Part shown: one piece after another, positions 1-64,000 of the stretch | How positions within the stretch are numbered: the first letter of the stretch is position 1 | How the letters are laid out: each line of letters opens with the position of its first letter | NCBI GenBank assembly: GCA_000002445.1 | Contig: AE017150.2 | Coordinates: 96,001 to 160,000 of the forward strand | Length of the DNA stretch: 64,000 bases | Direction: 5' to 3' | DNA from: Trypanosoma brucei | Taxonomy: Eukaryota | Notes under the pieces: model-generated | The model's database searches: none | Told to the model about the DNA's origin: nothing | What the model saw: the letters and a program-made list of their open reading frames with translations, nothing else | Program-made: the position numbers and the translations under genes

Positions 1-902
1 CAATTGAGCGAACTGCGGTTGTGTACACCTTTGCGTCTTCAATATTGTAACCTCTATAGCTCATAATGCATACCATTGTATTAATTCCCGCATCTAATAT
101 TTTGTAGTTGCTTAGGTTCATAGCCTTCGTCCAGCAAAGGGATAGTTGAGAGTAAGCACTCAACATAAGTACTGTGTCCATTTCTAATGTACTGAATATA
201 CGCAATGGTTCCAACAGTTTGCTTGCCCATGGCTGACTGTAATGTGTTTCGTGCAAATTGATTGTGATGTGGAAAGGAGAATAATGCTAGCGACAACTCC
301 AAGTGAGTCTCGTGTACTGCTCAATGTCTTTGTGGTGAACTGCTATAAGATAGTCATTCGCTTCATCATATAAGTCAATGAATTCCACAACAAACCTTCA
401 GCTAAAATATCGTTAATCGAGCACTTGCCTGGACTCAAGTTATCCAGGTGTTAAGAAATTACGGCGTGTTTCCCATCGCTAACGAAAACATACAACCTCA
501 CGATCCTTCCGCCAACACAAACAATTTGAACAATATTCTGGCGGTCATTTATCGCAATAGAAACATGCTGATGCAAGCGGCCTGTGTTCCTCAGGGTTCG
601 TAATACATCCCAACACAAACGGCTCATGTATCGATAAACGCACATCAGCACTTCATTGAGGAAAACTGTGTAGTATTTAAGAAATTCGTTAAGGCTGATA
701 TAATCTATTTCCTCCACTCCAATATTGCACGCATCCGCATGTAAACAAACAAATTATCCATGTTGAGTGTTACCTGACTAAGAATAGCAAAATTATTAAC
801 CAAACAGCAACAACTTTTACCCTCTGGGGTATCGCAAGGAGGGATATACACCATTCCCCATTGACTTGAATAGAGAAATAATGATCCGCACATGTGGGTC
901 AA
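1..902 (-). pseudogene. Fragments of an unidentified pseudogene (copy of 10978..11533 / 10716..10937)
   Basis: Minus-strand ORFs 81..302, 451..717 and 705..902 are paralogous to ORFs at 10716..10937, 10978..11352 and 11324..11533. They are broken by frameshifts and stops and carry hydrophobic, membrane-protein-like segments. Family not recognised. Confidence 0.3.
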
Positions 903-1150
903 TAGACGAGGTCATGACCACTCCACTGCTGCCGTTACATATGATCACTGCATGGTTTTCGTATCAATGTTGATGATGATATGGGATTTGCTGCTGGAGG
1001 CAACCAACAACATAAGTTTAAGGTTCCCACGTGTGGAGAGAGGCCTAACTGCCAACCCTCAACCAGGATAACAGAAGTGATTATAAGGAAAGAGAAGACA
1101 ACATATCATAGCATGTTTGCACACCGACAAATAATTGAAGAAAGAGAGTA

Positions 1151-1170
1151 AAAGAGAGAGAGAGAGAGAG
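1151..1170. repeat. (GA)n microsatellite (paralogous GA-rich tract at 11771..11802)
   Basis: agagagagagagagagag seen directly. The copy in the second repeat unit is longer and interrupted. Confidence 0.8.
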
Positions 1171-2072
1171 GAAAATGGACACAATCACGTCACCAGCTGC
1201 GTGTCTGCGAAGAACACCATCAAGAGCTGCTCCATAACTGCAACCATAACTAACATGTATAATATAATTATAACAGCTCGTATATGAAACAGCAAATCCA
1301 GTAATTGCTTCTAATGTTTGCATATTTCGCTCCGTCACAATCTCTCTCCCATGACACCTACTGGAAATACAACTCAGAGGAGTTTTAGTTGAGGCATGTT
1401 TCCAATACGCTCTCTCTACCACGGATGGCAAAGAAGCAAAAAGTACTATTACATTTTTGTTCCTTTTATCATTGGCCTATAGATCCCTATCTCTACACTG
1501 ATGGAAAATTTAGATTGTATAAATGAAAAGAAGATGTGAAGAGTTAGCGTAGTATAATTCAATCCTTTAGTTGGTAATAGCACAAATGAAAACAAAACGT
1601 TATAATGTTTTCTTACGTCCGTCGATAACATTATATCTGTCTTTCTTTGTGACCCTTAAGATTACGATGTGGCTTAACTCCAGTTACACGTTAGCCTATA
1701 AAATACTGCACTCCTTCTACTTCCTCCACTACTTTGTCGTCTCGCCACGTTTCCTTGGAACCTTCATTACATTCATACCATGGCGTCCTTGCTGCACCCA
1801 AAAGAAAAAGCAGCCACACCTCCTTGCCCGCTGTGAGGTTACTGAATATACTTCGGACGTCACTGATTATGTGCACCTCTGTGTTACTCTTGTTTTGACT
1901 GCAGTCCGCTGAACTTGGTTTCCTTTCAAACTGCCACACCCCAAGCGCTGCCCACTGCTGAGGAGATTGAACCGCATATATTCACCTCCTTCCACAGCGT
2001 CCGTTGCGTGTCAAACAACAGCGACTGGCCTTACTCCAGCTATTGGGTTCACCTTCGCTTTGCTTTCATCGC

Positions 2073-4586
2073 TCACCTCCCCTGTGCCTTTTCTGCCTTC
2101 TGAAAGGCAATCATCAGCTGTGCATTCATTTCGTCCCTCAACGTTACCTGGAATTGTTCAATCGTTTCCCAAAATGTTTGCAGTTGTTCCGCCTGCCTGG
2201 CAGGGATAACTTCGTCGTCGTTCGCCTCACATTTTTGCCAATTGGTAATTACGGCGCCATCCACTGAGTTTATGTATATCATTTCCCAAGCCATGTTACC
2301 CGAAAACGTGTTCCAGTCGGAAAAATAACTTGCTATGTTTTCTCGGAATTTCTTCACCTTCGCCGTGGTGGTGGGGTGCCTGTCTAACTTGGTTATTTGT
2401 AAAAGGACAATTGTCTTCGGTTTTGGCGCTTTTTTCGCTTGCCTTCCAGGCGACATCGTGAAGCGCCCCTCAACGAAAAAAAAGCCATCCACCACGGGCT
2501 CGTTGGCAGTAGAGGGAGTGTAGAGCACCATGTATTCACACTTCTCAATTGGTTGCTGGCCGGCCGTTGGTAAGAACTCCGATCCAGTGAGGCACAACTG
2601 CTGAGGAGTCATGCTACTCAGTATACTTTGCTTTCCCCTCAGCTTCTCAGGTGGACGGAGGTGTCTCAAGTTCTTTGCCATCACCTCGAGAACTTGAGGA
2701 TTGACTATCGCAAACAACGCATGGCTTTCAAATGAAATGGAAGCGGCACTTCTGTTTCCCATCATGAGCTGGGACTCTGCTGTTTTTCGCGCAGTAATGC
2801 CAAGCAGCGCCCAAAGTAGCAAGATCCTTATGTGTCCGGACAGCTCTTTGCAGCGATATGAATCTCCGGAAACTCCATTTCCACGTGCACGGACTATCTG
2901 TACCAACTTGTGCGACACCTTTTCAGTTTGCCAGTTCACTGATGACCTAAAAAGATCCTCGTAACCACTTTTATCATTAGCATCGAGGCCTCTTATTTTT
3001 TTTGCCATAGCCTCCATTCGCACGCCGTGCCCCACAGCGTCGTAAACGGCACGAGGCACCGGGCCGGCCACTGCAATACGCTGCTTTACAGTTTCCCATT
3101 CGTCCTTTAGTCTTCCTCTTAACTCTTGTTTCGCCGTGTTGGATACCTTTTCACCTAATGCTACTGATAAATTCTTCCATGCCACAAACGCCTTCATGTC
3201 ACGCACATCATCGCAGTTTATAATAATATGGCGGCTTCCCGTGTCCTTTTCCCACTCCTCATAATGTGCCGTATCGGGGGAAGTGAGGACAGTTATACCC
3301 CAATCCAAATGGCGCAGCTCACCAGGCGGTATAAGTAGTTCGTTACCGATGTCAACAATGATGTGACCTCTTTTTTTCTCGAATACTAACGCAGCTATGG
3401 CGTCAACGGCATCTTCCGGGACTTTATACCTCTCAACCCTTCCCTCTTCTCCGGGTTTCTTGTTATATATTAGGTAAGCGATTTTACCCACGAAATACGC
3501 AATGACATTAAACATTCCATCATGGAAGTGAAGCAGTGAATAAAGCAAAAATGATCCAACACCGTATGATTTACCAATACCAGGTGTACCAATAACAATA
3601 TGTCTCGGTGTTATCCGAGCTGTCCTTTCCACCCACCATGTTTGCAGCCCTCGTTGAATTATATACCACACGCGCATAATTTCACGACGGATATACACAT
3701 GTTTATAAATTTCCTCGCACCTCTCAGTGTCACTTGTTTTAAACCTGTTGTATGGCCAACCTTCCTCCGAAGTGAGAACGAAAATCTCCAAACCATCGGG
3801 TCTCTCCTCAATCTCTGCATCAACATTGGTAGGATCAGGAGTTATATCCACCTCCGCTTCGGTCCAAATGCTCTGTGGTCTTCCATCGAACACTTTCATT
3901 CCAAGTGGCTCTCTACGATAACCCGACATTACATAACTCCATTTCGCATTATAAATGGAATCATATAATCCTTTCAGTTCGACAGCACCACCAGCTGCTA
4001 GGACAGCTCGCTTTTCCGCTCTCTTGGCGGCCGCCAACGCTCCATCCAACCTTCCCCTCGCCATGGGACCAACAAATTCTCTTATTTCCACTGTCCCCTT
4101 CTCCTCCCACTGACTGAGGTAGTAAATTTCCTTTTCATCAAGGTACTCTACCTTCTCAGACAGATCAATAGCTGTCTTCACTGTTTTAAACTCATCAGTG
4201 CCTTGTATATCCTCAAGAATCTCAGCATCAACAATATATCTTCTGGGATTCTTAACAAACAAAAACATGGCCACATTCTCTGTGTTATACGTGTTTGAGA
4301 AGTATTGATTCAAAAGGTCATGCAATTTCATATTACGCAGAACCTCATACCGTTGCAGCAGCGCATCTTCCAGCAGCACATTCCTCACCTTACTATCCAT
4401 CGTCCAGTTGGGCCTCTCTTCAGTTCTCTGCCGTATTTGTGGAGGCTGAGCAGCAGCAGCAGCAGCAGCAGCAGGAGGCGGTACATTTTCATCTCGCGGT
4501 CTCCTCATGGGCCCTTCAATATTACCTGCCACTTGTTGGTTTTCATTATTTCCTTGTGGAGCTGCGGGACTATTTGCTCTTGACAT
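2073..4586 (-). CDS. RHS: Retrotransposon hot spot (RHS) protein, apparently full length (837 aa), P-loop NTP-binding motif GTPGIGKS
   Basis: A long ORF shares a conserved N-terminus (MSRANSPAAPQGNNENQQVAG...PPPAAAA..QPPQIRQRTE) and a Walker-A motif VIGTPGIGKSYGVGSFLLYSLLHF with the two other RHS copies in this window. This is the domain organisation of the T. brucei RHS multigene family. No RIME is inserted at the hot-spot codons. Confidence 0.88.
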   Translation of the reverse strand: MSRANSPAAPQGNNENQQVAGNIEGPMRRPRDENVPPPAAAAAAAAQPPQIRQRTEERPNWTMDSKVRNVLLEDALLQRYEVLRNMKLHDLLNQYFSNTYNTENVAMFLFVKNPRRYIVDAEILEDIQGTDEFKTVKTAIDLSEKVEYLDEKEIYYLSQWEEKGTVEIREFVGPMARGRLDGALAAAKRAEKRAVLAAGGAVELKGLYDSIYNAKWSYVMSGYRREPLGMKVFDGRPQSIWTEAEVDITPDPTNVDAEIEERPDGLEIFVLTSEEGWPYNRFKTSDTERCEEIYKHVYIRREIMRVWYIIQRGLQTWWVERTARITPRHIVIGTPGIGKSYGVGSFLLYSLLHFHDGMFNVIAYFVGKIAYLIYNKKPGEEGRVERYKVPEDAVDAIAALVFEKKRGHIIVDIGNELLIPPGELRHLDWGITVLTSPDTAHYEEWEKDTGSRHIIINCDDVRDMKAFVAWKNLSVALGEKVSNTAKQELRGRLKDEWETVKQRIAVAGPVPRAVYDAVGHGVRMEAMAKKIRGLDANDKSGYEDLFRSSVNWQTEKVSHKLVQIVRARGNGVSGDSYRCKELSGHIRILLLWALLGITARKTAESQLMMGNRSAASISFESHALFAIVNPQVLEVMAKNLRHLRPPEKLRGKQSILSSMTPQQLCLTGSEFLPTAGQQPIEKCEYMVLYTPSTANEPVVDGFFFVEGRFTMSPGRQAKKAPKPKTIVLLQITKLDRHPTTTAKVKKFRENIASYFSDWNTFSGNMAWEMIYINSVDGAVITNWQKCEANDDEVIPARQAEQLQTFWETIEQFQVTLRDEMNAQLMIAFQKAEKAQGR
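4451..4474. repeat. (CAG)8 / (GCT)8 trinucleotide repeat encoding the poly-Ala tract of the RHS N-terminus
   Basis: Seen directly. The paralogous tracts are (CAG)5 at 15144..15158 and (CAG)5 at ~48646..48660. Confidence 0.85.
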
Positions 4587-7556
4587 AACTCTCTTAATAT
4601 TATTAACTTAACTTCCTTTCCTTTTCTTTTTTCTCTGAAATTATAAATAACTGAAGTAAAATAATAGATAAGGAAATAATAGTGTGTGAACAGTGTAACA
4701 CAATATCAAATGTGATAGAGCAAGATAATGTTTACTCACTATTGTTTGTATAATATGATATCATAATGCATTTGGTATTGAGAGGAACAATTTCAAAATA
4801 TAGCAGCTGTAAATAAATATTTCCCTTGCTTCATTATCATGTGCTAAATATAATGAACTTCATACATCATTTCTTTAACTATGAATAACATGCAGACAAA
4901 AAATATTACTGCCTCATATACCTGCATAAACACTTCGTATATATAATCAATATTTAAAGAGAGTCAAATTCTATCAATTAAAATCAAGTAAAACAATAAA
5001 CAATAAAAATATATATACGGATATTAATGAAGCGAAGAAAAAGAGTATCGGCACAACACATACATATACACACACATGAATACGCACTACACAATTATAT
5101 ATCCTCCCCATTTTTACAATACGTAACATTTACTTGCATTGAATAAACTCATTGAAAATATAAATCACTTATCCCCTCCCCCGTGTATTCACTTACTTCC
5201 AAAGGAGAATATTAAATAATGTCTGTAGGACAGGTAAAAAAGAAACTGATAGTCTTTTTGCATCAGATAACCAGAGAGTATTTCCGTTTACTTTCATAAT
5301 AAACAAAAACATCATTTTGCCTTCAGTTAAAATAAAATTGAATTACTTGCCTCCTCACTGTTCACAACTATCAACAACTAATTCAGCGACACAAATTCAC
5401 ATGTATTTTATGTGCCTTCGTTGTTTGATTCATTCACACACCTTTTATGATGGTGATTATACAACTTATTGTAAAAAATTGGAATAAAATTAACACAATT
5501 ATTTGAGGAAACCGTAAAAGATTATCATAACATATCTTTTATTTTCCCTCCTTTCATTTACACAGATTAAATATGTAATGATACAATTCCCTTTCAGTAC
5601 GTGTCCACACTTATTGTATCATCATTGTAAGTTTCCTATTGCTCACATACACAAAGTTATTGGAATAACAAAAAATGAAACAACACATCTAAACAACTTG
5701 AAACAATATATAATAAATAAATAAAGGTAATAGAGAGAATGAGCGTGAACAGACAGATAATAAAATGAAACACGTCTCGCATTTTCCTTATAAATATTCA
5801 ATAGTTGGCGGATTACAAAACAATTACACATTATAGAAAGGAAGGGATATAATTACATTATACACCTGCATGTGGATATGTAACAGTGAGTCATAGTAGA
5901 AATAAATTGCCTAAACACAATAGTTATGGAAGATAACATAATTCAAAACATCAATAATATTATTCTATCAACATTCCCTTCCTTCTCCATTAAGTTTCCA
6001 AATGGTTTCAAATAATAATTCACATAATTCCATACATATGTTATGACGGGCATTGCATGCAGTACAATTTAAAGGAAGTGTAACTCATATAACATTTTCA
6101 AAAAAAGGTATTGAATGGTTGTTTGCTACCATCAATTACATTTCCAATGCCTAATTACACTTTTATATGCATGAAGGAAGTTACTGATCATAACTTTGAC
6201 ATACTCGAGAATTCATAACACAAAGCAGCAGCTGCATGCAATAAAAAATAAAAATATAAATAACATCCGAATTCATTTACTGACAGATGAGTGCAATTCA
6301 TTCACCCAAACTTCATAGCTGTAAACATAAACTCGATGCTGCCAATAGGAAAAAATCCCGCATAAATATTGAGTATCTGAAAATGATAGCAACGGGTTTC
6401 CATTTTTGAAATATATGCATAAAATACATGAGGTATATGAAGCCATATTGGTAAAGTGTCACTACGCATGTTGCAATTTACTATCAAAAGTGTCTGCCTT
6501 ATTTTATTTCTTGTGTTAATGTAACTCATGAGTATTATTCATTATTCTTTACAATACAACTGTAAGTCATTTTGCATTTTTTTATATTTTCTTATTCCCT
6601 CATGCTGGAAGTGTTCCACATATGAGATTCCTCAATATCGTTCACACAATAAAAATAATTTCATTTCCTTCTGCATTCAGTTTCTTGTGTAGCAGTGTGT
6701 ACACTAATCATCCATAAAGTTTTTAATTTGCCAAATACATCATTACGAAACTATTTTCCACAAATAAACAAACAAATCATTGGGACAATATCTTTGAGAT
6801 ATTTCCTTCACTATATTTACAGTTCAGTAGTAATTAAAATACACTTTTTGTATAATTCAACACATGGTGGAATTGCAAAGAAATGTGATGGTACTTATAA
6901 TCAATAAGTTCCCAATTTTCCTCACATGGTCTCCTTTCATGCCTTTACATCCATATATAATTCACAGAGAATTACTGCAATTTCTTTCATATGCTTTCAG
7001 GATTCCATATGTCACAATACAAATTATATATATTTACAAATTTGGACATAATATTGCTTAACATATAAATTATCACAAACCTATGATATTACACTCCTCC
7101 TAAGAATAAGAATCAAATTATTTCTATTTTGCATCATTACATGAAGCTTTGGAAAAGGAAAAAAAAGAATCAAACAAAAGGTAATGTAAAGAACACAGTT
7201 TTTTAATACAGGTTAAAACTTGTTTGTGAGTGTCAGATGCGAACACAAAATGTTCAAACAGGAAAACAGTAAAGGACGGTACTGATAATGTAAGCACAAA
7301 TTAACCAAAAATAGAAACATAAATAAAATTTAAAACTTATAAAAACACAAATATATATGATACAAATATTTACCACATATTATAATTCGCCACCCTCACA
7401 CTTGAAATACAAAGAGGACATAACACACATATGTGGTAAAACTAATACAACTCGAATATACATATGTGACATCTTCTTAACATAATCATTCTAATATTTA
7501 CTCAGTATGTGTGTATGTCTGTGTATCTGTGTGTGTAGAAATGATGAAATGTAATT
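4587..7556. repeat. Conserved AT-rich RHS upstream region, copy 1 (paralogous to 15270..~18250 and 48774..~51730)
   Basis: Long near-identical alignment starts immediately upstream of the RHS ATG (aactctcttaatattattaacttaacttcctttcc...). Copy 1 loses homology after ...gaaatgtaat at ~7556. Confidence 0.8.
7508..7545. promoter_or_regulatory. GT-rich tract in the RHS upstream region (paralogous tracts 18222..18241 and 51706..51722); candidate GT-rich promoter element or simply a microsatellite
   Basis: gtgtgtatgtctgtgtatctgtgtgtgtag seen directly. It sits within ~20 bp of the breakpoint where copy 1 diverges from copies 2 and 3. Confidence 0.2.
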
Positions 7557-8738
7557 GTAACAAATCAGGCACAACACAAACAAAAAATATGAATTATATT
7601 ATTCTCTAAAAAGTAGAAGAATAAAAATCAAGAAATATTACGCAACTTTTCTCACAAGTAATTTTGTTTCTGTATATATATATATACATAACACGACAGC
7701 TGACAACATTAAACTCTCAATTCCATAATATCTGACACCTGAAGTGATAATTAGCAGCGGATGCCTCTATCAAAAAACAACAGAAATAACAACATCAAAG
7801 CATGTTTTGAAAGCTTAAATAAACTTCCTCATGGATAAACCATTTGTACAAAGTTTGAGTGCCAAGTAGGAGGAACAAAGAAAAATAAAAAAAGAAGAAT
7901 TAAATGGTAAAAGAATTGCGTGTGATATAACTAAAGGATTTGTTAGGCACTACACTCATTTAACTCCAGTTTCATAAAAATACTGCAAGGCATAATATTT
8001 ACTGCTTTACCGGTTATGTGCCTCCAGCAAGCAATAATAAATACTTCGAGTATTATTCAATTTCTGATGCTATGAAGTGTGTAATAAATTAGTGCGGGAG
8101 TAAAATATTCAAATGTTGGTGTTCAATTCAGATTATAAACTCTGCACTATGAATGTCTCTCGATGTTTATAATTTGAGAGAGCAAAAGTGACGGCGCTAC
8201 TATTTATTTCTTCCAGTTCATGAATACATACACATATATAAATATATTTATACATATATAATCAGATGTGACACGCAAAAGCGTTTAAACATCAGGCATG
8301 AACATCTTTCCATCCATTTAAAGTAAGACTATACAATAAGGTAAGTTTAGGATGAAGTGAAGGTATCATAATGTTAATATCTTCCTTCAAGCGGAGGATT
8401 CAATTCAAATAGGCGTACTTCACAAACAATAGTAAAATAACTGAGAAAACTTATATCACTTAATCGTTATTTCCTTCAATTCTTATTTTGAATCGCTCTG
8501 TACCGTCACACCTTCAATAAAGTATATAGTGACACATTTCACACATCCTCCCTAAGCCATCTCTCATAGTCATTAGCTCTCAACAGCAATAATAACAAAT
8601 AATGAATAGTTTAGTTCTTACCTTCCCTTTTTTACTACCGACAAGAAAGATATACGAAATAATTATCATACTGAATAAACAGTAGGCGTTCCTCATTATC
8701 CTACACAAAATATGAATTGAAACGATAATTTAGTAACG

Positions 8739-8769
8739 AAGCGGAAGTGTCTGAAAGCGTCTTTAACTC
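8739..8769 (+). other. Conserved ~29-nt motif AAGCGGAAGTGTCTGAAAG(C/T)GTC(T/C)TTAAC, copy 1
   Basis: 27 of 29 nt are identical to 40530..40558, and the surrounding sequences are unrelated. A poly(A) tract follows at 9096..9118. Confidence 0.5.
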
Positions 8770-9763
8770 ATCTCCTGTGCGGGGCGAAGAGGGTTGTGTT
8801 GTGTGGACTTTCTAAAAATTTCACTCCCTTGCAGACAGCTGCGTAAATAAACGGGGAGTACAGGTGTGTTTATAAAAAGATAACCGTACAAAATAATACT
8901 CTGCACTCCTAAGTCCAAAACAACCATTCGTAATGCAGGCTTTCAAAATACACGACATCATCTCAACAAATTGTAATTTTTTTTTGTATAATGTCCTCCA
9001 GAAGACGGAACAACAGATGACACAGTTAAATAACACATGACAAACAAGGAATATAACCGCACATCCTCAGCAGTAAATGTTTCAGTTTCTCCTTTAAAAA
9101 AAAAAAAAAAGAAAAATAAAACAGTTTCACACGTGTGGTCCAAAAGCTGCATCAGCCAATACAATATCTTGACAGCTTGTCACGCAGTATTGCCTCAAGA
9201 AGAAAATAAAACATTCATCTCTGCTTTCCGTTAATTGATAAATGAGATCCCATGCTGTGTTAACTCCCGTCTCCATTCAAATAGTTGACTCAACGTTATG
9301 ACGAGGCAGTGACCAAAAACAATCCAAATGCAATTCTAAATTTCTTCATATTACGTTTTCAGTTTTATTACACATTTCCCCAACCATTCCGAGTACTAAC
9401 AGGAATAATTTGGTTCTATAATAATGCATGTGTTTTCTACAACCCTTTCATTTTGTTATGATCCGCACAAAAATTATATATGTGGTTGTTGATTCGTCCT
9501 GTCAATCAAAGTAATATAATAATTAATTTTCCCCTTTTCTTCATTTTTTCTATTAGCACATGTGCACCTTGGTGAGATCACTTTCACTCATTTGCACTGA
9601 TTGGTCAACACTATTTAGTTCGTTATTCAACACACTCCCTTACATGTCCTCTTCTCACCATTTATAACCCACACGAGCAGCATCAAATATAAATTGTGAA
9701 GAGGTATGAGATCACAAGGAGCTCGCTCTCATTGAGAAGGTTGGATGCGTCATATATATATAA

Positions 9764-11533
9764 TCATGTAATCCCTTTCCATTTCAACAATACGCAAACC
9801 TCAACTGCGGAATCGACTTTGAATGAGTTGACCTCGTCAGCATGAAACGGGGCCCGCCAAGTGGCATGAACATTAATCTTATCAGTAAACATGTGTTTGA
9901 GGTGTTGGTAATAAATGGGGTCAAATAAAACATAAGTGCGTATCATCTCCCCCGTTATGCCCGAGTGGAAAATATACATCATCTCCTTGAATATAATTGT
10001 ATCCATGTTGTATCAATTCCTCATTCAGCTCTTCATCCTTATCGGTACCCAAAGGCATTGCCATCGCCTAACTTTTCCGTGAATGCACTCACGCCTTTAA
10101 GCTAACGAGTTCCAGCAACTTTCCATCTGTCATACGGCTCGGGAATCCATGAGAATTTATGATCATATCTGTGCAAATGCCTTTACTCATTGAAGGGCAT
10201 GTTAACACACCATCAGTGATGAGATCCACTACTCCCTCCAGCCCGTGCCGTGAGGAAAACTTATTTCAGACCTCGGGACCGCGAACTTCTCTCGTAGCAA
10301 CTTTAACTTTATTGTTATACATTCATCGATATATCCGAGTCACTGGAAGGTGAGAGATGACCACATTTGGTTCACAACAGCAGGCTGAGGGTATTTATTA
10401 TATTCAAGAAAATTAGGTCTTGGTTTCATGGAAGGCACGGGAGTGTATTTGTTTACAAAAATATCAAACTGACAAACAGCCGCACCTTTACTACTGGCAA
10501 TACCATCACTACTAAAGGCATTGTGTCTCGCAACATTTCAATCTGTTGGAAGAATTATATCATACATACTCACCGTTGGGAAGTCTTTCCAGTTCCATCT
10601 CATGCTTACAAAAAACAACACGCCACCCATAGCCACAATTGAGCGAACTGCGGTTGTGTACACCTTTGAGTCTTCAATATTGTAACCTCTATAGCTCATA
10701 ATGCATACCATCGTATTAATTCCTGCGCCTAATATTTTGTAGTTGCTTAGGTTCATAGCCTTCGTCCAGCAAAGGGATCGTTGAGAGTAAGCACTCAACA
10801 TAAGTACTGTGCCCATTTCTAATGTACTGAATATACGCAATGGTTCCAACAGCTTGCTTGCCCATGGCTGACTGTAATGTGTTTCGTGCAAATTGATTGT
10901 GATGTGTAAAGGAGAATAATGCTAGCGGCAACTCCAAGTGAGTCTCGTGTACTGCTCAATGTCTCTATGGTGAACTGCTAAAAGACAGACATTCGCTTCG
11001 TCATATAAGTCAATGAATTCCACAACAAACCTTCAGCTAAAATATCGTTAATCGAGCACTTGCCTGAACTCAAGTTATCCAGGTGTTGAGAAATTACAGC
11101 GTGTTTCCCATCGCGAACAAAAACATACAACCTCACGATCCTTCTGCCAACACAAACAATTTGAACACTCTTCTGACGGTCATTTATCGCAATTGAAACG
11201 TAAGGATGCAAGCGGCCTGTGTTCCTCAGGGTTCGTAATACATCCCGACACAAACGGCTCATGTATCGATAAACGCACATCAGCACTTCATTGAGGAAAA
11301 CTGTGTAGTATTTAAGAAATTCGTTAAGGCTGATATAATCTATTTCCTCCACTCCAATATTGTACGCATCCGCATGTAAACAAATTATCCATGTCGAGTG
11401 TTACCTGACTAAGAATAGCAAAATTATTAACCAAACAGCAACAACTTTCACCCTCTGGGGTATCGCAAAGAGGGATATACACCATTCCCCATTGACTTGA
11501 ATAGAGACATAATGATCCGCACATGTGGGTCAA
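9764..11533 (-). pseudogene. Unidentified degenerate pseudogene immediately downstream (3') of RHS #2; a related copy sits at 1..902
   Basis: A chain of minus-strand ORF pieces (9764..10006, 10538..10891, 10716..10937, 10978..11352, 11324..11533) in alternating frames. They include hydrophobic segments (AVRSIVAMGGVLFFVSMRW). The same pieces recur downstream of RHS #1. Confidence 0.3.
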
Positions 11534-12731
11534 TAGACGAGGCCATGGTCACTCCACTGCTGCCGTTACATATGATCACTGCATGATTTTCGTATCAATG
11601 TTGATGATGATGTGGGATTTGCTGCTGGAGGCAACCAACAACACAAGTTTAAGGTTCCCACGTGTGGAGAGAGGCCCAACTGCCAACCCTCAACCAGGAT
11701 AACAGAAGTGATTATAAGGAAAGAGAAGACAACATATCATAGCATGTTTGCACACCGACAAATAATTGAAGAAAGAAAGAGAGGGAGAGAGAGAGAGAGA
11801 GGAAAATGGACACAATCACGTCACCAGCTGCGTGTCTGCGAAGAACACCATCAAGAGCTACTCCATAACTCTAATCATAACTAACATGTATAATATAATT
11901 ATAACAGCTCGTATATAAAACAGCACATCCAGTAACTGCTTCTAATGTTTGCATATTTCACTCCGTCACAATCTCTCTCCCATGACACCTACTGGAAATA
12001 CAACTCAGAGGGGCTATATTTGAGGCATGTTTCCAATACGCTCTCTCCACCACGGATGGCAAAGAAGCAAAAAGTACTATTACATTTTTGTTCCTTTTAT
12101 CATTGGCCTATAGATCCCTATCTCTACACGGATGGAAAATTTAGACTGTATAAATGAAAAGAAGATGTGAAGAGTTAGTGTAGTATAATCCAATCCTATA
12201 GTTTGTAATAGCACAAATGAAAACAAAACGTCACAATGTTTTCTTACGTCCGTCGATAACATTATTTCTGTCTTTCTCTGTGCCCCTTAAGATTACGATG
12301 TGGCTTAACTCCAGTTACGCGGTAGCCGATAAAATACTACTTTTACTATTCCTTAGTCGTCTTCATTTCCACTTCCCTTCCCTCACCTCCGGCACTCAAG
12401 TGAATTACCACGTCCCTTTCCTGCACTAACCGCCGCATTCGACTGCTTGTTGAAAAGAATAAGATGATTACTACAGCCGCTATTTGCTGAATATTACTCC
12501 CTTGCAGCGCATCTTGTCATCCTAAGCATTAAGACAAAGCCACTTACCCTGTTTTGGCAGTTAGGACTGCTGGCCTCCCTATGATACGATAACTCAATTT
12601 TACATTAAATGAAAAAACGCCGACTAGCCCCACATTAGCACCGTACACTGTTGACTGCTTGCGTTCACCATAACATACCAGGCCGGATATTTTTACCCAG
12701 CTTCCACCACACCTAATGCTATGAAATCGTC

Positions 12732-15269
12732 TCACCCTCCTTGCGCTCCCGCTTGCTCGTTGCGTGGCTGCGGCGCAGGCTCCATGGCCAGAAGTGGAGC
12801 ATCCCGATACCAACATTCATCTCTATATGCTCGCATTAGCTGCCCCTGCATTTCTTCCCTTAACGTTACTTGGTATTGAGCCATGTTTCTCCACATATCT
12901 GCCGCTTCGGCGGGGTCGTCGCCATCACAAAGTTGCCTGATGGTTATCGTGCCACCGTTAACCGAATTAATGTATATCATCTCCCAAACCATGTCGCGGG
13001 AAAACGCACCCCAATCAGAAAAATATCTTGCCATGTTTTCTCGGAACTTCTGCACCTTATCCGTAGTGGTGGGGTGCCTGTCCGACTTGGTTACTTGTAA
13101 AAGCACAGCTATATTTGGAGTGGTCGGTGGCGCTGCTCCGTCAGGGGCTCTCCTGAGCCGCCCCTCAACGAAAAAAAAGCCATCCACCACGGGTTCATTG
13201 CCTGTGGCAGGGCGGTAGAGAACCATGTATTCACAATTATCAATTGGTCGCTGGTGGGCCGCAGGTAAGGCCTTCTGCCCAGTGAGTTTCAACTGCTGAG
13301 GAGCCATGTCGTTCAGTATGCTTCGACGGTCAGCTATTTCTCCGCCTCGTCGCAGGTATTTCAAGTTGTCTGCGATAACTTTAAAAACTCGAGGAAAAAG
13401 AAGCGAAAGCAACGCCCTTGATTCAAACACGTTGGCTGCGGCACTCTCGTCTGACATCGTAACTTGACGGATAGCCATTTTCTCCACATCAATGGCAAGC
13501 AGTTTGAAAAATATAGCATTCCCAATGCAAACCGAAAGTGGCCGGCAGCGGTATTCATCGACGCTCTCTCCGGCATCTCGCACACGGACGATTTTCACTA
13601 ACCTGTGCGTTACCTTATCATTTCGCCAATCGGCAATTTTCCCCATTATGTCCTCGTAGTGACTTTTGTTGTCACCATTGATGGACGTTATCATCTTTTT
13701 TGCCTGAGACACACGTTTTGTGTACCCCGCGCTGTTGTAAACGCAACGAGGCACTGGCCCAACCACATTAATACGGCTCTTTATTGTTTCCCACTCATTT
13801 TTAAGTTCTTCTACAATCCTCGCCTGAGCTTCTTCATCAAGTGCCGCATAGCCTGATGCTACAGACAGCTTAGTCCATGCCACAAATGCCTTCATGTCAC
13901 GCACATCATCACAGTTTATAATAATTCCTACGTCTCTCTTGTCTTTTGACCAGTGATGAAAATGGGCCTCATCCGGAGAAGTGAGGAGAGTTACACCCCA
14001 AGCGTGAACCGGCAGACCATCGGGTGGCGTCTGCGCATTCTTGCATATGTCAACAATGATGTGCCCTTTTTTTTTCTTGAATACTAACGCAGCTATGACC
14101 CTAACAGCAGCTTTCACGTCTTCATATTGCTCAACCTTCCCCCCTTCTCCGGGTTTCTTGTTATATATTAAATAGGCTATTTTACCCACGAAATATGCAA
14201 CAACATCAAGCATTCCATCATTGAAGTGAAGCAATGAATGAAGCAAAAATGATCCAACACCATATGATTTACCAATACCAGGTGTACCAATAACAATATG
14301 TCTCGGTGTTATCTCAGCTTTTTCCACCCACCTTCCTTGCAGCCCTCGTTGGATTATATACCACACGCGCATAATTTCACGACGGATATATACATGCTTA
14401 AAATTTTCCAAGCATATCTCAGCGTCATCCAATGCAAACCCGTTGTATGGCCAACCCTTCTCCGAAGTGAGAACAAAAATCTCCAAACCATCAGGCCTCT
14501 CCTCAATCTCTGCATCAACATTCGCAGGGTCAGGAGTTATATCCACCTCCGCTTCGGTCCATATGCACTGTGGTTTTCCATCAAACACTTTCATGCCAAG
14601 TGGCTCTTCATTATAACCCGACATTACATAACTCCATTTCGCATTATATATGGATTCATACACTCCTTCAAGTTCGACAGCACCACCAGCTGTTTGGGCA
14701 GCTCGCTTTTCCGCTCTCTTGGCGACCTCCAGTGCTCCATCCAACCTTCCCCTCGCCATGGGACCAACAAATTCTCTTATTTCCCCTCTTCCCTTCTCCT
14801 CCCACTGACTGAGGTAGTAAATTTCTTTTTCGTCAAGGTACCTTGCTTTCCGCTTCATTTCAGAGAATTGGTTATATAATTCTTTATATTCCTCAAACTG
14901 ATAAAGCCGCCGTATCCTTCCTAGAATCCCGGCATCCAAAATATAATCCTCCGGGCTCTGGACAAACACATCCATGGCCACATTCTCTGTGTCATACGTG
15001 TTAAAAAACTTTTTCAGCAAAAAGTCATGCAGTGTCATATCCCTCAAACCCTCATAGCGTTGCAGCAATACATCTTCAATAGAACTGTTCATTGTCCAAT
15101 TGGGCCCCTCTTCAGTTCTCTGCCGTATTTGTGGAGGCTGAGCAGCAGCAGCAGCAGGAGGCGGTACATTTTCATCCCGTGGCCTCCTCATGGCTGCTTC
15201 AATATTATCTGCCACTTGTTGATTTTCATTATTTCCTTGTGGAGCTGCGGGACTATTTGCTCTTGACAT
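12732..15269 (-). CDS. RHS: Retrotransposon hot spot (RHS) protein, apparently full length (845 aa), P-loop GTPGIGKS
   Basis: Long ORF collinear with RHS #1, with identical N- and C-terminal blocks and a mosaic-divergent central region. There is no RIME at the hot spot. Confidence 0.88.
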   Translation of the reverse strand: MSRANSPAAPQGNNENQQVADNIEAAMRRPRDENVPPPAAAAAQPPQIRQRTEEGPNWTMNSSIEDVLLQRYEGLRDMTLHDFLLKKFFNTYDTENVAMDVFVQSPEDYILDAGILGRIRRLYQFEEYKELYNQFSEMKRKARYLDEKEIYYLSQWEEKGRGEIREFVGPMARGRLDGALEVAKRAEKRAAQTAGGAVELEGVYESIYNAKWSYVMSGYNEEPLGMKVFDGKPQCIWTEAEVDITPDPANVDAEIEERPDGLEIFVLTSEKGWPYNGFALDDAEICLENFKHVYIRREIMRVWYIIQRGLQGRWVEKAEITPRHIVIGTPGIGKSYGVGSFLLHSLLHFNDGMLDVVAYFVGKIAYLIYNKKPGEGGKVEQYEDVKAAVRVIAALVFKKKKGHIIVDICKNAQTPPDGLPVHAWGVTLLTSPDEAHFHHWSKDKRDVGIIINCDDVRDMKAFVAWTKLSVASGYAALDEEAQARIVEELKNEWETIKSRINVVGPVPRCVYNSAGYTKRVSQAKKMITSINGDNKSHYEDIMGKIADWRNDKVTHRLVKIVRVRDAGESVDEYRCRPLSVCIGNAIFFKLLAIDVEKMAIRQVTMSDESAAANVFESRALLSLLFPRVFKVIADNLKYLRRGGEIADRRSILNDMAPQQLKLTGQKALPAAHQRPIDNCEYMVLYRPATGNEPVVDGFFFVEGRLRRAPDGAAPPTTPNIAVLLQVTKSDRHPTTTDKVQKFRENMARYFSDWGAFSRDMVWEMIYINSVNGGTITIRQLCDGDDPAEAADMWRNMAQYQVTLREEMQGQLMRAYRDECWYRDAPLLAMEPAPQPRNEQAGAQGG

Positions 15270-18250
15270 AACTCTCTTAATATTATTAACTTAACTTCCT
15301 TTCCTTTTCTTTTTTCTCTGAAATTATAAAAAACTGAAGTAAAATAATAGATAAGAAAACAATAGCGGGTGAACAGTGTAACATAATATCAAATGTAATA
15401 AAGCGCGTTAATGTTTATTCACTATAGTTTGTATAATATGATATCATAATGTATTTGGTATTGAGGGGAACAATTTCAAAATATAGCAGCTGTAAATAAA
15501 TATTTCCCTTGCTTCATTATCATGTGCTAAATATAATTAATTTCCTGTATCATTTCTTTCTAAACCATATATAATATGGAAACAAAAAATATTACTGCCT
15601 CATATACCTGCGTAAACACTTCGTATATATAATCAATATTTAAAGAGAGTCAAATTCTATTAATTAAAATCAAGTAAAACAATAAACAATAAAAATATAT
15701 GGATATTAATGAAACGAAGAAATAGAGTATCGGCACAACACATAGATATACACACACACGAATACGCACTACACTACACAACTGTTCCACTGGAGTTTCC
15801 TCACTTCTGTCAATACGTAACATTCACTTGCATTGAATAAACTCATTGAAAATATAAATCACTTATCCCCTCCCCCGTGTATTCACTTACTTCCAAAGGA
15901 GAATATTAAATAATGTCTGTAGGACAGGTAAAAAAAAACTGATAGTCTTTTTGCATCAGATAACCAGAGAGTATTTCTGTTTACTTTCATAATAAATAAA
16001 AACATTCTTTCACCTTCAGTTAAAATAAAATTTAATTACTTGCCTCCTCATTGTTCACAACTATCAACAACTAATTCAGCGACACAAATTCACATGTATC
16101 TGATGTGCCATCGTTGTTGAATCCATTCACACACCTTTTATGATGGTGATTATACAACATATGGAAAATAATTGGAATAAAATTAATACAATTAATTGAG
16201 GAAACCGTAAAAGATTATCATAACATATCTTTTATTTTCCCTCCTTTCATTTACACAGATTAAATATGTAATGAGACAATTCCCTTTCAGTACGTGTCCA
16301 CACTTATTGTATCATCATTGTAAGTTTCCTATTGCTCACATACACAAAGTTATTGGAATAACAAAAACACAAAACAACACATCTAAAGAACTTGAAAATG
16401 TATAACAAATAAAGGTAATAAAGAGAATAAGCGTGAACTGACAGATAATAAAATGAAACACGTCTCGCATTTTCCTTCTAAATATTCAATAGTTGGCGGA
16501 TTACAAAACAATTACACATTATAGAAAGGAAGGAATATAATTACATTATACACCTGCATGTGGATATGTAACAGTGAGTCATAGTAGAGATGAATTGCCT
16601 AAACACGATAGTTATGGAAGATAACATAATTCAAAATATCAAAAATATTATTCTATCAAAATTCCCTTCCTTCTCCATTAAGTTTTCAAATGGTTTCAAA
16701 TAATAATTCACATAATTCCATACATATGTTATGATGGGTATTGCATGCAGTACAATTTAAAGGAAGTGCAACTCATATAACATTTTCAAAAATAGGTATT
16801 GAATAGTTGTTTGCTACCATCAATTACATTTCCAACGCCTGATTACACTTTTATATGCATGAAGGAAGTTACTGATGATAACTTTGACATGCTCGAGAAT
16901 CCATAACACAAAGCAGCAGCTGCATGCAATAAAAAATATAAATATAAATAACATCCGAATTTATTTACTGACAGATGAGTGCAATCCATTCATTCAAACT
17001 TCATAGCTGCAAATATAAACTCGCTGCTGCCAATAGGAAATAATCCCGCATAAATATTGAGTATCTGAAAATGATAGCAACGGGTTTCCATTATTGAAAT
17101 ATATACATAAACTACATGAGGTATATGAAGCCATATTGGTAAAGTGTCACTACGCATGTTGCAATTTACTATCAAAAGTGTCTGCCTTATTTTATTTCTT
17201 GTGTTACTGTAACTCATGAGTATCATTCATTATTCTTTACAATACAACTGTAAGTCATTTTGCATTTTTACATATTTCCTTATTCCCTCATACTGGAAGT
17301 ATTCCACATATGAGATTCCTCAATATCGTTCACAAAATAAAAATAATTTCATTTCCTTCTGCATTCAGTTTCTCGTGTAGCAGTGTGTACACTAATCATC
17401 CATAAAGTTTTTAATTTGCCAAATACATCATTAAGAAACTATTTTCATACACACACATACACAAACAAACAAATCATTGGGACAATATCTTTGAGGAATT
17501 TCCTTCACTATATTTGCAGTTCAGTAGTAATTAAAATACACTTTTCTGTATAATTCAACACATGGTGGAATTGCAAAGAAATGTGATGGTACTTATAATC
17601 CATAAGTTCCCAATTTTCCTCATACGGTCTCTTTTCATGCCTTTACATCCTTATATAATTCACAGAGAATTACTGCAATTTCTTTCATATGCTTTCAGGA
17701 TTCCATATGTCACAATACAAATTATATATATATATATATATATATCCTCTTACATAAGTTGCACATAATATTGCTTAACATATAAATTATCACAAACCTA
17801 TGACTTTACACTCCTCCTAAGAATAAGAATCAAATTATTTCTATTTTGCATCATTACATGAAGCTTTGGAAAAGGAAAAAAAAAGAATCAAACAAAAGGT
17901 AATGTAAAGAAAATAGTTTTTTAATACAGAATATAACTTGTTTGTGAATTTCAGATGCAAACACAAAATGTTCAAACAGTAAAACAGTAAAGGACGTTAC
18001 TGGTGATGTAAGCACAAATTAATCAAAAATAGAAACATAAATAAAATTGAAACTTATAAAAACACAAATATATATGACACAAATATTTACCACATATTAT
18101 AATTCGCCACCCTCACACTTGAATTACAAAGAGTACATAACACACATATGTGGTAAAACTAATACAACTCGAATATACATATGTGCCACCTTCTTAACAT
18201 AATCATTCTAATATTTACTCAGTGTGTGTGTGTGTAGTGATGATGATATG
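15270..18250. repeat. Conserved AT-rich RHS upstream region, copy 2
   Basis: Aligns with 4587..7556 and 48774..51730. Confidence 0.8.
17724..17745. repeat. (TA)11 microsatellite in the RHS upstream region
   Basis: tatatatatatatatatatata seen directly. Paralogous positions (~7673..7690, ~51220) carry shorter tracts. Confidence 0.8.
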
Positions 18251-21200
18251 TAATCGACAGTCCCTTGACTCGGAATGCGGTATTAACATGTCTCAGATGT
18301 TAAGCGTTCTTGTTCTACAAGGGAAGTCATTTGCCTTTTCTTCCTTTTTGCAGGAAATAAAAAATAAAAAGAAGAATTCAGGGGTTGTAGCGGATAACTG
18401 CCTCTTTGGATAGTAGCAATATATTATGAAGCATGTACCACAGTCTACTCAGTATTTTTTTTATTTTTTTGACTTCCTCTGATTTCATTAACTTTCGTCC
18501 ATGTTTATAAATGATACTTTTTGTGAAAGTTATAACAAGAAACTAACTCGTAGTTTTAGTCATTAGTTTCACAGTTCTGAATTTTCGTAATGATGCCACG
18601 GCAAAATATCATTATCGTTTCCTATTTTATTGAAGAGTTACTCTCGTAGAAGAAAGCAGGATGAAAATACTCAAGACTTCACCAACAGGGGCCAGACGTT
18701 CCTCAAAAAAGAACGAACAAAGAAGTTAACCACACAACCCTTCTTACAAATGAGCGTCTGTCAATGTGCAAGAAAAACAAAGGCTCTTCAACTGCACACA
18801 ACACTAGAAACGATATCAGCGGCTTCAATCCCACAGTTAAAGCCACTTGACGAAACACTCAGCATACGAAACCTTTGCAAAGCAATGTATTGGTTATTTA
18901 AAGAAAAAGAAAAAAACGTATTCCTTCACGTGCAGTTTGAACAAACTGCTAGCCTAGAACTAAGAGTATCAACACACACAGGTGATAACTACGCGTCGAA
19001 TATTTGCTGCCCAGCTGACTCCAAACTCACAAAGAGGAAACAACACGTAACCACTTACAGCCCAGCTGCTAGTGTCCTTTAAGTGCATACAAATACACAA
19101 CAGCAATCATTGTCACACTAATTTTAGGCATCATTTAATACGTATTTAACAAACATGATGCCCGACTCCAAATGTGAAAGGCACTCGTCACGCACCCTCC
19201 CCGCCAATTCCACAGAATGGTGGAAACGAAGCGGCAAAGGAGGAGCGGCGCGGCGCTGTTAAACCGAATAGCTGCGCATCGGCCGCATTGAGTTTGTGGA
19301 ATGCGGAGAAACCACCAGTTGAGTTTAGAGTAAGTGATGCCTCTCACAGAGCAGTGGCGGCAGAAGGTGTCAAGAACCTTTTTTTTAGAAACCTCCCGAA
19401 ATGCGTTGAAACGCCAAGCACTACCGTCACCCCCAGAGCAAAAACGTTGGAGAGAAAAAGCGAAACAATGCGTAGGTTGTGGCGCTGAAACCGCAATTAC
19501 CAACTGGCAAGGTGGATGGACCGCGACATGTGAGCGAGCAAGGGAGGCATCGCGATATGTTTGTGGAATGTGGGGAAATGTAAGAAAAGAGACCACTAAA
19601 TATGATAACGGTGTTAGAGCAACGAATATGAGCAGCGTCCAATTCCGTTTAGAAACCCTGTCCGGAATTTCTGTCCGTAAAACAACAACTGGCATCGCCG
19701 ACGAATTAAGGACAGAGGGCTGCGGGATGCCAACCAAAAAAAACCAACAATAGGCCACAGCCACCCCAAATCAGAAAGTCCATGTAAAAGTAACCAAATA
19801 CTCGCAGCTCAAACGCTCAAATGTTGGATACGCAGCAGGTGACACGGCGGAAGGAATATTATCCGGCGCTTGGAAGCATGTCACCACCGCAACGACTCCT
19901 CAGAAACTGGACAGCTTCAAGTGTGGAGTGGCGGCTTGCATATGAACACGGTGAGTGTCGGAAAAGGGAGGAAAGGCACAGCGGGAGGAGTGGCAAAGTA
20001 AAAAAGGCAGGGGGGCGGTGCCAAGACTCCCGAGCAGACATCCGCTAAAACCTACGGCATATGACATGTTTGATACGGCCATTGCAGCGCAGGAGGAACT
20101 GTTGCAACGAATCGGACATGACTGTTATGGGCCCGTCACTGCCTTCAGAGACTTTTCCAAACGAAAGGAAAGAGCGCATTGCGACAGAGTGATGCTGACG
20201 TGTGCAGAAGTCTGAAGGCATTATATCAGCGAGGTCTGTGGTGACTAAAAGCCTGAGATGGGCACATGGTTAGAAGGGTGGTGGATCCTGCGAATAGTTG
20301 AAAGTAGGGTGCCTGTACTTTATTTCTCATATACTCGCGTGCTCCGTATACAAAATATAAATGAGAAATGGAGCCAACAAACGCGCCAGCAAAGTGACTC
20401 TGTTCCTTTGCAATGTCCAGACAATTCGTACTAAGACTCTTAAAGCTATTGGACCGAAGGAACCTCACGACCATGTGCAGCCGGCAAACGTACGAAAATG
20501 GAGAGCTGGCCGGCATCCCACCCTCCACTTGACAGCTGCTCTCAACTGGAATATCGGGGATTATGGATGGTGCGGAAAGCTCATCATTTCGTGGATTCTT
20601 CTGAGTAGCAATGGAGTCTGAAGGTTAACCCAAAGAGTTAAAACGTTGAACAGACCTGGTGACCCACATGGTCTTTTTTTGTGTAAAAAATGCCGGACTG
20701 CCTTACTGCATCCCTTCGCGTGCATGCAAACTGAGCACAACGCAATGTCTCCTTTATTGTTTGAAGCATGAAAGCTCATGGATCATAGCCATGGGACAGA
20801 GGGCCTTGATTACGTTAGACTGATAGGACCGCTGTGTATTTTTTGTCGTTTATGTTGGGATTGGTATTTGATAGTAGCATCTGTTAATGTACAATCATTC
20901 TAGTGAATTCGGCACATTACAGTGATTTCTTTTGAGAGTTTCTCTTCCCCCTCACTCTGAGTAGATGTGGGGTAACTGGTTTCTTTTCTGACGTTAACAT
21001 GGTATGCCAGTTCTGTTTGGCAATGTTACGGTATCATCACGCACAGTTTCGAAAATTGTCTGTAAAGCTGTTTTGAATCCATGTTGCGGTTGTCACGAAT
21101 CCAAAAAATGATAACGGAGACGGGTCTGCAAAAAGGTATTGTGAGTTAGCGGCAATACTGCGTATCAAATAATGTCACATCACGATGATTACAGTGCTGC

Positions 21201-24200
21201 TTCACAACTTCAGCATAGGGGAATGGCGGAATCGTTTCAAATGCGGAACAAATAATGAGAGTCCAAATCTCCCTCTTAAATTCCCGTGTCCGCATAAACT
21301 GTATACAGGTGAAACATTTCTTTCAAGGAAACTGTATTTACGAGATTTAATCTAAGGAGAGATTAGGAATGCAGATACTTCATGCCTTCAATGAACAGCC
21401 GTACATCAGACCTGTCAACTCCATTAAGTGACTGAGGAGTTAACCTATTGTAAGGTGTATGGACATGGAGACATGGTTTGAGCAACCAACAGCCAGTATT
21501 CAGTACAGTTGGCTTATGTGAAACCAAAACGTCTGCATCCGTGTATGTTCAACCTGACAGCTTCGCTTAGCCTTTTGTTAAGCTGTACGACACTCTTCCA
21601 GGTGTATGCAACAAAATACAGTTATGCGCGTGATCTTGCAAGTGAGGATGGTAGTCTACAGTAAGCATGCGAAACAGGGAAAATATATATTGAGCTGCTC
21701 TGAATCCATTTCATGCAGAATGTAAGAGCACAACCCGGCTGATATTTTGATATGAACCAACACACTAAAGAATGATTTAAGAAGCAGGAAAAAGTTGATC
21801 CAAACTGCACTTAGCCTGGAATTATTTCCAATGCTCCTAGATAATATTGTGTATGATGCGTATGGGGATTTATTACTTTTTGAGGGAGCATGAAAAAGGA
21901 TGAGGAGCAGAAACTGTTCGGAAGATGACAATATTTACGATTCTTATTATTAGGTCGATATCGCCTTTGTGATGGCTTAATGGTTTAGTATGTATGAGTG
22001 CTTTATACTTGCTTTATTTGAACACAAACTCATGCATGCCCACAAATTGTGAAGCTGCATACCCACAGATATCAATTAAGGGCATCAAACTTTTGGTGTA
22101 AAGCAGTCATTTTCATATGAAGTTAGCATTCCGAAACAGCTACCTGGGAGAGGAAATTGAAGGTCCACCGCCCTTGCCAACACGCGTTTCGTGTGTATTT
22201 GTGGTCAAAATGGAGGTCATATGTAGCCGCACCATTTCATTGACCGCTGCGTAATATATTCCCTCACTTATACTCATTAATATCCACTGACGCCTCTCTT
22301 TTCTCTCTTTGTGTGCGGGAAGCAGTGCCGTCGTGCAGAGAGAATCGCAACATTGGATCAGAGAATGGATCTGGAGTGTGTTAGAAGGCAGTCAGAGACA
22401 ATAGAAGTTGTGACGGTTGTGGTGTTCTGGGTGAATTTGGATTTGATTAATGATGAACCTCCTCGTGTAGCGGTAAGAGACCCTGATGAAACTGCACACA
22501 AAGAAACTGGAGGAAGGGCTCACAATGGTCATAAACACGTCTTATGGATGTGATAATGTATGAAGTGAAAGTGTGGATACAAGGTTGAGAGTAATCGTGT
22601 GTGAGACTGTATTGGCCAATTTTTACAAAATGGGGATGAATTCTCTCCGTGTATGAATGCTGCGTTGGAGAGTGCAAATGATACGTTACACGTACAAGCT
22701 GGAGAGGGTGGCGACTGACGTCTGAACTTGGAATGGATGTAAAAGACATAAAGCATTGTACCGATGCGAAAGCAAAGGGCGCATGCATGTCAACGATAGA
22801 AAACTAGTTTAGACTCTTTTTATTCGGATATGCTTTGGCGGAAACAGTGTGCATGCAGAAACCCCGAGCATCCGACAACGGGATATAGAAGCGTTAACGA
22901 TAGTCTCCAACTCATGGAAATCCGGCGGACATCAACTCCTCTCAATTATAAGTTACTTCGAGCTTATCAATTTCCTCCTTATGAGGTCCCATTTCCTCCA
23001 CACACTTTTGCATCACAACAATGGAGAGAAGGAGAAAATGTTGAAGCGCATTATGCACTGTATCAAACTTGTTTGTGTATGTATTTGGTCTCTTCTGATA
23101 TGAGTCTTACCGTTACCAACATGTTACCGGCTCTAGGAATCCATGAGCGTGATGTACATAAAATATCACGAACTTTGTGCACGCCTTGGTGTTCCACTTA
23201 GTGAGCGTCATCAAACTCAATGAGCAGAACCACATGGAAGGAGGAAATTGTGTATTTGTATGCATACATGTGTGGCAATATGTTGGTTTGTAACACTGTG
23301 GTGAGAGTAAATGGAAGCATCTTTTAATATGGAGAATACCGCACATAAACACACCTCAGCGTATCGCCAAGAAATAATGGCGGAAACGGGTCAGACAATG
23401 TTGCAAAGATATCAGTCTCAAATATATACATATGACACTAGCCATTCTCTGGTCACACAACAAGGAAGAGCAAGGTGTAGCGTTGATTGGATGTAACGGC
23501 AGGATGAATCATTTCCTTTAAAGGACAAATGAGCAGATGCGCGTGTGCAGTCCAAACCGGCCAACTGTGCATTGCATTTCATTGAGAAATATTTTGTTGA
23601 TTCAGTAGGAAGAACGCCTTCTTTTTTCACTCTCATTTTACGCAGACATGACGGTCGATAGAGGTTTGTACCAGCTGATGCATTTACAACCGTGTACGGT
23701 GATAAATGTTAACTGATTGCTCCTGTCATGTGACTCTCGAGACGTTACCAGGTGACCATGGAATTATCTTAAAGATGTTTGGATAGAAGGGCATCTAATA
23801 GGTGCCGGTCTTCTAATGCAGCGAAAAGCTTGTAATGCATGCGTATGTTTGGTAAGATGCGAGGAAGCCATTGAGTGTACTGTTGTAGTTAGCTGTTGCG
23901 CACTGCATTGACTGGGTCTGGTTGTGGCACATCTCAGTAATGAAATGCAGAAACCTCTCATCCATCGCAGTGATCGGCAAATATGTCTTAATTAAGTTGA
24001 ATGGCAGGTGGTGTCTATGCATATGCTGGGTTGCTCGACCGCCAGAAACCTGGATTAAAGCAGCAAAAGGTGTTGTCGTTTGTTTTTATCCATGCATTTG
24101 TTCAAACTATCTGTGCATCAATGAGAACTATCATTGTCTTTCAGTATAACCAACCTTTCTACGCCATCACTAGCAACTCTCTTCCATCCATCATTGCTAA

Positions 24201-24244
24201 ACAAGATAACTTTCTTGATGAATTTCATTCATGATCGCACGCGT

Positions 24245-26599
24245 ATGCCGGCTGACGAAGCACAGCAAGCTCCACCACCTCTCCCAATTACCTTTACGAC
24301 GCCAACACTTTTCCTGTTGCTGTTAGTGTTACTTCAACTTTATCAAATATGTGTTATTTTTAACGCAGATGACAGTGGGAAAGTTACGGTGAAGGCAATA
24401 TCTCTGTTATACAGTCGAAAATGGGACCTACAAGTTATCAATGCCGTGAATGCCGGTTTCAATGCCTCCCTGGCTGCTCGGAACTGGACGGTGGCACTCG
24501 GGGTGAATGTTGAAGTTGCCCGCTCCCCCTCATACGGCATCAATTTGGTCCAGTTTCTGAATGATTACCCGAAGGCACTAAATGGCGATGACGCGAACGA
24601 GCTGTACAATACATCAGAAGGGAACCAACTTGTTGGATTCGGTCCCATGACTGAGTATCGACAGGGCATGAGGGATACCTGCCGCATTTTTGCTTCCTGC
24701 TCCTTGGGGCCACTGGCGAACTTATTACCCCAGTACGTTATGCGATGAGTCACTTACGTGTGCTAAAGCAGGGTTTCATGTATCTTGATGGGCTCCCGGG
24801 AGGTAGTGAGGCATATAATCAGGCAGTGGATTTCATATGGCGCATGGGGTACAGTTTCTGTTGTGTTTTCACGGTGGAGGACAAAGCGGGTGGCCAAGGT
24901 GGATCACCTGAGGAATTCGACGCCGTATGGGATGAGTTTGCTGGGGGAAATCCACAGGCTGTGACTATGTTTGCCGCCATGAAGCCTGATGCCAAAAAAA
25001 TTCTCGTGAGGTTGGTGTCTGATCCGCGTACGGAAGATACGTTCATGCCAACTCCGATCTTATTGCAGAAATCAATCGTGCGCATCTGGAAAGAGACATT
25101 GGAGGAAGCGAATGTTCCGTTTGTTCCCCATCGTGTGATTCAGACGGGGTCAAATCCTCTCGCTGAGGAAGATTATATCGACGCGGTAAAACGCTTTCAG
25201 ACTGAAATGAGGAACTATTTGACTGAATACAGGGAGTGGAGTGACTTCAATGATGCGGATCACTTTCTAAAGAGTGACGCGGATGGGGAGCTGACGATCA
25301 ATGGCTGGATTACTGGAGAGGTGTTGGCGCGGGCACTGCGTAGTCATGGCTGGATGAAAAATCGCACAGCCGTCATTGAGTCGCCGTTATGTGATTGATG
25401 GCATCGTGATCGGTGATTTTGGAGGTGAGTGCGATAGCTTTACCACTGCAAATGATGCCACTTGCCGCTGCAACCGTGGCAGGAAGAACGTCTACATGAG
25501 GGAGATTGCTGAAAATTACCGCCTGCAACCGCTTGTTGGCAGGCATATTATGACAACTTCCTTACAGTGTTATATCGACCCCTCGTTCCTATAGACACCA
25601 CTCATCGGCCTCATCGTTGATATGGAAGATCACGAAGAGCTTCTGAGAGAGGTTCCACACAGTTTGAAACTGGTGTGTCCACCACGACCGCATCTGGGAA
25701 AGTTGGCGAGATGAACAGTTCCTTCCTTCAGAGGATTGCCACAGATACGCACAAGGTTTCCAACGAGCTCAACACATTGCGGCAGGAAAGGATAGTCACT
25801 GCCGTGTTTGGCATCGTAACAAAAGCGGTGCTCGGTCTGACATTCATTGACCCTATGACACCAATCCCCCATCTGAACAGTTTCAGCAGGAATGTGATCC
25901 ACTTGTCCCCAACAATGGAACAGCAGCTATACATGTTAGCGAGCTCCCTCTCCAGCATTCGTGCTGACTTCCACCAATTGCGTTGTAAGGGGCGGTGAGG
26001 CGTCCGCTTTCATTGATGCGCTAAGAAAGGCACTGCTCACATTTGGCTTGAACCTCAGCTCTACCGTTGTGTTGACTGCAGGGGACTCTGTTGGAGAGTA
26101 TCTTTCGAAAAGTGGTAGCACTTTTATCATTGGACTTGCTGTTGATGGCATTGTGGTAATTGAAGAGCATCTACGTATCCGCAACAAGGTGCGCGTATTT
26201 GTCCAGTTCTCTGGCATTGCGCTGCTGTAAAATGAGTTTGTGCAAGCCTTCGACAATAGCGATGGCACCAAGCACCTTTTGTTCGCAACAAGTTTGCTTT
26301 GCTACCCAGACATCAACACGACATCGTAGACTGTGCAACGGTTCCACGAGGCGGTACGTGAGGTGGAAAAGTGGACGCCGCTGTCGGTGCTGGGTTTCGC
26401 CACGGGTAGACTAATACAAGAGAATCTGCAAAACATGGAAAGGGTAACGTCCGGCCTGCTGGTCGACCTTTTCTTCAACCAAACAGTAATCATCATTGAT
26501 GGCATGCGTTATATGGGCCGTACAAACATTATGATTGCATAATCAACGTTGTCGTTACCGCTGATGATTGCATGTCAAACTTCGGTGCTACGGATATAA

Positions 26600-26679
<80 letters not shown>

Positions 26680-27192
26680 TCAGTGGGACGTCCGCTACGG
26701 TCAGATGCACCAATACTACAGAATCCGATGTCGCCGTCGTTGATGTGCGCTGTCCCCAACGGTAATGCCCTCACCCCCGCACAAGTTGCTGGTGTGGTTG
26801 ATGACTCTTTATTCGTTGTGGCTCTCGCAATATGTCTAAGCTTACTTGCGTGATTCCCTCTCCGGGGCACCCGTGATGACGACAGCGCGCCGAAGGAATC
26901 AACGGACCCTGTGACACTAATATTTACTGACATTGATAGCAGGACTGCGTTGTGGGCTGCACACCCTGATCTGATGGCTGATGCCGTTGCAACACATCAC
27001 CGTCTGATTCGTTCACTGATTGGGAGGTATGACTGCTACGAGGTGAAAACTGTTGGTGATTTGTTCACAATAGTGAGCAAGAGTCCCTTCGCTGCCGTAC
27101 ACCTCGCACAGAAACTACAGCTGTGTTTCTTGCATCATTCCTTCCGAAGGGGTTGCACAATTTCTAACAGCGCCGAATGGACAAATGCATAA
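24245..27192 (+). pseudogene. GRESAG4: Receptor-type adenylate cyclase (ESAG4/GRESAG4 family) pseudogene; frameshifted, interrupted by (TG)n, truncated inside the catalytic domain
   Basis: The ORF 26911..27192 translates to VTLIFTDIDSRTALWAAHPDLMADAVATHHRLIRSLIGRYDCYEVKTVGDLFTIVSKSPFAAVHLAQKLQLCFLHH. From my memory of trypanosome receptor adenylate cyclases, this matches the start of the class III cyclase catalytic domain, including its TLIFTDIESST...YEVKTVGDSFMIASK motif. Upstream pieces in three frames (24134..24748, 24745..25398, 25376..25594, 25961..26230, 26333..26542) fit the large extracellular domain. An N-terminal hydrophobic signal-like stretch follows the ATG at 24245. The reading frame ends at ...AEWTNA, with no remainder of the catalytic domain. 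Confidence 0.8.
26602..26678. repeat. (TG)~38 microsatellite inside the adenylate cyclase pseudogene
   Basis: Seen directly. The paralogous tract at 60118..60147 is only ~(TG)15. Confidence 0.9.
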
Positions 27193-29269
27193 TATTACGG
27201 AGCGTTGCTTATGCACACAGCTTATATAATGTCACATGCGTTGTGATTTGTAGAGGGGAGTGGGCCACCAGAAATTGGGTCATTTTAATGTCAATAAGTT
27301 TTTACCGCTTCTTGGACCCGTCATTCCCCGCACTTAACCTTTTCGAACCGAGGAGTTGGTAAAAGACGGCCAAGCAACGGTATCGTCGACACCGTGGCCA
27401 TCAGTACGGGATTTTACATACGGTAACGAAGCGTGGGCATATGTTTTTCTTTAAACGTCATTTTTTAAATTTTTCTGTACATTGTTGCTGTCACTTCTAC
27501 GAAGTATGGCCAGAATGTTAGAGTAGTGCATTTGTGTGCAAAACGAAGAAAATAATACTCCCTTTGTTTTTCTTTCCCTCTTGGGTTGTATGAAAAGAGG
27601 GGACTCCTGTTTGTAGGATGACAAGAGCTGTTTTGTTTATTTCCTCAAAAAAATTGCATGCTCCATAGTTGCTCCAATATTCCCATCCCTTCATTGGAAA
27701 ATGACCCGTCGGCTCCGTCCATGTGAGTGAAGCGGTGGCCCTGATATTTGCCCTGATGCTTTTTCTTTTTTCCACCGTGAAACCTGCACTGCACTGCACT
27801 TGCGTTCCCTCATCCCCTCTTACAGTTATCCGTTTCACTTCCCCTGTTGAGGAATGCGTATTTCTAACCGTGCGAGATATCAAACAGTAAATCTGTCGGA
27901 CAAACAAAAGGCTGAGAAATTCGTCACATAAACTTATGAGCATTCACCACTGAGGCACGCACGCTCACCAACACCAACAAAGTCAAGCAAAAGGCGCTGC
28001 ATATTAATACTCAATGGCGCCATAATGTTCCCTTTCGTGTTCCCTTTTCCTTTTTCCTTCCGTTGGGGTTACACAACACTTGTGGGAACCCGCTTCACTT
28101 CGTCCTTTTCCAATTATGAAGGTAACTGTGTTTTGTTTGCCACACTTCCGCTTGTTATTTCTCCAACTGGTTTCACTTACAGAAGTCGCGTGTACACCAC
28201 TTGTGGAGGAAATATTACATTAGGCAAAACCAACAACGAAAAAAATGGCAATACATTCTAAAACATTCCCTCAACATTGCAGAACTCATGAAAGGAACCA
28301 TGGTTACTGCCACCAGGTTAAGCAAAGACCAAAAGGCTTTTGAAATGTGTTTTCGAATCGAATGTACCACTGGTATTTCTTTAACATGCAAACACAACAC
28401 AAATCACGGCATGCACAAACACGAGTGCCAAGCTTCTTATAGAGATATTTCAATACCTGAAAAAAGGGACCGGGACGCAAAGTTTGGGAATGGAATTTCC
28501 CCGCCCGTAACGGTGATCATCTAAGACATTCAATCAACACATTTCCGCCTGTCCACAGTTAATCGGAAACCGTAGTGCCCATATGTCTCCCTAATTACTG
28601 TTGTCCCTTCAGTTTTCACAGTAGATGTTTCAATTGGTTTCTGTGGCCGAGGTAAATAAAGCGTATGTGTCATATCCGGGAGGTGTTTTCATGTGTCTTC
28701 TCTTTCCGTTTTGTCACTGCGTTTGGGCTCACGCAGTGACATTAATTGAAAATTTAGGCCACTACCATAGATGGGTGGCTCGTGGAGAGAGTGAGGATTG
28801 GGATTATTCTAACAGCTTTGTGGTTGTGTGTGCTGTGCTTTTGGAAAATATTGCAGCCAATGAAAGGGAAGGCAAGTGTCACCTTGCTTTCCATGCTGCG
28901 ACATCAATGCATAAGAATTATATGCTAGTTGCTCTGCAAGGGAAGGTCGTGAAGGCGAAGGTTAGCTTCCGGTTTAAGGAAGTGCAGAGACTTCCTGATA
29001 CTACTGTCAGAAACTACTGTTGCTGCGTGCTCCAGGCACTGGGTCAGTAATTCATAAATACAACAACGAGAATAAAATTAATCCCTTGTGGCTGCTAAGC
29101 GTGCAAGCAACTGAGAATAATAAACAGTATATTTTTGCCACACTTTATTGATTTCTATATATATACAAAACAACCTCATTACAATTATCATTTCTTTTGT
29201 CCCCAAAGACTGCTGAATGAAGGTTAGGATTACTGACCATAACACATTTTGGCATGCACCTCAATTACT

Positions 29270-29378
29270 TCCTTATAACACTCCCCCCATTTGATTCATC
29301 GCTTAGCTCTATTATTAAAAAAAGAAAAAGCATTTCCTCAACACTCAGCACCTCAAGGAATCGGAAACGGGAACTATA
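29270..29378 (+). promoter_or_regulatory. Pyrimidine-rich tract plus AG dinucleotides upstream of the LRRP ATG; candidate trans-splice acceptor region
   Basis: cttccttataacactccccccatttgattcatcgcttagctct...cctcaacactcag is followed by the ATG at 29379. Trypanosome mRNAs are trans-spliced at an AG downstream of a polypyrimidine tract. Confidence 0.3.
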
Positions 29379-32300
29379 ATGTCAGGAAACCAAGGAAGAA
29401 AGCGACAGTGCATCTCATCACCTGAGCAGTCAGAAGCTTTAAAGGAATCATCAACTACTGGACAAAATAAACTCACCACCGTTACAATCACCGAAGAGAC
29501 GCGTGACGCCAGTAATGATGAAACTGTGGTATCATTACTGAATGAGCATGAGAAATTGATTAAACAAACGACACGGCTGGAAAGCAGTGTGAAGGCACTT
29601 AGGTGTCTCATGAGTAATCTCACAGCTATGAGTGGCGAAAGGCAAGGTGGTGTGTGTGATGACACCGAATGCATACATAGAGTAACATTATATAATGCTG
29701 CTGATAATGCCTTCAGTGACGAAGGACTATATGAAGGTGCTCTTTCCTCACTCCGTGGCCGCATTCATACCAAGAAATTAACCATCACGTTATCAAAGGG
29801 TTGGAAATTTAACTTAGAACGAGTCAGTAAGCTAAAACAGTTAGAAGAGTTACGCATTGAATATCCGCGGGGCAAACTTGTGAATATGATATCTTTGAAG
29901 AGACTGCACATGTTGAAAAGGCTTTGTTTCAGGAGCAACAATATTGACAACAATGACGCCCGTCACTTATTCAATATTGTAACATTGGAAGAGTTGGCTA
30001 TTACTGACACCATGCAACTGACAAATATCAGAGGAATCTCTCGCTTGACTAACCTGAAGTGTCTTGAGTTAAATTCCACAGATATTGATGATAGCTGTAT
30101 AGGGGAAATAAGCGCATGTGCTAAACTGTCCAAATTGAGTGTATCCGAATGCAACAATATCACGGATGCAACCCCAATTTCACAACTTGCAGCACTGGAA
30201 GAGTTGAATCTAAACAGCTGTTACCACATAACGAAGGGAATAGAAACACTTGGCATGTTGTTGCGACTGCGTATGCTTGACTTGAGTGGTGTTCCTGTGG
30301 AAGATAATTGTCTGAAGGATTTGTGTGACTGTGGATCGCTTGAAAGGCTGAACATTTCTTATTGTATTCAGCTGACAGATATCAATCCACTCTCCAATGC
30401 CACTGCTATTGAGGAATTGAACCTTAACGGTTGTCGCCGAATAACACGAGGGATAGGCGTTGTGTGGGCATTACCAAAGCTCCGTGTATTGCACATGAAG
30501 GATGTGCACCTGAGCGAGCCATCTCTCGATTCAGTTGGAACTGGTGGATCACTTGTAAGGCTCAGTCTTGAGAATTGCAAAGGGTTTGGTGATGTCAAGC
30601 CCCTCTCGAACCTTGTTACACTTGAGGAACTGAATCTCCACTACTGTGACAAAGTAACCTCTGGAATGGGAACACTGGGCAGGCTACCGCAGCTTCGTGT
30701 ACTGGATTTGGGACGGACACAAGTTGATAATAATTCCCTTGAGAATATCTGCACAAGCTCAATCCCACTTGTGTCATTAAATCTTTCGCATTGCAAGAAA
30801 ATAACATCTATTTCTGCAATAGCTTCCCTTACAGCATTGGAGGAACTCAACATTGACAACTCCTGTAATGTAACATCCGGCTGGAATGTATTTGGTACAC
30901 TTCACCAACTGCGTGTAGCCACACTGTCGAATACACGCATTAATGATGAAAACATACGGCACGTTAGCGAGTGCAAGTCTTTGAATACACTCAACCTTGC
31001 GTTTTGCAAAGATATAACAGACGTCACAGCACTTTCTAAAATTACTATGCTTGAGGAGTTGAACCTTGATTGCTGCCCTAACATCAGAAAAGGTATTGAA
31101 ACTCTTGGAAAGCTTCCCAAGGCACGTATCCTAAGCATGAAGGAATGTTACATGGGAGACGGATATGCGCAACAATGTTCCATCCTTGGGAATAGTAAGT
31201 CACTTGTGAAACTGAATCTTGAGAGGTCAATGGGATTCATATCTGTGAAAGCTCTCTCTAACATTGCGACGTTGGAGGAATTGGTACTTGATCATGCAGA
31301 GGAAGTATGTTGCATACCGTCATTTTCCTGTCTACCGCGCCTTCGAGTACTGAATCTGAAATATACGGACATTAATGGTGATGTAACTAAAAATATTTCC
31401 GAATCGAAATCGCTGCGATCACTCAACTTATCACATTGCAAATGGGTAACCGATATATCAGTATTATCTTCCTTATCGACACTGGAAGAACTGAATGTTA
31501 ACTGCTGCAACGGAATACGAAAAGGCTGGGAGTCGCTCGGAAAGCTGCCTCTACTACGTGTAGCAATTCTATCTGATACTAACATCGCCGCTAAAGATAT
31601 AGCTTGCCTTAGCAGTTGCAAAACGCTGGTGAAACTAAAGTTTTTCCGGTGTGAGAAGTTGTCAGATGTTACGGTGGTGTATAAAATTCAATCACTGGAG
31701 GAACTGATAGTTAGGAGCTGTTCAGACGGCCTCAAGGGACTAAATGACCTTGGTACACTGCCACGGTTGCGTTTTTTGCTTCTGCGAAATGTGAGAGGTA
31801 GTGATATATCTGTTGAATCTATTGGGACGAGCAAATCTCTCGTGAGGCTTCATATTGAAATGCGCAAGGAGTTAACAGACATAACACCCCTCTCCAACAT
31901 CACGTCCCTTGAGGAATTGTCATTGCGGGAATGCGGTGATAACCTGGAAGGAGTCGGGACACTTGGGAAACTGCCACGGCTTAAATCGCTGGATCTCGGT
32001 TTATCTGACATTAGCAATAGCGCACTTAATGATATTTTTCTCTCTCGATCCATTACGTCACTCAACCTAGCCTCCAGTTGGAAACTAACAGACATATCTC
32101 ATATATCAAACCTTACGGCACTGGAGGAATTGAATCTGAGAAGATGTTACCCCATAACTTCAGGCTGGGAAGCACTAAGCGAATTACCACGACTTCGTGT
32201 GCTCAACTTGGAATCCGCCAGTGTCACGACCCGTTACGATGGATATTATATCAGCAGATGCAAATCCCTCGTCACACTCAACCTTGAATCGTGTGATATG

Positions 32301-32711
32301 ACCGATGCTTCATGTCTTGCTAATATCAAGACACTGGAGGAGTTGCATATAGGGAGATGCAAAGAGCTAAGGCGGGGGTTTAGTCCACTTTTCACTCTTC
32401 CGCGGTTGCGCATTCTTAACTTGATTTGTTCTCTCATTAAAGATGAAGATCTCAGGGAAATTCAACCACCCCATACCATTGAGGAGCTCAATCTCTCTTA
32501 TTGTGAAAATCTTAATGATATCACACCACTTGGGAGAATAAAATCAATTAAAAAATTGCATCTCCGTCAGAGCCATGATGCCAGAAGGCCTACAGAAGGA
32601 TTCAGAAGTCTTTTGGAATTGCCATGTCTTTCTTGGGTTGACCTAAACAACGTGTGTGGCTGGTCCGATGTTTATGTTGAACTGAGAAAGAGGAGGGTAT
32701 ATATCCGTTAA
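29379..32711 (+). CDS. LRRP: Leucine-rich repeat protein (LRRP, ESAG8-related), 1110 aa: ~170-aa N-terminal region followed by ~35 cysteine-containing LRR units
   Basis: Uninterrupted ORF with a regular ~23-25 aa periodicity (L..LEELNL..C..ITD...LS.L..L). Paralogous partial copy at 62854..64000. No RING finger is visible, so it is LRRP-type rather than ESAG8 proper. Confidence 0.85.
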   Translation: MSGNQGRKRQCISSPEQSEALKESSTTGQNKLTTVTITEETRDASNDETVVSLLNEHEKLIKQTTRLESSVKALRCLMSNLTAMSGERQGGVCDDTECIHRVTLYNAADNAFSDEGLYEGALSSLRGRIHTKKLTITLSKGWKFNLERVSKLKQLEELRIEYPRGKLVNMISLKRLHMLKRLCFRSNNIDNNDARHLFNIVTLEELAITDTMQLTNIRGISRLTNLKCLELNSTDIDDSCIGEISACAKLSKLSVSECNNITDATPISQLAALEELNLNSCYHITKGIETLGMLLRLRMLDLSGVPVEDNCLKDLCDCGSLERLNISYCIQLTDINPLSNATAIEELNLNGCRRITRGIGVVWALPKLRVLHMKDVHLSEPSLDSVGTGGSLVRLSLENCKGFGDVKPLSNLVTLEELNLHYCDKVTSGMGTLGRLPQLRVLDLGRTQVDNNSLENICTSSIPLVSLNLSHCKKITSISAIASLTALEELNIDNSCNVTSGWNVFGTLHQLRVATLSNTRINDENIRHVSECKSLNTLNLAFCKDITDVTALSKITMLEELNLDCCPNIRKGIETLGKLPKARILSMKECYMGDGYAQQCSILGNSKSLVKLNLERSMGFISVKALSNIATLEELVLDHAEEVCCIPSFSCLPRLRVLNLKYTDINGDVTKNISESKSLRSLNLSHCKWVTDISVLSSLSTLEELNVNCCNGIRKGWESLGKLPLLRVAILSDTNIAAKDIACLSSCKTLVKLKFFRCEKLSDVTVVYKIQSLEELIVRSCSDGLKGLNDLGTLPRLRFLLLRNVRGSDISVESIGTSKSLVRLHIEMRKELTDITPLSNITSLEELSLRECGDNLEGVGTLGKLPRLKSLDLGLSDISNSALNDIFLSRSITSLNLASSWKLTDISHISNLTALEELNLRRCYPITSGWEALSELPRLRVLNLESASVTTRYDGYYISRCKSLVTLNLESCDMTDASCLANIKTLEELHIGRCKELRRGFSPLFTLPRLRILNLICSLIKDEDLREIQPPHTIEELNLSYCENLNDITPLGRIKSIKKLHLRQSHDARRPTEGFRSLLELPCLSWVDLNNVCGWSDVYVELRKRRVYIR

Positions 32712-35700
32712 TATGTGATCCATTGTTTCACTTTGTATAATTGGAACCACTTATTACTGAGAATACGTTATTAAATTTAACAGCCAGTTCGAGTGGTTCG
32801 CTCACTGTAGGCACTATTACTCAAACAGATACCAGTAACAATTCACATGGATGATATTGTATGTTACACTATCTTAAATACGAGAAATACGAGGATTTCA
32901 TTACAGTTATTTAAGTGCTTCGTATTTCACTAAGTCATACCAATCATATATTGTGAAGAATAAAGAACAGTTAGGAAAGTGTGTGTGTGTGTGTATGCAC
33001 AAGGCTTTTTTCTCAGTGGTAATTTGTATTTTAGTTGCAAGCGTAGTAATTATTATATTACGCTCATTTATACTACAGCCATATCAAATGAATATCTCAT
33101 TTCCTGTATGTTTTTCTGTCTTTACAGCCACATACTCTCACCCAAATGTCGAATGAAATATTATCGTTATTATTATTACTATTATTTCTATCGTTCTTAT
33201 TGTTATTACATGAAACACAACATTCACATTTAATTTTTACTCATAGCCACACCCGAAAAGTAAAAGCACTCAACATTCTACAGTACTGTATACCTGTCAA
33301 TGATATGAGGAAGTGAAGTTTATATACCATTAAAGTATAGTGAATATATTTCATTATTCTTATTATTATTTGTTTTACTGAAAGAAATGACAGAGTGACT
33401 TTACAATAAATTATATCAGAGCACCATCTTGACCACCAAGTTCTTACATGGGAGAGGATAAAACAACACATTACGTGTCTCGTGATTCTTTTTTACACTT
33501 GCCACTGGTATATCTATATTCTCAAATAGTGCGATTGAATATTCTCGTTTCATTAAAATATTATATTATAACTTGTTGTATTTGTTTGGTTTTTTAATAA
33601 CATAATTTATTTTACTACATTTCCTTTCAGAATTATTTGTGCCAAATATTTGTAAAGATGTCATACATTCCGAATACCCTTGCGCAGCAAAGGGTTGTGT
33701 ACCGCCTTAATTCATTAACATTTGTGCTACATGTGCATGGTAAAGTGTATTAAACATTTCACTGGTTTTGGGAAATATTATTTTCTTTCTTACAACATGA
33801 TGCCTCAGAAGGACTGAAGGCGAGACCAAATCCTTTCATTTTTTTTATTTTCCTTTTCTTACCGTATCCGTATATGTTTATGACTTTCCAGCAAACACTG
33901 CCGAGGTGAATTATGTATTCCTTCATATTTACTTTTTATTTGACAATAACAAGAAAAGGATTTCCTCCTCACACACTTAAATTAATTAGACACTGCTGTT
34001 AGCTGATAAGTTACAGAAAGCCGCACATTTAAGTTACACAAATCCACACCGATTCGAAATAGTAAAATATCAAATATTATGTATTTATTTGAGGAAAAAA
34101 AAGAGACGAAAAGCAGCGCTGCATCTGAAGCAAGATGCATGTGAAATCGAAGAACAACTGTCATTTGAATATCACATCCCCAAATTGTTTCGCTTACATT
34201 ATTAGCAGTAAATTCTTACGGAACTTGGGAAGTGAATGACTACTGAAATTAAAAGCATGAGGACGCACTGCGATGGCACATGAGAGAAACATTGGTGGGA
34301 TTTTTATATATTGGAAAGTGGAGTGGCTTTAAGGTGTTTTACATGATGTTTAGTTGGAGATTGAAATAATTCAGGAAATAGTGAAAGACTGTTATGATAC
34401 AGGAATTTTTTCGTTTACTAATTTCAAGCGCACTTCCACGACGCACCATTTTCGGTTTACATTGCAAGAAGTGGTATGATATTTGCAACCGCTTATTTCT
34501 TATTTATTTATTTTTTCGAGTTTATATAAGTGTGGTTTGGTGACGTGGAAAATTTTAGCATGTGGTTAATGTCTTTATGACAAGAAACTGCTCTGCTCGA
34601 GCTATGGTATTGGAAGGTTAAATATAAATTAGATGTTTTATGAGTTAATCAAATGCTGAATGCTTCAACTGACTCACTCTTCAAACCAAAACACTTTCTC
34701 AGCTTTTCCACTCTCAGCTAAAAATGTAGTTCAGTTTCCAAACAGCACACCACATCTCATTCACCATCGGGTAAAGAGATATTTTTTGTATGGTCAACAC
34801 GAAAGTGGAGAAATGCAGAAAGTAGAAATAAAATAAAGAATATATATATATATATATCGAATTATGTTGGAACTGCAGGTATCATTCAACCTAAGAGAAA
34901 AAGCACCTTTCCTTCTGTTGTGAGCCGCAACCATACCGTGATGAAGTTACAAGTGGAAGGAGTTGACTCAAATCATTCATCACCTAATATCTGTAATGTG
35001 AATATTTTTGTTTAGAGATATTCGTATGTTAATAAGAGACCATTATGCAGAGGGAAGAACAACCGACGACTGCAACCTAAAACCCGTAATTTTCGGACTG
35101 TAATAAACTTTAATAGTTTCATTTAATTATGTAAAGATGGCATCAGCAGATTACACTTGTAAGCTGTTTGAAGTCAAAACAACGATACACGGAAGGGAAT
35201 GTGCAAGTGGTGATTTAAATTGCATGTTTATGAGAAATTTGTATTGTGAATCAACTGTTGAAATATGTTGCGCGATATTAACAGCAGATTTTTTTTCTTC
35301 ATATTATTCTTCTTTTCTTTTCTTTTTTTTGCTTGTTTGTCGAACAATCTGAGGTTTAGTTGATATATTCCTGAGTTTCATCACATGTGTTTCTGTTTAT
35401 ATAATACCAATCGTTACAAACTAAATATCTGCAGTAAGTATATTAAAAACATACGATTTATTGCTACCTCTTGCTTCATTTCTCTTTATTCAAACGGCAC
35501 TTTCTTTTAATCTTGTAAATAATGTTTTTATCGTTGTTTCATTTGTTTGCACACTTAATCCTCTGCGCACGCTGTTGTATTTATTTGCTTCTACACACTC
35601 ACAAAAAAAAAATATATATATATATATATCATTTTGAAACAAATCGCGGTTGTGACTGATGTTTGTTCTGTTTGCGTCGTATTATAAGGGGAATGTAAGT

Positions 35701-37594
35701 TTCGTTGATTAAACATTTCATGACGCATCATTACCGAGTTGTTTGTTATGAACTCATAATTAACCATGAGACAGGTTTTCACGAGTAACACTCCCTGCAT
35801 AAATGCAATGCACTGAAGGAATGTAATTTTATTTATTTATTTATTATTACTACCATTTTTATTACCATTATGATTGTCAGTATTAATATTCAGGTTTTCA
35901 TCCATCACTATTTTATTTTTGATATTTTTTTCCAACATCTGTTTCAAGCAACATGGTCGATTGGAAATAATGTAGACATCAATGGTTAGAGAAACTTTGA
36001 TTTGCCTTGACCGTGCAGATGCGCAAAGTTCAAAAGGTTTCAGAAAGGTGATGGGGGAAGTTTAACCATATTTTTTTATTACTGAATTATTTCTCTCAAA
36101 TGCTTTTTTTCTTTTGTATTGCACTTACATTCAAAACCAATTGGGCAGCGCTTTGAAGGCAGTGAAGTGGCGTATGGAAATATTTGCGTATTGGGTGGTT
36201 CTTTAAATTGTGATGATTACGTTCCTAACGGTGATGGAAAAAAATTAACATATGAATGTGTGTTCAATAATAATAATAATAATTAAATGCCAAGTTCCCT
36301 TACTTTCTGTATCAAATAGTGAGTCTGTTTTCTAATCTCATTTTTTTAAAATGCGTATCGAGGTTTAGGAGGCACAATGTTGCTTAAAACTCAACTCTCA
36401 CGAAAATGACACAAATTAAGGGAAGCTTCTATCGCAGCCACCATTTCCATGTGTGCAACAGTAATCGAGTCATTGTAACAATTTTTTTTTTGCGCGTGTG
36501 AAGTGTGAAATCCTCATGAGAACTCAAAATTTACTACAATAATACTCATTATGCAAGGTGCTTTGAGTGGGGAAGGCGGTGCAGACTCAAATATCCAAAA
36601 CAATTTATTTTCCCATATGGCAGAACGAACGGAAGCTGTAGTGAAACATACACTGCAAAGCGAGAAAAGTATATCTCCTGGTGCCGACACTCTCCAACGA
36701 TGTGAACACAAAACCCTTCATTTACGAACAGGAGGCTTCAGTTTGTTTATTTGTTTGTTTGTTTTTGAATCCATTCCTCACATCAGCGTCCAAAATTAAA
36801 TACAGGGAATTCAGAACCTTTATCATGACCATGATTGCTGTGTCTTGTAAGATGATACATATTTTATGATAGGAACTTACTGGGAACCAGCAGTCAACAA
36901 AAGAAATACGAAAGAACACAACAGTGATAAACATATATTACCTTGAAGCTACATGTGTACGTTTGCACGGAATTAGCTCAGTGGTATTTTCGAACTCAGA
37001 GAATGGCACGTGTGCTACAGTCAGATAAAATGAATAAAATACCAAATCTCGTGGATCAATTAATGTATTTGAAAATAGAATCTCATGCTGTATGGTCCTT
37101 AGAGGCATGAAAATAGATTCAATAACGCTAAGGTGTGACAGTGTTGAGGCATCTGTTAATCAACATGCGTTGAAAGTGGGGGAAATGTCAGTGAATATCT
37201 GAGGTAGCGCCAAACTATTTTTTTTTAATGGCCACAAAATGCTGCAGTGGAGCACTGTGGAAATATTTTCATTGGATAGAAAAATGTGTGAGGAAAGTTT
37301 ATTAAATTTGTTTGAGATTTATAACTGTTCTACCTGAGTAACTGTGTGCGTGCTTTAGTACAGGAATCCCTTTGCGATAAAGCTTCTATTTCCTTTACAA
37401 AGAAACACTAAGAAGCCGAATTAGTTATAAAAGCAAAGCAAATATTTTAATCAAGAACAATATTCAATGTTTTGCTTCAGGACAAAAAAACACTTATTCT
37501 GGGAAAAAAGCGTCTGAGGGGACGTGAAGCAAGAGTTGATAATGTTTTCAGTTTATATGGCTCCCTATGCAATGCAAAGTGAAGTCACATTATA

Positions 37595-38057
37595 ATGGAC
37601 AACGAAACTCAACTGCTCGGGATGGAGTTTGTTGATGGAACGCGTAGTGGAAATATAATGTGGAAGGATGAAGAACTTAATGTTGTCCCTGAAATTGAGG
37701 AAGCCGTTAAGAAACCAGAGTGCAGGGAAGAAGTTGAAGCAATGGTTCTAACATCTCAAATGGGGTGATAATAGGCCAAGTTCACCAACGGAAGTAACAA
37801 AAACATATTCATCCGTAGAGAAGAGTTCCGCGTATGGAATGTTGTAAGGAGTGGAATTGAATTATGGCGTACACAACGTGCTTTACCGGGATGTCCTGAT
37901 TTTCCACGATCATACGCTGCCATTGTTAACCCTGGGATTGGAAAATCTCAGAATTTGGGTTCTTTTATCCTCTACAAGTTATTGCATTGTGATGCGGAAG
38001 AGTTGCCTATTGTTGCGTACTTCTGTGGCATGGCAGTGCTAATATTTGAAACCAACT
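37595..38057 (+). pseudogene. RHS: Degenerate plus-strand RHS gene fragment (central region including a mutated P-loop)
   Basis: The translation ...EAMVLTSQMG***AKFTNGSNKNIFIRREEFRVWNVV...AIVNPGIGKSQNLGSFILYKLLHCDAEELPIVAYFCGMAVLIFETN* aligns with RHS #1 ...EIFVLTSEEGWPYN...VYIRREIMRVWYII...VIGTPGIGKSYGVGSFLLYSLLHFHDGMFNVIAYFVGKIAYLIY. It contains an in-frame TGATAATAG and is truncated on both sides. Confidence 0.6.
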
Positions 38058-40529
38058 GATGGACCCTTCGGCATGATCAAGAGAGATAGAGGATACGCAG
38101 CTTTCATGCTGGACGGAAGCATGCCAAGCATTAGTCATTTTTTCTGCTACGCGTTTAATGAAAGTGTGCATTTATCTGAGTTGTCTGTGAATTGGGGAAG
38201 CGCTCTGACCAGTTCGTTTAATGAGCAAACTCCCATGGCTGAGTGTTGAACACACCTCATTGCGATGTCGGAATCCGGTGTATCTGCGAGAGGCGGGGAG
38301 ATTAAATGTTCGCGCGCATCCCGTCTTAAGAATTGCGGCAGTCGGACAGTAACGGACTGCCCGGGGGAGAAGGAAAAGCGGCGAAACCGTCGGTTTTCGG
38401 GATGGTGGGAAGCATCGGTGTGATCCTCCACGTGTATAAACATGATTCTTTCGGTATCTTTAGAGCGCTCTCAATGTTGAGATCTGTGGTGTTAAGCAGA
38501 ATACAGGTCTGATCTCAGGTGAGTCGCAGCGGAATTCTGGTGAACTCTCCCGGCCGAAAAGGACCACCTAAGCAAATAACTGCGCGAGAAAAGGGTAAAT
38601 GCCACATTTTTCACGAAACGTTATCATCAGAGGCGGAGGCGGAATCCACAGTGATGACTCGGTGTTGGAAGATTGATATGGCACGGCCCCTTAAGGGTCC
38701 ATAAGCGTGGAGATTGGCAATGGATGGGATCGGTGTGTCGAAAGGCTCACAAAAAAACAAACGAGCGAGTACTAAATACGATAGGTTGATCATATTGTCA
38801 CACTGGAGCTGCTAATTGCATCTGTATCGGCGTTTTTACACAAACGAAAACAATAACAAAGGAGGAATCGGGCATACGGTGGCCGACGTAACGTTTCAAA
38901 ACAGCCGGACACGGGATCCAACTACAACATCTGTCAACGGAAGATGATGCGCTGTGCAATGGCCCACGCAGTATATGATGGAAATAACCGGTACGAGGAA
39001 TGACGCGAGAACGTCCCATGTGTAACTGGTTTTCACCTCAAGTCATGGTCATCTACAGGTTATGTGGAATAGATGAAAATAATGGGGAATTGTGAAAGAC
39101 AAGGTTTGACAAGAGTTTTTCGCTGTCATCGTCATTATTCTTCGGAAAGTCAGCGTATGGGTTGTTATTATGGCGGCGCGAACTAAACCAGTCCGACGAC
39201 GGTCACTGCATTTTCCTCCCTCGCGACTACTGATATTTTCTCCGCTTTGTCCTTTTCCAAACATTTTTAATTCGTGAAGGTCTCACCATCTTTCCACTTC
39301 TTCCGGTAAAACTCTCTGCACCTGCTTTTCTATCCACACTCGCTGCGGTTTTCCACTTCAGAGTGTGGCCAGTAGCCTTCTCAGCTCGTCTTGCCATTTG
39401 TTTGGCTGTGCTCGCGCCTTCCGGCATTCTGTTAAAAGCTGCGTCTTCCTTCTGTTCCCGATGTCAACGACTGCTGTCCTTTTTACCTTTGCAGAATTCG
39501 CACGCTCTCAAGAATTTCCTGACATTTTGCACCTCTTCCCAGTTCTCTCGCCCACATCGTGGTCATTCCTATACCTGCGCTACGATAGCGTGACGGTTTT
39601 TACCATAGGCCTCGTCACCGAATCTAGCGCCGGTGTTTCCCGCGCCTGTGAACTTTCGCCCATGGTGTCCACGGCAAGTCGTTTCGCAACGATCCTTATT
39701 CCGCTGCATTTACAAGTTGCCGTTGGCTCTCTTTCCCACTTGGCGTCATGACAACAATGGCTGCGTTCGGCTTTGGCATATGGCTTGTGTACAGCATCTC
39801 TTTTTTCGCTTATTTATTTCGTGTGTCGAGGGAATGCTGCCGTTGGCATTGACGTTCCTGAACTCAGCAAGCTCCTGCGATCACTCACTTTCGTGAGTTC
39901 CATCAGCCGCAACTGTTGTGCTCTCGAGTTTGGCGTCGTGCTTTCGCTCGCTTAGCGTCTAGTTAAATGCCATCGCCATGGGCGTCTCCTGAGCAACAAG
40001 ACGTTTCTTCATACAAGCAACATTAGACTTACATTGTTGTGTCGTATGTGACGGAGGAAGACGCAGCTACGGTTTCAGGGTGGTGAGCTCCGTCCGTTTG
40101 TTTTTATCATCGGTGACAAATTCGATTACGCAGTTGTTTTACCCTTCTGTAACTTTCCCTTCCCCAGTTTCAACTGTACAGGTTTTCCTGAAAGTCATTC
40201 CCGTCTGACAAGTTGGTTTGTTTTTTCCTCCCTTTACCGCTTCCAACAAACAGAACGCCGTCCGCGACACAACTACACCTCTTTTCCCCTTTCCTTCCCC
40301 ACCAAAGAACATCGTTGAAAGTTCGATACTTTCAAAGCAACTTTAGCGTAAGAAGTTTTTTGGCGGCGATGCCTGAGAATAGTCAAGTCTCACTTCCCTA
40401 TAATATAGCAATAGAAAAAATATAACATAATTATAAAGAGTGCCTTCGTACAAACGAGTTTTACTGAAATATAAGTCACATCGTAAACGAAATTTATTGA
40501 TACTTATCTAACCGCCTCTATTACTTACA

Positions 40530-40558
40530 AAGCGGAAGTGTCTGAAAGTGTCCTTAAC
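40530..40558 (+). other. Conserved ~29-nt motif, copy 2 (see 8739..8769)
   Basis: aagcggaagtgtctgaaagtgtccttaac; 27 of 29 nt identical to copy 1. Confidence 0.5.
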
Positions 40559-43500
40559 CCGCTTCCCGCGCTCCCCTTTGCTTGCTATTTGGACACCCAT
40601 GGGGTTATCCTTCTGAGGTCACGTAAAACTCCATGAAGAATCAATCCTTCCATTTTGCAGCACTCTCCGTCTATGGCTACGGCCTCATGAATCATGGCAT
40701 TGGAATGTGTGTTGTAATTCCCACCATATTTTTTAAAAAAATAATATGCATCATACTTGTGTTGACTACTCATACATGTAAGAGACTCTTCAATCTCTTT
40801 CATAAGGCAAATATTCAAAAGTGGACCGCAGTTTCACAAGTAGCACTTGCAGTTAAGAACTTCTCTTCCGAATTGATAAATAATAAAACCACTCCCATCA
40901 CCCTTGCATGGAAGCATCCGTTACCATCATGACCACAGTTGCTACAACTCGCTACGTGCTCACTGGTGTTTTCTTTACTAAAATGCACATCCATTTTTGT
41001 GTCAGCTGTAACGCATATGTGTGTATGTGTGTGTCTGTGTGTGGTGGCACGGTTAAATCATTGGGTCGCATCGGGACCATATTGCATCATGACAAATATC
41101 ATGCTACCATTTAAAAAAAAAGTAGCAGTATTATTAAGGAGAAAGCTATTGTTTTCTCACTCCTGCTGCCACGTACATCATGCATGATACAACAGTTTCC
41201 ATTTATTCTATAGTAGTTTTTTTTCATATTGCAAGGGATACTCGGAATTGTTGTGTCACTTTCGTTGTCCCAGCCATACTGTCTGCTTTTCATGGTTAAA
41301 CTAAAACTCCAATGAAATCACACTGTTGTGTCATCTTTTGCAAATCACCAATGATAGTAGTGTGCCTCACATTCCTCCATGTTCGTAACTATTTTGTTTC
41401 CACGACATTTAACCACGTCATGTGCCTCACACTGATAAATATGTTGCATATCCATGTTTGAGTCCTCAATCTTTCATGGGTCGATTGCTGCAGCCTCACG
41501 ACATCGGCGTCTTCTGAAAAGACCCTTGTGATGGTGTGTAAAACTCCAGGAGTCCATTTTATTAACTGATGGGGAGTTGATTCAAATTCATTAATTCCTC
41601 ATTTTAGTTAAGGCATCGGAACCCCAGCCGAATATTCTCAGGTAACTTCACTTGGGAGAGGAATGACTTTAGATCAAACACTGCCACCGACTGGTCATGG
41701 AGAGTATTTAAATACTGGGAAAAGTGACCCAATGGGACATATGCCTCATAATCATCCCTGCTCTTTTTAGCCTTTGGTCATGCAATAAACCAACGCCTTC
41801 TTCCAATTCTGTTTTTCCTCCATCACAAAGAATGGCACATAACCCATCCTGTCGTATGTCTCTTTGAAACTGTGCCAATGATACGCGGCTGCTTGATTAT
41901 TTGGGCATACTTTTCCACAATGTGCAGTTCAGATTTCCCTGTTTGATACTTTCTCTCTTTCTTTCTCTTTCTCCACATCATCTGTGCTATTCATAATGCT
42001 CCAAACCTCATCAAATTGTTTACTCGCTGCTTGCATCATCCTCTGTCGTATCCACGAAAAGGAAATTATTCCCACATTCATTTCCTATTGGAGAGGTGAA
42101 GTCTTTTTTTTTCCTCATCCCGTGATGTCACCTTCATTTCCCCTTATGAGTGTCAAGGAATGCTGTGCAATCGATAATTTGGGAAGATATTCACCGTTAT
42201 AAGTCCCGGCTTCCCTCACACTGAGGCTGCACATTTCTTCCAATTATATCTTACATCAAAAACATTAAAAGAATCGACTTGCTGACGGCAGCTGTCACAT
42301 ATCTGAGATACCGCACTGTGCTTCGTTGAAGTTCCATTGTGTAGATGTGCTTTCCCATTTGTATTAATAATATGTTGTCAATGTCGTGCTTCCATTGCAA
42401 CTACTGCCGCTCCGCGTGTCAGCAATGCTCTTCTCTTTATGGAATGTTCTATCATTACGTGTGGTCGTTTCAGTATGGTGTCACTTTTCCCCTTTGTGGT
42501 AATGGCTATGATTTTTCCTCTTTCCTCCAGAGGTTCCTCCCTATGACTTTTCTCACACTGGCAATGTCCTTTTCCCAGTTGATAATTATGCCTCGTGCGA
42601 CTCTGTGGGTATCGCTTTTGAATTTCTTTGGAAGGTTCCCCCCAAAATCCACTATTGAGGCTTGCCTGCCGTGTGAGTGTGGTATAACATATTCCTCTTT
42701 TTTGGGAGCTGTGTAATTTCTTTTTGCCATCAAATGGCTGGATGCAATTCATTCCATTGATATTGCAACTGGATACCACTCTGGACGGAACTTCCTGCAA
42801 GATATTATCGAATCCCCATTACAACATGTGTTGTGTTTGTTTGATGGGTTTACCTGTTACCGTATTGTAAAGACAGACCCAAAAACAAAATCCGCGTCGG
42901 TGTGTCCAATAGAAATGATGGAAGAGCTCTCCTGTACTGAAATGGCGTTGCTCTCTGAGAGTCGTAAACTTACAACAACAAATAGAAACGCAGTTACATT
43001 CTATACTGGCATGCGGTAATGATTTTCCGCCAATGCATAAAAACTCCGCATGATGAATTCCTATTGCTCACATGTTTTAGTCCTCAGCCACATTCACTTT
43101 GCTATTCTATTGGCTCCTGAAACCAATGCCATGATGTACGGATGGCTTTGTGTGTGGGAACTGCAATAAAAATAAAAATAATAATAATAACTCCTTTCAC
43201 CAATGAGTTTACTATTGGTTGCAAAAGTGCTCTTGGTGTCACTCCATTTTCTTTTTCAATCCTCAGCTGCTGAGGGGCTGCTGTATTTTTTAAAAAGAGT
43301 GACGCACCGTTTTATTCCCCACCCCTTTCAGGTGACTTCCTCCTGCACGGTTTATACTTTCCCATTGTAGAATGTTTTTCAAGGTGTTTCCTTTGTGAAG
43401 CTTTGGTTATGCTATAATTAAAGACCACTCAAATCCCTGCTTCAGGGAACTGTTGTTGCATTTATTCCCCTTTAATTGTTGCAAATTTGTTCACTTGACA

Positions 43501-46166
43501 AGTTGTACTGCGATGCTTCACTTTACCATATGTGTAACATCGTGTCTCGTTGGTTTGTAAAAATTCAAAAAGAACACATCAGGTGATATTCTTCTGTTCT
43601 TACTTCGTACATTCACATCTCTTCCCGTCAGTTCGGAAACTCCCACTCAAACTCACCACTCTGTGAAGATTTGTAATTTCCGTTATGGATGGACGTACTC
43701 AAGTGGACATGTTTGGCACTTCAAAACTAAGTTTTTTAAACTTACACCTTCCTTCTTTCATAGAGCTTCAGTGCGAGAGTAAAAGAATAGTTGAGTATTA
43801 TGAGAAAACATAAGCCCAAATATTCTCGATGCAAGTTTTCAATAAAAGCAAACGCATTGAGATGGTTTAGTGAACACATGCAGTATAATCCCTAGCAAAG
43901 GTATTATTCACACCCAATAAACAACTCAAACAAATAACACCAGCATACATATCGCAGACACATAAGTTGCACCTTCACAAACAAATGATGACTGCTGTGA
44001 CTCATCATGTGTAAAATATTATGAGAACAAAAACATAAATGTCCTTGATCTTCCATAAATGTATAGCACAATATTATTTTGCATTATCATCGGAAAAATA
44101 TTTTTTTTATATTGATATATATATTCAGCTAAAAGTCAAGAGTGAGCTCTGGCCTTGTAGAACTGTAAATGCGTGCATGTTCTGTTATTATTGTTTCCCA
44201 TTGTAAAATGAAGATACGTGCAGGTGTGGAGAAACGACTCCATTAATGCTTATGATGCACCAAATAATTCTCTCGTAAAGAAAGGAGAGAACAAATGCTC
44301 AGTACATGCGTCCCTATTTGTATCTTTAAATTAAGGTTCTCTTGAGTGGAGTAAAAGAAGAAAAGGCAAGAAGTATATGATGTGAGTGATAATACATAAT
44401 GAAATGACCCAACAAGAGGGAAAGGAAGTTACATGCCTTCACTACAGTCATACAAATAAAGCCAGACCCTTTACACTCGTTTCACAGTGTTCTGTCGCAT
44501 CGCTCTGTATAAACAAATTACTAATAGGAAATGGAAATGTAAGAAGAGAGTAAAAAAGTATCAAGTAGCTTGAGGATTATCGACACTCAGCTACGTGGAA
44601 TGATACGCATCGCAAATTTGTGTTTGAAATGATCACCATCCTAATGAACTTACTCGTATGTTACTTAATCCTGGGAAATACTTCTCTGTGCGCTCAAGTT
44701 ACCTGACAACTTTCCTTCCACACCCTATGCATTGTTACCACCTCCATTGTTAACTCCGTTGTTCCTGTCATATTCCTCAAGTTTTTCTTTGCATTCGACG
44801 TATAGTGCAATAATGCGCTCATTAAGTGAGACGGAAAATTGACGCACTTCCCTTTTCCAAAATCTTTCCTCACGTTTGCTTTGTTCATCCGTGGCTGTCC
44901 TGCTACAACACTGTGGCTTTGTAATTCTTTCGTCGTCAACCCTTTGAACATATATTATTTCCCATACCATATCATTAGAAAAATTGTCCCAGCGTCTAAA
45001 GTAACTTTGCAAACACCTTTTCATCTTAAATAACCCACCGGTGCTGCAGGGATGACTACCAGAAATTGTGTACTGCAGTCCCACAAAAGTCTTCGGGTTC
45101 TCAACAAAAAAGAACGCATCAACAACTGGGAAACTCCTTGATTGCGGCTTGTACAATTTCATGTATTCAATTTCAGCTCCAGCTACAATTGGAACATCCT
45201 CAGGAACCTCAATCGAAGGACCAATGAGTCTTGGTTCTTGCAGCACCTGCAGCACACTTCGTGGAATTTGATCCTCAGAAAGTGAGAGGCCCTGTAACTC
45301 CCTTGCCAACTCAATTAGTGCATCCTCATGTGACAATGCTTCAATGCCACTGTTCTCAAACATGTAGGCAGCGAGGGCGCGGTTAGACAACATGCCAGAA
45401 ATTAAAGCATATTTTTTTGTCCGCCAAGGTCTCAGAAAGTCTAAAATAGCTTGTCCCGTGTAAGATGAAAGCGGTCTGCAGCGATACGCATCACAAAGGG
45501 GGTCACCATCAACCACACGGACAGCCCTCACTAACTTGTGTGATACCTCATCTGTTTGCCACATACCTGCGTTTTGGAAAATTTTAGCGTAATCATTCAT
45601 ATCATCATCTCTCATTTTGCCAATGACCTCTCGAATTAGTTCCCGCTGCCTTTTATACCAAAATGAATCAACGATATGACGAAGCAGTGGACCAACGATA
45701 CGAATGCGGGCTTGAATTTCTTGCCATTCTCTTTCAATTTTCTCCTTCGCATCTGAAGGACTCCAACCGTAAGCAAGAGCAATTTTCCCCCACCTCGATA
45801 TGTGTATGGCTTCCAAATCCTTCAATGTGTCACAGTTTATGTAAATATGTGTAGCGCCGTTTTGCTTGGACCATTCATGGAATTGTCTAACGTTTGGAGA
45901 ACTCAAAGCAATACCGGAAAAATCACCAGGTGGTTTCACTGGAGCATGATGGTCCTTGTCCACGTCGAATATAAGGTATCCCTTAATATCCTCACCGCCA
46001 CTCGATTCTCCGATTATTTGCTTAACAGCTGTGAATGCACTCTTATAATTACTGTAAAACGTAACATATCCTGCTCGATCGCCTTTGGGTTTACGAAACA
46101 CGTACGCCTCGCCCTCCACAACGTATATGATAATCTGAAGCTGACTCGCTTCATAATGCAGTAGTT

Positions 46167-46178
46167 TGTATAACAGTA
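46167..46178. repeat. 12-bp target-site duplication TGTATAACAGTA (minus strand TACTGTTATACA), copy 1 of 4
   Basis: The identical 12-mer occurs at 46167..46178, 46683..46694, 47203..47214 and 47717..47728, immediately flanking each RIME. Confidence 0.85.
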
Positions 46179-46682
46179 TTTTTTTTTTTTTAGAATTTTC
46201 TTCGTGCCTTCGTGAGAGTTTCTCCCAACTGGCGCGGCCATCAGCCATCACCGTAGAGCCCCGAGATGCTATCGGTCTGGCGACTGTGGCAGAGTCTCCC
46301 TTTTTCATTCATCCTAACACACTCTCTATAATTTTTGTTGTATTTCCGCATATGAACGGAATACAGCAGATGGGGCGAGAACCCTCCCACCCTGGACTCT
46401 CCCAAAGATGCCAATTTGCAATCCTTTTTTGGAGGTCCACATCACCGGACAGCAGCATCTTAGCGCGGATGATACTGCTGATGGCACGCTGGCACGTGCC
46501 CAGGGACCGACAAATGAAAAACGGTGTCCCAGCAAGACGCTGCTGATCCCTGTGCTGTATGATGCCGTAGCCGGAGCACAGCAGTGTTCCCCATGAAAGG
46601 AACGCTGCTGGCTCTTGGCTTCCCCCGATGATACGGGGTACTGGACCCTGGCACAACATTGAGGTGGCCGGCATCGCCAGGG
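46179..46682 (-). mobile_element. RIME (non-autonomous ingi-related retroposon), copy a, with a 13-nt poly(A) tail
   Basis: The minus strand reads CCCTGGCGATGCCGGCCACCTCAATGTTGTGCCAGGGTCCAGTACCCCGTATCATCGGGGGAAGCCAAGAGCCAG... ending in poly(A). This matches the canonical RIME/ingi 5' end, the length is ~504 bp, and the copy is flanked by the 12-bp direct repeat. Confidence 0.85.
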
Positions 46683-46694
46683 TGTATAACAGTA
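46683..46694. repeat. 12-bp TSD, copy 2 of 4
   Basis: As above. Confidence 0.85.
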
Positions 46695-47202
46695 TTTTTT
46701 TTTTTTTAGAATTTTCTTCGTGCCTTCGTGAGAGTTTCCCCCCACTGGCGCGGCCATCAGCCATCACCGTAGAGCCCTGAGATGCTATCGGTCTGGCGAC
46801 TGTGGCAGAGTCTCCCTTTTTCATTCATCCTAACACACCCTCTATAATTTTTGTTGTATTTCCGCATATGAACGGAATACAGCAGATGGGGCGAGAAGCC
46901 TCCCACCCTGGACTCTCCAAAAGATGCCAATTGGCAATCCTTTTTTTTTCGGAGGTCCACATCACCGGACAGCAGCATCTTAGTGCGGATGATACTGCTG
47001 ATGGCACGCTGGCACGTGCCCAGGGACCGACAAATGAAAAACGGTGTCCCAGCAAGACGCTGCTGATCCCTGTGCTGTATGATGCCGTAGCCGGAGCACA
47101 GCAGTGTTCCCCATGAAAGGAACGCTGCTGGCTCTTGGCTTCCCCCGATGATACGGGGTACTGGACCCTGGCACCACGTTGAGGTGGCCGGCATCGCCAG
47201 GG
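46695..47202 (-). mobile_element. RIME copy b, 13-nt poly(A)
   Basis: Near-identical to copy a; same 5' end and poly(A); flanked by the 12-bp direct repeat. Confidence 0.85.
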
Positions 47203-47214
47203 TGTATAACAGTA
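47203..47214. repeat. 12-bp TSD, copy 3 of 4
   Basis: As above. Confidence 0.85.
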
Positions 47215-47716
47215 TTTTTTTTTTTAGAATTTTCTTCGTGCCTTCGTGAGAGTTTCTCCCAACTGGCGCGGCCATCAGCCATCACCGTAGAGCCCTGAGA
47301 TGCTATCGGTCTGGCGACTGTGGCAGAGTCTCCCTTTTTCACTCATCCTAACACACTCTCTATAATTTTTGTTGTATTTCCGCATATGAACGGAATACAG
47401 CAGATGGGGCGAGAACCCTCCCACCCTGGACTCTCCCAAAGATGCCAATTTGCAATCCTTTTTTGGAGGTCCACATCACCGGACAGCAGCATCTTAGCGC
47501 GGATGATACTGCTGATGGCACGCTGGCACGTGCCCAGGGACCGACAAATGAAAAACGGTGTCCCAGCAAGACGCTGCTGATCCCTGTGCTGTATGATGCC
47601 GTAGCCGGAGCACAGCAGTGTTCCCCATGAAAGGAACTCTGCTGGCTCTTGGCTTCCCCCGATGATACGGGGTACTGGACCCTGGCACCACGTTGAGGTG
47701 GCCGGCATCGCCAGGG
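47215..47716 (-). mobile_element. RIME copy c, 11-nt poly(A)
   Basis: Near-identical to copies a and b. It abuts RHS N-part codons ...LLLY through the 12-bp repeat. Confidence 0.85.
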
Positions 47717-47728
47717 TGTATAACAGTA
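47717..47728. repeat. 12-bp TSD, copy 4 of 4
   Basis: As above. Confidence 0.85.
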
Positions 47729-48773
47729 GGGATCCCACGGAAAACGATTTACCAATACCGGGTGTACCAATAAGAACATGAAACATCGGGTTGACAGTCA
47801 CTTCACCCATAAGCCACTGGTTAAGCCGTTCCTCAACCTTATGCCACACCCTCAGTGTTTCCCTACGGATATAAACATCACTATTAAAAACGTACCCCAC
47901 TCCTCTCTTATGATTAATATCATAATCTTTTGGGTTCGCTTTACACGACGTGTATGGCCAACCCATTTGAGATGTAAGCACAGCAATCTCCAAGTTACCG
48001 TCACGGGGAAGTGGTTTATACATTGTTTCCGGAACGTGACTGACATCAACTTCCTCCTTCGTCCACATGCGCGGCGGTCTTCCATCAAACACTTTCATTC
48101 CGAGTGGCTCTTCCCTGTGACCCGACTCCACATAACCCCACGTCGCATTGTATATGGATTCATATACTCCTCTCAGTTCGACAGCACCACCAGCTGTTTG
48201 GGTGGCTCGTTCCCTTGCTTCTTTGGCGGCCGCCAACGCTCCATCCAACATTCCCCTCGCCACGGGACCAACAAATTCCCTTATTTCCCCTCTTCCCTTC
48301 TCCTCCCACTGCCGGAGGTAGTAAATTTCCTTCTCAGACAGATACCTTGCTTTCCGCTTCATTTCAGAGAATTGGTCATATAATTCTTTATATTCCTCAA
48401 ACTCATCTGTGCCTTGTATATCCTCAAGAATCTCAGCATCAACAATATATCTTCTGGGATTCTTAACAAACACATCCATGGCTACATTCCGTGTGTCATA
48501 CGTGTTTAAAAACTTTTTCAGCAAAAAGTCATGCAGCGTCATATTACGCAAACCCGCATAATCTTCCAGCAGCACATTCCTCACCTTACTGTTCATTGTC
48601 CAATAGGGTCCCCCTTCAGTTCTCTGCCGTATTTGTGGAGGCTGAGCAGCAGCAGCAGCAGGAGGCGGTACATTTTCATCCCGTGGCCTCCTCACGGCTG
48701 CTCCAAAATTACCTGCTACTTGTTGGTTTGCATTATTTCTTCGTCGACCTCCACCTCTTCGACGTCTTGACAT

Positions 48774-51730
48774 AACTCTCTTAATATTATTAACTTAACT
48801 TCCCTTCCTTTTCTTTTTTCTCTGAAATTATAAATAACTGAAGTAAAATAATAGATGAGGAAAAAAAATAGCGGATGAACAGTGTAACATAATATCAAAT
48901 GTAATAGAGCAATATAATGTTTACTCACTATCATTTGTATGATATCATAATGCATTTGGTATTGAGAGGAACAATTTCAAAATATAGCAGCTGTAAATAA
49001 ATTATTTCCCTTGCTTCATTATCATACGCTAAATATAATGAACTTCATACATCATTTCTTTTTAAACCATGAATAATATGGAAACAAAAAATATTACTGC
49101 CTCATACACCTGCATCAACACTTCGTATATATAATCAATATTTAAAGAGAGTCAAATTCTATCAATTAAAATCAAGTAAAACAATAAACAAAAATATATA
49201 TGGATATTAATGAAGCGAAGAAAAAGAGTATCGGCACAACACATAGATATACACACACATGAATACGCACTACACAACTGCTTCTTTATATATCCTCCCC
49301 ATTTTTACAATTCATAATATTCACTTGCATTGAATAAACTCATTGAAATATAAATCACTTATCCCGTCCCCCGTGTAATCACTTACTTCCAAAGGAGAAT
49401 ATTAAATAATGTCTGTAGGACAGGTAAAAAAAAACTGATAGTCTTTTTGCATCAGATAACCAGAGAGTATTTCCTGTTTACTTTGATTATAAGCAAAAAC
49501 ATCATTTTGCCTTCAGTAGAAATAAAATTGAATTACTTGCCTCCTCATTGCTCACAACTATCAACAACTAATTCATCCCCACACATTCACGTGTATCTGA
49601 TGTGCCATCGTTGTTTGATTCATTCACACATCTTCCATGATAGCGATGATACAACATATTGTAAATAATTGGAATAAAATTAATACAATTAATTGAGGAA
49701 ACCGTAAAAGATTATCATAACATATCTTTTATTTTCCCTCCTTTCATTTACACAAATTAAATATGTAATGAGACAATTCCCTTTCAGTACGTGTCCACAC
49801 TTATTGTATCATCATTGTAAGTTATTTTTTGCTCACATACACAAAGCTATTGGAATAACAAAAAAATAAAACAACACATTTAAACAACTTAAAAATATAT
49901 AACAAATAAAGGTAATAAAGAGAATGAGAGTGAACTGACAGATAATAAAATGAAACACGTCTCGCATTTTCCTTATAAATATTCAATAGTTGGCGGATTA
50001 CAAATAAAAACAATTACACATTATAGAAAGGAAGGGATATAATTACATTATACACCTGCATGTGGATATGTAACAGCGAGTCATAGTAGAAATAAATTGC
50101 CTAAACACAATAGTTATGGAAGATAACATAATTCAAAATATCAATAATATTATTCTATCAACATTCCCTTCCTTCTCCATTAAGTTTTCAATGGTTTCAA
50201 ATAATAATTCACATAATCTCATACATATGTTACGATGGGTATTGCATGCAGTACAATTTAAAGGAAGTGCAACTCATATAACATTTTCAAAAAAAAGGTA
50301 TTGAATGACTGTTTGCTACCATCAATTACATTTCCAATGCCTGATTACACTTTTATATGCATGAAGGAAGTTACTGATCATAACTTTGACATGCTCGAGA
50401 ATCCATAACACAAAGCAGCAGCTGCATGCAATAAAAAATATAAATATAAATAACATCCGAATTCATTTACTGACAGATGAGTGCAATCCATTCATCCAAA
50501 CTTCATAGCTGCAAACATAAACTCGTTGTTGCCAATAGAAAATAATCGCGCATAAATATTGAGTATCTGAAAATGATAGCAACGGGTTTCCATTTTCGAA
50601 ATATATACATAAACTACATGAGGTATATGAAGCCATATTGGTAAAGTGTCACTACGCATGTTGCAATTTACTATCAAAAGTGTCTGCCTTATTTTATTTC
50701 TTGTGTTACTGTAACTCATGAGTATCATTCATTATTCTTTACAATACAACTGTAAGTCATTTTGCATTTTTACATATTTCCTTATTCTCTCATACTGGAA
50801 GTATTCCACATATGAGATTCCTCAATATCGTTCACAAAATAAAAATAATTTTATTTACTTCTGCATTCAGTTTCTCGTGTAGCAGTGTGTACACTAATCA
50901 TCCATAAAGTTTTTAATTTGCCAAATACATCATTACGAAACTATTTTCCACACATACACATACACAAACAAACCGTTGGGACAATATCTTTGAGGTATTT
51001 CCTTCACTATATTTGCAGTTTAGCAGTGATTAAAATACACTTTTTGTATAATTCAACACATGGTGGAATTGCAAAGAAATGTGATGGTACTTATAATCCA
51101 TAAGTTCCCAATTTTCCTCACATGATCTCTTTTCATGCCTTTATATCCTTATATAATTCACAGAGAATTACTGCAATTTCTTTCATATGCTTTCAGGATT
51201 CCATAAGTCACAATACAAATAATATATATTTACAAATTTGCACATAATATTGCTTAACATATAAATTATCACAAACCTATGATATTACACTCCTCCTAAG
51301 AATAATAGAATCAAATCATTTCTATTTTGCATCATTACATGAAGCTTTGGAAAAGGAAAAAAAAGAATCAAACAAAAGGTAATGTAAACAACACAGTTTC
51401 ATAATACAGATTATAACTTGTTTGTGAATTTCAGATGCAAACACAAAATGTTCAAACAGGGAAACAGTAAAGGATGTTACTGGTGATGTAAGCACAAATT
51501 AACCAAAAATAGAAACATAAATAAAATTGAAACTTATAAAAACACAAATATATATGACACAAATATTTACCACATATTATAATTCGCCACCCTCACACTT
51601 GAATTACAAAGAGTACATAACACACATATGTGGTAAAACTAATACAACTCGAATATACATATGTGCCATCTTCTTAACATAATCATTCCAATATTTACTC
51701 AGTATGTATGTCTGTGTGTGTGTAGAAATG
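48774..51730. repeat. Conserved AT-rich RHS upstream region, copy 3
   Basis: Aligns with 4587..7556 and 15270..18250. Like copy 2 (and unlike copy 1) it continues into ...cgacaatcgcttgactcggaatgcgg. Confidence 0.8.
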
Positions 51731-54700
51731 ATGAAATGTAATCGACAATCGCTTGACTCGGAATGCGGTATTAACATGTCTCAGATGTTAAGCGTTCTTG
51801 TTCTACAAGGGAAGTCATTCGCCTTTTTTTCCTTTTTGCGCAAACAAAAAATAAAAAGAAGAATTCAAGGGTTGTAGCGGATAACTAGCTTTTTGAATCG
51901 TAGCAATATATTATGAAGCATGTACCACAGTCTACTCAGTATTTTTTTTTATTTTTTGATTTCATTAACTTTCATACATGTTTATAAATGATACTTTTTG
52001 TGAAATTTATAACAAGAAACTAACTCGTATTTTCAGTCACTAGCTTCACAGTTCTGAATTTTCGCAATGATGCCGCCGCAAAATATCATTCTTGCTTCTT
52101 ATTTTATTGAAGAGTTACTCTCGCAGAAGAAAGCAGGATGAAAATACTCAAGACCACACCGACAGGGGCCAGACATTCCTCAAAAAAGAACGAACAAAGA
52201 AGTTAACCACACAACCCTTCTTACAAATGAGCGTCTGTCAATGTGCAAGAAAAAACAAAGGCTTCGACTGCATGCAACACTAGAAACGATATCAGCGGCT
52301 TCAATCCCACAGTTAAAGCCACTTGACGAAACACTCAGCATACGAAACCTTTGCAAAGCAATGTATTGGTTATTTAAAGAAAAAGAAAAAAATGTATTCC
52401 TTCACGTGCCGTTTCAACAAACTGCTAGCCGAGAACTAAGAGTATCAACACACACGCACGTGATATCCACGCGTCGAATATTTGCTGCCCAGCTGACTCC
52501 AAACTCACAAAGAGGAAACAACACGTAACCACTTACAGCCCAGCTGCTAGTGTCCTTTAAGTGCATACAAATACACAACAGCAATCATTGTCACCCCACT
52601 AATTTTAGGCATCATTTAATGCACATTTAACAAACGTGATGCCCGACTCCAAATGTGAAAGGCACTCGTCACGCACCCGCCCCGCCCGCCTCCCCACAAA
52701 TTCCACAGGATGGTGGAGGCAAGGCAGCAAAGGAGCGACGCGGCGCTGTTAAAATAGAGCAGCTGCGCATCAGTTGCATTGAGTTTGTGGAATGCGGAGA
52801 AACCACCAGTTGAGCTTCGAGAGTGAGGGATGCTCCCACAGAGTCGTGGCGGCAGAAGGTGATGAAGACGTCACGGATCTTTTTTTTTCTTTTGCTGCAA
52901 CCTCCCGAAATGCGTTGAAACGCCAAGCACCACCGCCACCCCCAGAGCAAAAACGTTGGGGAGAAAAAGCGGAACAATGTGTGGGTTGTGGCGCTGAAAC
53001 CGCAATTACCAACTGGCAAGGTGGATGGACCGCGACATGTGAGCGAGCAAGGGGAGACATCGCTGTTTGTGGAATGTAGGGAGATGTAAGAAAAGAGACC
53101 ACTAAATATGATAACGATGTTAGAGCAACGAATATGAACGGCGTACAATTCCGTTTAGAAACACTGTCTGGAATTTCTGTCTGTAAAAACAACAACTGGC
53201 AGCACCGACGAATTCGTAACAGAAGGTTGCGGGATGCCAGCCAAAAAAAAAAAACCATCAATAGGCCACAACCACACCGAATCAGAAAGTCCACATAAAA
53301 GTAACCAAATACACGCAGCTCAAACGCTCAAATGTTGGATACGCGGCAGGTGACACGACGGAAGGAATATTATCCAGCGCTTGGAAGCATGTCACCACCG
53401 CAACGACTCCTCAGAAACTGGACAGCTTCAAGTGTGGAGTGGCGGCTTGCACATGAACGTAGTGAGTGTCAGAAAGGAGGGGGGAAAGGCATAGCGGAAG
53501 GAACGGCGAAGCAAAAAAGGCAGGGAGGCTGTGCCAAGACTCCCGAGCAGACATCTGCTAAAACCTACGGCACATGACATGTATGGTATGGCCATTGCAG
53601 CGCAGGAGGAACTGTTACAACGAATCGGACATGACTGTTATGGGCCCGTCACTGCCTTCAGAGACTTTTCCAAACGAAAGGAAAGAGCGCAATGCGACAG
53701 AGTGATGCTGACGTGTGCAGAAGTCTCGAAGCATTGTGTCAGCGAGGTCTGTGGTGACTAAGAGTCAGAGATGGGCACATGGTTAGAAGGGTGGTGGATC
53801 CTGCGACGAGTTGAAATTAGGGTGCCTGTACTTTATTTCTCATATACTCGCGTGCTCCGTATACAAAATATAAATGAGAAATGGATCTCACAAACACGCC
53901 AGCAAAGTGGATCTGTTCCTTTGCAATGTCCAGACAATTCGCACTAAGACTCTTAAAGCTATTGGACCGAAGGAACCTCACGACCGTGTGCAGCTGTCAA
54001 ACGTGCGAAAATGGAGAGCTGGCCGGCATCTCACCCTCCACTTGGCAGCTGCTCTCAACTGGAATATCGGGGATTATGGATGGTGTGTAAAGCTCACCAT
54101 TTTGTGGATTCTTCTGAATAGCAATGGAGTCTGAAGGTTAACCCAAAGAGTTAAAACGTTGAACAGAGCTGGTGACCTACGTGGTCTTTTTTTTGTGTAA
54201 AAAGTGCCCGACTGCCTTACTGCATCCCTTCGCGTGCATGCAAACTGAGCACAACGCAATGTCTCCTTTATTATTTGAAGCATGAAAGCTCATGGATTAT
54301 AGCCATGGGACAGAAGGCCTTGATTACGTTAGACTGATAGGACCGCTGTGTATTTTTCGTTGTCTATGTTGGGATGGCCATTTGATAGTAGCATCTGCTA
54401 GTGTACAATTATTTTGATGGATTCGGCACATTACAGTGATTTCTGTTGGGAGTTCCTCTTCCCCCTCACTCTGAGTAGATGTGGGGTAACTGGTTTCTTT
54501 TCTGACGCTAACATGGTTTGCCAGCTCTGTTTGGGAATGTTACGGTATCATCACGCACAGTTTCGCAATTTGTCCGTAAAGCTGCTTTGAATCCATGCTG
54601 CGGTTGTCACGAATCAGAAAAATTATAACGGAGATGGGTCTGCAAAAAGGCATTGTGAGTTAGCGACAATACTACGTATCAAACAATGTCACATCATGAC

Positions 54701-57700
54701 GATTACAGTGCTGCTTCACAACTTCAGCATAGGGGAATGGCGGAATCGTTTCAAATGCGGAACAAATAATGAGAGTCCAAATCTCCATTCTTAAATTCCC
54801 GTGGCTACATGAACTGTATGCAGGTGAAACATTTATCAAGGAAACTGTATTGACAAGACTTAATCCAAGGAGAGATTAGGAATGCAAATACTTCATGCTT
54901 TCGTTGAACAGCCGTACATCAGACCTGTCAACTCCATTAAGTGACTGAGGAGTTAACCTATTTTAAGGTGTATGGAAATGGAGACATGGTTTGAGCAACC
55001 AACGGCCAGTATTCAGTACAGTTGGCTTATGTGAAACCAAAACGTCTGCATCCGTGTATGTTCAACCTGACAGCTTCGCTTAGCCTTTTGTTAAGCTGTA
55101 CGACACTCTTCCAGGTGTATGCAACAAAATACAGTTATGCGCGTGATCTTGCAAGTGAGGAAGGTAGTGTACAGGAAGCATGTGAAACAGGAAAAATATA
55201 TATTGAGCTGCTCTGAATCCATTTGATGCAGAATGTAAGAGCGTTAACCCGGCTGATATTTTGATATGAACCAACACACTAAATAATGATTTAAGAAGCA
55301 GGAAAAAGTTGATCCAAACTGCACTTAGCCTGGAGTTGTTTCCAATGCTCCTAGATAATAATGTGTGTGATGCGTATGGGGGTTCATTACTTTTTGAGGG
55401 AGCATGAAAAAGGATGAGGAGCAGAAACTGTTCGGAAGATGACGATTTTTACGATTCTTATTATTAGGTCGACATCCTTTTTGTGATGGTTTAATGGTTT
55501 AGTATCTATGAGTGCTTTACACTCGCTTTATTTGAACACAAACTCATGCATGCGCGAAAATTGTGAAGCTGCTTACTCACAGATATCAATTAGAGGCATC
55601 AAGCTTTTGGCTCATGGTAGTCATTTTCATATGAAGTTAGCATTCCGAAACAGCTACCTGGGAAAGGAAATTGAAGGCCCACCACCCTTGCCAACATGCA
55701 TTTTATCTGTATTTGTGGTCAAAATGGACGTCACATGTAGCCGCACCATTTCATTGACCGCTGCGTAATATACTCCCTTACTTATACTCATTAATACCCA
55801 CTGACGCCTCTCTTTTCTCTCTTTGTGTGCGGGAAGCACTGCCGTCATACAGAGAGAATCGCAACATTGGATAAGAGAATGGATCTCGAGTGTGTTAGAA
55901 GGCAGTCAGAGACGATAGCAGTTGTGACGGTTGTGGTGTTCCGGGTGAATTTGGATTTGATTAATGATGAACCGCTTCGTGTAGCGGTAAGAGACCCTGA
56001 TGAAACTGCATATAAAGAAACTAGAGGAAGGGCTCACAATGGTCATAAACACGTCTTATGGATGTGATAATGTATGGAATGAAAGTGTGGAAACAAGGTT
56101 GAGAGAAATCATGTGTGAGACTGTATTTGCCGATTTTTACAAAATGGGGATGAATTCTCTCCGTGTATGAATGCTGCGTTGGAGAGTGCAAATGATATGT
56201 TACATGTACAAGCTGGAGAGGATGGCGACTGACGTCTGAAATTGGAATGGATGTAAAAGACATAAAGCATTGTACCGATGCGAAAGCAAAGGGCGCATGC
56301 ATGTCAACGATAGGAAACTAGTTTAGACTCTTTTTATTCGGATATGCTGTGGCGGAAGCAGTGTGCATGCAGAAACCCCGAGCATCCGACAACGGGATAT
56401 AGAAGCGTTAACGATAGTGTCCAACTCATGGAAATCCGGCAGACATCAACTCCTCTCAATTATAAGTTACTTCGAGCTTATCAATTTCTTCCTTATGAGG
56501 TCCCATTTCCTCCACACACTTTTGCATCACAACAATGGAGAGAAGGAGAAAATGTTGAAGCGCATTATGCACTGTATCAAACTTGTTTGTGTATGTATTT
56601 GACCTCTCCTGATATGAGTCTAACCGTTACCAACATGTTACCGACTCTGGGAATCCATGAGCATGATGTACATAAAATATCACGAACTTTGTGCACGTCC
56701 TGGCGTTCCACTTAGTGAACGTCATCAAACTCAATGAGCAGAACCACATGGAAGGAGGAAATTGTGTATTTGTATGCATACATGTGTGTCAGTATGTTGG
56801 TTTGTAACACTGTGGTGAGAGTAAATGGAAGTATCTTTTAATATGGAGAATACCGCACATAAACACACCTCAGTGTATCACCAAGAAATAATGGCGGAAA
56901 CGGGTCAGACAAGGTTGCAGAGATATCAGTCTCAAATATATACATATGACACTAGCCATTCTCTGGTCACACAACAAGAAAGAGCAAGGTGTAGCGTTGA
57001 TTGGATGTAACGGCAGGATGAATCATTTCCTTTAAAGGACAAATGAGCAGATGCGCGTGTGCAGTCCAAACCGGCTAACTGTGAATTGCATTTCATTGAG
57101 AAATATTTTTTGTTAATTCAGCAGGCAGAACGCCTTCTTTTTTCACTCTCACTTTACACAGACATGACGGTCGGTAGAGGTTAGTACCAGCTGATGCATT
57201 TACAACCGTGCACAGTAATAAATGTTAACTGATTGCTCCTGTCGTGTGACTCTCGAGACGTTACCAGGTGACCATGGAATTATCTTAAAGATGTTTGGAT
57301 AGAAGGGCGTCTAATAGGTGCCGGTCTTCTAATACAGCGAAAAGCTTGTAATGCATGCGTATGTTTGGTAAGATGCGAGGAGGCCATTGATTGTACTGTT
57401 GTAGTTAGCTGTTGCGCGCTGCATTGACTGGGTGTGGTTGCAGCACATCTCAGTAATGAAATGCAGAAACCTCTCATCCATCGCAGTGATCGACAAATGT
57501 GTCTTAATTAAGTTGAATGGCAGGTGGTGTCTATGCATATGTTGGGTTGCTCGACTCCCAGAAACCTGGATTAAAGCAACAAAAGGTGTTGTCGTTTGTT
57601 TTTATCCATGCATTTGTTCAAACTATCTGTGCATCAATGCGTACCATCATTGTCTTTCAGTATAACCAACCTTTCTATACCATCAATAACAACTCTCTTC

Positions 57701-57760
57701 CATCCATCATTGCTAAACAAGATAACTTTCTTGATGAATTTCATTCATGATCGCACGCGT

Positions 57761-60114
57761 ATGCCGGCTGACGAAGCACAGCAAGCTCCACCACCTCCCC
57801 AATTACCTTTACGACGCCAACACTTTTCCTGTTGCTGTTAGTGTTACTTCAACTTTATCAAATATGTGTTCTTGTTAACGCAGATGATGGTGGGAAAGTT
57901 ACAGTGAAGGCAATATCTCTGTTATACAGTCGAAAATGGGACGTAAAAGTTATCAATGCCGTGAATGCCGATTTCAACGCCTCCCTGGTTGCTCGGAACT
58001 GGACGGTGGCACCCGGAGTGAATGTTGAAGTTGCCCGCTCCCCCTCATACGTCATCGATTCGGTCCAGTTTCTGAATGACTACCCGAAGGCACTAAATGG
58101 CGATGACGCGAACAAGCTGTGCAATACATTAAAAGGGAACCAACTTGTTGGCTTCGGTTCCATGGCTGAGTATCAACAGGGCATGAGGGATGTCTGCCGC
58201 ATCTTTACTTCCTGCTCCTTGAGGCCACTGGCGAACTTATTACCCCAGTACGTTATGCGATGAGTCACTTACGTGTGCTAAAGCAGGGTTTCATGTATCT
58301 TGATGGGCTCCCGGGAGGTAGTGAAGCATATAATCATGCAGTGGATTTCATATAGCGCATGGGGTACAGTTTCTGTTGTGTTTTCACGGGGGAAGACAAA
58401 GCGGGTGGACAAGGTGGATCACCTGAGGAATTCGACGCTGCATGGAATTAGTTTGCTGGGGGAAATCCACAGGCTGTGATTATGTTTGCCGCCATGAAGC
58501 CTGATGCCAAAAAAAATCTCGTGAGGTTGGTGTCTGATCCGCGTACGGAAGATACGTTCATGCCAACTCCGATCTTATTGCAGAAATCAATCGTGAGCAT
58601 CTGGAAGGAGACATTGGAAGAAGCGAATGTTCCGTTTGTTCCCCATCGTGTGATTCAGACGGGGTCAAATCCTCTCGCTGAGGAAGATTATATCGACGCG
58701 GTAAAACGCTTTCAGACTGAAATGAGGAACTATTTGACTGAATACAGGGAGTGGAGTGACTTCAATGATGCGGATCACTTTCTAAAGAGTGACGCGGATG
58801 GGGAGCTGACGATCAACGGCTAGATTACTGGAGAGGTGTTGGCGCGGGCACTGCGTACCCATGGCTGGATGAAAAATCGCACAGCCGTCATTGAGTCGCC
58901 GTTACGTGATTGATGGCATCGTGATCGGTGATTTTGGAGGTGAGTGCGATAGCTTTACCACTGCAAATGATGCCACTTGCCGCTGCAACCGTGGCAGGAA
59001 GAACGTCTACATGAGGGAGATTGCTGAAAATTACCGCCTGCAACCGCTTGCTGGCAGGCATATTATGACAACTTCCTTGCAGTGTTATATCGATCCCTCA
59101 TTCCTATAGACACCACTCACCGGCCTCACCGTTGATATGGAAGATCACGAAGAGCTTCTGAGAGGTTCCACACAGTTTGAAACTGGTGTGTCCACCACGA
59201 CCTCATCTGGGAAAGCTGGCGAGATGAACAGTTTCTTCCTTCAGAAGGTTGCCACAGATATGCAGAAGGTTTCCGACGAGCTCAACACATTGCGGCAGGA
59301 AAGGATAGTCACTGCCGTGTTTGGCATCGTAACAAAAGCGGTCTGCCAGGTCTGACATTCATTGACCCTATGGCACCAACCCCTCATCTGAACAGTTTCA
59401 GCAGGAATGTGATCCACTTGTCCCCAACAATGGAGCAGCAGCTATGCATGTTAGCGAGCTCCCTCTCCAGCATTCGTGCTGACTTCCACCAATTGCGTTG
59501 TAAGGGGCGGTGAGGCGTCCGCTTTCATTGATGCGCTAAGAAAGACACTGCTCACATTTGGCTTGAACCTCAGCTCTACCGTTGTATTAACTCCAGGGGA
59601 CTCTGTTGGAGAGTATCTTTCGAAAAGTGGTAGCACTTTTATCATTGGACTTGCTGTTGATGGCATTGTGGTAACTGAAGAGCATCTACGTATCCGCAAC
59701 AAGGTGCGCGTATTTGTCCAGTTCTCTGACATTGCGCTGCTGTAAAATGAGTTTGCGCAAGCCTTCGACAATAGCGATGGCACCAAGCACCTTTTGTTCG
59801 CAACAAGTTTGCTTTGCTACCCAGACATCAACACGACATCGTAGACTGTGCAACGGTTCCACGAGGCGGTACGTGAGGTGGAAAAGTGGACGCCGCTGTC
59901 GGTGCTGGGTTTCGCCACGGGTAGACTAATCCAAGAGAATCTGCAAAACATGGAAAGGGTAACGTCCGGCCTGCTGGTCGACCTTTTCTTCAACCAAACA
60001 GTAATCATCATTGATGGCATGCGTTATATGGGCCGTACAAACATTATGATTGCATAACCAACGGTGTTGTTACCGCTGATGACTGCGTGACAAACTTCGG
60101 TGCTACGGATATAA

Positions 60115-60148
<34 letters not shown>

Positions 60149-60661
60149 TCAATGGCACGTGCGCTACGGTCAGATGCACCGATACTACAGAATCCGATGT
60201 CGCCGTCGTTGATGTGCGCTGTCCCCAACGGTAATGCCCTCACCCCCGCACAAGTTGCTGGTGTGGTTGGTGACTCTTTATTCGTTGTGGCTCTTGCAAT
60301 ATGTCTAAGCTTACTTGCGTGATTCCCTCTCCGTGGCACCCGTGATGACGACAGCGCACCCAAGGAACCAACGAACCCCGTGACACTAATATTTACTGAC
60401 ATTGAGAGCGGCACTGCGTTGTGGGCTGCACACCCTGAGCTGATGCCTGATGCCGTTGCGACACATCACCGTCTGATTCGTTCACTGATTGGGAGGTATG
60501 GCTGCTACGAAGTCAAAACTGTTGGTGATTTGTTCACAATAGTGAGCAAGAGTCCCTTCGCTGCCGTACACCTCGCACAGAAACTACAGCTGTGTTTCTT
60601 GCATCATTCCTTCCGAAGGGGCTGCACAATTTCTGACAGCGCCGAATGGACAAATGCATAA
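57761..60661 (+). pseudogene. GRESAG4: Receptor-type adenylate cyclase (ESAG4/GRESAG4 family) pseudogene, copy B; more decayed than copy A
   Basis: The catalytic-domain fragment at 60380..60661 reads MTLIFTDIESGTALWAAHPELMPDAVATHHRLIRSLIGRYGCYEVKTVGDLFTIVSK... Upstream pieces lie at 57832..58263, 58476..58823, 58891..59109, 59476..59745 and 59848..60057. Relative to copy A there is an extra 1-bp deletion near the signal peptide (ccacctctccc vs ccacctcccc) and extra stops (for example gatgag to aattag near 58446). Confidence 0.8.
60118..60147. repeat. (TG)~15 microsatellite inside the adenylate cyclase pseudogene, copy B
   Basis: Seen directly. Confidence 0.9.
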
Positions 60662-62853
60662 TATTACGGAGCGCTGCTTACGCACGCAGCTTATATAATG
60701 TCACATGCGTTGTGATTTGTAGAGGGGAGTGGGCCACCAGAAATTGGGCCATTTAATGTCAATAAGTTTTTACCGCTTGTTGGAGCCGTAATTCCCCGCA
60801 CTTAACCTTTTCGAACCGAGGAGTTGGTAAAAGACGGCCAATCAACGGCATCGTCGACACCGTGGCCATCAGTACGGGATTTTACATACGGTAACGAAGC
60901 GTGGGCATATGTTTTTCTTTAAGCGTCATTTTTTTAAATATTTTTCTGTACATTGTTGCTGCCACTTCTATGAAGTATAGCCAGAATGTTAGAGTAGTAC
61001 ATTTGCGTGCAAAACGAAGATAATAATACTCCCTTTGTTTTTCTTTCCCTCTTGGGTTGTATGAAAAGAGGGGGCTCCTGTTTGTAGGATGACAAGAGCT
61101 GTTTTGTTTCTTTCCTCAAAAAAATTGCATGCTCCATAGTTGCTCCAATATTCCCATCCCTTCATTGGAAAATGACCCGTCGGCTCCGTCCATGTGAGTG
61201 AAGCGGTGTCCCTGATATTTGCCCTGATGCTTTTTCTTTTTTCCACCGTGGAACCTGCACTGCACTGCACTTGCGTTCCCTCATCCCCTCTTACAGTTAT
61301 CCGTTTCACTTCCCCTGTTGAGGAATGCGTATTTCCAACCGCGCGAGATATCAAACAGTAAATCTGTCGGACAAACAAAAGGCTAAGAAATTCGTCACAT
61401 AAACTTATGAGCTTTCACCACTGAGGCACGCACGCTCACCAACACCAACAAAGTCAAGCAAAAGGCGCTGCATATTAATACTCAATGGCGCCATAATGTT
61501 CCCTTTCGTGTTCCCTTTTCCCTCTTCCTTCCGTTGGGGTTACACAACACTTGTGGGAACCCGCTTCACTTCCTCCTTTTCCAATTATGAAGGTAACTGT
61601 GTTTTGTTTGCCACACCTCCGCTTGTTATTTCTCCAACTGGTTTCACTTTCAGAAGTCGCGTGTACACCACTTGTGGAGGAAATATTACATTAGGCAAAA
61701 CCAACTATGAAAAAAATGGCAATACATTCTAAAACATTCCCTCAACATTGCAGAACTCATGAAAGGAATCATGGTTACTGCCGCCAGGCTAAGGAAAGAC
61801 CAAAAGGCTTTTGAAATGTGTTTTCGCATTGAATGTACCATTGGTATTTCTTTAACATGCAAACACAACACAAATCACGGCATGCACAAACACGAGTGCC
61901 AAGCTTCTTATAGAGATATTTCAATACCTGAAAAAGGGACCGGGACGCAAAGTTTGGGAATGGAATTTCCCCGCCCGTAACGGTGATTATCTAAGACATT
62001 CAATCAACACATTTCCGCCTGTCCACAGTCAATGGGAAACCGTAGTGCCCATATGTCCCCCTAATTACTGTTGTCCCTTCAGTTTTCACAGTAGATGTTT
62101 CAATTGGTTTCTGCGGCCGAGGTAAATAAAGCGTATGTGTCATATCCGGGAGGTGTTTCCATGTGTCTTCGCTTTCCGTTTTGTCACTGCGTTTGGGCTC
62201 ACGCAATGACATTAATTGAAATTTCAGGCCACTACCATATATGGGTGGCTCGTGGAGAGAGTGAGGATTGGGATTATTCTAACAGCTTTGTGGTTGTGTG
62301 TGTCGTGCTTTTGGAAAATATTGCAGCCAATGAAAGGGAAGGCAAGTGCCACCTTACTTTCCATGCCGCGGCATCAATGCATAAGAATTATATGCTAGTT
62401 GCCCTGCGAGGGAAGGTCGTGAAGGCGAAGGTTAGCTTCCGGTTTAAGGAAATGTAGAGACTTCTTGATACTACTGTCAGAAACTACTGTTGCCGCGTGC
62501 TTCAGGCACTGGGTCAGTAATTCATAAATAAAACAACGAGAATAAAATTAATCCCTTGTGGCTGCTAAGCGTGCAAGCAACTGAGAATAATAAACAGTAT
62601 ATTTTTGCCACACTTTATTGATTTCTATATATATACAAAACAACCTCATTACATTTATCATTTCTTTTGTGCCCAAAGACTGCTGAATGAATGTTAGGAT
62701 CACTGACCATAACACATTTTGGCATGCACCTCAATTACTTCCTTATAACACTTCCCCCCCCCTCGTTTGATTCATCGCTTAGCTCTATTATTAAAAAAGA
62801 AAAAGCATTTCCTCAACACTCAGCACCTCAAGGAATCGGAAACGGGAACTACA

Positions 62854-64000
62854 ATGTCAGGAAACCAAGGAAGAAAGCGACAACGCAGCTCATCTCCCGA
62901 GCACACAGAAGCTTTAAAGGAATCATCAACTACTGGACAAAATAAACTCACCACCGTTACAATCACCGAAGAGACGCGTGACGCCAGTAATGATGAAACT
63001 GTGATATCATTATTGAATGAGCATGAGAAATTGATTAAACAAACGACACGGCTGGAAAGCAGTGTGAAGGCACTTAAATGTTTCATGAGTAATCTCACAG
63101 CTATGAGTGGCGAAAGGCGAGGTGGTGTGTGTGATGGCACCGAATGCATACGTGCGGTAACGTTATATCATGCTGCTGATAATGCCTTCAGTGACGAAGG
63201 ACTATATGAAGGTTCTCTTTCCTCACTCTGTGGCCGCATTCAAGCTAAGAAATTAACCATCACGTTATCAAAGGGTTGGAAATTTAACTCACGACAAGTC
63301 AGTAAGCTAAAGCAGTTAGAAGAGTTACGCATTGAATATCCACATGGTAAACTTGTGAATATCATATCTTTGAATAACCTTGATATGTTGAAAAGGCTTT
63401 GTCTCAGGAGCAACAATATTGACAACAATGACGCCCGTCACTTATTCAATATTGGAACATTGGAGGAGTTGGCTATTACTGACACCATGCAACTGACAAA
63501 TATCAGAGGAATCTCTCGCTTAACTAACCTGAAGTGTCTTGAGTTAAATTCCACAGATATTGATGATAGCTGTATAGGGGAAATAAGTGCATGTGCTAAA
63601 CTGTCCAAACTGAGTGTATCCGAATGCAACAATATCACAGACGCGACACCAATTTCACAACTTTCAGCGCTTGAAGAGTTGAATCTAAACAGCTGTTACC
63701 ACATAACGAAGGGAATAGGAACACTTGGCATGTTGTTACGATTGCGTATACTTGATTTGAGTGGTGTTCCTGTGGAAGATAATTGTCTGAAGGATTTGTG
63801 TGACTGTGGATCGCTTGAAAGGCTGAACATTTCTTATTGTATTCAGCTGACAGATATCAATCCACTCTCCAATGCCACTGCTATTGAGGAATTGAACCTT
63901 AACGGTTGTCGCCGAATAACACGAGGGATAGGCGTTGTGTGGGCATTACCAAAACTCCGTGTATTGCACATGAAGGATGTGCACCTGAGCGAGCCATCTC
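62854..64000 (+). CDS. LRRP: Leucine-rich repeat protein (LRRP) paralogue, 5' part only; the ORF runs off the window end
   Basis: The ATG at 62854 is followed by MSGNQGRKRQRSSSPEHTEALKESSTTGQNKLTTVTITEETRDASNDETVISLLNEHEKLIKQ..., about 90% identical to the start of 29379..32711, with no stop before 64000. Confidence 0.8.
   Translation, partial: MSGNQGRKRQRSSSPEHTEALKESSTTGQNKLTTVTITEETRDASNDETVISLLNEHEKLIKQTTRLESSVKALKCFMSNLTAMSGERRGGVCDGTECIRAVTLYHAADNAFSDEGLYEGSLSSLCGRIQAKKLTITLSKGWKFNSRQVSKLKQLEELRIEYPHGKLVNIISLNNLDMLKRLCLRSNNIDNNDARHLFNIGTLEELAITDTMQLTNIRGISRLTNLKCLELNSTDIDDSCIGEISACAKLSKLSVSECNNITDATPISQLSALEELNLNSCYHITKGIGTLGMLLRLRILDLSGVPVEDNCLKDLCDCGSLERLNISYCIQLTDINPLSNATAIEELNLNGCRRITRGIGVVWALPKLRVLHMKDVHLSEPS

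What the first reader, a model, noticed from the sequence alone, without database searches (positions are those of the whole stretch)
8739..8769. A 29-nt motif shared by two otherwise unrelated loci (8739 and 40530)
AAGCGGAAGTGTCTGAAAGCGTCTTTAAC at 8739 and AAGCGGAAGTGTCTGAAAGTGTCCTTAAC at 40530 share 27 of 29 nt, while their flanks are unrelated. A chance match of this quality within 64 kb is expected at well below 1e-3. Both lie in non-coding sequence outside the large duplicons. The first is ~330 nt upstream of a poly(A) tract (9096..9118). The motif could be the conserved end of an uncharacterised short repeat family, a retroposon remnant, or a cis-element such as an RNA-processing or protein-binding site.
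Basis: seen in the sequence. Interest (0 to 1): 0.55.

Follow-up and report, generated by a model that had tools for sequence, protein, structure and literature searches.

The report
Shared tail of dead VIPER retrotransposons
The 29-base match is real, but it is simply the stop codon and first bases of the tail of VIPER, a known extinct retrotransposon of Trypanosoma brucei, surviving in two differently truncated relics downstream of RHS genes, so it is an ordinary repeat remnant and not a new regulatory motif.

Summary
In detail: 8739-8767 and 40530-40558 match at 27/29 with unrelated flanks, and no shuffle reproduces this. The window is T. brucei TREU927 chromosome 2, in the RHS cluster. Each copy lies about 4 kb downstream of a minus-strand RHS gene.

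Related loci from T. b. gambiense and T. equiperdum supply a bridge. There a 4.4-kb element has the order: 5' block, gag-like ORF with a CCHC box, tyrosine recombinase, RT/RNase H, motif, 3' block. Its proteins match published T. cruzi and T. theileri VIPER sequences.

Read on the minus strand, motif bases 3-5 (TAA) are the VIPER pol stop codon. The rest is the start of the 3' terminal repeat.

- **Copy 2** ends a degenerate VIPER (about 40521-44356) that is cut off 35 nt after the stop codon.
- **Copy 1** sits in a 348-nt unit (8597-8944) made of the VIPER 5' block, 41 nt and the VIPER 3' block. This is the architecture of T. cruzi SIRE.

Within each type the motif changes at the same rate as its flanks, so nothing suggests a present function. 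The nearby poly(A) tract is unrelated. This is a remnant of a known transposon family. The SIRE-like unit and the defined TbVIPER ends are minor additions. Interest is low.

The parts
8739..8767 (-). Motif copy 1. On the minus strand it reads GT-TAA-AGACGCTTTCAGACACTTCCGCTT: the pol-frame stop codon (8763-8765) followed by the start of the VIPER 3' terminal ('B') repeat.
   Evidence: (minus-strand ORF ends at 8763)
40530..40558 (-). Motif copy 2. The stop codon (40554-40556) of the decayed VIPER RT/RNase H ORF (...RGAREAG*), followed by the first bases of the 3' terminal repeat.
8597..8944 (-). SIRE-like short VIPER derivative, 348 nt. It consists of the VIPER 5' block (8809-8944), a 41-nt junction (8768-8808) and the VIPER 3' block (8597-8767, which includes the motif).
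   Evidence: Both blocks are found in gambiense VIPER copies, separated there by 4.1 kb of gag-YR-RT/RH: L002 12850-12981 (86%) and 17093-17265 (82%); L006 11877-12005 and 16126-16288. The architecture matches the SIRE description in PMC6681497.
40521..44356 (-). Degenerate VIPER copy, truncated at its 3' end 35 nt after the pol stop codon. The 5' limit is uncertain and there is no recognisable 5' block. RT remnants lie at about 41110-41936 (a weaker hit reaches 42153), RNase H remnants at about 40627-41137, and the N-part of the YR ORF at about 42807-43142.
   Evidence: tblastn with T. theileri VIPER RT/RH P0143, E 6.6e-37. C-terminal matches. Colinear with the gambiense VIPER at 58-60% nt identity.
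40400..40520 (.). Sequence replacing the remainder of the VIPER 3' block at copy 2. It marks the tail-to-tail junction with the plus-strand unit (GRESAG4 pseudogene, LRRP, RHS fragment 37553-38047). GC skew changes sign here.
12732..15269 (-). RHS4-type gene (XP_951486). Motif copy 1 lies 3965 nt downstream of its stop codon.
44725..46308 (-). RHS1-type C-terminal ORF, part of the pseudogene 44725-48773. Motif copy 2 lies 4167 nt downstream. In all RHS1-type loci examined, the VIPER relic directly follows the RHS1 3' flank.

Best explanation
The motif is a piece of VIPER, the tyrosine-recombinase (DIRS-order) retrotransposon of trypanosomes, which is extinct in T. brucei. The element lies on the minus strand. 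Read on that strand, the motif begins GT-TAA. The TAA is the stop codon of the RT/RNase H (pol) ORF, and the following ~35 nt are the first bases of the element's 3' terminal repeat (the 'B' split direct repeat).

The two window copies belong to two different relics:
(a) 40521-~44356 is a long, heavily decayed VIPER. Its 3' repeat is cut off 35 nt after the stop codon, at a rearrangement junction.
(b) 8597-8944 is a 348-nt unit consisting only of the VIPER 5' block, a 41-nt junction and the VIPER 3' block. This is the same build as SIRE, the short VIPER derivative of T. cruzi.

Relic (a) lost everything distal to the motif, and relic (b) lacks everything proximal to it. The only sequence the two still share is this ~38-nt tract, which is why it looks like an isolated motif with unrelated flanks.

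Shown here: the homology, the ORF order, the position of the stop codon, and flank-rate decay of the motif.
Inferred: that the tract was a cis-acting part of the terminal repeat while the element was active, and that it has no function now.
For: - **Identity of the window.** T. brucei TREU927 chromosome 2, RHS cluster.
- **Bridge loci.** In T. b. gambiense L002 and L006 the left flank of copy 1 (82-86% identical) and the right flank of copy 2 (colinear, 58-60%) are contiguous around one motif copy.
- **gag-like ORF.** The 4.4-kb bridge element has a gag-like ORF with the box CFTCGRFGHYSNTC, i.e. CX2CX4HX4C.
- **Tyrosine recombinase.** The YR domain matches the published T. cruzi VIPER YR at BLASTP 1e-14.
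- **RT/RNase H.** 44% identical, E 1e-110, to T. theileri P0143. P0143 is the 484-aa ORF3 of VIPER copy NBCO01000028 in Ribeiro et al. 2019.
- **Stop codon.** The T. theileri protein aligns to its last residue (...WGERGAG) with ...GGEREVG* in L002. All seven copies carry the TAA at the same place in the motif.
- **Window copy 2.** Its neighbour has RT/RH remnants, P0143 E 6.6e-37.
- **Sizes.** They fit published VIPER and SIRE figures: element 4416 nt against 4480; 5' block 136 nt against A repeats of 136-173; SIRE = 5' 185 bp + ~30 bp + 3' 220 bp.
- **No present constraint.** Motif against flank identity is 28/29 at 96.5%, 26/29 at 91.3% and 21/29 at 83.3%. In each case 73-97% of 29-nt windows do as well or better.
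- **Nothing else found.** No Rfam hit and no conserved fold.
Against: - No single copy shows the full published repeat pattern A1...B1-A2-B2. The gambiense long copies lack A2-B2.
- The 348-nt unit could be a plain genomic deletion of a long copy, not a SIRE-type element. All three copies of it seen so far are segmental duplicates of one locus.
- No nucleotide similarity to T. cruzi or T. theileri VIPER ends could be checked. 10-11-mers of the motif are absent from the sequences in the paper's supplements.
- Pfam alone does not recognise the decayed ORFs in the window.
- The motif is far better conserved between the two window types (37/38 in reconstructed ancestors) than the VIPER interior is between long copies (41% divergence). 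Neutral decay of old insertions does not explain this by itself.
Confidence: 0.85

Rival explanations
1. Plain mosaic spacer. The motif is merely the overlap left by two independent genomic rearrangements (a 4.1-kb deletion at 8768-8808 and a flank replacement at 40520) in paralogous RHS-downstream spacers. The 348-nt unit is a deletion product, not a SIRE-type element, and the tract never had a cis-acting role.
For: All type I copies are segmental duplicates of one locus. The area is a patchwork of short homology blocks. The motif evolves at the flank rate. The 41-nt junction has no identifiable source.
Against: This reading is compatible with the VIPER origin of the sequence but leaves two things unexplained. 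First, the deletion leaves exactly the two terminal blocks, with a ~30-40-nt junction, as in T. cruzi SIRE. Second, the tract plus the pol C-terminus is conserved far above the element interior.
Confidence: 0.25
2. A host cis-element, such as a protein-binding site or an RNA-processing or trans-splicing signal, kept by selection at both loci.
For: Both copies lie at similar distances (3.9-4.2 kb) downstream of RHS genes. The motif contains two tandem 10-mers, GGAAGTGTCT/GAAAGCGTCT. At copy 2 a polypyrimidine tract and an AG follow on the + strand.
Against: The motif is not conserved above its flanks in any within-type comparison. The two gambiense long copies differ at 7 of 28 motif positions although they are 95% identical overall. 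There is no common predicted structure and no Rfam family. The polypyrimidine tract is simply the reverse strand of the Gly/Arg/Glu-rich pol C-terminus.
Confidence: 0.05
3. A preferred breakage or recombination site. The tract itself attracts rearrangement, which explains why two junctions lie within about 40 nt of each other.
For: The deletion junction lies at the motif's right edge and the replacement junction 9 nt from its left edge. Divergence within the motif is locally raised between L002 and L006b.
Against: Only two events are known. Breakpoints at the edge of a transposon terminal repeat are expected without any hot spot. The surrounding 800 nt contains several other block boundaries.
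Confidence: 0.08
4. Remnant of a poly(A) retroposon of the ingi clade (RIME, SIDER or DIRE) on the + strand, ending at the poly(A) tract 9096-9118.
For: An A-rich tract lies about 330 nt downstream on the + strand. The setting is an RHS cluster, known for ingi/RIME insertions.
Against: - The poly(A) tract lies outside every block shared with other loci.
- No domain typical of the ingi clade (AP endonuclease or LINE-type RT) was found. The only RT/RH homology is to VIPER, on the opposite strand.
- The published ingi4 and ingi6 target signatures do not fit.
- The candidate 12-nt flanking duplications I checked by eye reach only 7/12, below the 65% used.
- There is no HDV-like/Pr77 hit in Rfam.
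Confidence: 0.02

Closest known systems
VIPER (vestigial interposed retroelement), the tyrosine-recombinase retrotransposon of trypanosomatids; TbVIPER in T. brucei (Vazquez 2000; Lorenzi 2006; Ribeiro 2019, PMC6681497)
   Same: It has the same ORF order, gag-like (CCHC box), YR, RT/RNase H, and about the same length (4.4 kb against 4.48 kb). The proteins are homologous to published T. cruzi and T. theileri VIPER YR and RT/RH. There is no poly(A) tail and no target duplication. All T. brucei copies are degenerate, as published.
   Different: For T. brucei the literature reports an apparent lack of conserved terminal repeats. Here a 5' block (136 nt) and a 3' block (about 180-195 nt, starting at the pol stop codon) can be defined. 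The full A1...B1-A2-B2 pattern is not seen in any one copy.
[quoted passage not shown]
   Same: The unit at 8597-8944 consists of the VIPER 5' block, a short private junction (41 nt against ~30 bp) and the VIPER 3' block. This is the published SIRE architecture.
   Different: It is 348 nt against about 430 nt. It is known here from one locus and its segmental duplicates, not from hundreds of dispersed copies. No nucleotide similarity to T. cruzi SIRE was tested. In the papers I read, SIRE is described only for T. cruzi.
RIME/ingi and SIDER/DIRE (short/long pairs of poly(A) retroposons in trypanosomatids)
   Same: The same logic applies: a short form is the long form minus its interior. The setting in RHS clusters is also shared.
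   Different: A different class. There is no 76-79-nt 5' signature, no poly(A) tail, no 12-bp target duplication and no AP endonuclease. The RT/RH is of the VIPER type and the element has a tyrosine recombinase.

Membership tests
VIPER (YR retrotransposon) | Gag-like first ORF, in trypanosomes with a CH-box (CX2CX4HX4C) | tested here: met
   L002 13796-14266 and L006 12823-13290 encode ...CFTCGRFGHYSNTC... Pfam zf-CCHC gives E 0.003, below its cut-off, but the exact spacing is present. It is not detectable in the window's own decayed copy.
VIPER (YR retrotransposon) | Tyrosine recombinase ORF between gag and RT | tested here: met
   L002 14939-15358 against the T. cruzi VIPER YR (supplement of PMC6681497): BLASTP E 1e-14, with motifs ITASRW.EIA, PKT.K.D.HRA and KH..PQ aligned. 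The PDB search alone was inconclusive (P2 integrase, E about 1). In the window copy, only the N-part of this ORF is detectable (43142-42807).
VIPER (YR retrotransposon) | RT/RNase H ORF homologous to VIPER pol | tested here: met
   The stitched L006 RT/RH hits T. theileri P0143 and P0144 at E 1e-110 and 1e-101, with Pfam RVT_1, RVT_3 and RT_RNaseH_2. P0143 is the 484-aa ORF3 of VIPER copy NBCO01000028. Window 40627-41936 matches P0143 at E 6.6e-37.
VIPER (YR retrotransposon) | Split direct repeats: A1 at the 5' end; B1, A2, B2 at the 3' end | tested here: inconclusive
   The long copies have one 5' block and one 3' block directly after pol. The two blocks occur side by side in the 348-nt unit. 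No copy holds all four repeats.
VIPER (YR retrotransposon) | No poly(A) tail and no target-site duplication | tested here: met
   No A-tail belongs to the element. The A-run after the 5' block is part of the RHS1 flank, which is shared with a copy that lacks that block. I saw no convincing duplication by inspection.
SIRE-type short derivative | VIPER 5' portion + short private junction + VIPER 3' portion, without ORFs | tested here: met
   8809-8944, 8768-8808 and 8597-8767, compared with L002 and L006 and the published definition.
SIRE-type short derivative | Dispersed at independent genomic sites (mobilised copies) | tested here: not met
   The three copies found (window, gambiense chromosome 10, T. 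equiperdum) share the same 4.9-kb context at 95-96% identity. Only about 170 kb outside the window was sampled, so this is a weak negative.
ingi-clade poly(A) retroposons (RIME, SIDER, DIRE) | 76-79-nt 5' signature, poly(A) tail, 12-bp target duplication, ingi4/ingi6 upstream pattern | tested here: not met
   No Rfam or HDV-like hit. The poly(A) tract 9096-9118 lies outside the shared blocks. The published target patterns do not fit. The signature sequence itself was not available for a direct alignment.

The most novel reading that the evidence does not exclude
The ~38-nt tract at the junction between the pol stop codon and the 3' repeat is the conserved cis-acting site of VIPER elements, for example where the recombinase or the reverse transcriptase engages the terminal repeat. 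T. brucei once also had a mobilisable SIRE-like non-autonomous partner. The argument is that the tract and the pol C-terminus stay nearly identical (37/38) between VIPER lineages whose interiors differ by about 41%.
Probability: 0.2. Interest if true: 0.4.

Novelty: new member of a known kind. Interest (0 to 1): 0.17.

Why it matters
The main value is to remove a false lead. This is not a new regulatory motif or a new repeat family. It is debris of VIPER, a retrotransposon family already known to be extinct in T. brucei.

Two small points may interest transposon specialists:
- The 5' and 3' terminal blocks of TbVIPER can be delimited. The literature speaks of an apparent lack of conserved terminal repeats in this species.
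- T. brucei carries at least one unit built like T. cruzi SIRE.

If the conserved tract at the pol stop codon proved to be the cis-acting site of VIPER-like elements, it would give a handle on how these poorly understood tyrosine-recombinase retrotransposons replicate.

Tried and rejected
- **Chance match.** Rejected by shuffles.
- **Structured RNA, tRNA or snoRNA.** No Rfam hit at gathering or E<=1, no tRNA, and folds neither stable nor shared.
- **Literature search for the sequence string.** Only unrelated primers.
- **Exact-protein look-ups for TREU927 genes.** These failed, so the source chromosome could not be walked. Gambiense and T. equiperdum loci were used instead.
- **Metagenome scan for the motif.** 0 hits.
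- **Pfam on six-frame translations.** For 40400-44400 (all six frames) and for the three sense-strand frames of the L002 interior, nothing passed a curated cut-off; only a weak zf-CCHC hit appeared. The retroelement was recognised only by reading the RNase H motif in the raw translation and then by homology search.
- **My first working explanation.** I read the motif as the neutral overlap of two rearranged RHS spacers with no transposon identity. It was superseded once the 4.1-kb block proved to be VIPER.
- **RHS loci without the motif.** L003, L004 and L008 have no copy, so the motif is not a general feature of RHS genes.
- **ingi-type retroposon.** Rejected; see the membership tests.
- **Inverted or templated origin of the 41-nt junction.** No source found.
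- **Possible RHS1 coding remnant at 9286-9366.** 72% over 82 nt, not confirmed at protein level.

Full report
**1. Observation.** The 29-mer AAGCGGAAGTGTCTGAAAGCGTCTTTAAC is at 8739-8767. A 27/29 match is at 40530-40558, on the same strand. No other match with up to 3 mismatches exists on either strand, and none appeared in 100 dinucleotide-preserving shuffles. The similarity extends 9 nt to the left (8730-8767 against 40521-40558). Beyond that, the flanks of the two window copies are not significantly alike.

**2. Setting.** The window carries RHS genes (2073-4586, 12732-15269 and a pseudogene at 44725-48773, all on the minus strand). It also has an ESAG8-like LRR protein (29379-32711, +) and fragments of a receptor-type adenylate cyclase. 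The 845-aa RHS is 100% identical to XP_951486 of T. brucei brucei TREU927, on the 1,193,948-bp chromosome 2.

Self-comparison shows 1-7518 matching 10636-18235, and 14552-30525 matching 48057-64000. One duplicon starts at window base 1 and the other ends at base 64000. 'Outside the duplicons' is therefore an effect of the window edges. Each motif copy lies about 4 kb downstream of a minus-strand RHS gene and antisense to it (3965 nt and 4167 nt).

**3. Related loci.** Exact-protein look-ups failed for TREU927 but worked for T. b. gambiense DAL972 and T. equiperdum. About 170 kb of RHS-rich sequence yielded five more copies. They fall into three types.

- **Type I** (window 8739; gambiense chromosome 10, L001/L006; T. 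equiperdum L007). All three lie in the same 4.9-kb spacer at 95-96% identity.
- **Type II** (window 40530; T. equiperdum L005). 91.5% identical over 11.5 kb, including both flanks.
- **Type III** (gambiense chromosome 2, L002; chromosome 10, L006 16125-16152). This is the bridge. Its distal flank is homologous to the left flank of type I (82-83%). Its proximal 4.1 kb is colinear with the right flank of type II (58-60% nt). At the far end of that 4.1 kb lies a 136-nt block that in type I sits only 41 nt from the motif (8809-8944; 84-86%).

Three other RHS loci have no copy.

**4. What the 4.1 kb is.** Pfam on six-frame translations showed nothing above cut-off. The raw translation of L002, however, showed a CX2CX4HX4C box (CFTCGRFGHYSNTC) and an RNase H-like TDAS..GWG...E..A...DN pattern.

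A homology search with the stitched RT/RH region hit two T. theileri proteins (E 1e-110 and 1e-101, 44% identity). These carry RVT_1, RVT_3 and RT_RNaseH_2 domains. One of them, P0143 (484 aa), is the ORF3 of the VIPER copy NBCO01000028 analysed by Ribeiro et al. 2019. Its sequence is printed in that paper's supplement.

The region between gag and RT matches the published T. cruzi VIPER tyrosine recombinase (BLASTP E 1e-14; tblastn 8e-10). Type III is therefore a near full-length but degenerate TbVIPER of 4416 nt, against 4480 bp for T. cruzi VIPER.

The same proteins detect RT and RNase H remnants on the minus strand of the window at 40627-41936 (E 6.6e-37) and part of the YR ORF at 42807-43142. 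The literature says that VIPER occurs in T. brucei only as degenerate copies: 36-58 hits in TREU927, all analysed copies 'degenerated'.

**5. Where the motif sits.** The T. theileri pol aligns to its very last residue (...NLRWGERGAG) with ...NLRGGEREVG* in L002. Type II reads ...RGAREAG*. In all seven copies the stop codon is the TAA at bases 3-5 of the motif read on the minus strand (window 8763-8765 and 40554-40556). The motif is thus the pol stop codon plus the first bases of the 3' terminal region. The pyrimidine tract that follows the motif on the + strand at copy 2 is the reverse strand of the Gly/Arg/Glu-rich pol C-terminus.

**6. Why the flanks differ.** VIPER elements carry split direct repeats: A1 at the 5' end and B1, A2, B2 at the 3' end. 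T. cruzi SIRE consists of the VIPER 5' 185 bp, about 30 private bp and the VIPER 3' 220 bp, corresponding to the region spanning the A2 and B2 repeats.

The unit at 8597-8944 has this build: 5' block of 136 nt, 41-nt junction, 3' block of about 180 nt starting with the motif. At 40530 the long copy keeps pol, but its 3' block stops 35 nt after the stop codon. There it meets unrelated sequence at the tail-to-tail junction with the plus-strand unit, where GC skew changes sign. The only sequence common to the two relics is therefore the ~38-nt tract.

**7. Is it functional now?** In the three within-type comparisons the motif changes like its surroundings:
- 28/29 where flanks are 96.5% identical;
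- 26/29 where flanks are 91.3%;
- 21/29 where flanks are 83.3%.

In each case 73-97% of 29-nt windows do as well or better. The two gambiense long copies differ at 7 of 28 motif positions although they are 95% identical overall. There is no Rfam family and no shared or unusually stable fold. A present host function is unlikely.

**8. An unexplained point.** Parsimony with L005 and L007 makes the ancestors of types I and II identical at 37 of 38 positions. Yet the interiors of type II and type III VIPERs differ by about 41%. The last pol codons and the motif form an island of conservation.

This could mean the tract was constrained while the elements were active, as a cis-acting part of the terminal repeat. 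It could also mean a short conversion patch, or that the short unit derives from a lineage close to type II. The data here cannot separate these possibilities.

**9. The poly(A) tract and the retroposon idea.** The tract at 9096-9118 lies outside all blocks shared with other loci. On the minus strand it is a T-run downstream of an RPB2-like pseudogene. No ingi-type feature is present.

**10. Verdict.** The match is real and has a clear, ordinary explanation. It is the pol-stop/3'-repeat junction of the known retrotransposon VIPER, preserved in a SIRE-like short unit and in a truncated long relic. The interest is low. The delimitation of the TbVIPER ends and the SIRE-like unit in T. brucei are minor new details.

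Noticed in passing
window 9860-11300 (minus strand): A decayed pseudogene of an RNA polymerase second-largest subunit (Rpb2 domains 4 and 6, with several frameshifts) lies downstream of the RHS4-type gene. It runs across the apparent duplicon boundary at 10636. The same fragments are annotated in gambiense chromosome 10.
   Followed up: partly
window 46167-47728: Three tandem copies of a 516-520-nt segment (97-99% identical) inside the RHS1-type pseudogene. They repeat the junction between the N-terminal and P-loop domains.
   Followed up: no
window 37553-38047 (+ strand): An isolated fragment of an RHS N-terminal domain (33% aa identity to the intact RHS genes), pointing towards the minus-strand RHS1 unit. 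The region around 40.5 kb is therefore a convergent junction.
   Followed up: partly
window 1 and 64000: Both large duplicons end exactly at window edges: 1-1707 matches 10636-12338, and 14552-30525 matches 48057-64000. The true units are about 10.6 kb and 33.5 kb tandem repeats. Further motif copies are predicted about 1.9 kb left of the window and near +74 kb.
   Followed up: no
window 24134-25398 and 57650-58910: Two adjacent ORFs with the periplasmic-binding-like domain of receptor adenylate cyclases (GRESAG4-type), split by a frameshift. Probably a pseudogene. It is duplicated in the 33.5-kb unit.
   Followed up: no
window 26600-26680 and 60117-60147: (GT)n microsatellites of different length in the two copies of the 33.5-kb unit.
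   Followed up: no
window 9286-9366: An 82-nt stretch, 72% identical to RHS1 coding sequence (45664-45741; also L006 10497-10574). Possibly the last trace of an RHS1 gene that once preceded the short VIPER unit. Not confirmed at protein level.
   Followed up: partly
L003 7733-9386 (T. equiperdum QSBY01000017): Another VIPER fragment (YR N-part and the start of RT) lying roughly 0.6 kb upstream of an RHS gene. VIPER relics seem to be common in RHS clusters.
   Followed up: no
L006 18807-20600 (gambiense chromosome 10, minus strand): An annotated 597-aa ORF with faint RNase H and C2H2 zinc-finger hits. It is probably an ingi/DIRE remnant, lying 2.5 kb beyond the long VIPER copy.
   Followed up: no
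window 40554-40600, L002 17060-17103, L005 16195-16215: The last ~25 nt of the VIPER pol ORF and the motif are much better conserved between divergent VIPER copies (about 80-100%) than the rest of the element (about 59%). The cause is unknown: past cis-acting constraint or a conversion patch.
   Followed up: partly

What the first reader, a model, noticed from the sequence alone, without database searches (positions are those of the whole stretch)
10639..32711. Nested segmental duplications: a 10.65 kb RHS tandem unit and a larger duplicon with an apparent ~33.5 kb period (RHS, ESAG4 pseudogene, LRRP)
Unit 1 (1..7556) and unit 2 (10639..~18250) are collinear. Unit 2 and unit 3 (from 47729 or 48774 to the window end) then stay collinear for a further ~14 kb, through the ESAG4-like pseudogene and into LRRP, with an offset of 33.48-33.50 kb. 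Unit 1 leaves the alignment at ~7556, next to a GT-rich tract, and is followed by ~2.2 kb of unique sequence. The region therefore records at least two duplication events with different breakpoints.
Basis: seen in the sequence. Interest (0 to 1): 0.5.

Follow-up and report, generated by a model that had tools for sequence, protein, structure and literature searches.

The report
Repeated RHS/LRRP gene blocks in trypanosome

Summary
A self-comparison shows long collinear same-strand matches: 1-7556 with 10636-18235 (offset 10.64-10.70 kb) and 14541-30525 with 48045-64000 (offset 33.47-33.51 kb). The second match runs to the window end.

The window is Trypanosoma brucei TREU927 chromosome 2, around Tb927.2.650 to Tb927.2.940. 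Its RHS, DUF1181 and LRRP genes are already annotated.

- **Two junction types exist,** so at least two rearrangements occurred.
- **Identity does not rank their ages.** Every non-coding segment of every pair is 94-97% identical.
- **The "unique" 3.08 kb after 7556 is not unique.** It is 97% identical, junction included, to the spacer of a 10.57-kb RHS tandem unit on T. b. gambiense chromosome 11.
- **The two large copies are not sisters.** Copy 2 is closer to a T. b. equiperdum chromosome 1 copy (4.5% divergence) than to copy 3 (5.0%).
- **RHS coding regions and flanks have different histories.** Synonymous divergence in the coding regions is 0.3-1.2, against 0.05 in the flanks, which indicates mosaic recombination.

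These are members of dispersed block families spread and scrambled by ectopic recombination. This is known biology and of low interest.

The parts
1..1707 (-). Unit 1: 3' flank of RHS-A. It holds fragments of an RNA polymerase III RPC2 pseudogene, cut off by the window start.
   Evidence: 95.4-95.6% identical to 10636-12338. Pfam Rpb2 domain 4 at 454-753 and domain 6 at 2-286.
2073..4586 (-). RHS-A, an intact 837-aa retrotransposon hot spot gene (XP_951485.1). Its C-terminal part resembles RHS4.
   Evidence: Pfam RHSP, RHS_N and DUF7578. 100% identical to P0002 and 80% to the RHS4 protein P0007.
4587..7556 (.). Copy 1 of the AT-rich 3-kb RHS upstream flank. A TG-rich tract lies at 7507-7537, and the copy ends at the junction 7556/7557.
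   Evidence: 94.6% identical to 15270-18235 and 95.0% to 48774-51742.
7557..10635 (-). Spacer X of the RHS tandem unit. The part 9767-10635 is the 3' portion of the RPC2 pseudogene that belongs to unit 2.
   Evidence: No match inside the window. 97.0% identical and contiguous in T. b. gambiense chromosome 11. Rpb2 domain 6 fragments at 9767-10265.
10636..12338 (-). Unit 2: 3' flank of RHS-B. With 9767-10635 it forms an RPC2 pseudogene spanning about 9767-11548.
   Evidence: Pfam Rpb2 domains 3, 4 and 6. The best match among solved structures is Pol III RPC2, E = 5.5e-48, against RPB2 at 1.8e-27.
12732..15269 (-). RHS-B, an intact 845-aa RHS gene (XP_951486.1). It clusters at 90% or more with a protein that its source names RHS4.
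   Evidence: Only 62% amino-acid identity to RHS-A.
15270..18235 (.). Copy 2 of the RHS upstream flank. Here it is joined to the ESAG4/LRRP block.
18236..24124 (+). Left part of block E, copy 1. No family could be assigned. It holds the annotated 123-aa ORF Tb927.2.650 (22830-23201).
   Evidence: 94.1% identical to 51743-57639. The ORF is identified. No Pfam hits.
24125..27189 (+). ESAG4-type receptor adenylate cyclase pseudogene, copy 1. (TG)38 at 26603-26678 lies inside it.
   Evidence: PF25495, PF25493 and PF00211 occur in the right order, spread over two reading frames and broken by in-frame stops. 11 of 12 stop codons bounding these pieces are shared with copy 2.
28625..29050 (+). DUF1181 gene Tb927.2.680, 141 aa.
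   Evidence: Full-length PF06680 match. Identified.
29379..32711 (+). LRRP copy 1, 1110 aa (XP_951489.1).
   Evidence: Pfam LRR families. Exact match. The part 29379-30525 is 94.8% identical to 62854-64000.
37541..38050 (+). Short relic of an RHS6-type gene in the spacer between the two large copies.
   Evidence: tblastn gives 68-69% identity to RHS6a aa 191-361.
44725..46179 (-). RHS-C, 3' half of an RHS1-type pseudogene.
   Evidence: 96.7% identical to RHS1 Q8T9M3 aa 358-841. Pfam RHSP.
46167..47728 (-). Three tandem RIME retroposons, each with a poly(A) tail and each bounded by the 12-bp duplication TACTGTTATACA. They sit at the RHS hot spot.
   Evidence: Read directly from the sequence. 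Repeat units of 516-520 bp, 97-99% identical. The first 77 nt match 58-61 of 77 positions of the L1Tc Pr77 signature (PMC1874656).
47729..48773 (-). RHS-C, 5' half. DNA similarity to RHS-A and RHS-B is found only from 48045 upward.
48774..51742 (.). Copy 3 of the RHS upstream flank, joined to block E copy 2.
51743..64000 (+). Block E copy 2. It holds ORF Tb927.2.900 (56344-56715), the ESAG4 pseudogene (about 57640-60658) with (TG)15 at 60118-60147, the DUF1181 ORF 62095-62457 (annotated from an internal ATG as the 98-aa Tb927.2.940), and the start of LRRP copy 2 (62854 onward, cut by the window end).
   Evidence: The LRRP start is 100% identical to P0127 aa 1-382 (1394 aa in full).

Best explanation
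The window is part of the RHS/LRRP gene cluster on Trypanosoma brucei TREU927 chromosome 2. It is built from two kinds of reusable blocks that also occur on other chromosomes.

- **Block R** is about 10.6 kb. In the RHS reading direction it holds a 3-kb upstream flank, an RHS gene, a fragment of a dead RNA polymerase III RPC2 gene, and a 2.2-kb spacer.
- **Block E** is at least 15.5 kb. It holds 5.9 kb of unassigned DNA, a dead ESAG4-type adenylate cyclase gene, a small DUF1181 gene, and an LRRP gene.
- **Order in the window:** R (cut by the window start), R, E, about 12 kb of other DNA, an RHS1 pseudogene with its flank, then E again.

Shown here: the blocks, their junctions, their copies elsewhere, and the absence of any sister relationship among the local copies.

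Inferred: the blocks were spread and rearranged by unequal crossing-over and ectopic homologous recombination between non-allelic copies. They were then patched by gene conversion. That would explain why all copies are roughly equally diverged (about 5%) with mosaic site patterns, and why RHS coding regions of different subfamilies sit between nearly identical flanks.

Later local changes are insertion of RIME elements at the RHS hot spot, microsatellite length change, new stop codons in one ESAG4 pseudogene copy, and a change in LRR repeat number.
For: **Identity of the locus.** RHS-B, RHS-A, the LRRP and two small ORFs match annotated TREU927 chromosome 2 proteins exactly: XP_951485, XP_951486, XP_951487, XP_951488 and XP_951489, including Tb927.2.650 and Tb927.2.680.

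**Repeats.**

**Block R recurs.** T. b. gambiense chromosome 11 has RHS, the RPC2 pseudogene, X, the flank and then another RHS, with 10,573 bp between RHS start codons. An 8.6-kb stretch there matches window 12422 down to 3846 without a break. X is 97.0% identical, and the sequence across 7556/7557 is the same.

**Block E recurs.**
- T. b. equiperdum chromosome 1 matches window 13865-30648 at 93.0% over 16.9 kb.
- Paralogues at 90% or more of its small ORFs lie on TREU927 chromosomes 1, 2 (three copies), 4 and 7, and on BAC N19B2.
- T. b. gambiense chromosome 9 carries the DUF1181-LRRP part alone.

**The local copies are not sisters.** Over 15,085 columns, copy 2 differs from copy 3 by 5.04% and from the chromosome 1 copy by 4.51%. 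Informative sites split 426, 345 and 326. Protein comparisons agree.

**Mosaic pattern.** In the flank shared by three copies, informative sites split 72/85/72 and their distribution along the sequence is heterogeneous (p = 0.003-0.005). RHS synonymous divergence is 0.33-0.58 overall and above 1 locally, against 0.05 in the flanks, with dN/dS about 0.2-0.7 in most segments (one short 60-codon block reaches 1.1).

**ESAG4 was already dead when copied.** 11 of 12 stops bounding its reading-frame pieces are shared. Copy 2 has 3 private nonsense codons.

**Literature.**
- RHS genes are a clustered subtelomeric family with a conserved N-terminus, a variable C-terminus and a retroelement hot spot (PMC6393297, PMC7563717).
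- Chimeric pseudogenes are attributed to crossing-over upstream of that hot spot (PMC7563717).
- RHS, ESAG, VSG and LRRP genes are used together to define T. brucei subtelomeres (PMC5359979).
Against: - Recombination and gene conversion are inferred from patterns in the sequence. No event was observed.
- Only three outside loci could be fetched, and TREU927 itself was not retrievable, so the full set of copies and their tree are unknown.
- The excess of sites linking copy 2 to the equiperdum copy is modest (426 against 345).
- The primary papers describing this chromosome (El-Sayed 2003, Bringaud 2002) could not be read here. Whether these exact repeats were described in print rests on my memory and on the existing annotation.
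Confidence: 0.85

Rival explanations
1. Two local duplications are nested in place: a 10.65-kb tandem RHS duplication and a separate 33.5-kb duplication. Each was followed only by point-mutation divergence, so identity gives their relative age.
For: Long collinear diagonals at the two offsets and two different junctions of the same flank.
Against: - Non-coding identity is equal in both classes of repeat.
- The three flank copies are star-like and mosaic.
- Copy 2 is closer to a chromosome 1 copy in another subspecies than to copy 3.
- The 7556/7557 junction and spacer X also exist on T. b. gambiense chromosome 11.
- RHS coding regions are 6 to 20 times more diverged at synonymous sites than their flanks.
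- The 12 kb between the large copies is not repeated.
Confidence: 0.08
2. The whole units were copied recently. That is why the flanks differ by only about 5%. Afterwards the RHS coding regions were overwritten by gene conversion from distant RHS paralogues. This differs from the alternative in which old copies had their flanks homogenised. It is a sub-variant of the best explanation and concerns the direction of conversion.
For: - RHS-A, RHS-B and RHS-C match different subfamilies: RHS4-like, RHS4 and RHS1.
- Boundaries between about 95% and 46-75% identity are sharp, at 1707/12338 and near the start codon.
- More than 100 potential RHS donor copies exist in the genome (PMC6393297).
Against: The same pattern arises if the flanks are homogenised and the coding regions are not. 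The two cannot be separated with three copies and no outgroup for the flanks.
Confidence: 0.4
3. The repeats are an assembly artefact, for example overlapping clones or two alleles laid end to end.
For: Repeat-rich subtelomeric regions are prone to misassembly. This is general knowledge, not a result obtained here.
Against: - The copies differ by 3-6% and by many indels.
- They carry different RHS subfamilies, and RIME elements are present in only one.
- Microsatellite lengths differ, the LRRP lengths differ (1110 against 1394 aa), and there are private stop codons.
- Independent assemblies of two other subspecies show the same block structures.
Confidence: 0.02

Closest known systems
RHS (retrotransposon hot spot) gene clusters of Trypanosoma brucei (Bringaud et al. 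2002, as summarised in PMC6393297 and PMC7563717)
   Same: - The genes carry the RHS_N and RHSP domains with a P-loop.
- The N-terminus is conserved and the C-terminus differs by subfamily.
- RIME insertions lie five codons after the P-loop.
- The 5' and 3' halves of the RIME-disrupted pseudogene RHS-C resemble RHS1 unequally (80% against 96.7%), which fits a chimera.
- The genes are clustered in repeated subtelomeric or cluster DNA together with ESAG pseudogenes and LRRP genes.
   Different: Nothing essential. This is one of those clusters, in the reference strain. What I did not find stated in the papers I could read: the 10.6-kb unit containing an RPC2 pseudogene, and the contrast between 5% flank divergence and 0.3-1.2 synonymous divergence in the coding regions.
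Subtelomeric segmental duplication families shaped by ectopic recombination, as in human and yeast subtelomeres and in T. cruzi RHS/TS regions (PMC7563717)
   Same: - Modular blocks are shared between non-homologous chromosomes.
- Copies are 90-97% identical.
- Identity patterns are mosaic.
- Pseudogenes are carried along as passengers.
   Different: Here the blocks flank strand-switch regions of polycistronic transcription units and include a site-specific retroposon target.
Simple tandem gene arrays of T. brucei (PMC1855330)
   Same: Head-to-tail repetition of an RHS-containing unit with a fixed period of about 10.6 kb.
   Different: Typical arrays hold near-identical coding regions that raise gene dosage. 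Here the coding regions are the most divergent part of the unit and the intergenic DNA is the most conserved.

Membership tests
Segmental duplication (long, collinear, same-strand, 90% identity or more) | Long collinear matches far beyond chance | tested here: met
   Matches of 16.1 kb at 93.3%, 5.4 kb at 85% and 1.7 kb at 95.4%, all with E = 0.
Segmental duplication (long, collinear, same-strand, 90% identity or more) | The two local copies are each other's closest relatives, as expected for a recent local event | tested here: not met
   Copy 2 is nearer to the T. b. equiperdum chromosome 1 copy (4.51%) than to copy 3 (5.04%). The embedded ORFs are nearer to paralogues on chromosomes 1, 4 and 7.
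True tandem repeat with a 10.65-kb period | The entire period is repeated head to tail | tested here: inconclusive
   Within the window, 7557-10635 has no partner, because its partner would lie left of position 1. The RPC2 pseudogene crosses 10636. The same full unit, with a 10,573-bp period, exists on T. b. gambiense chromosome 11. Both points make a full tandem unit likely.
RHS multigene family | RHS_N and RHSP (P-loop) domains | tested here: met
   Pfam E-values range from 1e-33 to 1e-104 for all three genes. There are 100% matches to annotated RHS proteins.
RHS multigene family | Retroelement insertion at the hot spot, five codons downstream of the P-loop codons | tested here: met
   In RHS-C the sequence reads GTPGIGKS, then FSVGS, then TACTGTTATACA, then the RIME. 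The position is as described in PMC7563717.
RIME (non-autonomous ingi-type retroposon) | About 500 bp long, the conserved 77-nt 5' signature, a poly(A) tail and a target-site duplication | tested here: met
   Units are 516-520 bp including the 12-bp duplication. The 5' end matches L1Tc Pr77 at 58-61 of 77 positions; the paper gives 76.6% similarity for ingi/RIME. The A-runs and the repeated TACTGTTATACA are visible in the sequence (PMC1874656). No comparison with a reference RIME sequence was possible.
ESAG4/GRESAG4 receptor adenylate cyclase (as a pseudogene) | An N-terminal pair of periplasmic-binding-like domains followed by the cyclase catalytic domain, with a disrupted reading frame | tested here: met
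   PF25495, then PF25493, then PF00211, in that order and spread over two reading frames with in-frame stops. The disruptions are shared by both copies. I could not test whether it is nearer to ESAG4 or to GRESAG4, because the homologue search returned nothing at the threshold I set.
LRRP (T. brucei leucine-rich repeat protein) | A long LRR array and identity to annotated LRRP proteins | tested here: met

The most novel reading that the evidence does not exclude
The nearly identical flanks on either side of RHS genes are the 3-kb upstream flank and the downstream segment holding the RPC2 pseudogene. They might act as fixed homology arms that allow whole RHS coding cassettes of different subfamilies to be swapped between loci. 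That would be a dedicated diversification arrangement, loosely comparable to the conserved borders of VSG cassettes, and not a passive by-product of subtelomeric recombination.
Probability: 0.12. Interest if true: 0.45.

Novelty: already known. Interest (0 to 1): 0.12.

Why it matters
There is little here beyond bookkeeping. The region is annotated in the reference genome, and the RHS/LRRP/ESAG clusters of T. brucei are a textbook example of recombination-prone repeated DNA.

The practical lesson concerns the scan. In a multi-copy family, local identity cannot date a duplication, and window edges can create apparent repeat boundaries and apparently "unique" sequence.

One point may deserve a specialist's glance. 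RHS coding regions are far more diverged than the non-coding DNA around them. That bears on how this large nuclear protein family diversifies.

Tried and rejected
- **Extending the window.** The look-up of encoding contigs with five TREU927 proteins (RHS-A, RHS-B, P0001, the LRRP and P0127) and two small ORFs found nothing. TREU927 is not indexed, so I could not read the DNA beyond either window end.
- **ESAG4 homologue search.** The third homologue search, with the ESAG4 fragment, returned nothing because I set the E-value threshold too strictly for a database of that size. I mapped the pseudogene with Pfam on its reading-frame pieces instead.
- **Primary papers.** El-Sayed 2003, Bringaud 2002 and a PMC id guessed for one of the 2003 chromosome papers (El-Sayed or Hall) are not held. 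Several literature searches for RHS with LRRP and chromosome II found nothing specific.
- **Unassigned regions.** Pfam on ORF pieces from 18.2-24.1 kb and 32.7-44.7 kb gave no assignment. A few pieces from these regions were scanned, which also gave the RPC2 hits. Rfam and the tRNA scan found nothing in the window.
- **Sensitive DNA search.** nhmmer found no hidden partner for spacer X or for the 12-kb spacer inside the window.
- **Positive selection.** I considered it as the cause of the divergent RHS N-terminus and rejected it. dN/dS is 0.2-0.7 in most segments (1.1 in one short 60-codon block), and synonymous divergence is itself high.
- **Assembly artefact.** Considered and rejected; see the rival explanations.
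Full report

Yes. BLAST of the window against itself gives a handful of long same-strand diagonals and nothing else of note:
- 1-1707 with 10636-12338, 95.4% identity.
- 2217-7518 with 12915-18235, 85% overall and 89.6% from 3154 onward.
- 3846-7555 with 48045-51742, 90.3%.
- 14541-30525 with 48045-64000, 93.3% over 16.1 kb.

The large pair has an offset of 33,504-33,505 until a (TG)n microsatellite, and 33,469-33,475 after it. The microsatellite has 38 repeats at 26603-26678 and 15 repeats at 60118-60147.

Unit 1 leaves both alignments exactly at 7556/7557. That is about 20 nt beyond a TG-rich tract present in all three copies.

Three details need correcting:
- DNA similarity of unit 3 begins at 48045.
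- The stretch with no match in the window is 3,079 bp, not 2.2 kb.
- Both outer edges of the repeats (position 1 and position 64000) are set by the window, not by biology.

**2. What is the sequence?**

RHS-B (12732-15269, minus strand) is 100% identical to a Trypanosoma brucei brucei TREU927 RHS protein on a 1,193,948-bp contig. From memory, that length is chromosome 2.

Exact look-ups give these identities:

| Window feature | Annotated protein |
|---|---|
| RHS-A | XP_951485 |
| RHS-B | XP_951486 |
| 123-aa ORF, 22830-23201 | Tb927.2.650 |
| DUF1181 ORF, 28625-29050 | Tb927.2.680 |
| LRRP, 29379-32711 | XP_951489 |
| 123-aa ORF, copy 2 | Tb927.2.900 |
| DUF1181 ORF, copy 2 | Tb927.2.940 |

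The region is therefore already annotated. Pfam confirms the RHS domains in all three RHS genes and the LRR arrays in the LRRP.

The ESAG4-like pseudogene carries PF25495, PF25493 and the cyclase domain PF00211 in the right order. They are spread over two reading frames and separated by in-frame stops, with the (TG)n tract between the extracellular and catalytic parts.

The third RHS (44725-48773) is an RHS1-type pseudogene. Its 3' half is 96.7% identical to RHS1 Q8T9M3.

What looked like a 516-bp tandem repeat inside it is three RIME retroposons. Each starts with the conserved ingi/RIME 5' signature and ends in poly(A). Each is bounded by the 12-bp duplication TACTGTTATACA. They are inserted five codons after the P-loop. 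This is the classical RHS hot spot as described in PMC7563717 and PMC6393297.

Downstream of RHS-A and RHS-B lies a fragmented pseudogene of the second-largest subunit of RNA polymerase III. It runs from about 11548 to about 9767. It therefore crosses position 10636, the apparent left edge of unit 2. In unit 1 the same pseudogene is cut by the window start. The left edge of the 10.65-kb match is thus a window artefact.

**3. Does identity rank the duplications?**

No. Non-coding segments give the following:

| Pair and segment | Identity |
|---|---|
| Units 1-2, 3' flank | 95.6% |
| Units 1-2, 5' flank | 94.6% |
| Units 1-3, 5' flank | 95.0% |
| Units 2-3, 5' flank | 94.4% |
| Units 2-3, left part of block E | 94.1% |
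| Units 2-3, ESAG4 pseudogene | 96.3% |
| Units 2-3, DUF1181 region | 96.7% |

The start of the LRRP coding region, compared in the same call, is 94.8% identical between units 2 and 3.

In the 2.93 kb shared by all three copies, the pairwise distances are 5.5, 5.0 and 5.5%. Sites supporting each of the three possible pairings number 72, 85 and 72. They occur in runs along the sequence (heterogeneity p = 0.003-0.005). That is a star-like, mosaic pattern, not a nested one.

**4. Coding regions and flanks have different histories.**

Between units 1 and 2 the flanks are about 95% identical, but the RHS coding region between them drops to 46-90% in patches. RHS-A and RHS-B share only 62% of amino acids.

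Synonymous divergence among the three RHS N-terminal regions is 0.33-0.58 overall and above 1 in places. The adjacent flank stands at 0.05. dN/dS is about 0.2-0.7 in most segments, and reaches 1.1 only in one short 60-codon block. Fast protein evolution therefore cannot explain the gap.

Either the coding segments were replaced from distant RHS paralogues, or the flanks were homogenised. Both are forms of gene conversion or ectopic recombination, which has been proposed for this family (PMC7563717).

**5. Copies elsewhere.**

*T. b. gambiense chromosome 11 (FN554974.1).* This locus carries RHS, the RPC2 pseudogene, a spacer, the flank, and then an RHS1 pseudogene with a RIME. The two RHS start codons are 10,573 bp apart. 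An 8.6-kb stretch matches window 12422 down to 3846 without interruption at 92.4%. Spacer X (7557-10635) is 97.0% identical there, and the sequence across 7556/7557 is the same.

*T. b. equiperdum chromosome 1 (CM010672.1).* This locus carries RHS, the flank, the 123-aa ORF, the ESAG4 pseudogene, DUF1181 and an LRRP. It matches window 13865-30648 at 93.0% over 16.9 kb, and 48517-64000 at 93.7%. Over 15,085 aligned columns the distances are:
- copy 2 to copy 3: 5.04%
- copy 2 to the chromosome 1 copy: 4.51%
- copy 3 to the chromosome 1 copy: 5.17%

Informative sites number 345 linking copies 2 and 3, 426 linking copy 2 to the chromosome 1 copy, and 326 linking copy 3 to it.

*Protein comparisons.* These agree. 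The copy 2 123-aa ORF differs at 4 of 123 positions from the chromosome 4 paralogue, but at 9 of 123 from window copy 1. The DUF1181 and LRRP N-termini behave the same way.

*T. b. gambiense chromosome 9.* This locus holds only the DUF1181-LRRP part, matching window 28709-33694 at 90-92%. This shows that the blocks are modular. It also shows that block E extends at least 1 kb past the LRRP stop codon.

**6. Age of the pseudogene.**

Eleven of the twelve stop codons that bound the Pfam-supported reading-frame pieces of the ESAG4 pseudogene are shared by both copies. Copy 2 has three further private nonsense codons and a few private frameshifting indels. The gene was already dead when the block was copied.

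**7. Best explanation.**

The window shows two consecutive R blocks (the first cut by the window start), one E block, about 12 kb of unrelated DNA holding a short RHS6 relic, then an RHS1 pseudogene with its flank, and a second E block.

The same 3-kb flank is joined either to spacer X or to block E. Each junction type occurs in more than one genome location. The blocks, junctions and outside copies are shown directly.

The following is inferred from equal divergence, mosaic site patterns and the contrast between flanks and coding regions: the blocks spread by unequal crossing-over and ectopic recombination and were later patched by gene conversion.

An assembly artefact is excluded. The copies differ by 3-6% and in gene content, and two other subspecies assemblies show the same blocks.

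**8. Comparison with what is known, and verdict.**

- RHS genes are a clustered, largely subtelomeric family of about 118 copies. They have a retroelement hot spot and many pseudogenes (PMC6393297).
- Recombination upstream of the hot spot has been proposed to create chimeric pseudogenes (PMC7563717).
- RHS, ESAG, VSG and LRRP genes together are used to define T. brucei subtelomeres (PMC5359979).

From memory only, the papers on chromosomes I and II (Hall 2003, El-Sayed 2003) and Bringaud 2002 describe such repeated RHS/LRRP/ESAG-pseudogene regions. I could not open those papers.

The finding is a correct description of a known, annotated kind of region.

One feature might merit a specialist's attention: RHS coding regions are much more diverged than their surrounding non-coding DNA. 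A dedicated cassette-exchange arrangement is not excluded, but it is unlikely to be more than a by-product of recombination in a large gene family.

Noticed in passing
window 46167-47728 (minus strand): Three RIME retroposons lie in tandem inside an RHS1-type pseudogene, five codons after the P-loop. Each is followed by poly(A) and separated from the next by the same 12-bp duplication TACTGTTATACA. The copies are 97-99% identical. A single RIME sits at the same site in the related pseudogene on T. b. gambiense chromosome 11 (locus L002, 11028-11553).
   Followed up: yes
window 2-753 and about 9767-11548 (minus strand); also L003 13923-14665: A fragmented pseudogene of the RNA polymerase III second-largest subunit (RPC2) lies downstream of RHS-A, of RHS-B and of an RHS gene on T. 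b. gambiense chromosome 11. Only about residues 500-1110 are covered. It appears to be a fixed passenger of the 10.6-kb RHS unit.
   Followed up: partly
window 2073-4586, 12732-15269 and 47729-48773, compared with flanks 4587-7556, 15270-18235 and 48774-51742: RHS coding regions are much more diverged (synonymous divergence 0.33-0.58, locally above 1) than the non-coding DNA next to them (0.05). The transitions are sharp, near the start codon and at 1707/12338.
   Followed up: partly
window 26603-26678 and 60118-60147: A (TG)n microsatellite lies inside the ESAG4 pseudogene, between its extracellular and catalytic parts. It has 38 repeats in copy 1 and 15 in copy 2, which explains the change in offset between the copies.
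   Followed up: yes
window 29379-32711, compared with 62854 onward (P0127): The two LRRP copies differ in length, 1110 against 1394 aa. The alignment shifts register by about 284 residues within the LRR array. Identity is 92% over the first 382 residues and 79% after that.
   Followed up: partly
window 37541-38050 (plus strand): An isolated 170-residue relic of an RHS6-type gene lies in the opposite orientation to the other RHS genes. It has no N-terminal part, no recognisable continuation and no copy of the RHS upstream flank.
   Followed up: partly
window 18236-24124 (and its copy 51743-57639); window 38100-44700: Several kilobases have no assignable gene, domain, RNA family or repeat. The first stretch is nevertheless conserved at 94% between copies and at about 93% in T. 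b. equiperdum chromosome 1. It holds the annotated 123-aa ORF Tb927.2.650/2.900, which has paralogues at 90% or more on chromosomes 1, 2 and 4.
   Followed up: partly
window 57640-60658: Copy 2 of the ESAG4 pseudogene has three private nonsense codons: TGG to TAG at 58353 and 58821, and GAG to TAG at 58449. These come on top of the disruptions it shares with copy 1.
   Followed up: yes

What the first reader, a model, noticed from the sequence alone, without database searches (positions are those of the whole stretch)
12732..15269. Patchwork (mosaic) similarity among the three RHS N-terminal regions suggests gene conversion
In the segment after the poly-Ala tract, RHS #3 reads WTMNSKVRNVLLED..LRNMTLHDFLLKKFLNTYDTRNVAMDVFVKNPRRYIVDAEILEDIQGTDEFEEYKELYDQFSEMKRKARYL. 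Blocks NSKVRNVLLED and KNPRRYIVDAEILEDIQGTDEF match RHS #1 (2073..4586). Blocks LRNMTLHDFLLKKF and EEYKELY.QFSEMKRKARYL match RHS #2 (12732..15269). Alternating donor blocks of this kind are a signature of segmental gene conversion among paralogues.
Basis: seen in the sequence. Interest (0 to 1): 0.5.

Follow-up and report, generated by a model that had tools for sequence, protein, structure and literature searches.

The report
Shuffled cassettes in trypanosome RHS genes
The three genes are Trypanosoma brucei "retrotransposon hot spot" (RHS) genes whose N-terminal coding regions are real patchworks of short, helix-sized sequence cassettes exchanged among family members by recombination, which is an expected behaviour of this subtelomeric gene family rather than a new phenomenon.

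Summary
RHS#3 (5' half 47717-48773, minus strand) matches RHS#1 in blocks A and C and RHS#2 in blocks B and D, at protein and nucleotide level, including synonymous sites and indels. Uniform divergence is rejected: site-pattern homogeneity across blocks p=3e-32, Fisher C vs D 5e-16, runs test p<5e-5, PHI 0.41 vs 0.59±0.007, GENECONV-like runs p≤5e-4.

The window is T. b. brucei TREU927 chromosome 2. RHS#2 is XP_951486.1 (RHS4). RHS#1 is XP_951485.1. RHS#3 is an RHS1 pseudogene split by three tandem RIME retroposons.

The blocks lie in and just after Pfam DUF7578 and correspond roughly to single predicted helices. Across 17 T. brucei-group RHS N-termini each block has 2-4 discrete types, in 11 combinations. 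All four gametes occur for B×C, B×D and C×D, independently of C-terminal subfamily.

So recombination, most simply short-tract interparalogue gene conversion, is well supported. RHS#1 and RHS#2 are not shown to be the donors. Each junction in RHS#3 exists in other loci, and each of the three copies carries its own odd patch. Chimeric T. brucei RHS genes and mosaic T. cruzi RHS genes are already published. Interest is low to moderate.

The parts
2073..4586 (-). RHS#1, an intact RHS gene of 837 aa (= XP_951485.1). Its C-terminal region resembles a protein annotated RHS4 (P0035). Cassette combination b1-c1-d1.
   Evidence: ORF. Sequence identical to P0030 by inspection; accession. Pfam DUF7578 + RHS_N + RHSP. 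The RHS4 resemblance is by eye.
4140..4397 (-). RHS#1 cassette region: A 4329-4397, B 4254-4328, C 4188-4253, D 4140-4187.
   Evidence: Coordinates; block identities.
12732..15269 (-). RHS#2, an intact RHS4 gene of 845 aa (= XP_951486.1). Cassette combination b2-c2-d2.
   Evidence: 100% match to P0029. Its 90% cluster contains CAD21774.1, named 'RHS4'. Pfam domains.
14835..15089 (-). RHS#2 cassette region: A 15036-15089, B 14961-15035, C 14895-14960, D 14835-14894.
47717..48773 (-). RHS#3 5' half (RHS1 pseudogene), from the start codon to the retroposon insertion site just after the P-loop codons (GTPGIGKS at 47745-47768).
   Evidence: Pfam RHSP match stops at profile position 22.
48540..48593 (-). 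RHS#3 block A (aa 61-78). It is of the RHS#1, P0036 and Tbg chr 11 type; RHS#2 is the odd one here.
   Evidence: Alignment here includes a 15-nt indel and is less certain.
48465..48539 (-). RHS#3 block B (aa 79-103), type b2, 92% identical to RHS#2.
48399..48464 (-). RHS#3 block C (aa 104-125), type c1, 98.5% identical to RHS#1 and 56% to RHS#2.
48339..48398 (-). RHS#3 block D (aa 126-145), type d2, 95% identical to RHS#2 with a shared 12-nt indel, and 42% to RHS#1.
46167..47728 (-). Three tandem RIME retroposons (about 500 bp each, poly(A) tails) separated and flanked by four copies of the 12-bp target duplication TACTGTTATACA (47717-47728, 47203-47214, 46683-46694, 46167-46178).
   Evidence: Each element starts CCCTGGCGATGCCGGCCACC. 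About 250 bp match sequence lying next to an RNase-H-domain (retroelement-type) gene in L001.
44725..46178 (-). RHS#3 3' half, with an RHS1-type C-terminal region, 97% aa identical to RHS1 Q8T9M3 (P0037).
   Evidence: Pfam RHSP profile positions 18-311.
48774..51742 (-). Upstream part of the shared 5' repeat unit of RHS#3. It is homologous to 4587-7555 (RHS#1) and 15270-18235 (RHS#2). All pairs are about 94.5-95% identical, with smaller clustered patches.

Best explanation
The three genes belong to the Trypanosoma brucei RHS (retrotransposon hot spot) multigene family, on chromosome 2 of strain TREU927.

Their first ~700 coding bases and ~3 kb upstream form a shared repeat unit that is about 95% identical between copies. 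Inside it, in and just after the small helical DUF7578 domain (aa ~60-150), lie short segments of 50-75 nt. These are cassettes A, B, C and D, plus smaller ones at codons 4-12 and in block E.

Each cassette exists in 2-4 sharply different sequence types, 40-60% identical to one another and some differing by indels. The types are assorted almost independently among paralogues, C-terminal subfamilies, chromosomes and subspecies.

The most likely cause is repeated short-tract ectopic (interparalogue) homologous recombination, most simply non-reciprocal gene conversion. Exchanges resolve in the short conserved stretches between cassettes (..GTGTTTGT.., ..GATGAGTTT.., ..TAYCT..).

RHS#3 has the combination b2-c1-d2. 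It looks like an alternation of RHS#1 and RHS#2 only because those two comparators happen to be b1-c1-d1 and b2-c2-d2.

Shown: the mosaic, its statistical significance, family-wide shuffling, and patch geometry.
Inferred: gene conversion as the enzymatic route, resolution at the conserved junctions, and the number and order of events.
For: Identity of the genes:
- 100% match of RHS#2 to the TREU927 protein on the 1,193,948-bp contig; accessions.
- Pfam DUF7578, RHS_N and RHSP in all three.
- RIME insertions with 12-bp duplications right after the P-loop codons in RHS#3.

Mosaic: per-block nearest neighbours change.
- N, E, F: RHS#3 groups with Tbg chr 11 (95-99%).
- B: RHS#3 with RHS#2 and P0047 (87-92%); Tbg chr 11 with Teq P0003 (97.6%).
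- C: RHS#1, RHS#3, P0003 and P0047 together (89-98.5%); RHS#2 with Tbg chr 11 (86%).
- D: RHS#2 with RHS#3 (95%); RHS#1, P0003 and P0047 together (90-94%); Tbg chr 11 with P0008 (96%).

Tests:
- Runs p<5e-5.
- Chi-square 181, p=2.6e-32, and Fisher 5e-16.
- PHI 0.41 vs 0.59±0.007.
- Longest identical runs p≤5e-4 for nine of ten pairs.
- Hudson-Kaplan Rm ≥12 with four sequences. Intervals at nt 321-379 (372-379 with five or seven sequences), 434-447 and 464-501 match the B|C, C|D and D|E borders.

Family-wide shuffling:
- 11 B-C-D combinations in 17 sequences.
- Four gametes for b2/b3 × c1/c2 and for b2/b3 × d1/d2. With P0136 (b3-c2-d1) also for c1/c2 × d1/d2.
- Seven RHS1 genes carry seven different combinations.

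Patch geometry: RHS#3 vs L001; RHS#2 vs P0136.

Common descent rather than convergence: synonymous codons follow the cassette type.

Background: 94.4-94.9% identity upstream vs 64-80% in A-D.

Literature: segmental and interlocus gene conversion and mosaic RHS genes are reported for T. cruzi, and recombination-derived RHS pseudogenes for T. brucei (PMC7563717). Subtelomeric position 'would aid recombination' (PMC6393297).
Against: - No donor-recipient pair can be named. The 98.5% identity of block C between RHS#1 and RHS#3 is not significantly above the 95% upstream background (1 difference where ~3.4 are expected, binomial P≈0.14, my own arithmetic). A recent RHS#1 to RHS#3 transfer is therefore not shown.
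- Non-reciprocity cannot be seen in a single genome, so double crossovers would give the same pattern.
- Only 7 nucleotide sequences and 17 protein N-termini out of the 118 annotated TREU927 RHS genes (count from PMC6393297) were available. Nucleotide sequence of TREU927 outside the window could not be fetched.
- Breakpoints are not strictly at block borders. C-block hybrids occur in P0005, P0001, P0037 and P0136.
- Rm overestimates events at this divergence, because the infinite-sites assumption fails.
Confidence: 0.85

Rival explanations
1. Literal reading of the first stage. RHS#3 was built recently within this locus by successive conversion events that used RHS#1 (blocks A and C) and RHS#2 (blocks B and D) themselves as donors.
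For: Among available nucleotide sequences, RHS#1 is the closest to RHS#3 in block C (98.5%) and RHS#2 the closest in blocks B (92%) and D (95%). All three lie within 47 kb on one chromosome and share a 95% identical 5' unit.
Against: - The same cassette types and the same junctions occur in other loci, chromosomes and subspecies.
- Against P0036, a TREU927 chr 2 RHS1 with A and B like RHS#3, a c2-like C block and d2, RHS#3 differs within A-D essentially only in block C. One patch would therefore suffice.
- Block identities do not exceed the 95% background.
- Direction cannot be polarised with three sequences.
Confidence: 0.12
2. No recombination. The blocks are locally fast-evolving or positively selected segments that diverged independently in single lineages, so the patchwork is rate heterogeneity plus chance or convergence.
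For: The cassette region is far more divergent (64-80%) than its flanks, and most differences are non-synonymous.
Against: - Rate heterogeneity changes the density of differences, not which pair groups together. The grouping switches completely between adjacent blocks (28:0 vs 0:26; Fisher 5e-16).
- Synonymous sites and indels co-segregate with cassette type.
- Identical multi-residue cassettes recur in all four-gamete combinations.
- PHI is significant.
Confidence: 0.02
3. Reciprocal unequal crossing-over or repeated single crossovers between tandem RHS units, rather than non-reciprocal conversion, generated the combinations. On this view the shuffling is a by-product of array expansion and contraction.
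For: The window shows large tandem or segmental duplications whose edges lie inside RHS genes (14552 and 48057). RHS#3's 5' and 3' halves have different closest relatives across the RIME array. The cited literature proposes crossover-derived RHS pseudogenes (PMC7563717).
Against: Patches of 55-200 nt with the same backbone on both sides need two closely spaced exchanges each. Rm ≥12 within ~800 nt is easier to reach by short conversion tracts than by crossovers, each of which would also rearrange flanking genes.
Confidence: 0.1
4. Assembly or annotation artefact. Collapsed or mis-joined reads in a repetitive region created chimeric N-termini.
For: The RHS arrays are highly repetitive.
Against: Block switches occur every 55-75 nt, far below read length. 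The same junctions are seen in independent genomes (T. b. gambiense DAL972, T. equiperdum) and in independently sequenced RHS entries (Q8T9M3, Q8T9M2, CAD21774.1).
Confidence: 0.01

Closest known systems
Trypanosoma brucei RHS (retrotransposon hot spot) multigene family (Bringaud et al. 2002, recalled from memory and as summarised in PMC7563717; Florini et al. 2019, PMC6393297)
   Same: These are members of it. They show the same domain set, the same P-loop-adjacent RIME/ingi insertion site with a 12-bp duplication, a conserved N-terminal part with subfamily-specific C-terminal parts, chimeric pseudogenes and subtelomere-like clusters.
   Different: The papers I could read describe the N-terminal region as 'highly conserved' and classify the family by C-termini. 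They do not describe the helix-sized discrete cassette types in DUF7578 or their near-independent assortment. Bringaud 2002 itself could not be read, so prior description cannot be excluded.
Mosaic structure and segmental/interlocus gene conversion in the T. cruzi RHS family (Bernardo et al. 2020, PMC7563717)
   Same: Same protein family and the same inference (recombination tests, mosaic genes, pseudogenes as sequence reservoirs).
   Different: A different species. The pattern here is resolved to specific 55-75-nt cassettes in one domain, and it is shown between genes of different C-terminal subfamilies.
Segmental gene conversion forming mosaic VSG genes in T. brucei (Marcello & Barry 2007; Hall et al. 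2013, as cited in PMC7563717)
   Same: Short-tract, homology-guided assembly of mosaics from a silent paralogue archive that includes pseudogenes, in the same organism and the same genomic compartment.
   Different: VSG mosaics are selected by host immunity and are assembled in an expression site. RHS proteins are nuclear factors (PMC6393297), and no selective driver or dedicated site is known for RHS mosaics.
Bacterial Rhs (rearrangement hot spot) / YD-repeat toxins
   Same: Only the acronym and an association with recombination.
   Different: No YD repeats and no Rhs core. The organism is eukaryotic and the domains are different.

Membership tests
Trypanosome RHS (retrotransposon hot spot) protein family | RHSP P-loop domain (Pfam PF07999) with a GxxxxGKS motif | tested here: met
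   E=2.8e-70 (RHS#2) and 2.3e-65 (RHS#1). In RHS#3 the match is split: 5' half covers profile positions 1-22, 3' half covers 18-311 with E=1.5e-104. GTPGIGKS is present.
Trypanosome RHS (retrotransposon hot spot) protein family | RHS_N (PF20445) and DUF7578 (PF24466) N-terminal domains | tested here: met
   All three genes: RHS_N E=1e-32 to 1e-55; DUF7578 E=5e-16 to 5e-18.
Trypanosome RHS (retrotransposon hot spot) protein family | RIME/ingi insertion at the fixed site just downstream of the P-loop codons, with a 12-bp target duplication (in pseudogene members) | tested here: met
   RHS#3 has three tandem RIMEs and four copies of TACTGTTATACA. The T. b. gambiense relative has one RIME at the same site.
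Trypanosome RHS (retrotransposon hot spot) protein family | Close homology to annotated T. brucei RHS proteins | tested here: met
   RHS#2 is 100% identical to XP_951486.1. RHS#1 is identical in sequence to XP_951485.1. The RHS#3 3' half is 97% identical to RHS1 Q8T9M3.
Trypanosome RHS (retrotransposon hot spot) protein family | Nuclear localisation and a role in Pol II transcription or mRNA export | not testable with these tools
   Known from PMC6393297 for RHS2, RHS4 and RHS6. Not addressed here.
Interparalogue (ectopic) gene conversion | Adjacent segments support incompatible genealogies beyond what rate variation gives | tested here: met
   Chi-square p=2.6e-32 and Fisher 5e-16; PHI p<2e-4; runs test; GENECONV-like test.
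Interparalogue (ectopic) gene conversion | A short internal tract is replaced while both flanks keep the recipient backbone | tested here: met
   RHS#3 vs Tbg chr 11 pseudogene: a ~205-nt patch. RHS#2 vs XP_951497.1: 47.8% in aa 61-150 vs 99.5% in aa 401-600.
Interparalogue (ectopic) gene conversion | Non-reciprocal transfer (donor unchanged) | not testable with these tools
   Needs before-and-after genomes or tetrad-like data.
Interparalogue (ectopic) gene conversion | An identifiable donor whose tract is more similar to the recipient than the background | tested here: inconclusive
   The best candidates are RHS#1 for block C (98.5%) and RHS#2 for block D (95%). These values do not exceed the 95% upstream background.
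Bacterial Rhs / YD-repeat proteins | YD/RHS repeats and an Rhs core domain | tested here: not met
   The Pfam scan of all three proteins returned only RHSP, RHS_N and DUF7578.

The most novel reading that the evidence does not exclude
The DUF7578 region of T. brucei RHS proteins may be a selected combinatorial diversity module. On this reading, helix-sized cassettes with conserved junctions are shuffled among more than 100 genes and pseudogenes, much as mosaic VSGs are assembled. This would generate many variants of a protein-interaction surface on nuclear transcription and export factors. The process might be fuelled by DNA breaks made by the ingi/RIME endonuclease at the hot spot ~0.8 kb downstream. 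RHS pseudogenes would then be kept as a cassette archive rather than being junk.
Probability: 0.1. Interest if true: 0.6.

Novelty: new member of a known kind. Interest (0 to 1): 0.25.

Why it matters
It shows that the 'conserved' N-terminal part of T. brucei RHS proteins is in fact a set of discrete interchangeable cassettes. Trees or subfamily assignments built on it are therefore unreliable. Reagents aimed at this region, such as antibodies, RNAi fragments or mapped reads, will cross subfamily lines unpredictably.

It also adds a well-resolved example of short-tract ectopic recombination in trypanosome repeat regions. This is the process that underlies antigenic variation, so RHS arrays could serve as a neutral read-out of tract length and homology requirements.

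It does not change the current understanding of the family.

Tried and rejected
- The single-recombinant 3SEQ-like walk is weak here. For RHS#3 as child, p=0.028 in the CDS and a trivial p=1.0 over the whole alignment because parent counts are unbalanced. Several breakpoints cancel in the walk, so I relied on runs, chi-square, PHI and GENECONV-like tests.
- Fetching TREU927 DNA for other RHS copies failed. P0002, P0004, P0005, P0036, P0037, P0044, P0045 and P0136 could therefore be typed only as proteins.
- Bringaud et al. 2002 is not held. A search for a chromosome II paper gave nothing useful.
- A 2026 bioRxiv pangenome preprint mentions RHS arrays as recombination substrates but has no cassette-level analysis.
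- I considered calling block C a recent RHS#1 to RHS#3 transfer and rejected it. One difference in 66 nt is not significantly fewer than the 95% background predicts.
- I considered reconstructing an event history. It might be one block-C patch on a P0036-like background, or a B-C patch on a P0037-like background. Blocks E and F and codons 4-12 are themselves shuffled, so no unique history exists with this sample.
- A protein comparison of the RHS#3 3' half with the T. b. gambiense 3' half failed on reading frame. The 84% nucleotide figure is used instead.
- A fold search of the model was not run, because it would not bear on the recombination question.
Full report
**What the window is**

ORF density is low, and there are three long minus-strand ORFs with near-identical starts. 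The RHS#2 protein is 100% identical to a Trypanosoma brucei brucei TREU927 'retrotransposon hot spot (RHS) protein' on a 1,193,948-bp contig. That protein is XP_951486.1, and its 90% cluster contains CAD21774.1, named RHS4. RHS#1 is identical in sequence to XP_951485.1 on the same contig.

All three carry Pfam DUF7578 (about aa 75-140), RHS_N and the RHSP P-loop domain. This is the trypanosome RHS family, not bacterial Rhs.

RHS#3 is a pseudogene.
- Its reading frame leaves RHS sequence right after the P-loop codons.
- There, three tandem ~500-bp RIME retroposons sit between four copies of the 12-bp duplication TACTGTTATACA.
- The RHS frame resumes at 46178 and runs to 44725.
- That 3' half is 97% identical to RHS1 Q8T9M3.

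**Checking the observation**

The quoted peptide is RHS#3 residues 58-145. The coordinates given in the finding are those of RHS#2.

| Block | RHS#3 vs RHS#1 | RHS#3 vs RHS#2 | Note |
|---|---|---|---|
| C | 98.5% | 56% | |
| D | 42% | 95% | 12-nt indel shared with RHS#2 |
| B | 75% | 92% | |
| A | follows RHS#1 | | across a 15-nt indel region, where alignment is less secure |

At residues conserved between cassette types, the synonymous codon choices of RHS#3 follow RHS#1 throughout block C and follow RHS#2 at two sites in block B. The switch falls between the last two codons of block B.

**Is it more than chance or uneven rates?**

- Of 116 informative sites in the N-terminal CDS, the RHS#1-like and RHS#2-like sites form only 23 runs (permutation p<5e-5).
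- A test that is insensitive to rate heterogeneity asks whether the proportions of the three site patterns are the same in every block. It gives chi-square 181, 12 d.f., p=2.6e-32.
- Blocks C and D give 28:0 against 0:26 (Fisher 5e-16).
- Four further nucleotide sequences were fetched: two from T. b. gambiense DAL972 and two from T. equiperdum. With them, the PHI statistic is 0.41 against a permuted 0.59±0.007 (p<2e-4). It is also significant with 4 or 5 sequences.
- A GENECONV-like test of longest identical runs is significant for every pair.
- Hudson-Kaplan Rm is at least 12 for four sequences. Intervals at nt 321-379 (372-379 with more sequences), 434-447 and 464-501 coincide with the B|C, C|D and D|E borders.

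**What the pattern really is**

The three copies share a 5' repeat unit of about 3 kb upstream plus the first ~700 coding bases. In the upstream part all pairs are 94.4-94.9% identical. In blocks A-D identity drops to 64-80%. Downstream of about aa 230, RHS#3 (RHS1-type) diverges from RHS#1 and RHS#2 to ~53%. The cassette region is therefore an island of discrete, deeply divergent alternatives inside a homogenised unit.

| Block | Type | Carried by |
|---|---|---|
| B | b1 | RHS#1, P0045, P0005 |
| B | b2 | RHS#2, RHS#3, P0036, P0047, P0004, P0137 |
| B | b3 | P0001, P0002, P0003, P0037, P0044, P0136 |
| B | a fourth set | P0008, P0051 (P0006 has divergent blocks and is not counted) |
| C | c1 | RHS#1, RHS#3, P0002, P0003, P0004, P0044, P0045, P0047 (P0005 carries a c1-derived hybrid) |
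| C | c2 | RHS#2, P0001, P0036, P0037, P0051, P0136, P0137 |
| D | d1 | RHS#1, P0003, P0004, P0044, P0045, P0047, P0136 |
| D | d2 | RHS#2, RHS#3, P0002, P0036, P0037, P0137 |
| D | d3 | P0001, P0005, P0008, P0051 |

- Eleven B-C-D combinations occur.
- All four gametes exist for b2/b3 × c1/c2, b2/b3 × d1/d2 and c1/c2 × d1/d2.
- Seven RHS1 genes carry seven different combinations.
- RHS#1 and the RHS1 protein P0045 have identical B and C blocks and differ at one residue in each of A and D, although they belong to different C-terminal subfamilies.
- The second N-terminal type of the family (MNQQVPIEG...) shows the same two-by-two variation at homologous positions.
- Full-length comparisons show further mosaicism along the genes.

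**Patch geometry**

RHS#3 and the T. b. gambiense chr 11 RHS1 pseudogene (L001) are 95-100% identical in blocks N, A, E and F and in the RIME. Across B-D they are only 48-58% identical, a ~205-nt replaced patch.

RHS#2 and XP_951497.1, an RHS4 gene on the same chromosome, are 99.5% identical over aa 401-600 but 47.8% over aa 61-150.

Internal tracts with both flanks retained are what gene conversion produces. Closely spaced double crossovers would look the same.

**Why the donor story is not established**

- RHS#3's junctions pre-exist elsewhere: b2|c1 in P0047 and P0004, c1|d2 in P0002.
- Against P0036, RHS#3 differs within A-D essentially only in block C, so one patch could suffice. Against P0037, a B-C patch would suffice.
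- With only RHS#1-3, one can equally say that RHS#2 holds odd patches in A and C, RHS#1 in B and D, and RHS#3 in codons 4-12.
- Block C identity between RHS#1 and RHS#3 is one difference in 66 nt. That is not significantly better than the 95% background (P≈0.14, my arithmetic).
- Breakpoints are not strictly modular, because hybrid C blocks occur.

**Structure**

An AlphaFold2 model of RHS#2 built with 44 family sequences has mean pLDDT 77, and 73-87 in this region.

| Cassette | Residues | Predicted element |
|---|---|---|
| A | 61-78 | helix 64-76 |
| B | 79-103 | helices 80-88 and 99-104 |
| C | 104-125 | helix 113-120 |
| D | 126-145 | within the long helix 123-147 |

Residues 1-54 are predicted disordered. 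The conserved junction residues (VFV, DEF, YL) lie at or near cassette borders. My inference is that their conservation for folding also supplies the microhomology in which exchanges resolve.

**Comparison with what is known**

- T. brucei RHS genes are classified by C-terminal region and have a 'highly conserved' N-terminal region. Pseudogenes are thought to arise partly by recombination 5' of the retroelement site (PMC7563717, summarising Bringaud 2002).
- TREU927 has 118 annotated RHS genes, 78 of them pseudogenes, and their subtelomeric position 'would aid recombination' (PMC6393297).
- Mosaic structure and segmental or interlocus gene conversion were formally reported for T. cruzi RHS (PMC7563717).

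The present case is a further, finely resolved instance of a known kind. I could not read Bringaud 2002, so I cannot exclude that the cassettes were already noted there.

**Verdict**

Recombination, most simply short-tract interparalogue gene conversion, is strongly supported (confidence 0.85). The specific 'RHS#1 and RHS#2 as alternating donors' reading is unproven and unlikely (about 0.12). Novelty is low and interest is 0.25.

Noticed in passing
window 46167-47728: Three RIME retroposons lie in direct tandem inside RHS#3. Each is bounded by the same 12-bp duplication TACTGTTATACA, as if the regenerated target had been hit repeatedly or the unit had been amplified by unequal exchange. The T. 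b. gambiense relative has one copy.
   Followed up: partly
window 44725-46178 vs 47717-48773; L001:10001-13357: The two halves of RHS#3 have different closest relatives. The 5' half is 97% identical (nt) to the T. b. gambiense chr 11 pseudogene, while the 3' half is only 84% identical to that gene's 3' half. The 3' half is instead 97% (aa) identical to RHS1 Q8T9M3. This suggests a chimera formed across the retroposon array.
   Followed up: partly
window 14552-30525 and 48057-64000: A segmental duplication of about 16 kb, 93-96% identical. One edge lies inside the RHS coding region (about aa 235), where the subfamily-specific sequence begins. A second repeat pairs 1-7518 with 10636-18235.
   Followed up: partly
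window 29379-32711 (+); second copy starts near 62800: An intact 1110-aa leucine-rich-repeat protein. From memory it resembles the ESAG8/LRRP type; only the LRR Pfam hits were tested.
   Followed up: no
window 24134-25998 (+) and 57832-58823 (+): Fragmented ORFs that match the periplasmic-binding-like domains of receptor-type adenylate cyclases. They look like GRESAG4-type pseudogenes and are present in both copies of the duplication.
   Followed up: no
window 10538-11352 (-); also L001:3350-4092: Short ORFs matching RNA polymerase Rpb2 domains 4 and 6 lie between RHS#1 and RHS#2. They look like an RPB2 pseudogene fragment, and the fragment is conserved at the related T. b. gambiense locus.
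   Followed up: no
window ~26600 and ~60150: A dinucleotide (CA/TG) microsatellite reads as poly-(His-Thr) in a spurious ORF. It is longer in the first copy of the duplication than in the second.
   Followed up: no
window 48735-48764 (RHS#3 codons 4-13) vs 4548-4577 and 15231-15260: A further discrete cassette lies at the extreme N-terminus and runs ~40 nt into the 5' UTR. It reads MSRRRRGGGRRR in RHS#3, in the T. b. gambiense pseudogene and, in variant form, in P0045. It reads MSRANSPAAPQG in RHS#1 and RHS#2.
   Followed up: partly
P0136 (XP_951497.1, TREU927 chr 2, outside the window): A near-twin of RHS#2 (99.5% identical over aa 401-600) with a completely different N-terminal cassette set (b3-c2-d1). 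This is the cleanest natural example of cassette replacement in the family.
   Followed up: yes
P0031-P0034, P0007, P0079 (aa 60-140): RHS proteins with the other N-terminal type (MNQQVPIEG...) show the same kind of two-state cassettes at positions homologous to blocks B and D. Three of the four combinations were seen.
   Followed up: partly

What the first reader, a model, noticed from the sequence alone, without database searches (positions are those of the whole stretch)
46167..47728. Three head-to-tail RIMEs in one RHS hot spot, each bounded by the same 12-bp TSD
Four copies of TGTATAACAGTA (minus strand TACTGTTATACA) alternate with three ~505-bp RIMEs. Each RIME has its own 11-13 nt poly(A) and the canonical CCCTGGCGATGCC... 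5' end. The RHS reading frame is preserved across the junctions (LLY|TLAMPATS...). The array could come from three independent insertions at one site. It could equally come from unequal crossing-over between the TSDs, or from gene conversion amplifying a [RIME+TSD] unit. RIME and ingi insertion at a conserved 12-mer inside RHS genes is established knowledge. A triple array with perfect TSDs is the cleanest structural signal in the window, and it gives a way to measure how fast such arrays turn over.
Basis: partly seen in the sequence, partly recalled or inferred. Interest (0 to 1): 0.6.

Follow-up and report, generated by a model that had tools for sequence, protein, structure and literature searches.

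The report
Three tandem RIME retroposons splitting RHS1
Three copies of the short Trypanosoma brucei retroposon RIME sit head-to-tail at the known insertion hot spot of an RHS1 gene, each bounded by the same 12-bp duplication; the structure is real, but it is an already described kind of array, most likely built by repeated insertion into a target site that each insertion regenerates.

Summary
Four exact TGTATAACAGTA 12-mers (46167, 46683, 47203, 47717) alternate with three complete minus-strand RIMEs of 504, 508 and 502 bp, with poly(A) tails of 13, 13 and 11. Removing the array plus one 12-mer restores an intact 832-aa RHS1 ORF. The window is almost certainly the T. b. brucei TREU927 reference, because a neighbouring 845-aa RHS ORF is 100% identical to a TREU927 protein. 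The three units are not copies of one unit. Polarised against three RIMEs and two ingi 3' ends from other T. brucei subspecies, the outer units U1 and U3 share five derived bases. The middle unit U2 has the ancestral state at all five and carries ingi-like states elsewhere, including a 4-bp indel. U2's 3' half is closer to a RIME at a paralogous locus in T. b. gambiense (2 of 234 sites differ) than to its own neighbours (7 of 234). This A-B-A order excludes simple amplification of one [RIME+TSD] unit and cannot arise from A-B by one unequal crossover. Only the 5'-most 12-mer keeps the upstream motif seen at other insertions. Serial target-primed insertion is the best explanation. Published work already describes TSD-separated tandem retroposons as frequent in T. 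brucei. Interest is low.

The parts
47729..48773 (-). N-terminal half of the interrupted RHS1 gene. It runs from the ATG at 48773 and ends five codons after the P-loop GTPGIGKS.
   Evidence: Pfam RHS_N (E=8.5e-56) and DUF7578. The ORF reads straight into U3. The best full-length relative of the reconstructed protein is RHS1 Q8T9M3 at 90% identity.
47717..47728 (-). t1, the 5'-most copy of the 12-bp TSD (TACTGTTATACA on the minus strand). It is the only copy still preceded by the RHS upstream motif ...ttttccgtgggatccc.
   Evidence: The upstream 20-mer resembles those at independent RIME/ingi insertions in L001, L004 and L006.
47215..47716 (-). RIME U3 (502 bp, A11), A-type. It has two private substitutions.
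47203..47214 (-). t2, an internal TSD copy preceded by the poly(A) tail of U3.
46695..47202 (-). RIME U2 (508 bp, A13), B-type. It has the ancestral state at all five U1/U3 marker sites. It is ingi-like at alignment columns 219, 259-262 (GAAA insertion) and 290.
   Evidence: Its 3' half differs from the DAL972 L003 RIME at 2 of 234 sites, and from U1 and U3 at 7 of 234 each.
46683..46694 (-). t3, an internal TSD copy preceded by the poly(A) tail of U2.
46179..46682 (-). RIME U1 (504 bp, A13), A-type. It has three private substitutions.
46167..46178 (-). t4, the 3'-most TSD copy, followed by the RHS1 C-terminal half.
44725..46166 (-). C-terminal half of the interrupted RHS1 gene (RHSP P-loop domain), with the stop codon at 44725-44727.
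   Evidence: Pfam RHSP, E=3.9e-102, profile positions 21-311 of 312. Joining 44725-46178 to 47729-48773 gives an uninterrupted 832-aa ORF.

Best explanation
The region is an RHS1 pseudogene of Trypanosoma brucei, almost certainly in the TREU927 reference sequence. Its coding sequence is split just after the P-loop by three full-length RIME retroposons. RIME is non-autonomous and is mobilised by the ingi-encoded endonuclease and reverse transcriptase through target-primed reverse transcription. Two nicks staggered by 12 bp duplicate the target. After one insertion, the complete target (upstream RHS motif plus 12-mer) survives at the 5' end of the element and can be cut again. Each further insertion at that 5'-most 12-mer adds a unit upstream and leaves exactly one 12-mer between units. 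On this model the array grew in the order U1, then U2, then U3. U2 came from a different source element than U1 and U3. What is shown: the anatomy, the identity of the elements and the host gene, the A-B-A lineage pattern, and that only t1 keeps the upstream motif. What is inferred: the order of arrival, and that U1 and U3 are separate retrotransposition events rather than a DNA-level duplicate pair.
For: Anatomy: there are four exact 12-mers and three complete units, each with its own poly(A) tail. Element identity: each unit equals an ingi 5' end (positions 1-247) joined to an ingi 3' end (positions 254-506), as seen against the L006 ingi whose two ends lie 5 kb apart. The units are 98% identical to solitary RIMEs in DAL972, which carry their own different 12-bp TSDs. 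Host: Pfam RHS_N and RHSP, a best hit to RHS1, and an intact 832-aa ORF once the array is removed. Lineages: five sites group U1 with U3 against U2 and the outgroups, and no site supports either other grouping. U2's 3' half is closer to a RIME at a paralogous locus in another subspecies than to its neighbours. The published RIME-LAMP primers also carry U2's state at columns 276 and 313 (PMC4358998). Target regeneration: only t1 keeps the T-run and G-rich upstream context seen at the L001, L004 and L006 insertions, while t2, t3 and t4 are preceded by poly(A). Literature: the TSD of Tbingi/TbRIME is fixed at 12 bp, and TSD-separated tandems are frequent in T. brucei and are attributed to independent insertions at one recognised target (PMC3820030). 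The conserved upstream motif is probably the endonuclease recognition site (PMC2323293). Parsimony (inference): one unequal crossover cannot turn A-B into A-B-A, so every recombination route needs at least as many events as three insertions.
Against: U1 and U3 share five derived bases that none of the five outgroup 3' halves carries as a set. Only L004 shares one of them, at column 373. That is what a local DNA-level duplication or conversion would leave, and I could not test whether this haplotype exists elsewhere in the TREU927 genome. The private-substitution counts (U1 3, U2 1, U3 2) show no clear age gradient from the 3' to the 5' end, although the numbers are too small to be informative. 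The upstream-motif argument rests on four insertion sites and on a figure I could not see. The primary papers (Bringaud 2002, 2004) were not readable here.
Confidence: 0.6

Rival explanations
1. Mixed origin. There were two retrotransposition events, one A-type and one B-type, plus a DNA-level event that produced the U1/U3 sister pair. That event could be unequal exchange or microhomology-mediated duplication through the 12-mers, intra-array gene conversion, or recombination between RHS pseudogenes carrying related arrays. One variant is that U2 inserted into the middle 12-mer of a duplicated A-A dimer.
For: U1 and U3 share five derived bases absent as a set from three RIMEs, two ingi 3' ends and the LAMP reference at two of the sites. 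They differ from each other at only 5 positions. RHS pseudogenes are reported to recombine around the retroelement (PMC7563717). The DAL972 L003 pseudogene has unequal TSDs, TACTG... against TTCTG..., which fits such chimerism.
Against: A single one-unit-offset crossover of A-B gives A-(B/A chimera)-B, not A-B-A. Reaching A-B-A needs exchange through only 12 bp of homology plus a further deletion. Alternatively it needs insertion at an internal 12-mer that lacks the upstream motif. The poly(A) tails of U1 and U3 differ (13 against 11). Each route takes at least as many events as three insertions.
Confidence: 0.3
2. Pure amplification. A single RIME insertion was expanded to three copies by unequal crossing-over between TSDs or by conversion of a [RIME+TSD] unit, and all differences are mutations that arose afterwards.
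For: The TSDs are identical, the units are 98-99% identical, and the spacing is regular.
Against: Seven of the eight positions at which U2 differs from both neighbours are shared with independent copies in other genomes: columns 219, 276, 290, 313, 373, 472 and 476. The extra bases at 259-262 are also shared. These are therefore lineage markers rather than new mutations. U2 has a single truly private base. U2 is closer to a RIME in DAL972 than to U1 or U3.
Confidence: 0.03
3. Assembly artefact. One or two real RIMEs were expanded to three by mis-assembly of repeat reads.
For: The region is repetitive and lies in an RHS cluster with large segmental duplications. No second assembly of this locus could be examined.
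Against: The three units can be told apart: 5-10 substitutions, a 4-bp indel and different tail lengths. Each unit carries private bases. Reads spanning the junctions could therefore be placed uniquely. An artefactual expansion would normally produce identical units.
Confidence: 0.03

Closest known systems
RIME/ingi insertions in RHS pseudogenes of T. brucei (Bringaud et al. 2002, as summarised in PMC7563717)
   Same: The host family is the same (RHS_N plus RHSP, subfamily RHS1). The insertion point is the same, five codons after the P-loop. The element reads in frame with the RHS N-terminal half. One or more retroelements lie between the two RHS halves.
   Different: Nothing differs in kind. 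This copy happens to hold three RIMEs and no ingi, and the host ORF is otherwise undamaged.
Tandem ingi-clade retroposons separated only by a 12-bp TSD (Tbingi/TbRIME, Tvingi/TvSIDER1, L1Tc/NARTc; PMC3820030, PMC5814959)
   Same: The units are head-to-tail with exactly one 12-bp TSD between them, and the same TSD flanks the array.
   Different: [quoted passage not shown] This array contains only RIMEs, but from two source lineages arranged A-B-A.
Solitary RIME in a paralogous RHS1 pseudogene of T. b. gambiense DAL972 (locus L003, FN554974.1)
   Same: The hot spot is the same, the 33 bp on each side are nearly identical, the 5' TSD is the same TACTGTTATACA, and the RIME is 98% identical to U2.
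   Different: It has one RIME instead of three. Its 3' TSD is TTCTGTTATACA. The surrounding RHS DNA is only 80-91% identical to the window's, so it is a paralogue and not the orthologous locus.

Membership tests
RIME (non-autonomous ingi-clade retroposon of T. brucei) | About 500 bp made of the first ~250 bp and last ~250 bp of ingi | tested here: met
   U2 positions 1-247 match the 5' end of the L006 ingi and positions 254-506 match its 3' end, about 5 kb downstream. The units are 502-508 bp long.
RIME (non-autonomous ingi-clade retroposon of T. brucei) | Conserved 5' terminus (the start of the 79-bp signature, CCCTGGCG...) and a 3' poly(A) tail | tested here: met
   All three units start with CCCTGGCGATGCCGGCCACC, as do the DAL972 and T. 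b. equiperdum copies. The tails are A13, A13 and A11.
RIME (non-autonomous ingi-clade retroposon of T. brucei) | Flanked by a 12-bp target-site duplication | tested here: met
   Four exact 12-mers. The solitary RIMEs in L001 and L004 also have 12-bp TSDs, of other sequence. PMC3820030 states that 12 bp is fixed for Tbingi/TbRIME.
RIME (non-autonomous ingi-clade retroposon of T. brucei) | No coding capacity for endonuclease or reverse transcriptase | tested here: met
   Only short ORFs of at most 172 aa lie inside the units. These are the ingi ORF N-terminus (MPATSTWCQGP...) cut short.
RIME (non-autonomous ingi-clade retroposon of T. brucei) | 5' Pr77 element acting as internal promoter and HDV-like ribozyme | tested here: inconclusive
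   Rfam gave no match above chance in 45900-48000, and Rfam may hold no model for this ribozyme. The function is reported in the literature only (PMC4035085).
RHS (retrotransposon hot spot) gene family, subfamily RHS1 | RHS_N and RHSP P-loop domains, with a C-terminal region that defines the subfamily | tested here: met
   Pfam RHS_N 8.5e-56, DUF7578 5.1e-18 and RHSP 3.9e-102. The best hit is named RHS1, at 90% identity over 99% of the reconstructed protein.
RHS (retrotransposon hot spot) gene family, subfamily RHS1 | Retroelement inserted at the conserved position just downstream of the ATP/GTP-binding motif | tested here: met
   The sequence reads GTPGIGKS, then FSVGS, then LLLY, which is the 12-mer. 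The L003 pseudogene is interrupted at the same position. The site is described in PMC7563717.
TSD-separated tandem retroposon arrays formed by repeated insertion | Adjacent complete units separated by exactly one TSD and nothing else | tested here: met
TSD-separated tandem retroposon arrays formed by repeated insertion | Units derive from independent RNA molecules or source elements | tested here: inconclusive
   Met for U2 against U1/U3: the lineage markers are shared with copies elsewhere. Unresolved for U1 against U3, which share five derived bases.
TSD-separated tandem retroposon arrays formed by repeated insertion | Copy number at the locus varies between strains, with intermediate alleles | not testable with these tools
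   TREU927 and other T. b. brucei assemblies were not retrievable. No orthologous locus was found in the DAL972 or T. b. equiperdum loci fetched.

The most novel reading that the evidence does not exclude
The outer units U1 and U3 are sisters because a RIME already resident in the array served as the source of the next insertion at its own hot spot. That would mean local, cis-biased re-insertion of a transcript from the RHS pseudogene, so arrays at RHS hot spots would partly seed themselves. If true, RHS pseudogenes would act as nurseries for RIME rather than as passive sinks.
Probability: 0.1. Interest if true: 0.5.

Novelty: already known. Interest (0 to 1): 0.18.

Why it matters
It matters little beyond annotation. 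The locus is a clean textbook case of a site-specific non-LTR retroposon re-using a target that its own insertion regenerates, in a gene family named for that property. It lies in what is almost certainly the long-published TREU927 reference. The one new detail is the A-B-A lineage pattern. That pattern rules out simple amplification and sets up a cheap genome-wide test of whether sister copies in such arrays come from a common master element or from local events.

Tried and rejected
Tandem Repeats Finder found nothing, because its longest period is 500 bp and the units are 514-520 bp; this is not evidence against the array. Five exact-protein look-ups aimed at the TREU927 locus or its alleles returned nothing. 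That was true even though the window's 845-aa ORF is 100% identical to TREU927 protein P0022, so TREU927 is evidently not in that index. I therefore made no strain comparison of this locus. A homology search with the antisense ORF covering all five U1/U3 marker sites gave no hit, so I could not sample more 3' halves that way. The junction-spanning ORF search found RIME- and ingi-derived ORFs but no annotated protein crossing another RIME-TSD-RIME junction. Loci L005 and L007 contained no RIME. L003 was considered as a possible orthologue and rejected, because its flanks are only 80-91% identical. Rfam gave only chance-level miRNA hits. The primary papers (Bringaud 2002 and the 2003 chromosome II paper) are not held, so I could not check whether this exact array was already drawn there. 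The one-mismatch 12-mer at 10310-10321 lies in a non-RHS context and is taken as chance. Template switching within a single TPRT event was rejected, because it would join poly(A) directly to the next 5' end with no 12-mer between them.

Full report
OBSERVATION. TGTATAACAGTA occurs exactly four times on the + strand, at 46167, 46683, 47203 and 47717. Allowing one mismatch, the whole 64-kb window has five matches against 0.35 expected, and none of 100 shuffles reached five. Three units lie between the 12-mers. Read on the minus strand, each begins CCCTGGCGATGCCGGCC and ends in poly(A): U1 46179-46682 (504 bp, A13), U2 46695-47202 (508 bp, A13) and U3 47215-47716 (502 bp, A11). The window holds no other copy of either end of the element. 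Tandem Repeats Finder reported nothing, but only because its longest period is 500 bp and the units are 514-520 bp.

WHAT IT IS. A protein search with an ORF that reads through a unit junction returned only Trypanosoma proteins. Among them are ingi N-termini that start MPATSTWCQGP.... Each unit equals an ingi 5' end (positions 1-247) joined to an ingi 3' end (positions 254-506). The same query matches the two ends of one ingi in T. b. equiperdum locus L006, which lie 5 kb apart. The units are about 98% identical to solitary RIMEs in T. b. gambiense DAL972. Those RIMEs carry their own, different 12-bp duplications: TGAAAAAAGATT in L001 and TTTAATTATTTA in L004. The units are therefore complete RIMEs.

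The flanks are the two halves of an RHS gene on the minus strand. Region 47729-48773 carries Pfam RHS_N and DUF7578, and 44725-46166 carries the RHSP P-loop domain. Deleting the array and one 12-mer gives an uninterrupted 832-aa ORF. Its best relative is a protein named RHS1, at 90% identity over 99% of its length. The break falls five codons after the P-loop (GTPGIGKS-FSVGS-LLLY). This is the hot spot described for the family (PMC7563717). A neighbouring 845-aa RHS ORF in the window (12732..15269) is 100% identical to a T. b. brucei TREU927 protein on a 1,193,948-bp contig. The window is therefore almost certainly part of the published TREU927 reference.

READING FRAME. The RHS frame continues into U3, in the frame of the ingi ORF start, and then stops about 125 codons later (ORF 47343..48773). 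An ORF that starts inside the RIME 3' half reads through an A13 tail and the 12-mer, either into the next unit or into the RHS C-terminal half (ORFs 46309..46824 and 44725..46308). U3's A11 tail shifts the frame (ORF 46980..47342). The array therefore does disrupt the gene.

ORIGIN OF THE ARRAY. The raw alignment suggested that U2 was the odd unit, with seven private substitutions and a 4-bp insertion. I polarised these sites with three DAL972 RIMEs and two ingi 3' ends. That reversed the picture. At five sites (alignment columns 276, 313, 373, 472, 476) U1 and U3 share a derived base. U2 and the outgroups carry the ancestral base, except that L004 shares the state at column 373. At columns 219, 259-262 and 290, U2 carries states also found in L004 or in ingi. 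Five sites group U1 with U3, and no site supports either other grouping. The truly private changes number three in U1, one in U2 and two in U3.

In the 3' half, U2 differs from the RIME in DAL972 locus L003 at 2 of 234 sites. It differs from each of its own neighbours at 7 of 234. L003 is a paralogue of the window's gene and not its orthologue, because its RHS flanks are only 80-91% identical to the window's. The published RIME-LAMP primers, which were designed on a reference RIME, also show U2's state at columns 276 and 313 (PMC4358998).

The array is thus A-B-A in lineage. Amplification of one [RIME+TSD] unit is excluded for the array as a whole. At least two independent source molecules contributed.

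MECHANISM. Published work establishes three points. Tbingi and TbRIME always make a 12-bp TSD, and tandem retroposons separated only by the TSD have 'frequently been observed' in T. brucei, where they are explained as independent insertions at one recognised target (PMC3820030). A conserved motif upstream of ingi/RIME is probably the endonuclease recognition site (PMC2323293). In the sequences available here, the 20 bp upstream of the TSD at four independent insertions share a T-run followed by a G-rich stretch ending in C or G.

Within the array only the 5'-most 12-mer (t1, 47717-47728) keeps that context. The other three are preceded by poly(A). The inference is that each insertion regenerates a complete target only at its 5' side. 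New units are then added upstream, one 12-mer apart, and the order of arrival was U1, U2, U3. By simple enumeration, a one-unit-offset crossover of an A-B array gives A-(chimera)-B and not A-B-A. Recombination routes to A-B-A need exchange through only 12 bp of homology plus a further deletion. The alternative is insertion into a poly(A)-preceded internal 12-mer. Neither route needs fewer events than three insertions.

I put serial insertion at about 0.6. A mixed origin, in which the U1/U3 pair arose by a DNA-level event, is at about 0.3. It remains open because the five shared derived bases were not seen together in any outgroup, and I could not search the TREU927 genome for that haplotype. 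An assembly artefact is unlikely, because the three units can be told apart and each has private bases.

COMPARISON WITH WHAT IS KNOWN, AND NOVELTY. The elements meet every testable defining feature of RIME, and the host meets those of an RHS1 gene. The arrangement matches the TSD-separated tandem retroposons already described for the ingi clade. PMC7563717 states that RHS pseudogenes carry 'one or more' retroelements between the two RHS halves. The kind of structure is already known, and the sequence is almost certainly from the reference genome on which those descriptions were based. I could not read the primary papers to check whether this exact array is figured there. The only increment here is the A-B-A lineage pattern.

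LIMITS. No other assembly of this locus could be retrieved, so copy-number variation between strains was not tested. The outgroup sample is small: five 3' halves plus primer sequences. The upstream-motif argument rests on four insertion sites. The ribozyme and promoter function of the RIME 5' end was not testable, since Rfam has no matching family.

VERDICT. It is an already known kind of structure and of low interest.

Noticed in passing
window 1-64000 (for example 14534-30000 against 48038-63500, and 1-7450 against 10636-18165): Large segmental duplications with spacings of about 10.7 kb and 33.5 kb, at 90-97% identity, carry the three RHS copies and their surroundings. The upstream and N-terminal parts of the three RHS genes are homologous, while the C-terminal halves differ. 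This fits the reported shuffling of RHS halves.
   Followed up: partly
window 44725-46308 (minus strand): Because U1's tail is A13, an ATG inside the RIME 3' half opens a 527-aa ORF (MKKGDSATVARP...KKKKILLYKLLHY...). It reads in frame through poly(A) and the 12-mer into the whole RHS1 C-terminal half. This could in principle express an N-terminally truncated RHS protein, but no identical product is on record.
   Followed up: partly
L003 11028-11565 (T. b. gambiense DAL972, FN554974.1): A paralogous RHS1 pseudogene holds a single RIME whose two TSD copies differ: 5' TACTGTTATACA and 3' TTCTGTTATACA. The intact RHS1 in L007 has TTCTGTTATACA preceded by T rather than C. This suggests the two halves of the L003 pseudogene come from different RHS copies joined by recombination at the retroelement.
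   Followed up: partly
L002 10001-10319 (DAL972, FN554972.1): A degenerate ingi/RIME 5' half, 92% identical over 240 bp and starting CTCTGGCCACGC, sits right after an RHS-like P-loop context (GIGKLLSIGSLLLHT|...). It looks like an older insertion at the same hot spot that has since decayed. A second 99-aa gene call lies 1063 bp downstream.
   Followed up: no
window 2073-4586 and 12732-15269 (minus strand): The two intact RHS genes in the window have a strongly diverged sequence at the hot-spot position: TTTTGCTT(C/T)ATT in place of TACTGTTATACA. The intact RHS1 in DAL972 L007 keeps a near-perfect site and is nevertheless empty. Whether divergence of the site protects genes from insertion was not examined.
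   Followed up: no
window 29379-32711 (+ strand): A 1110-aa ORF encodes a leucine-rich-repeat protein with many Pfam LRR families (LRR_4, E=8.6e-46). Similar LRR genes flank the RHS-like fragment in DAL972 locus L002.
   Followed up: no
L006 9981-9992 and 15255-15266 (T. b. equiperdum): The full-length ingi in L006 has no matching 12-bp duplication: 5' TTGTTGTTTCCA against 3' TACAGCAGTTAT. This suggests recombination between ingi copies after insertion.
   Followed up: no
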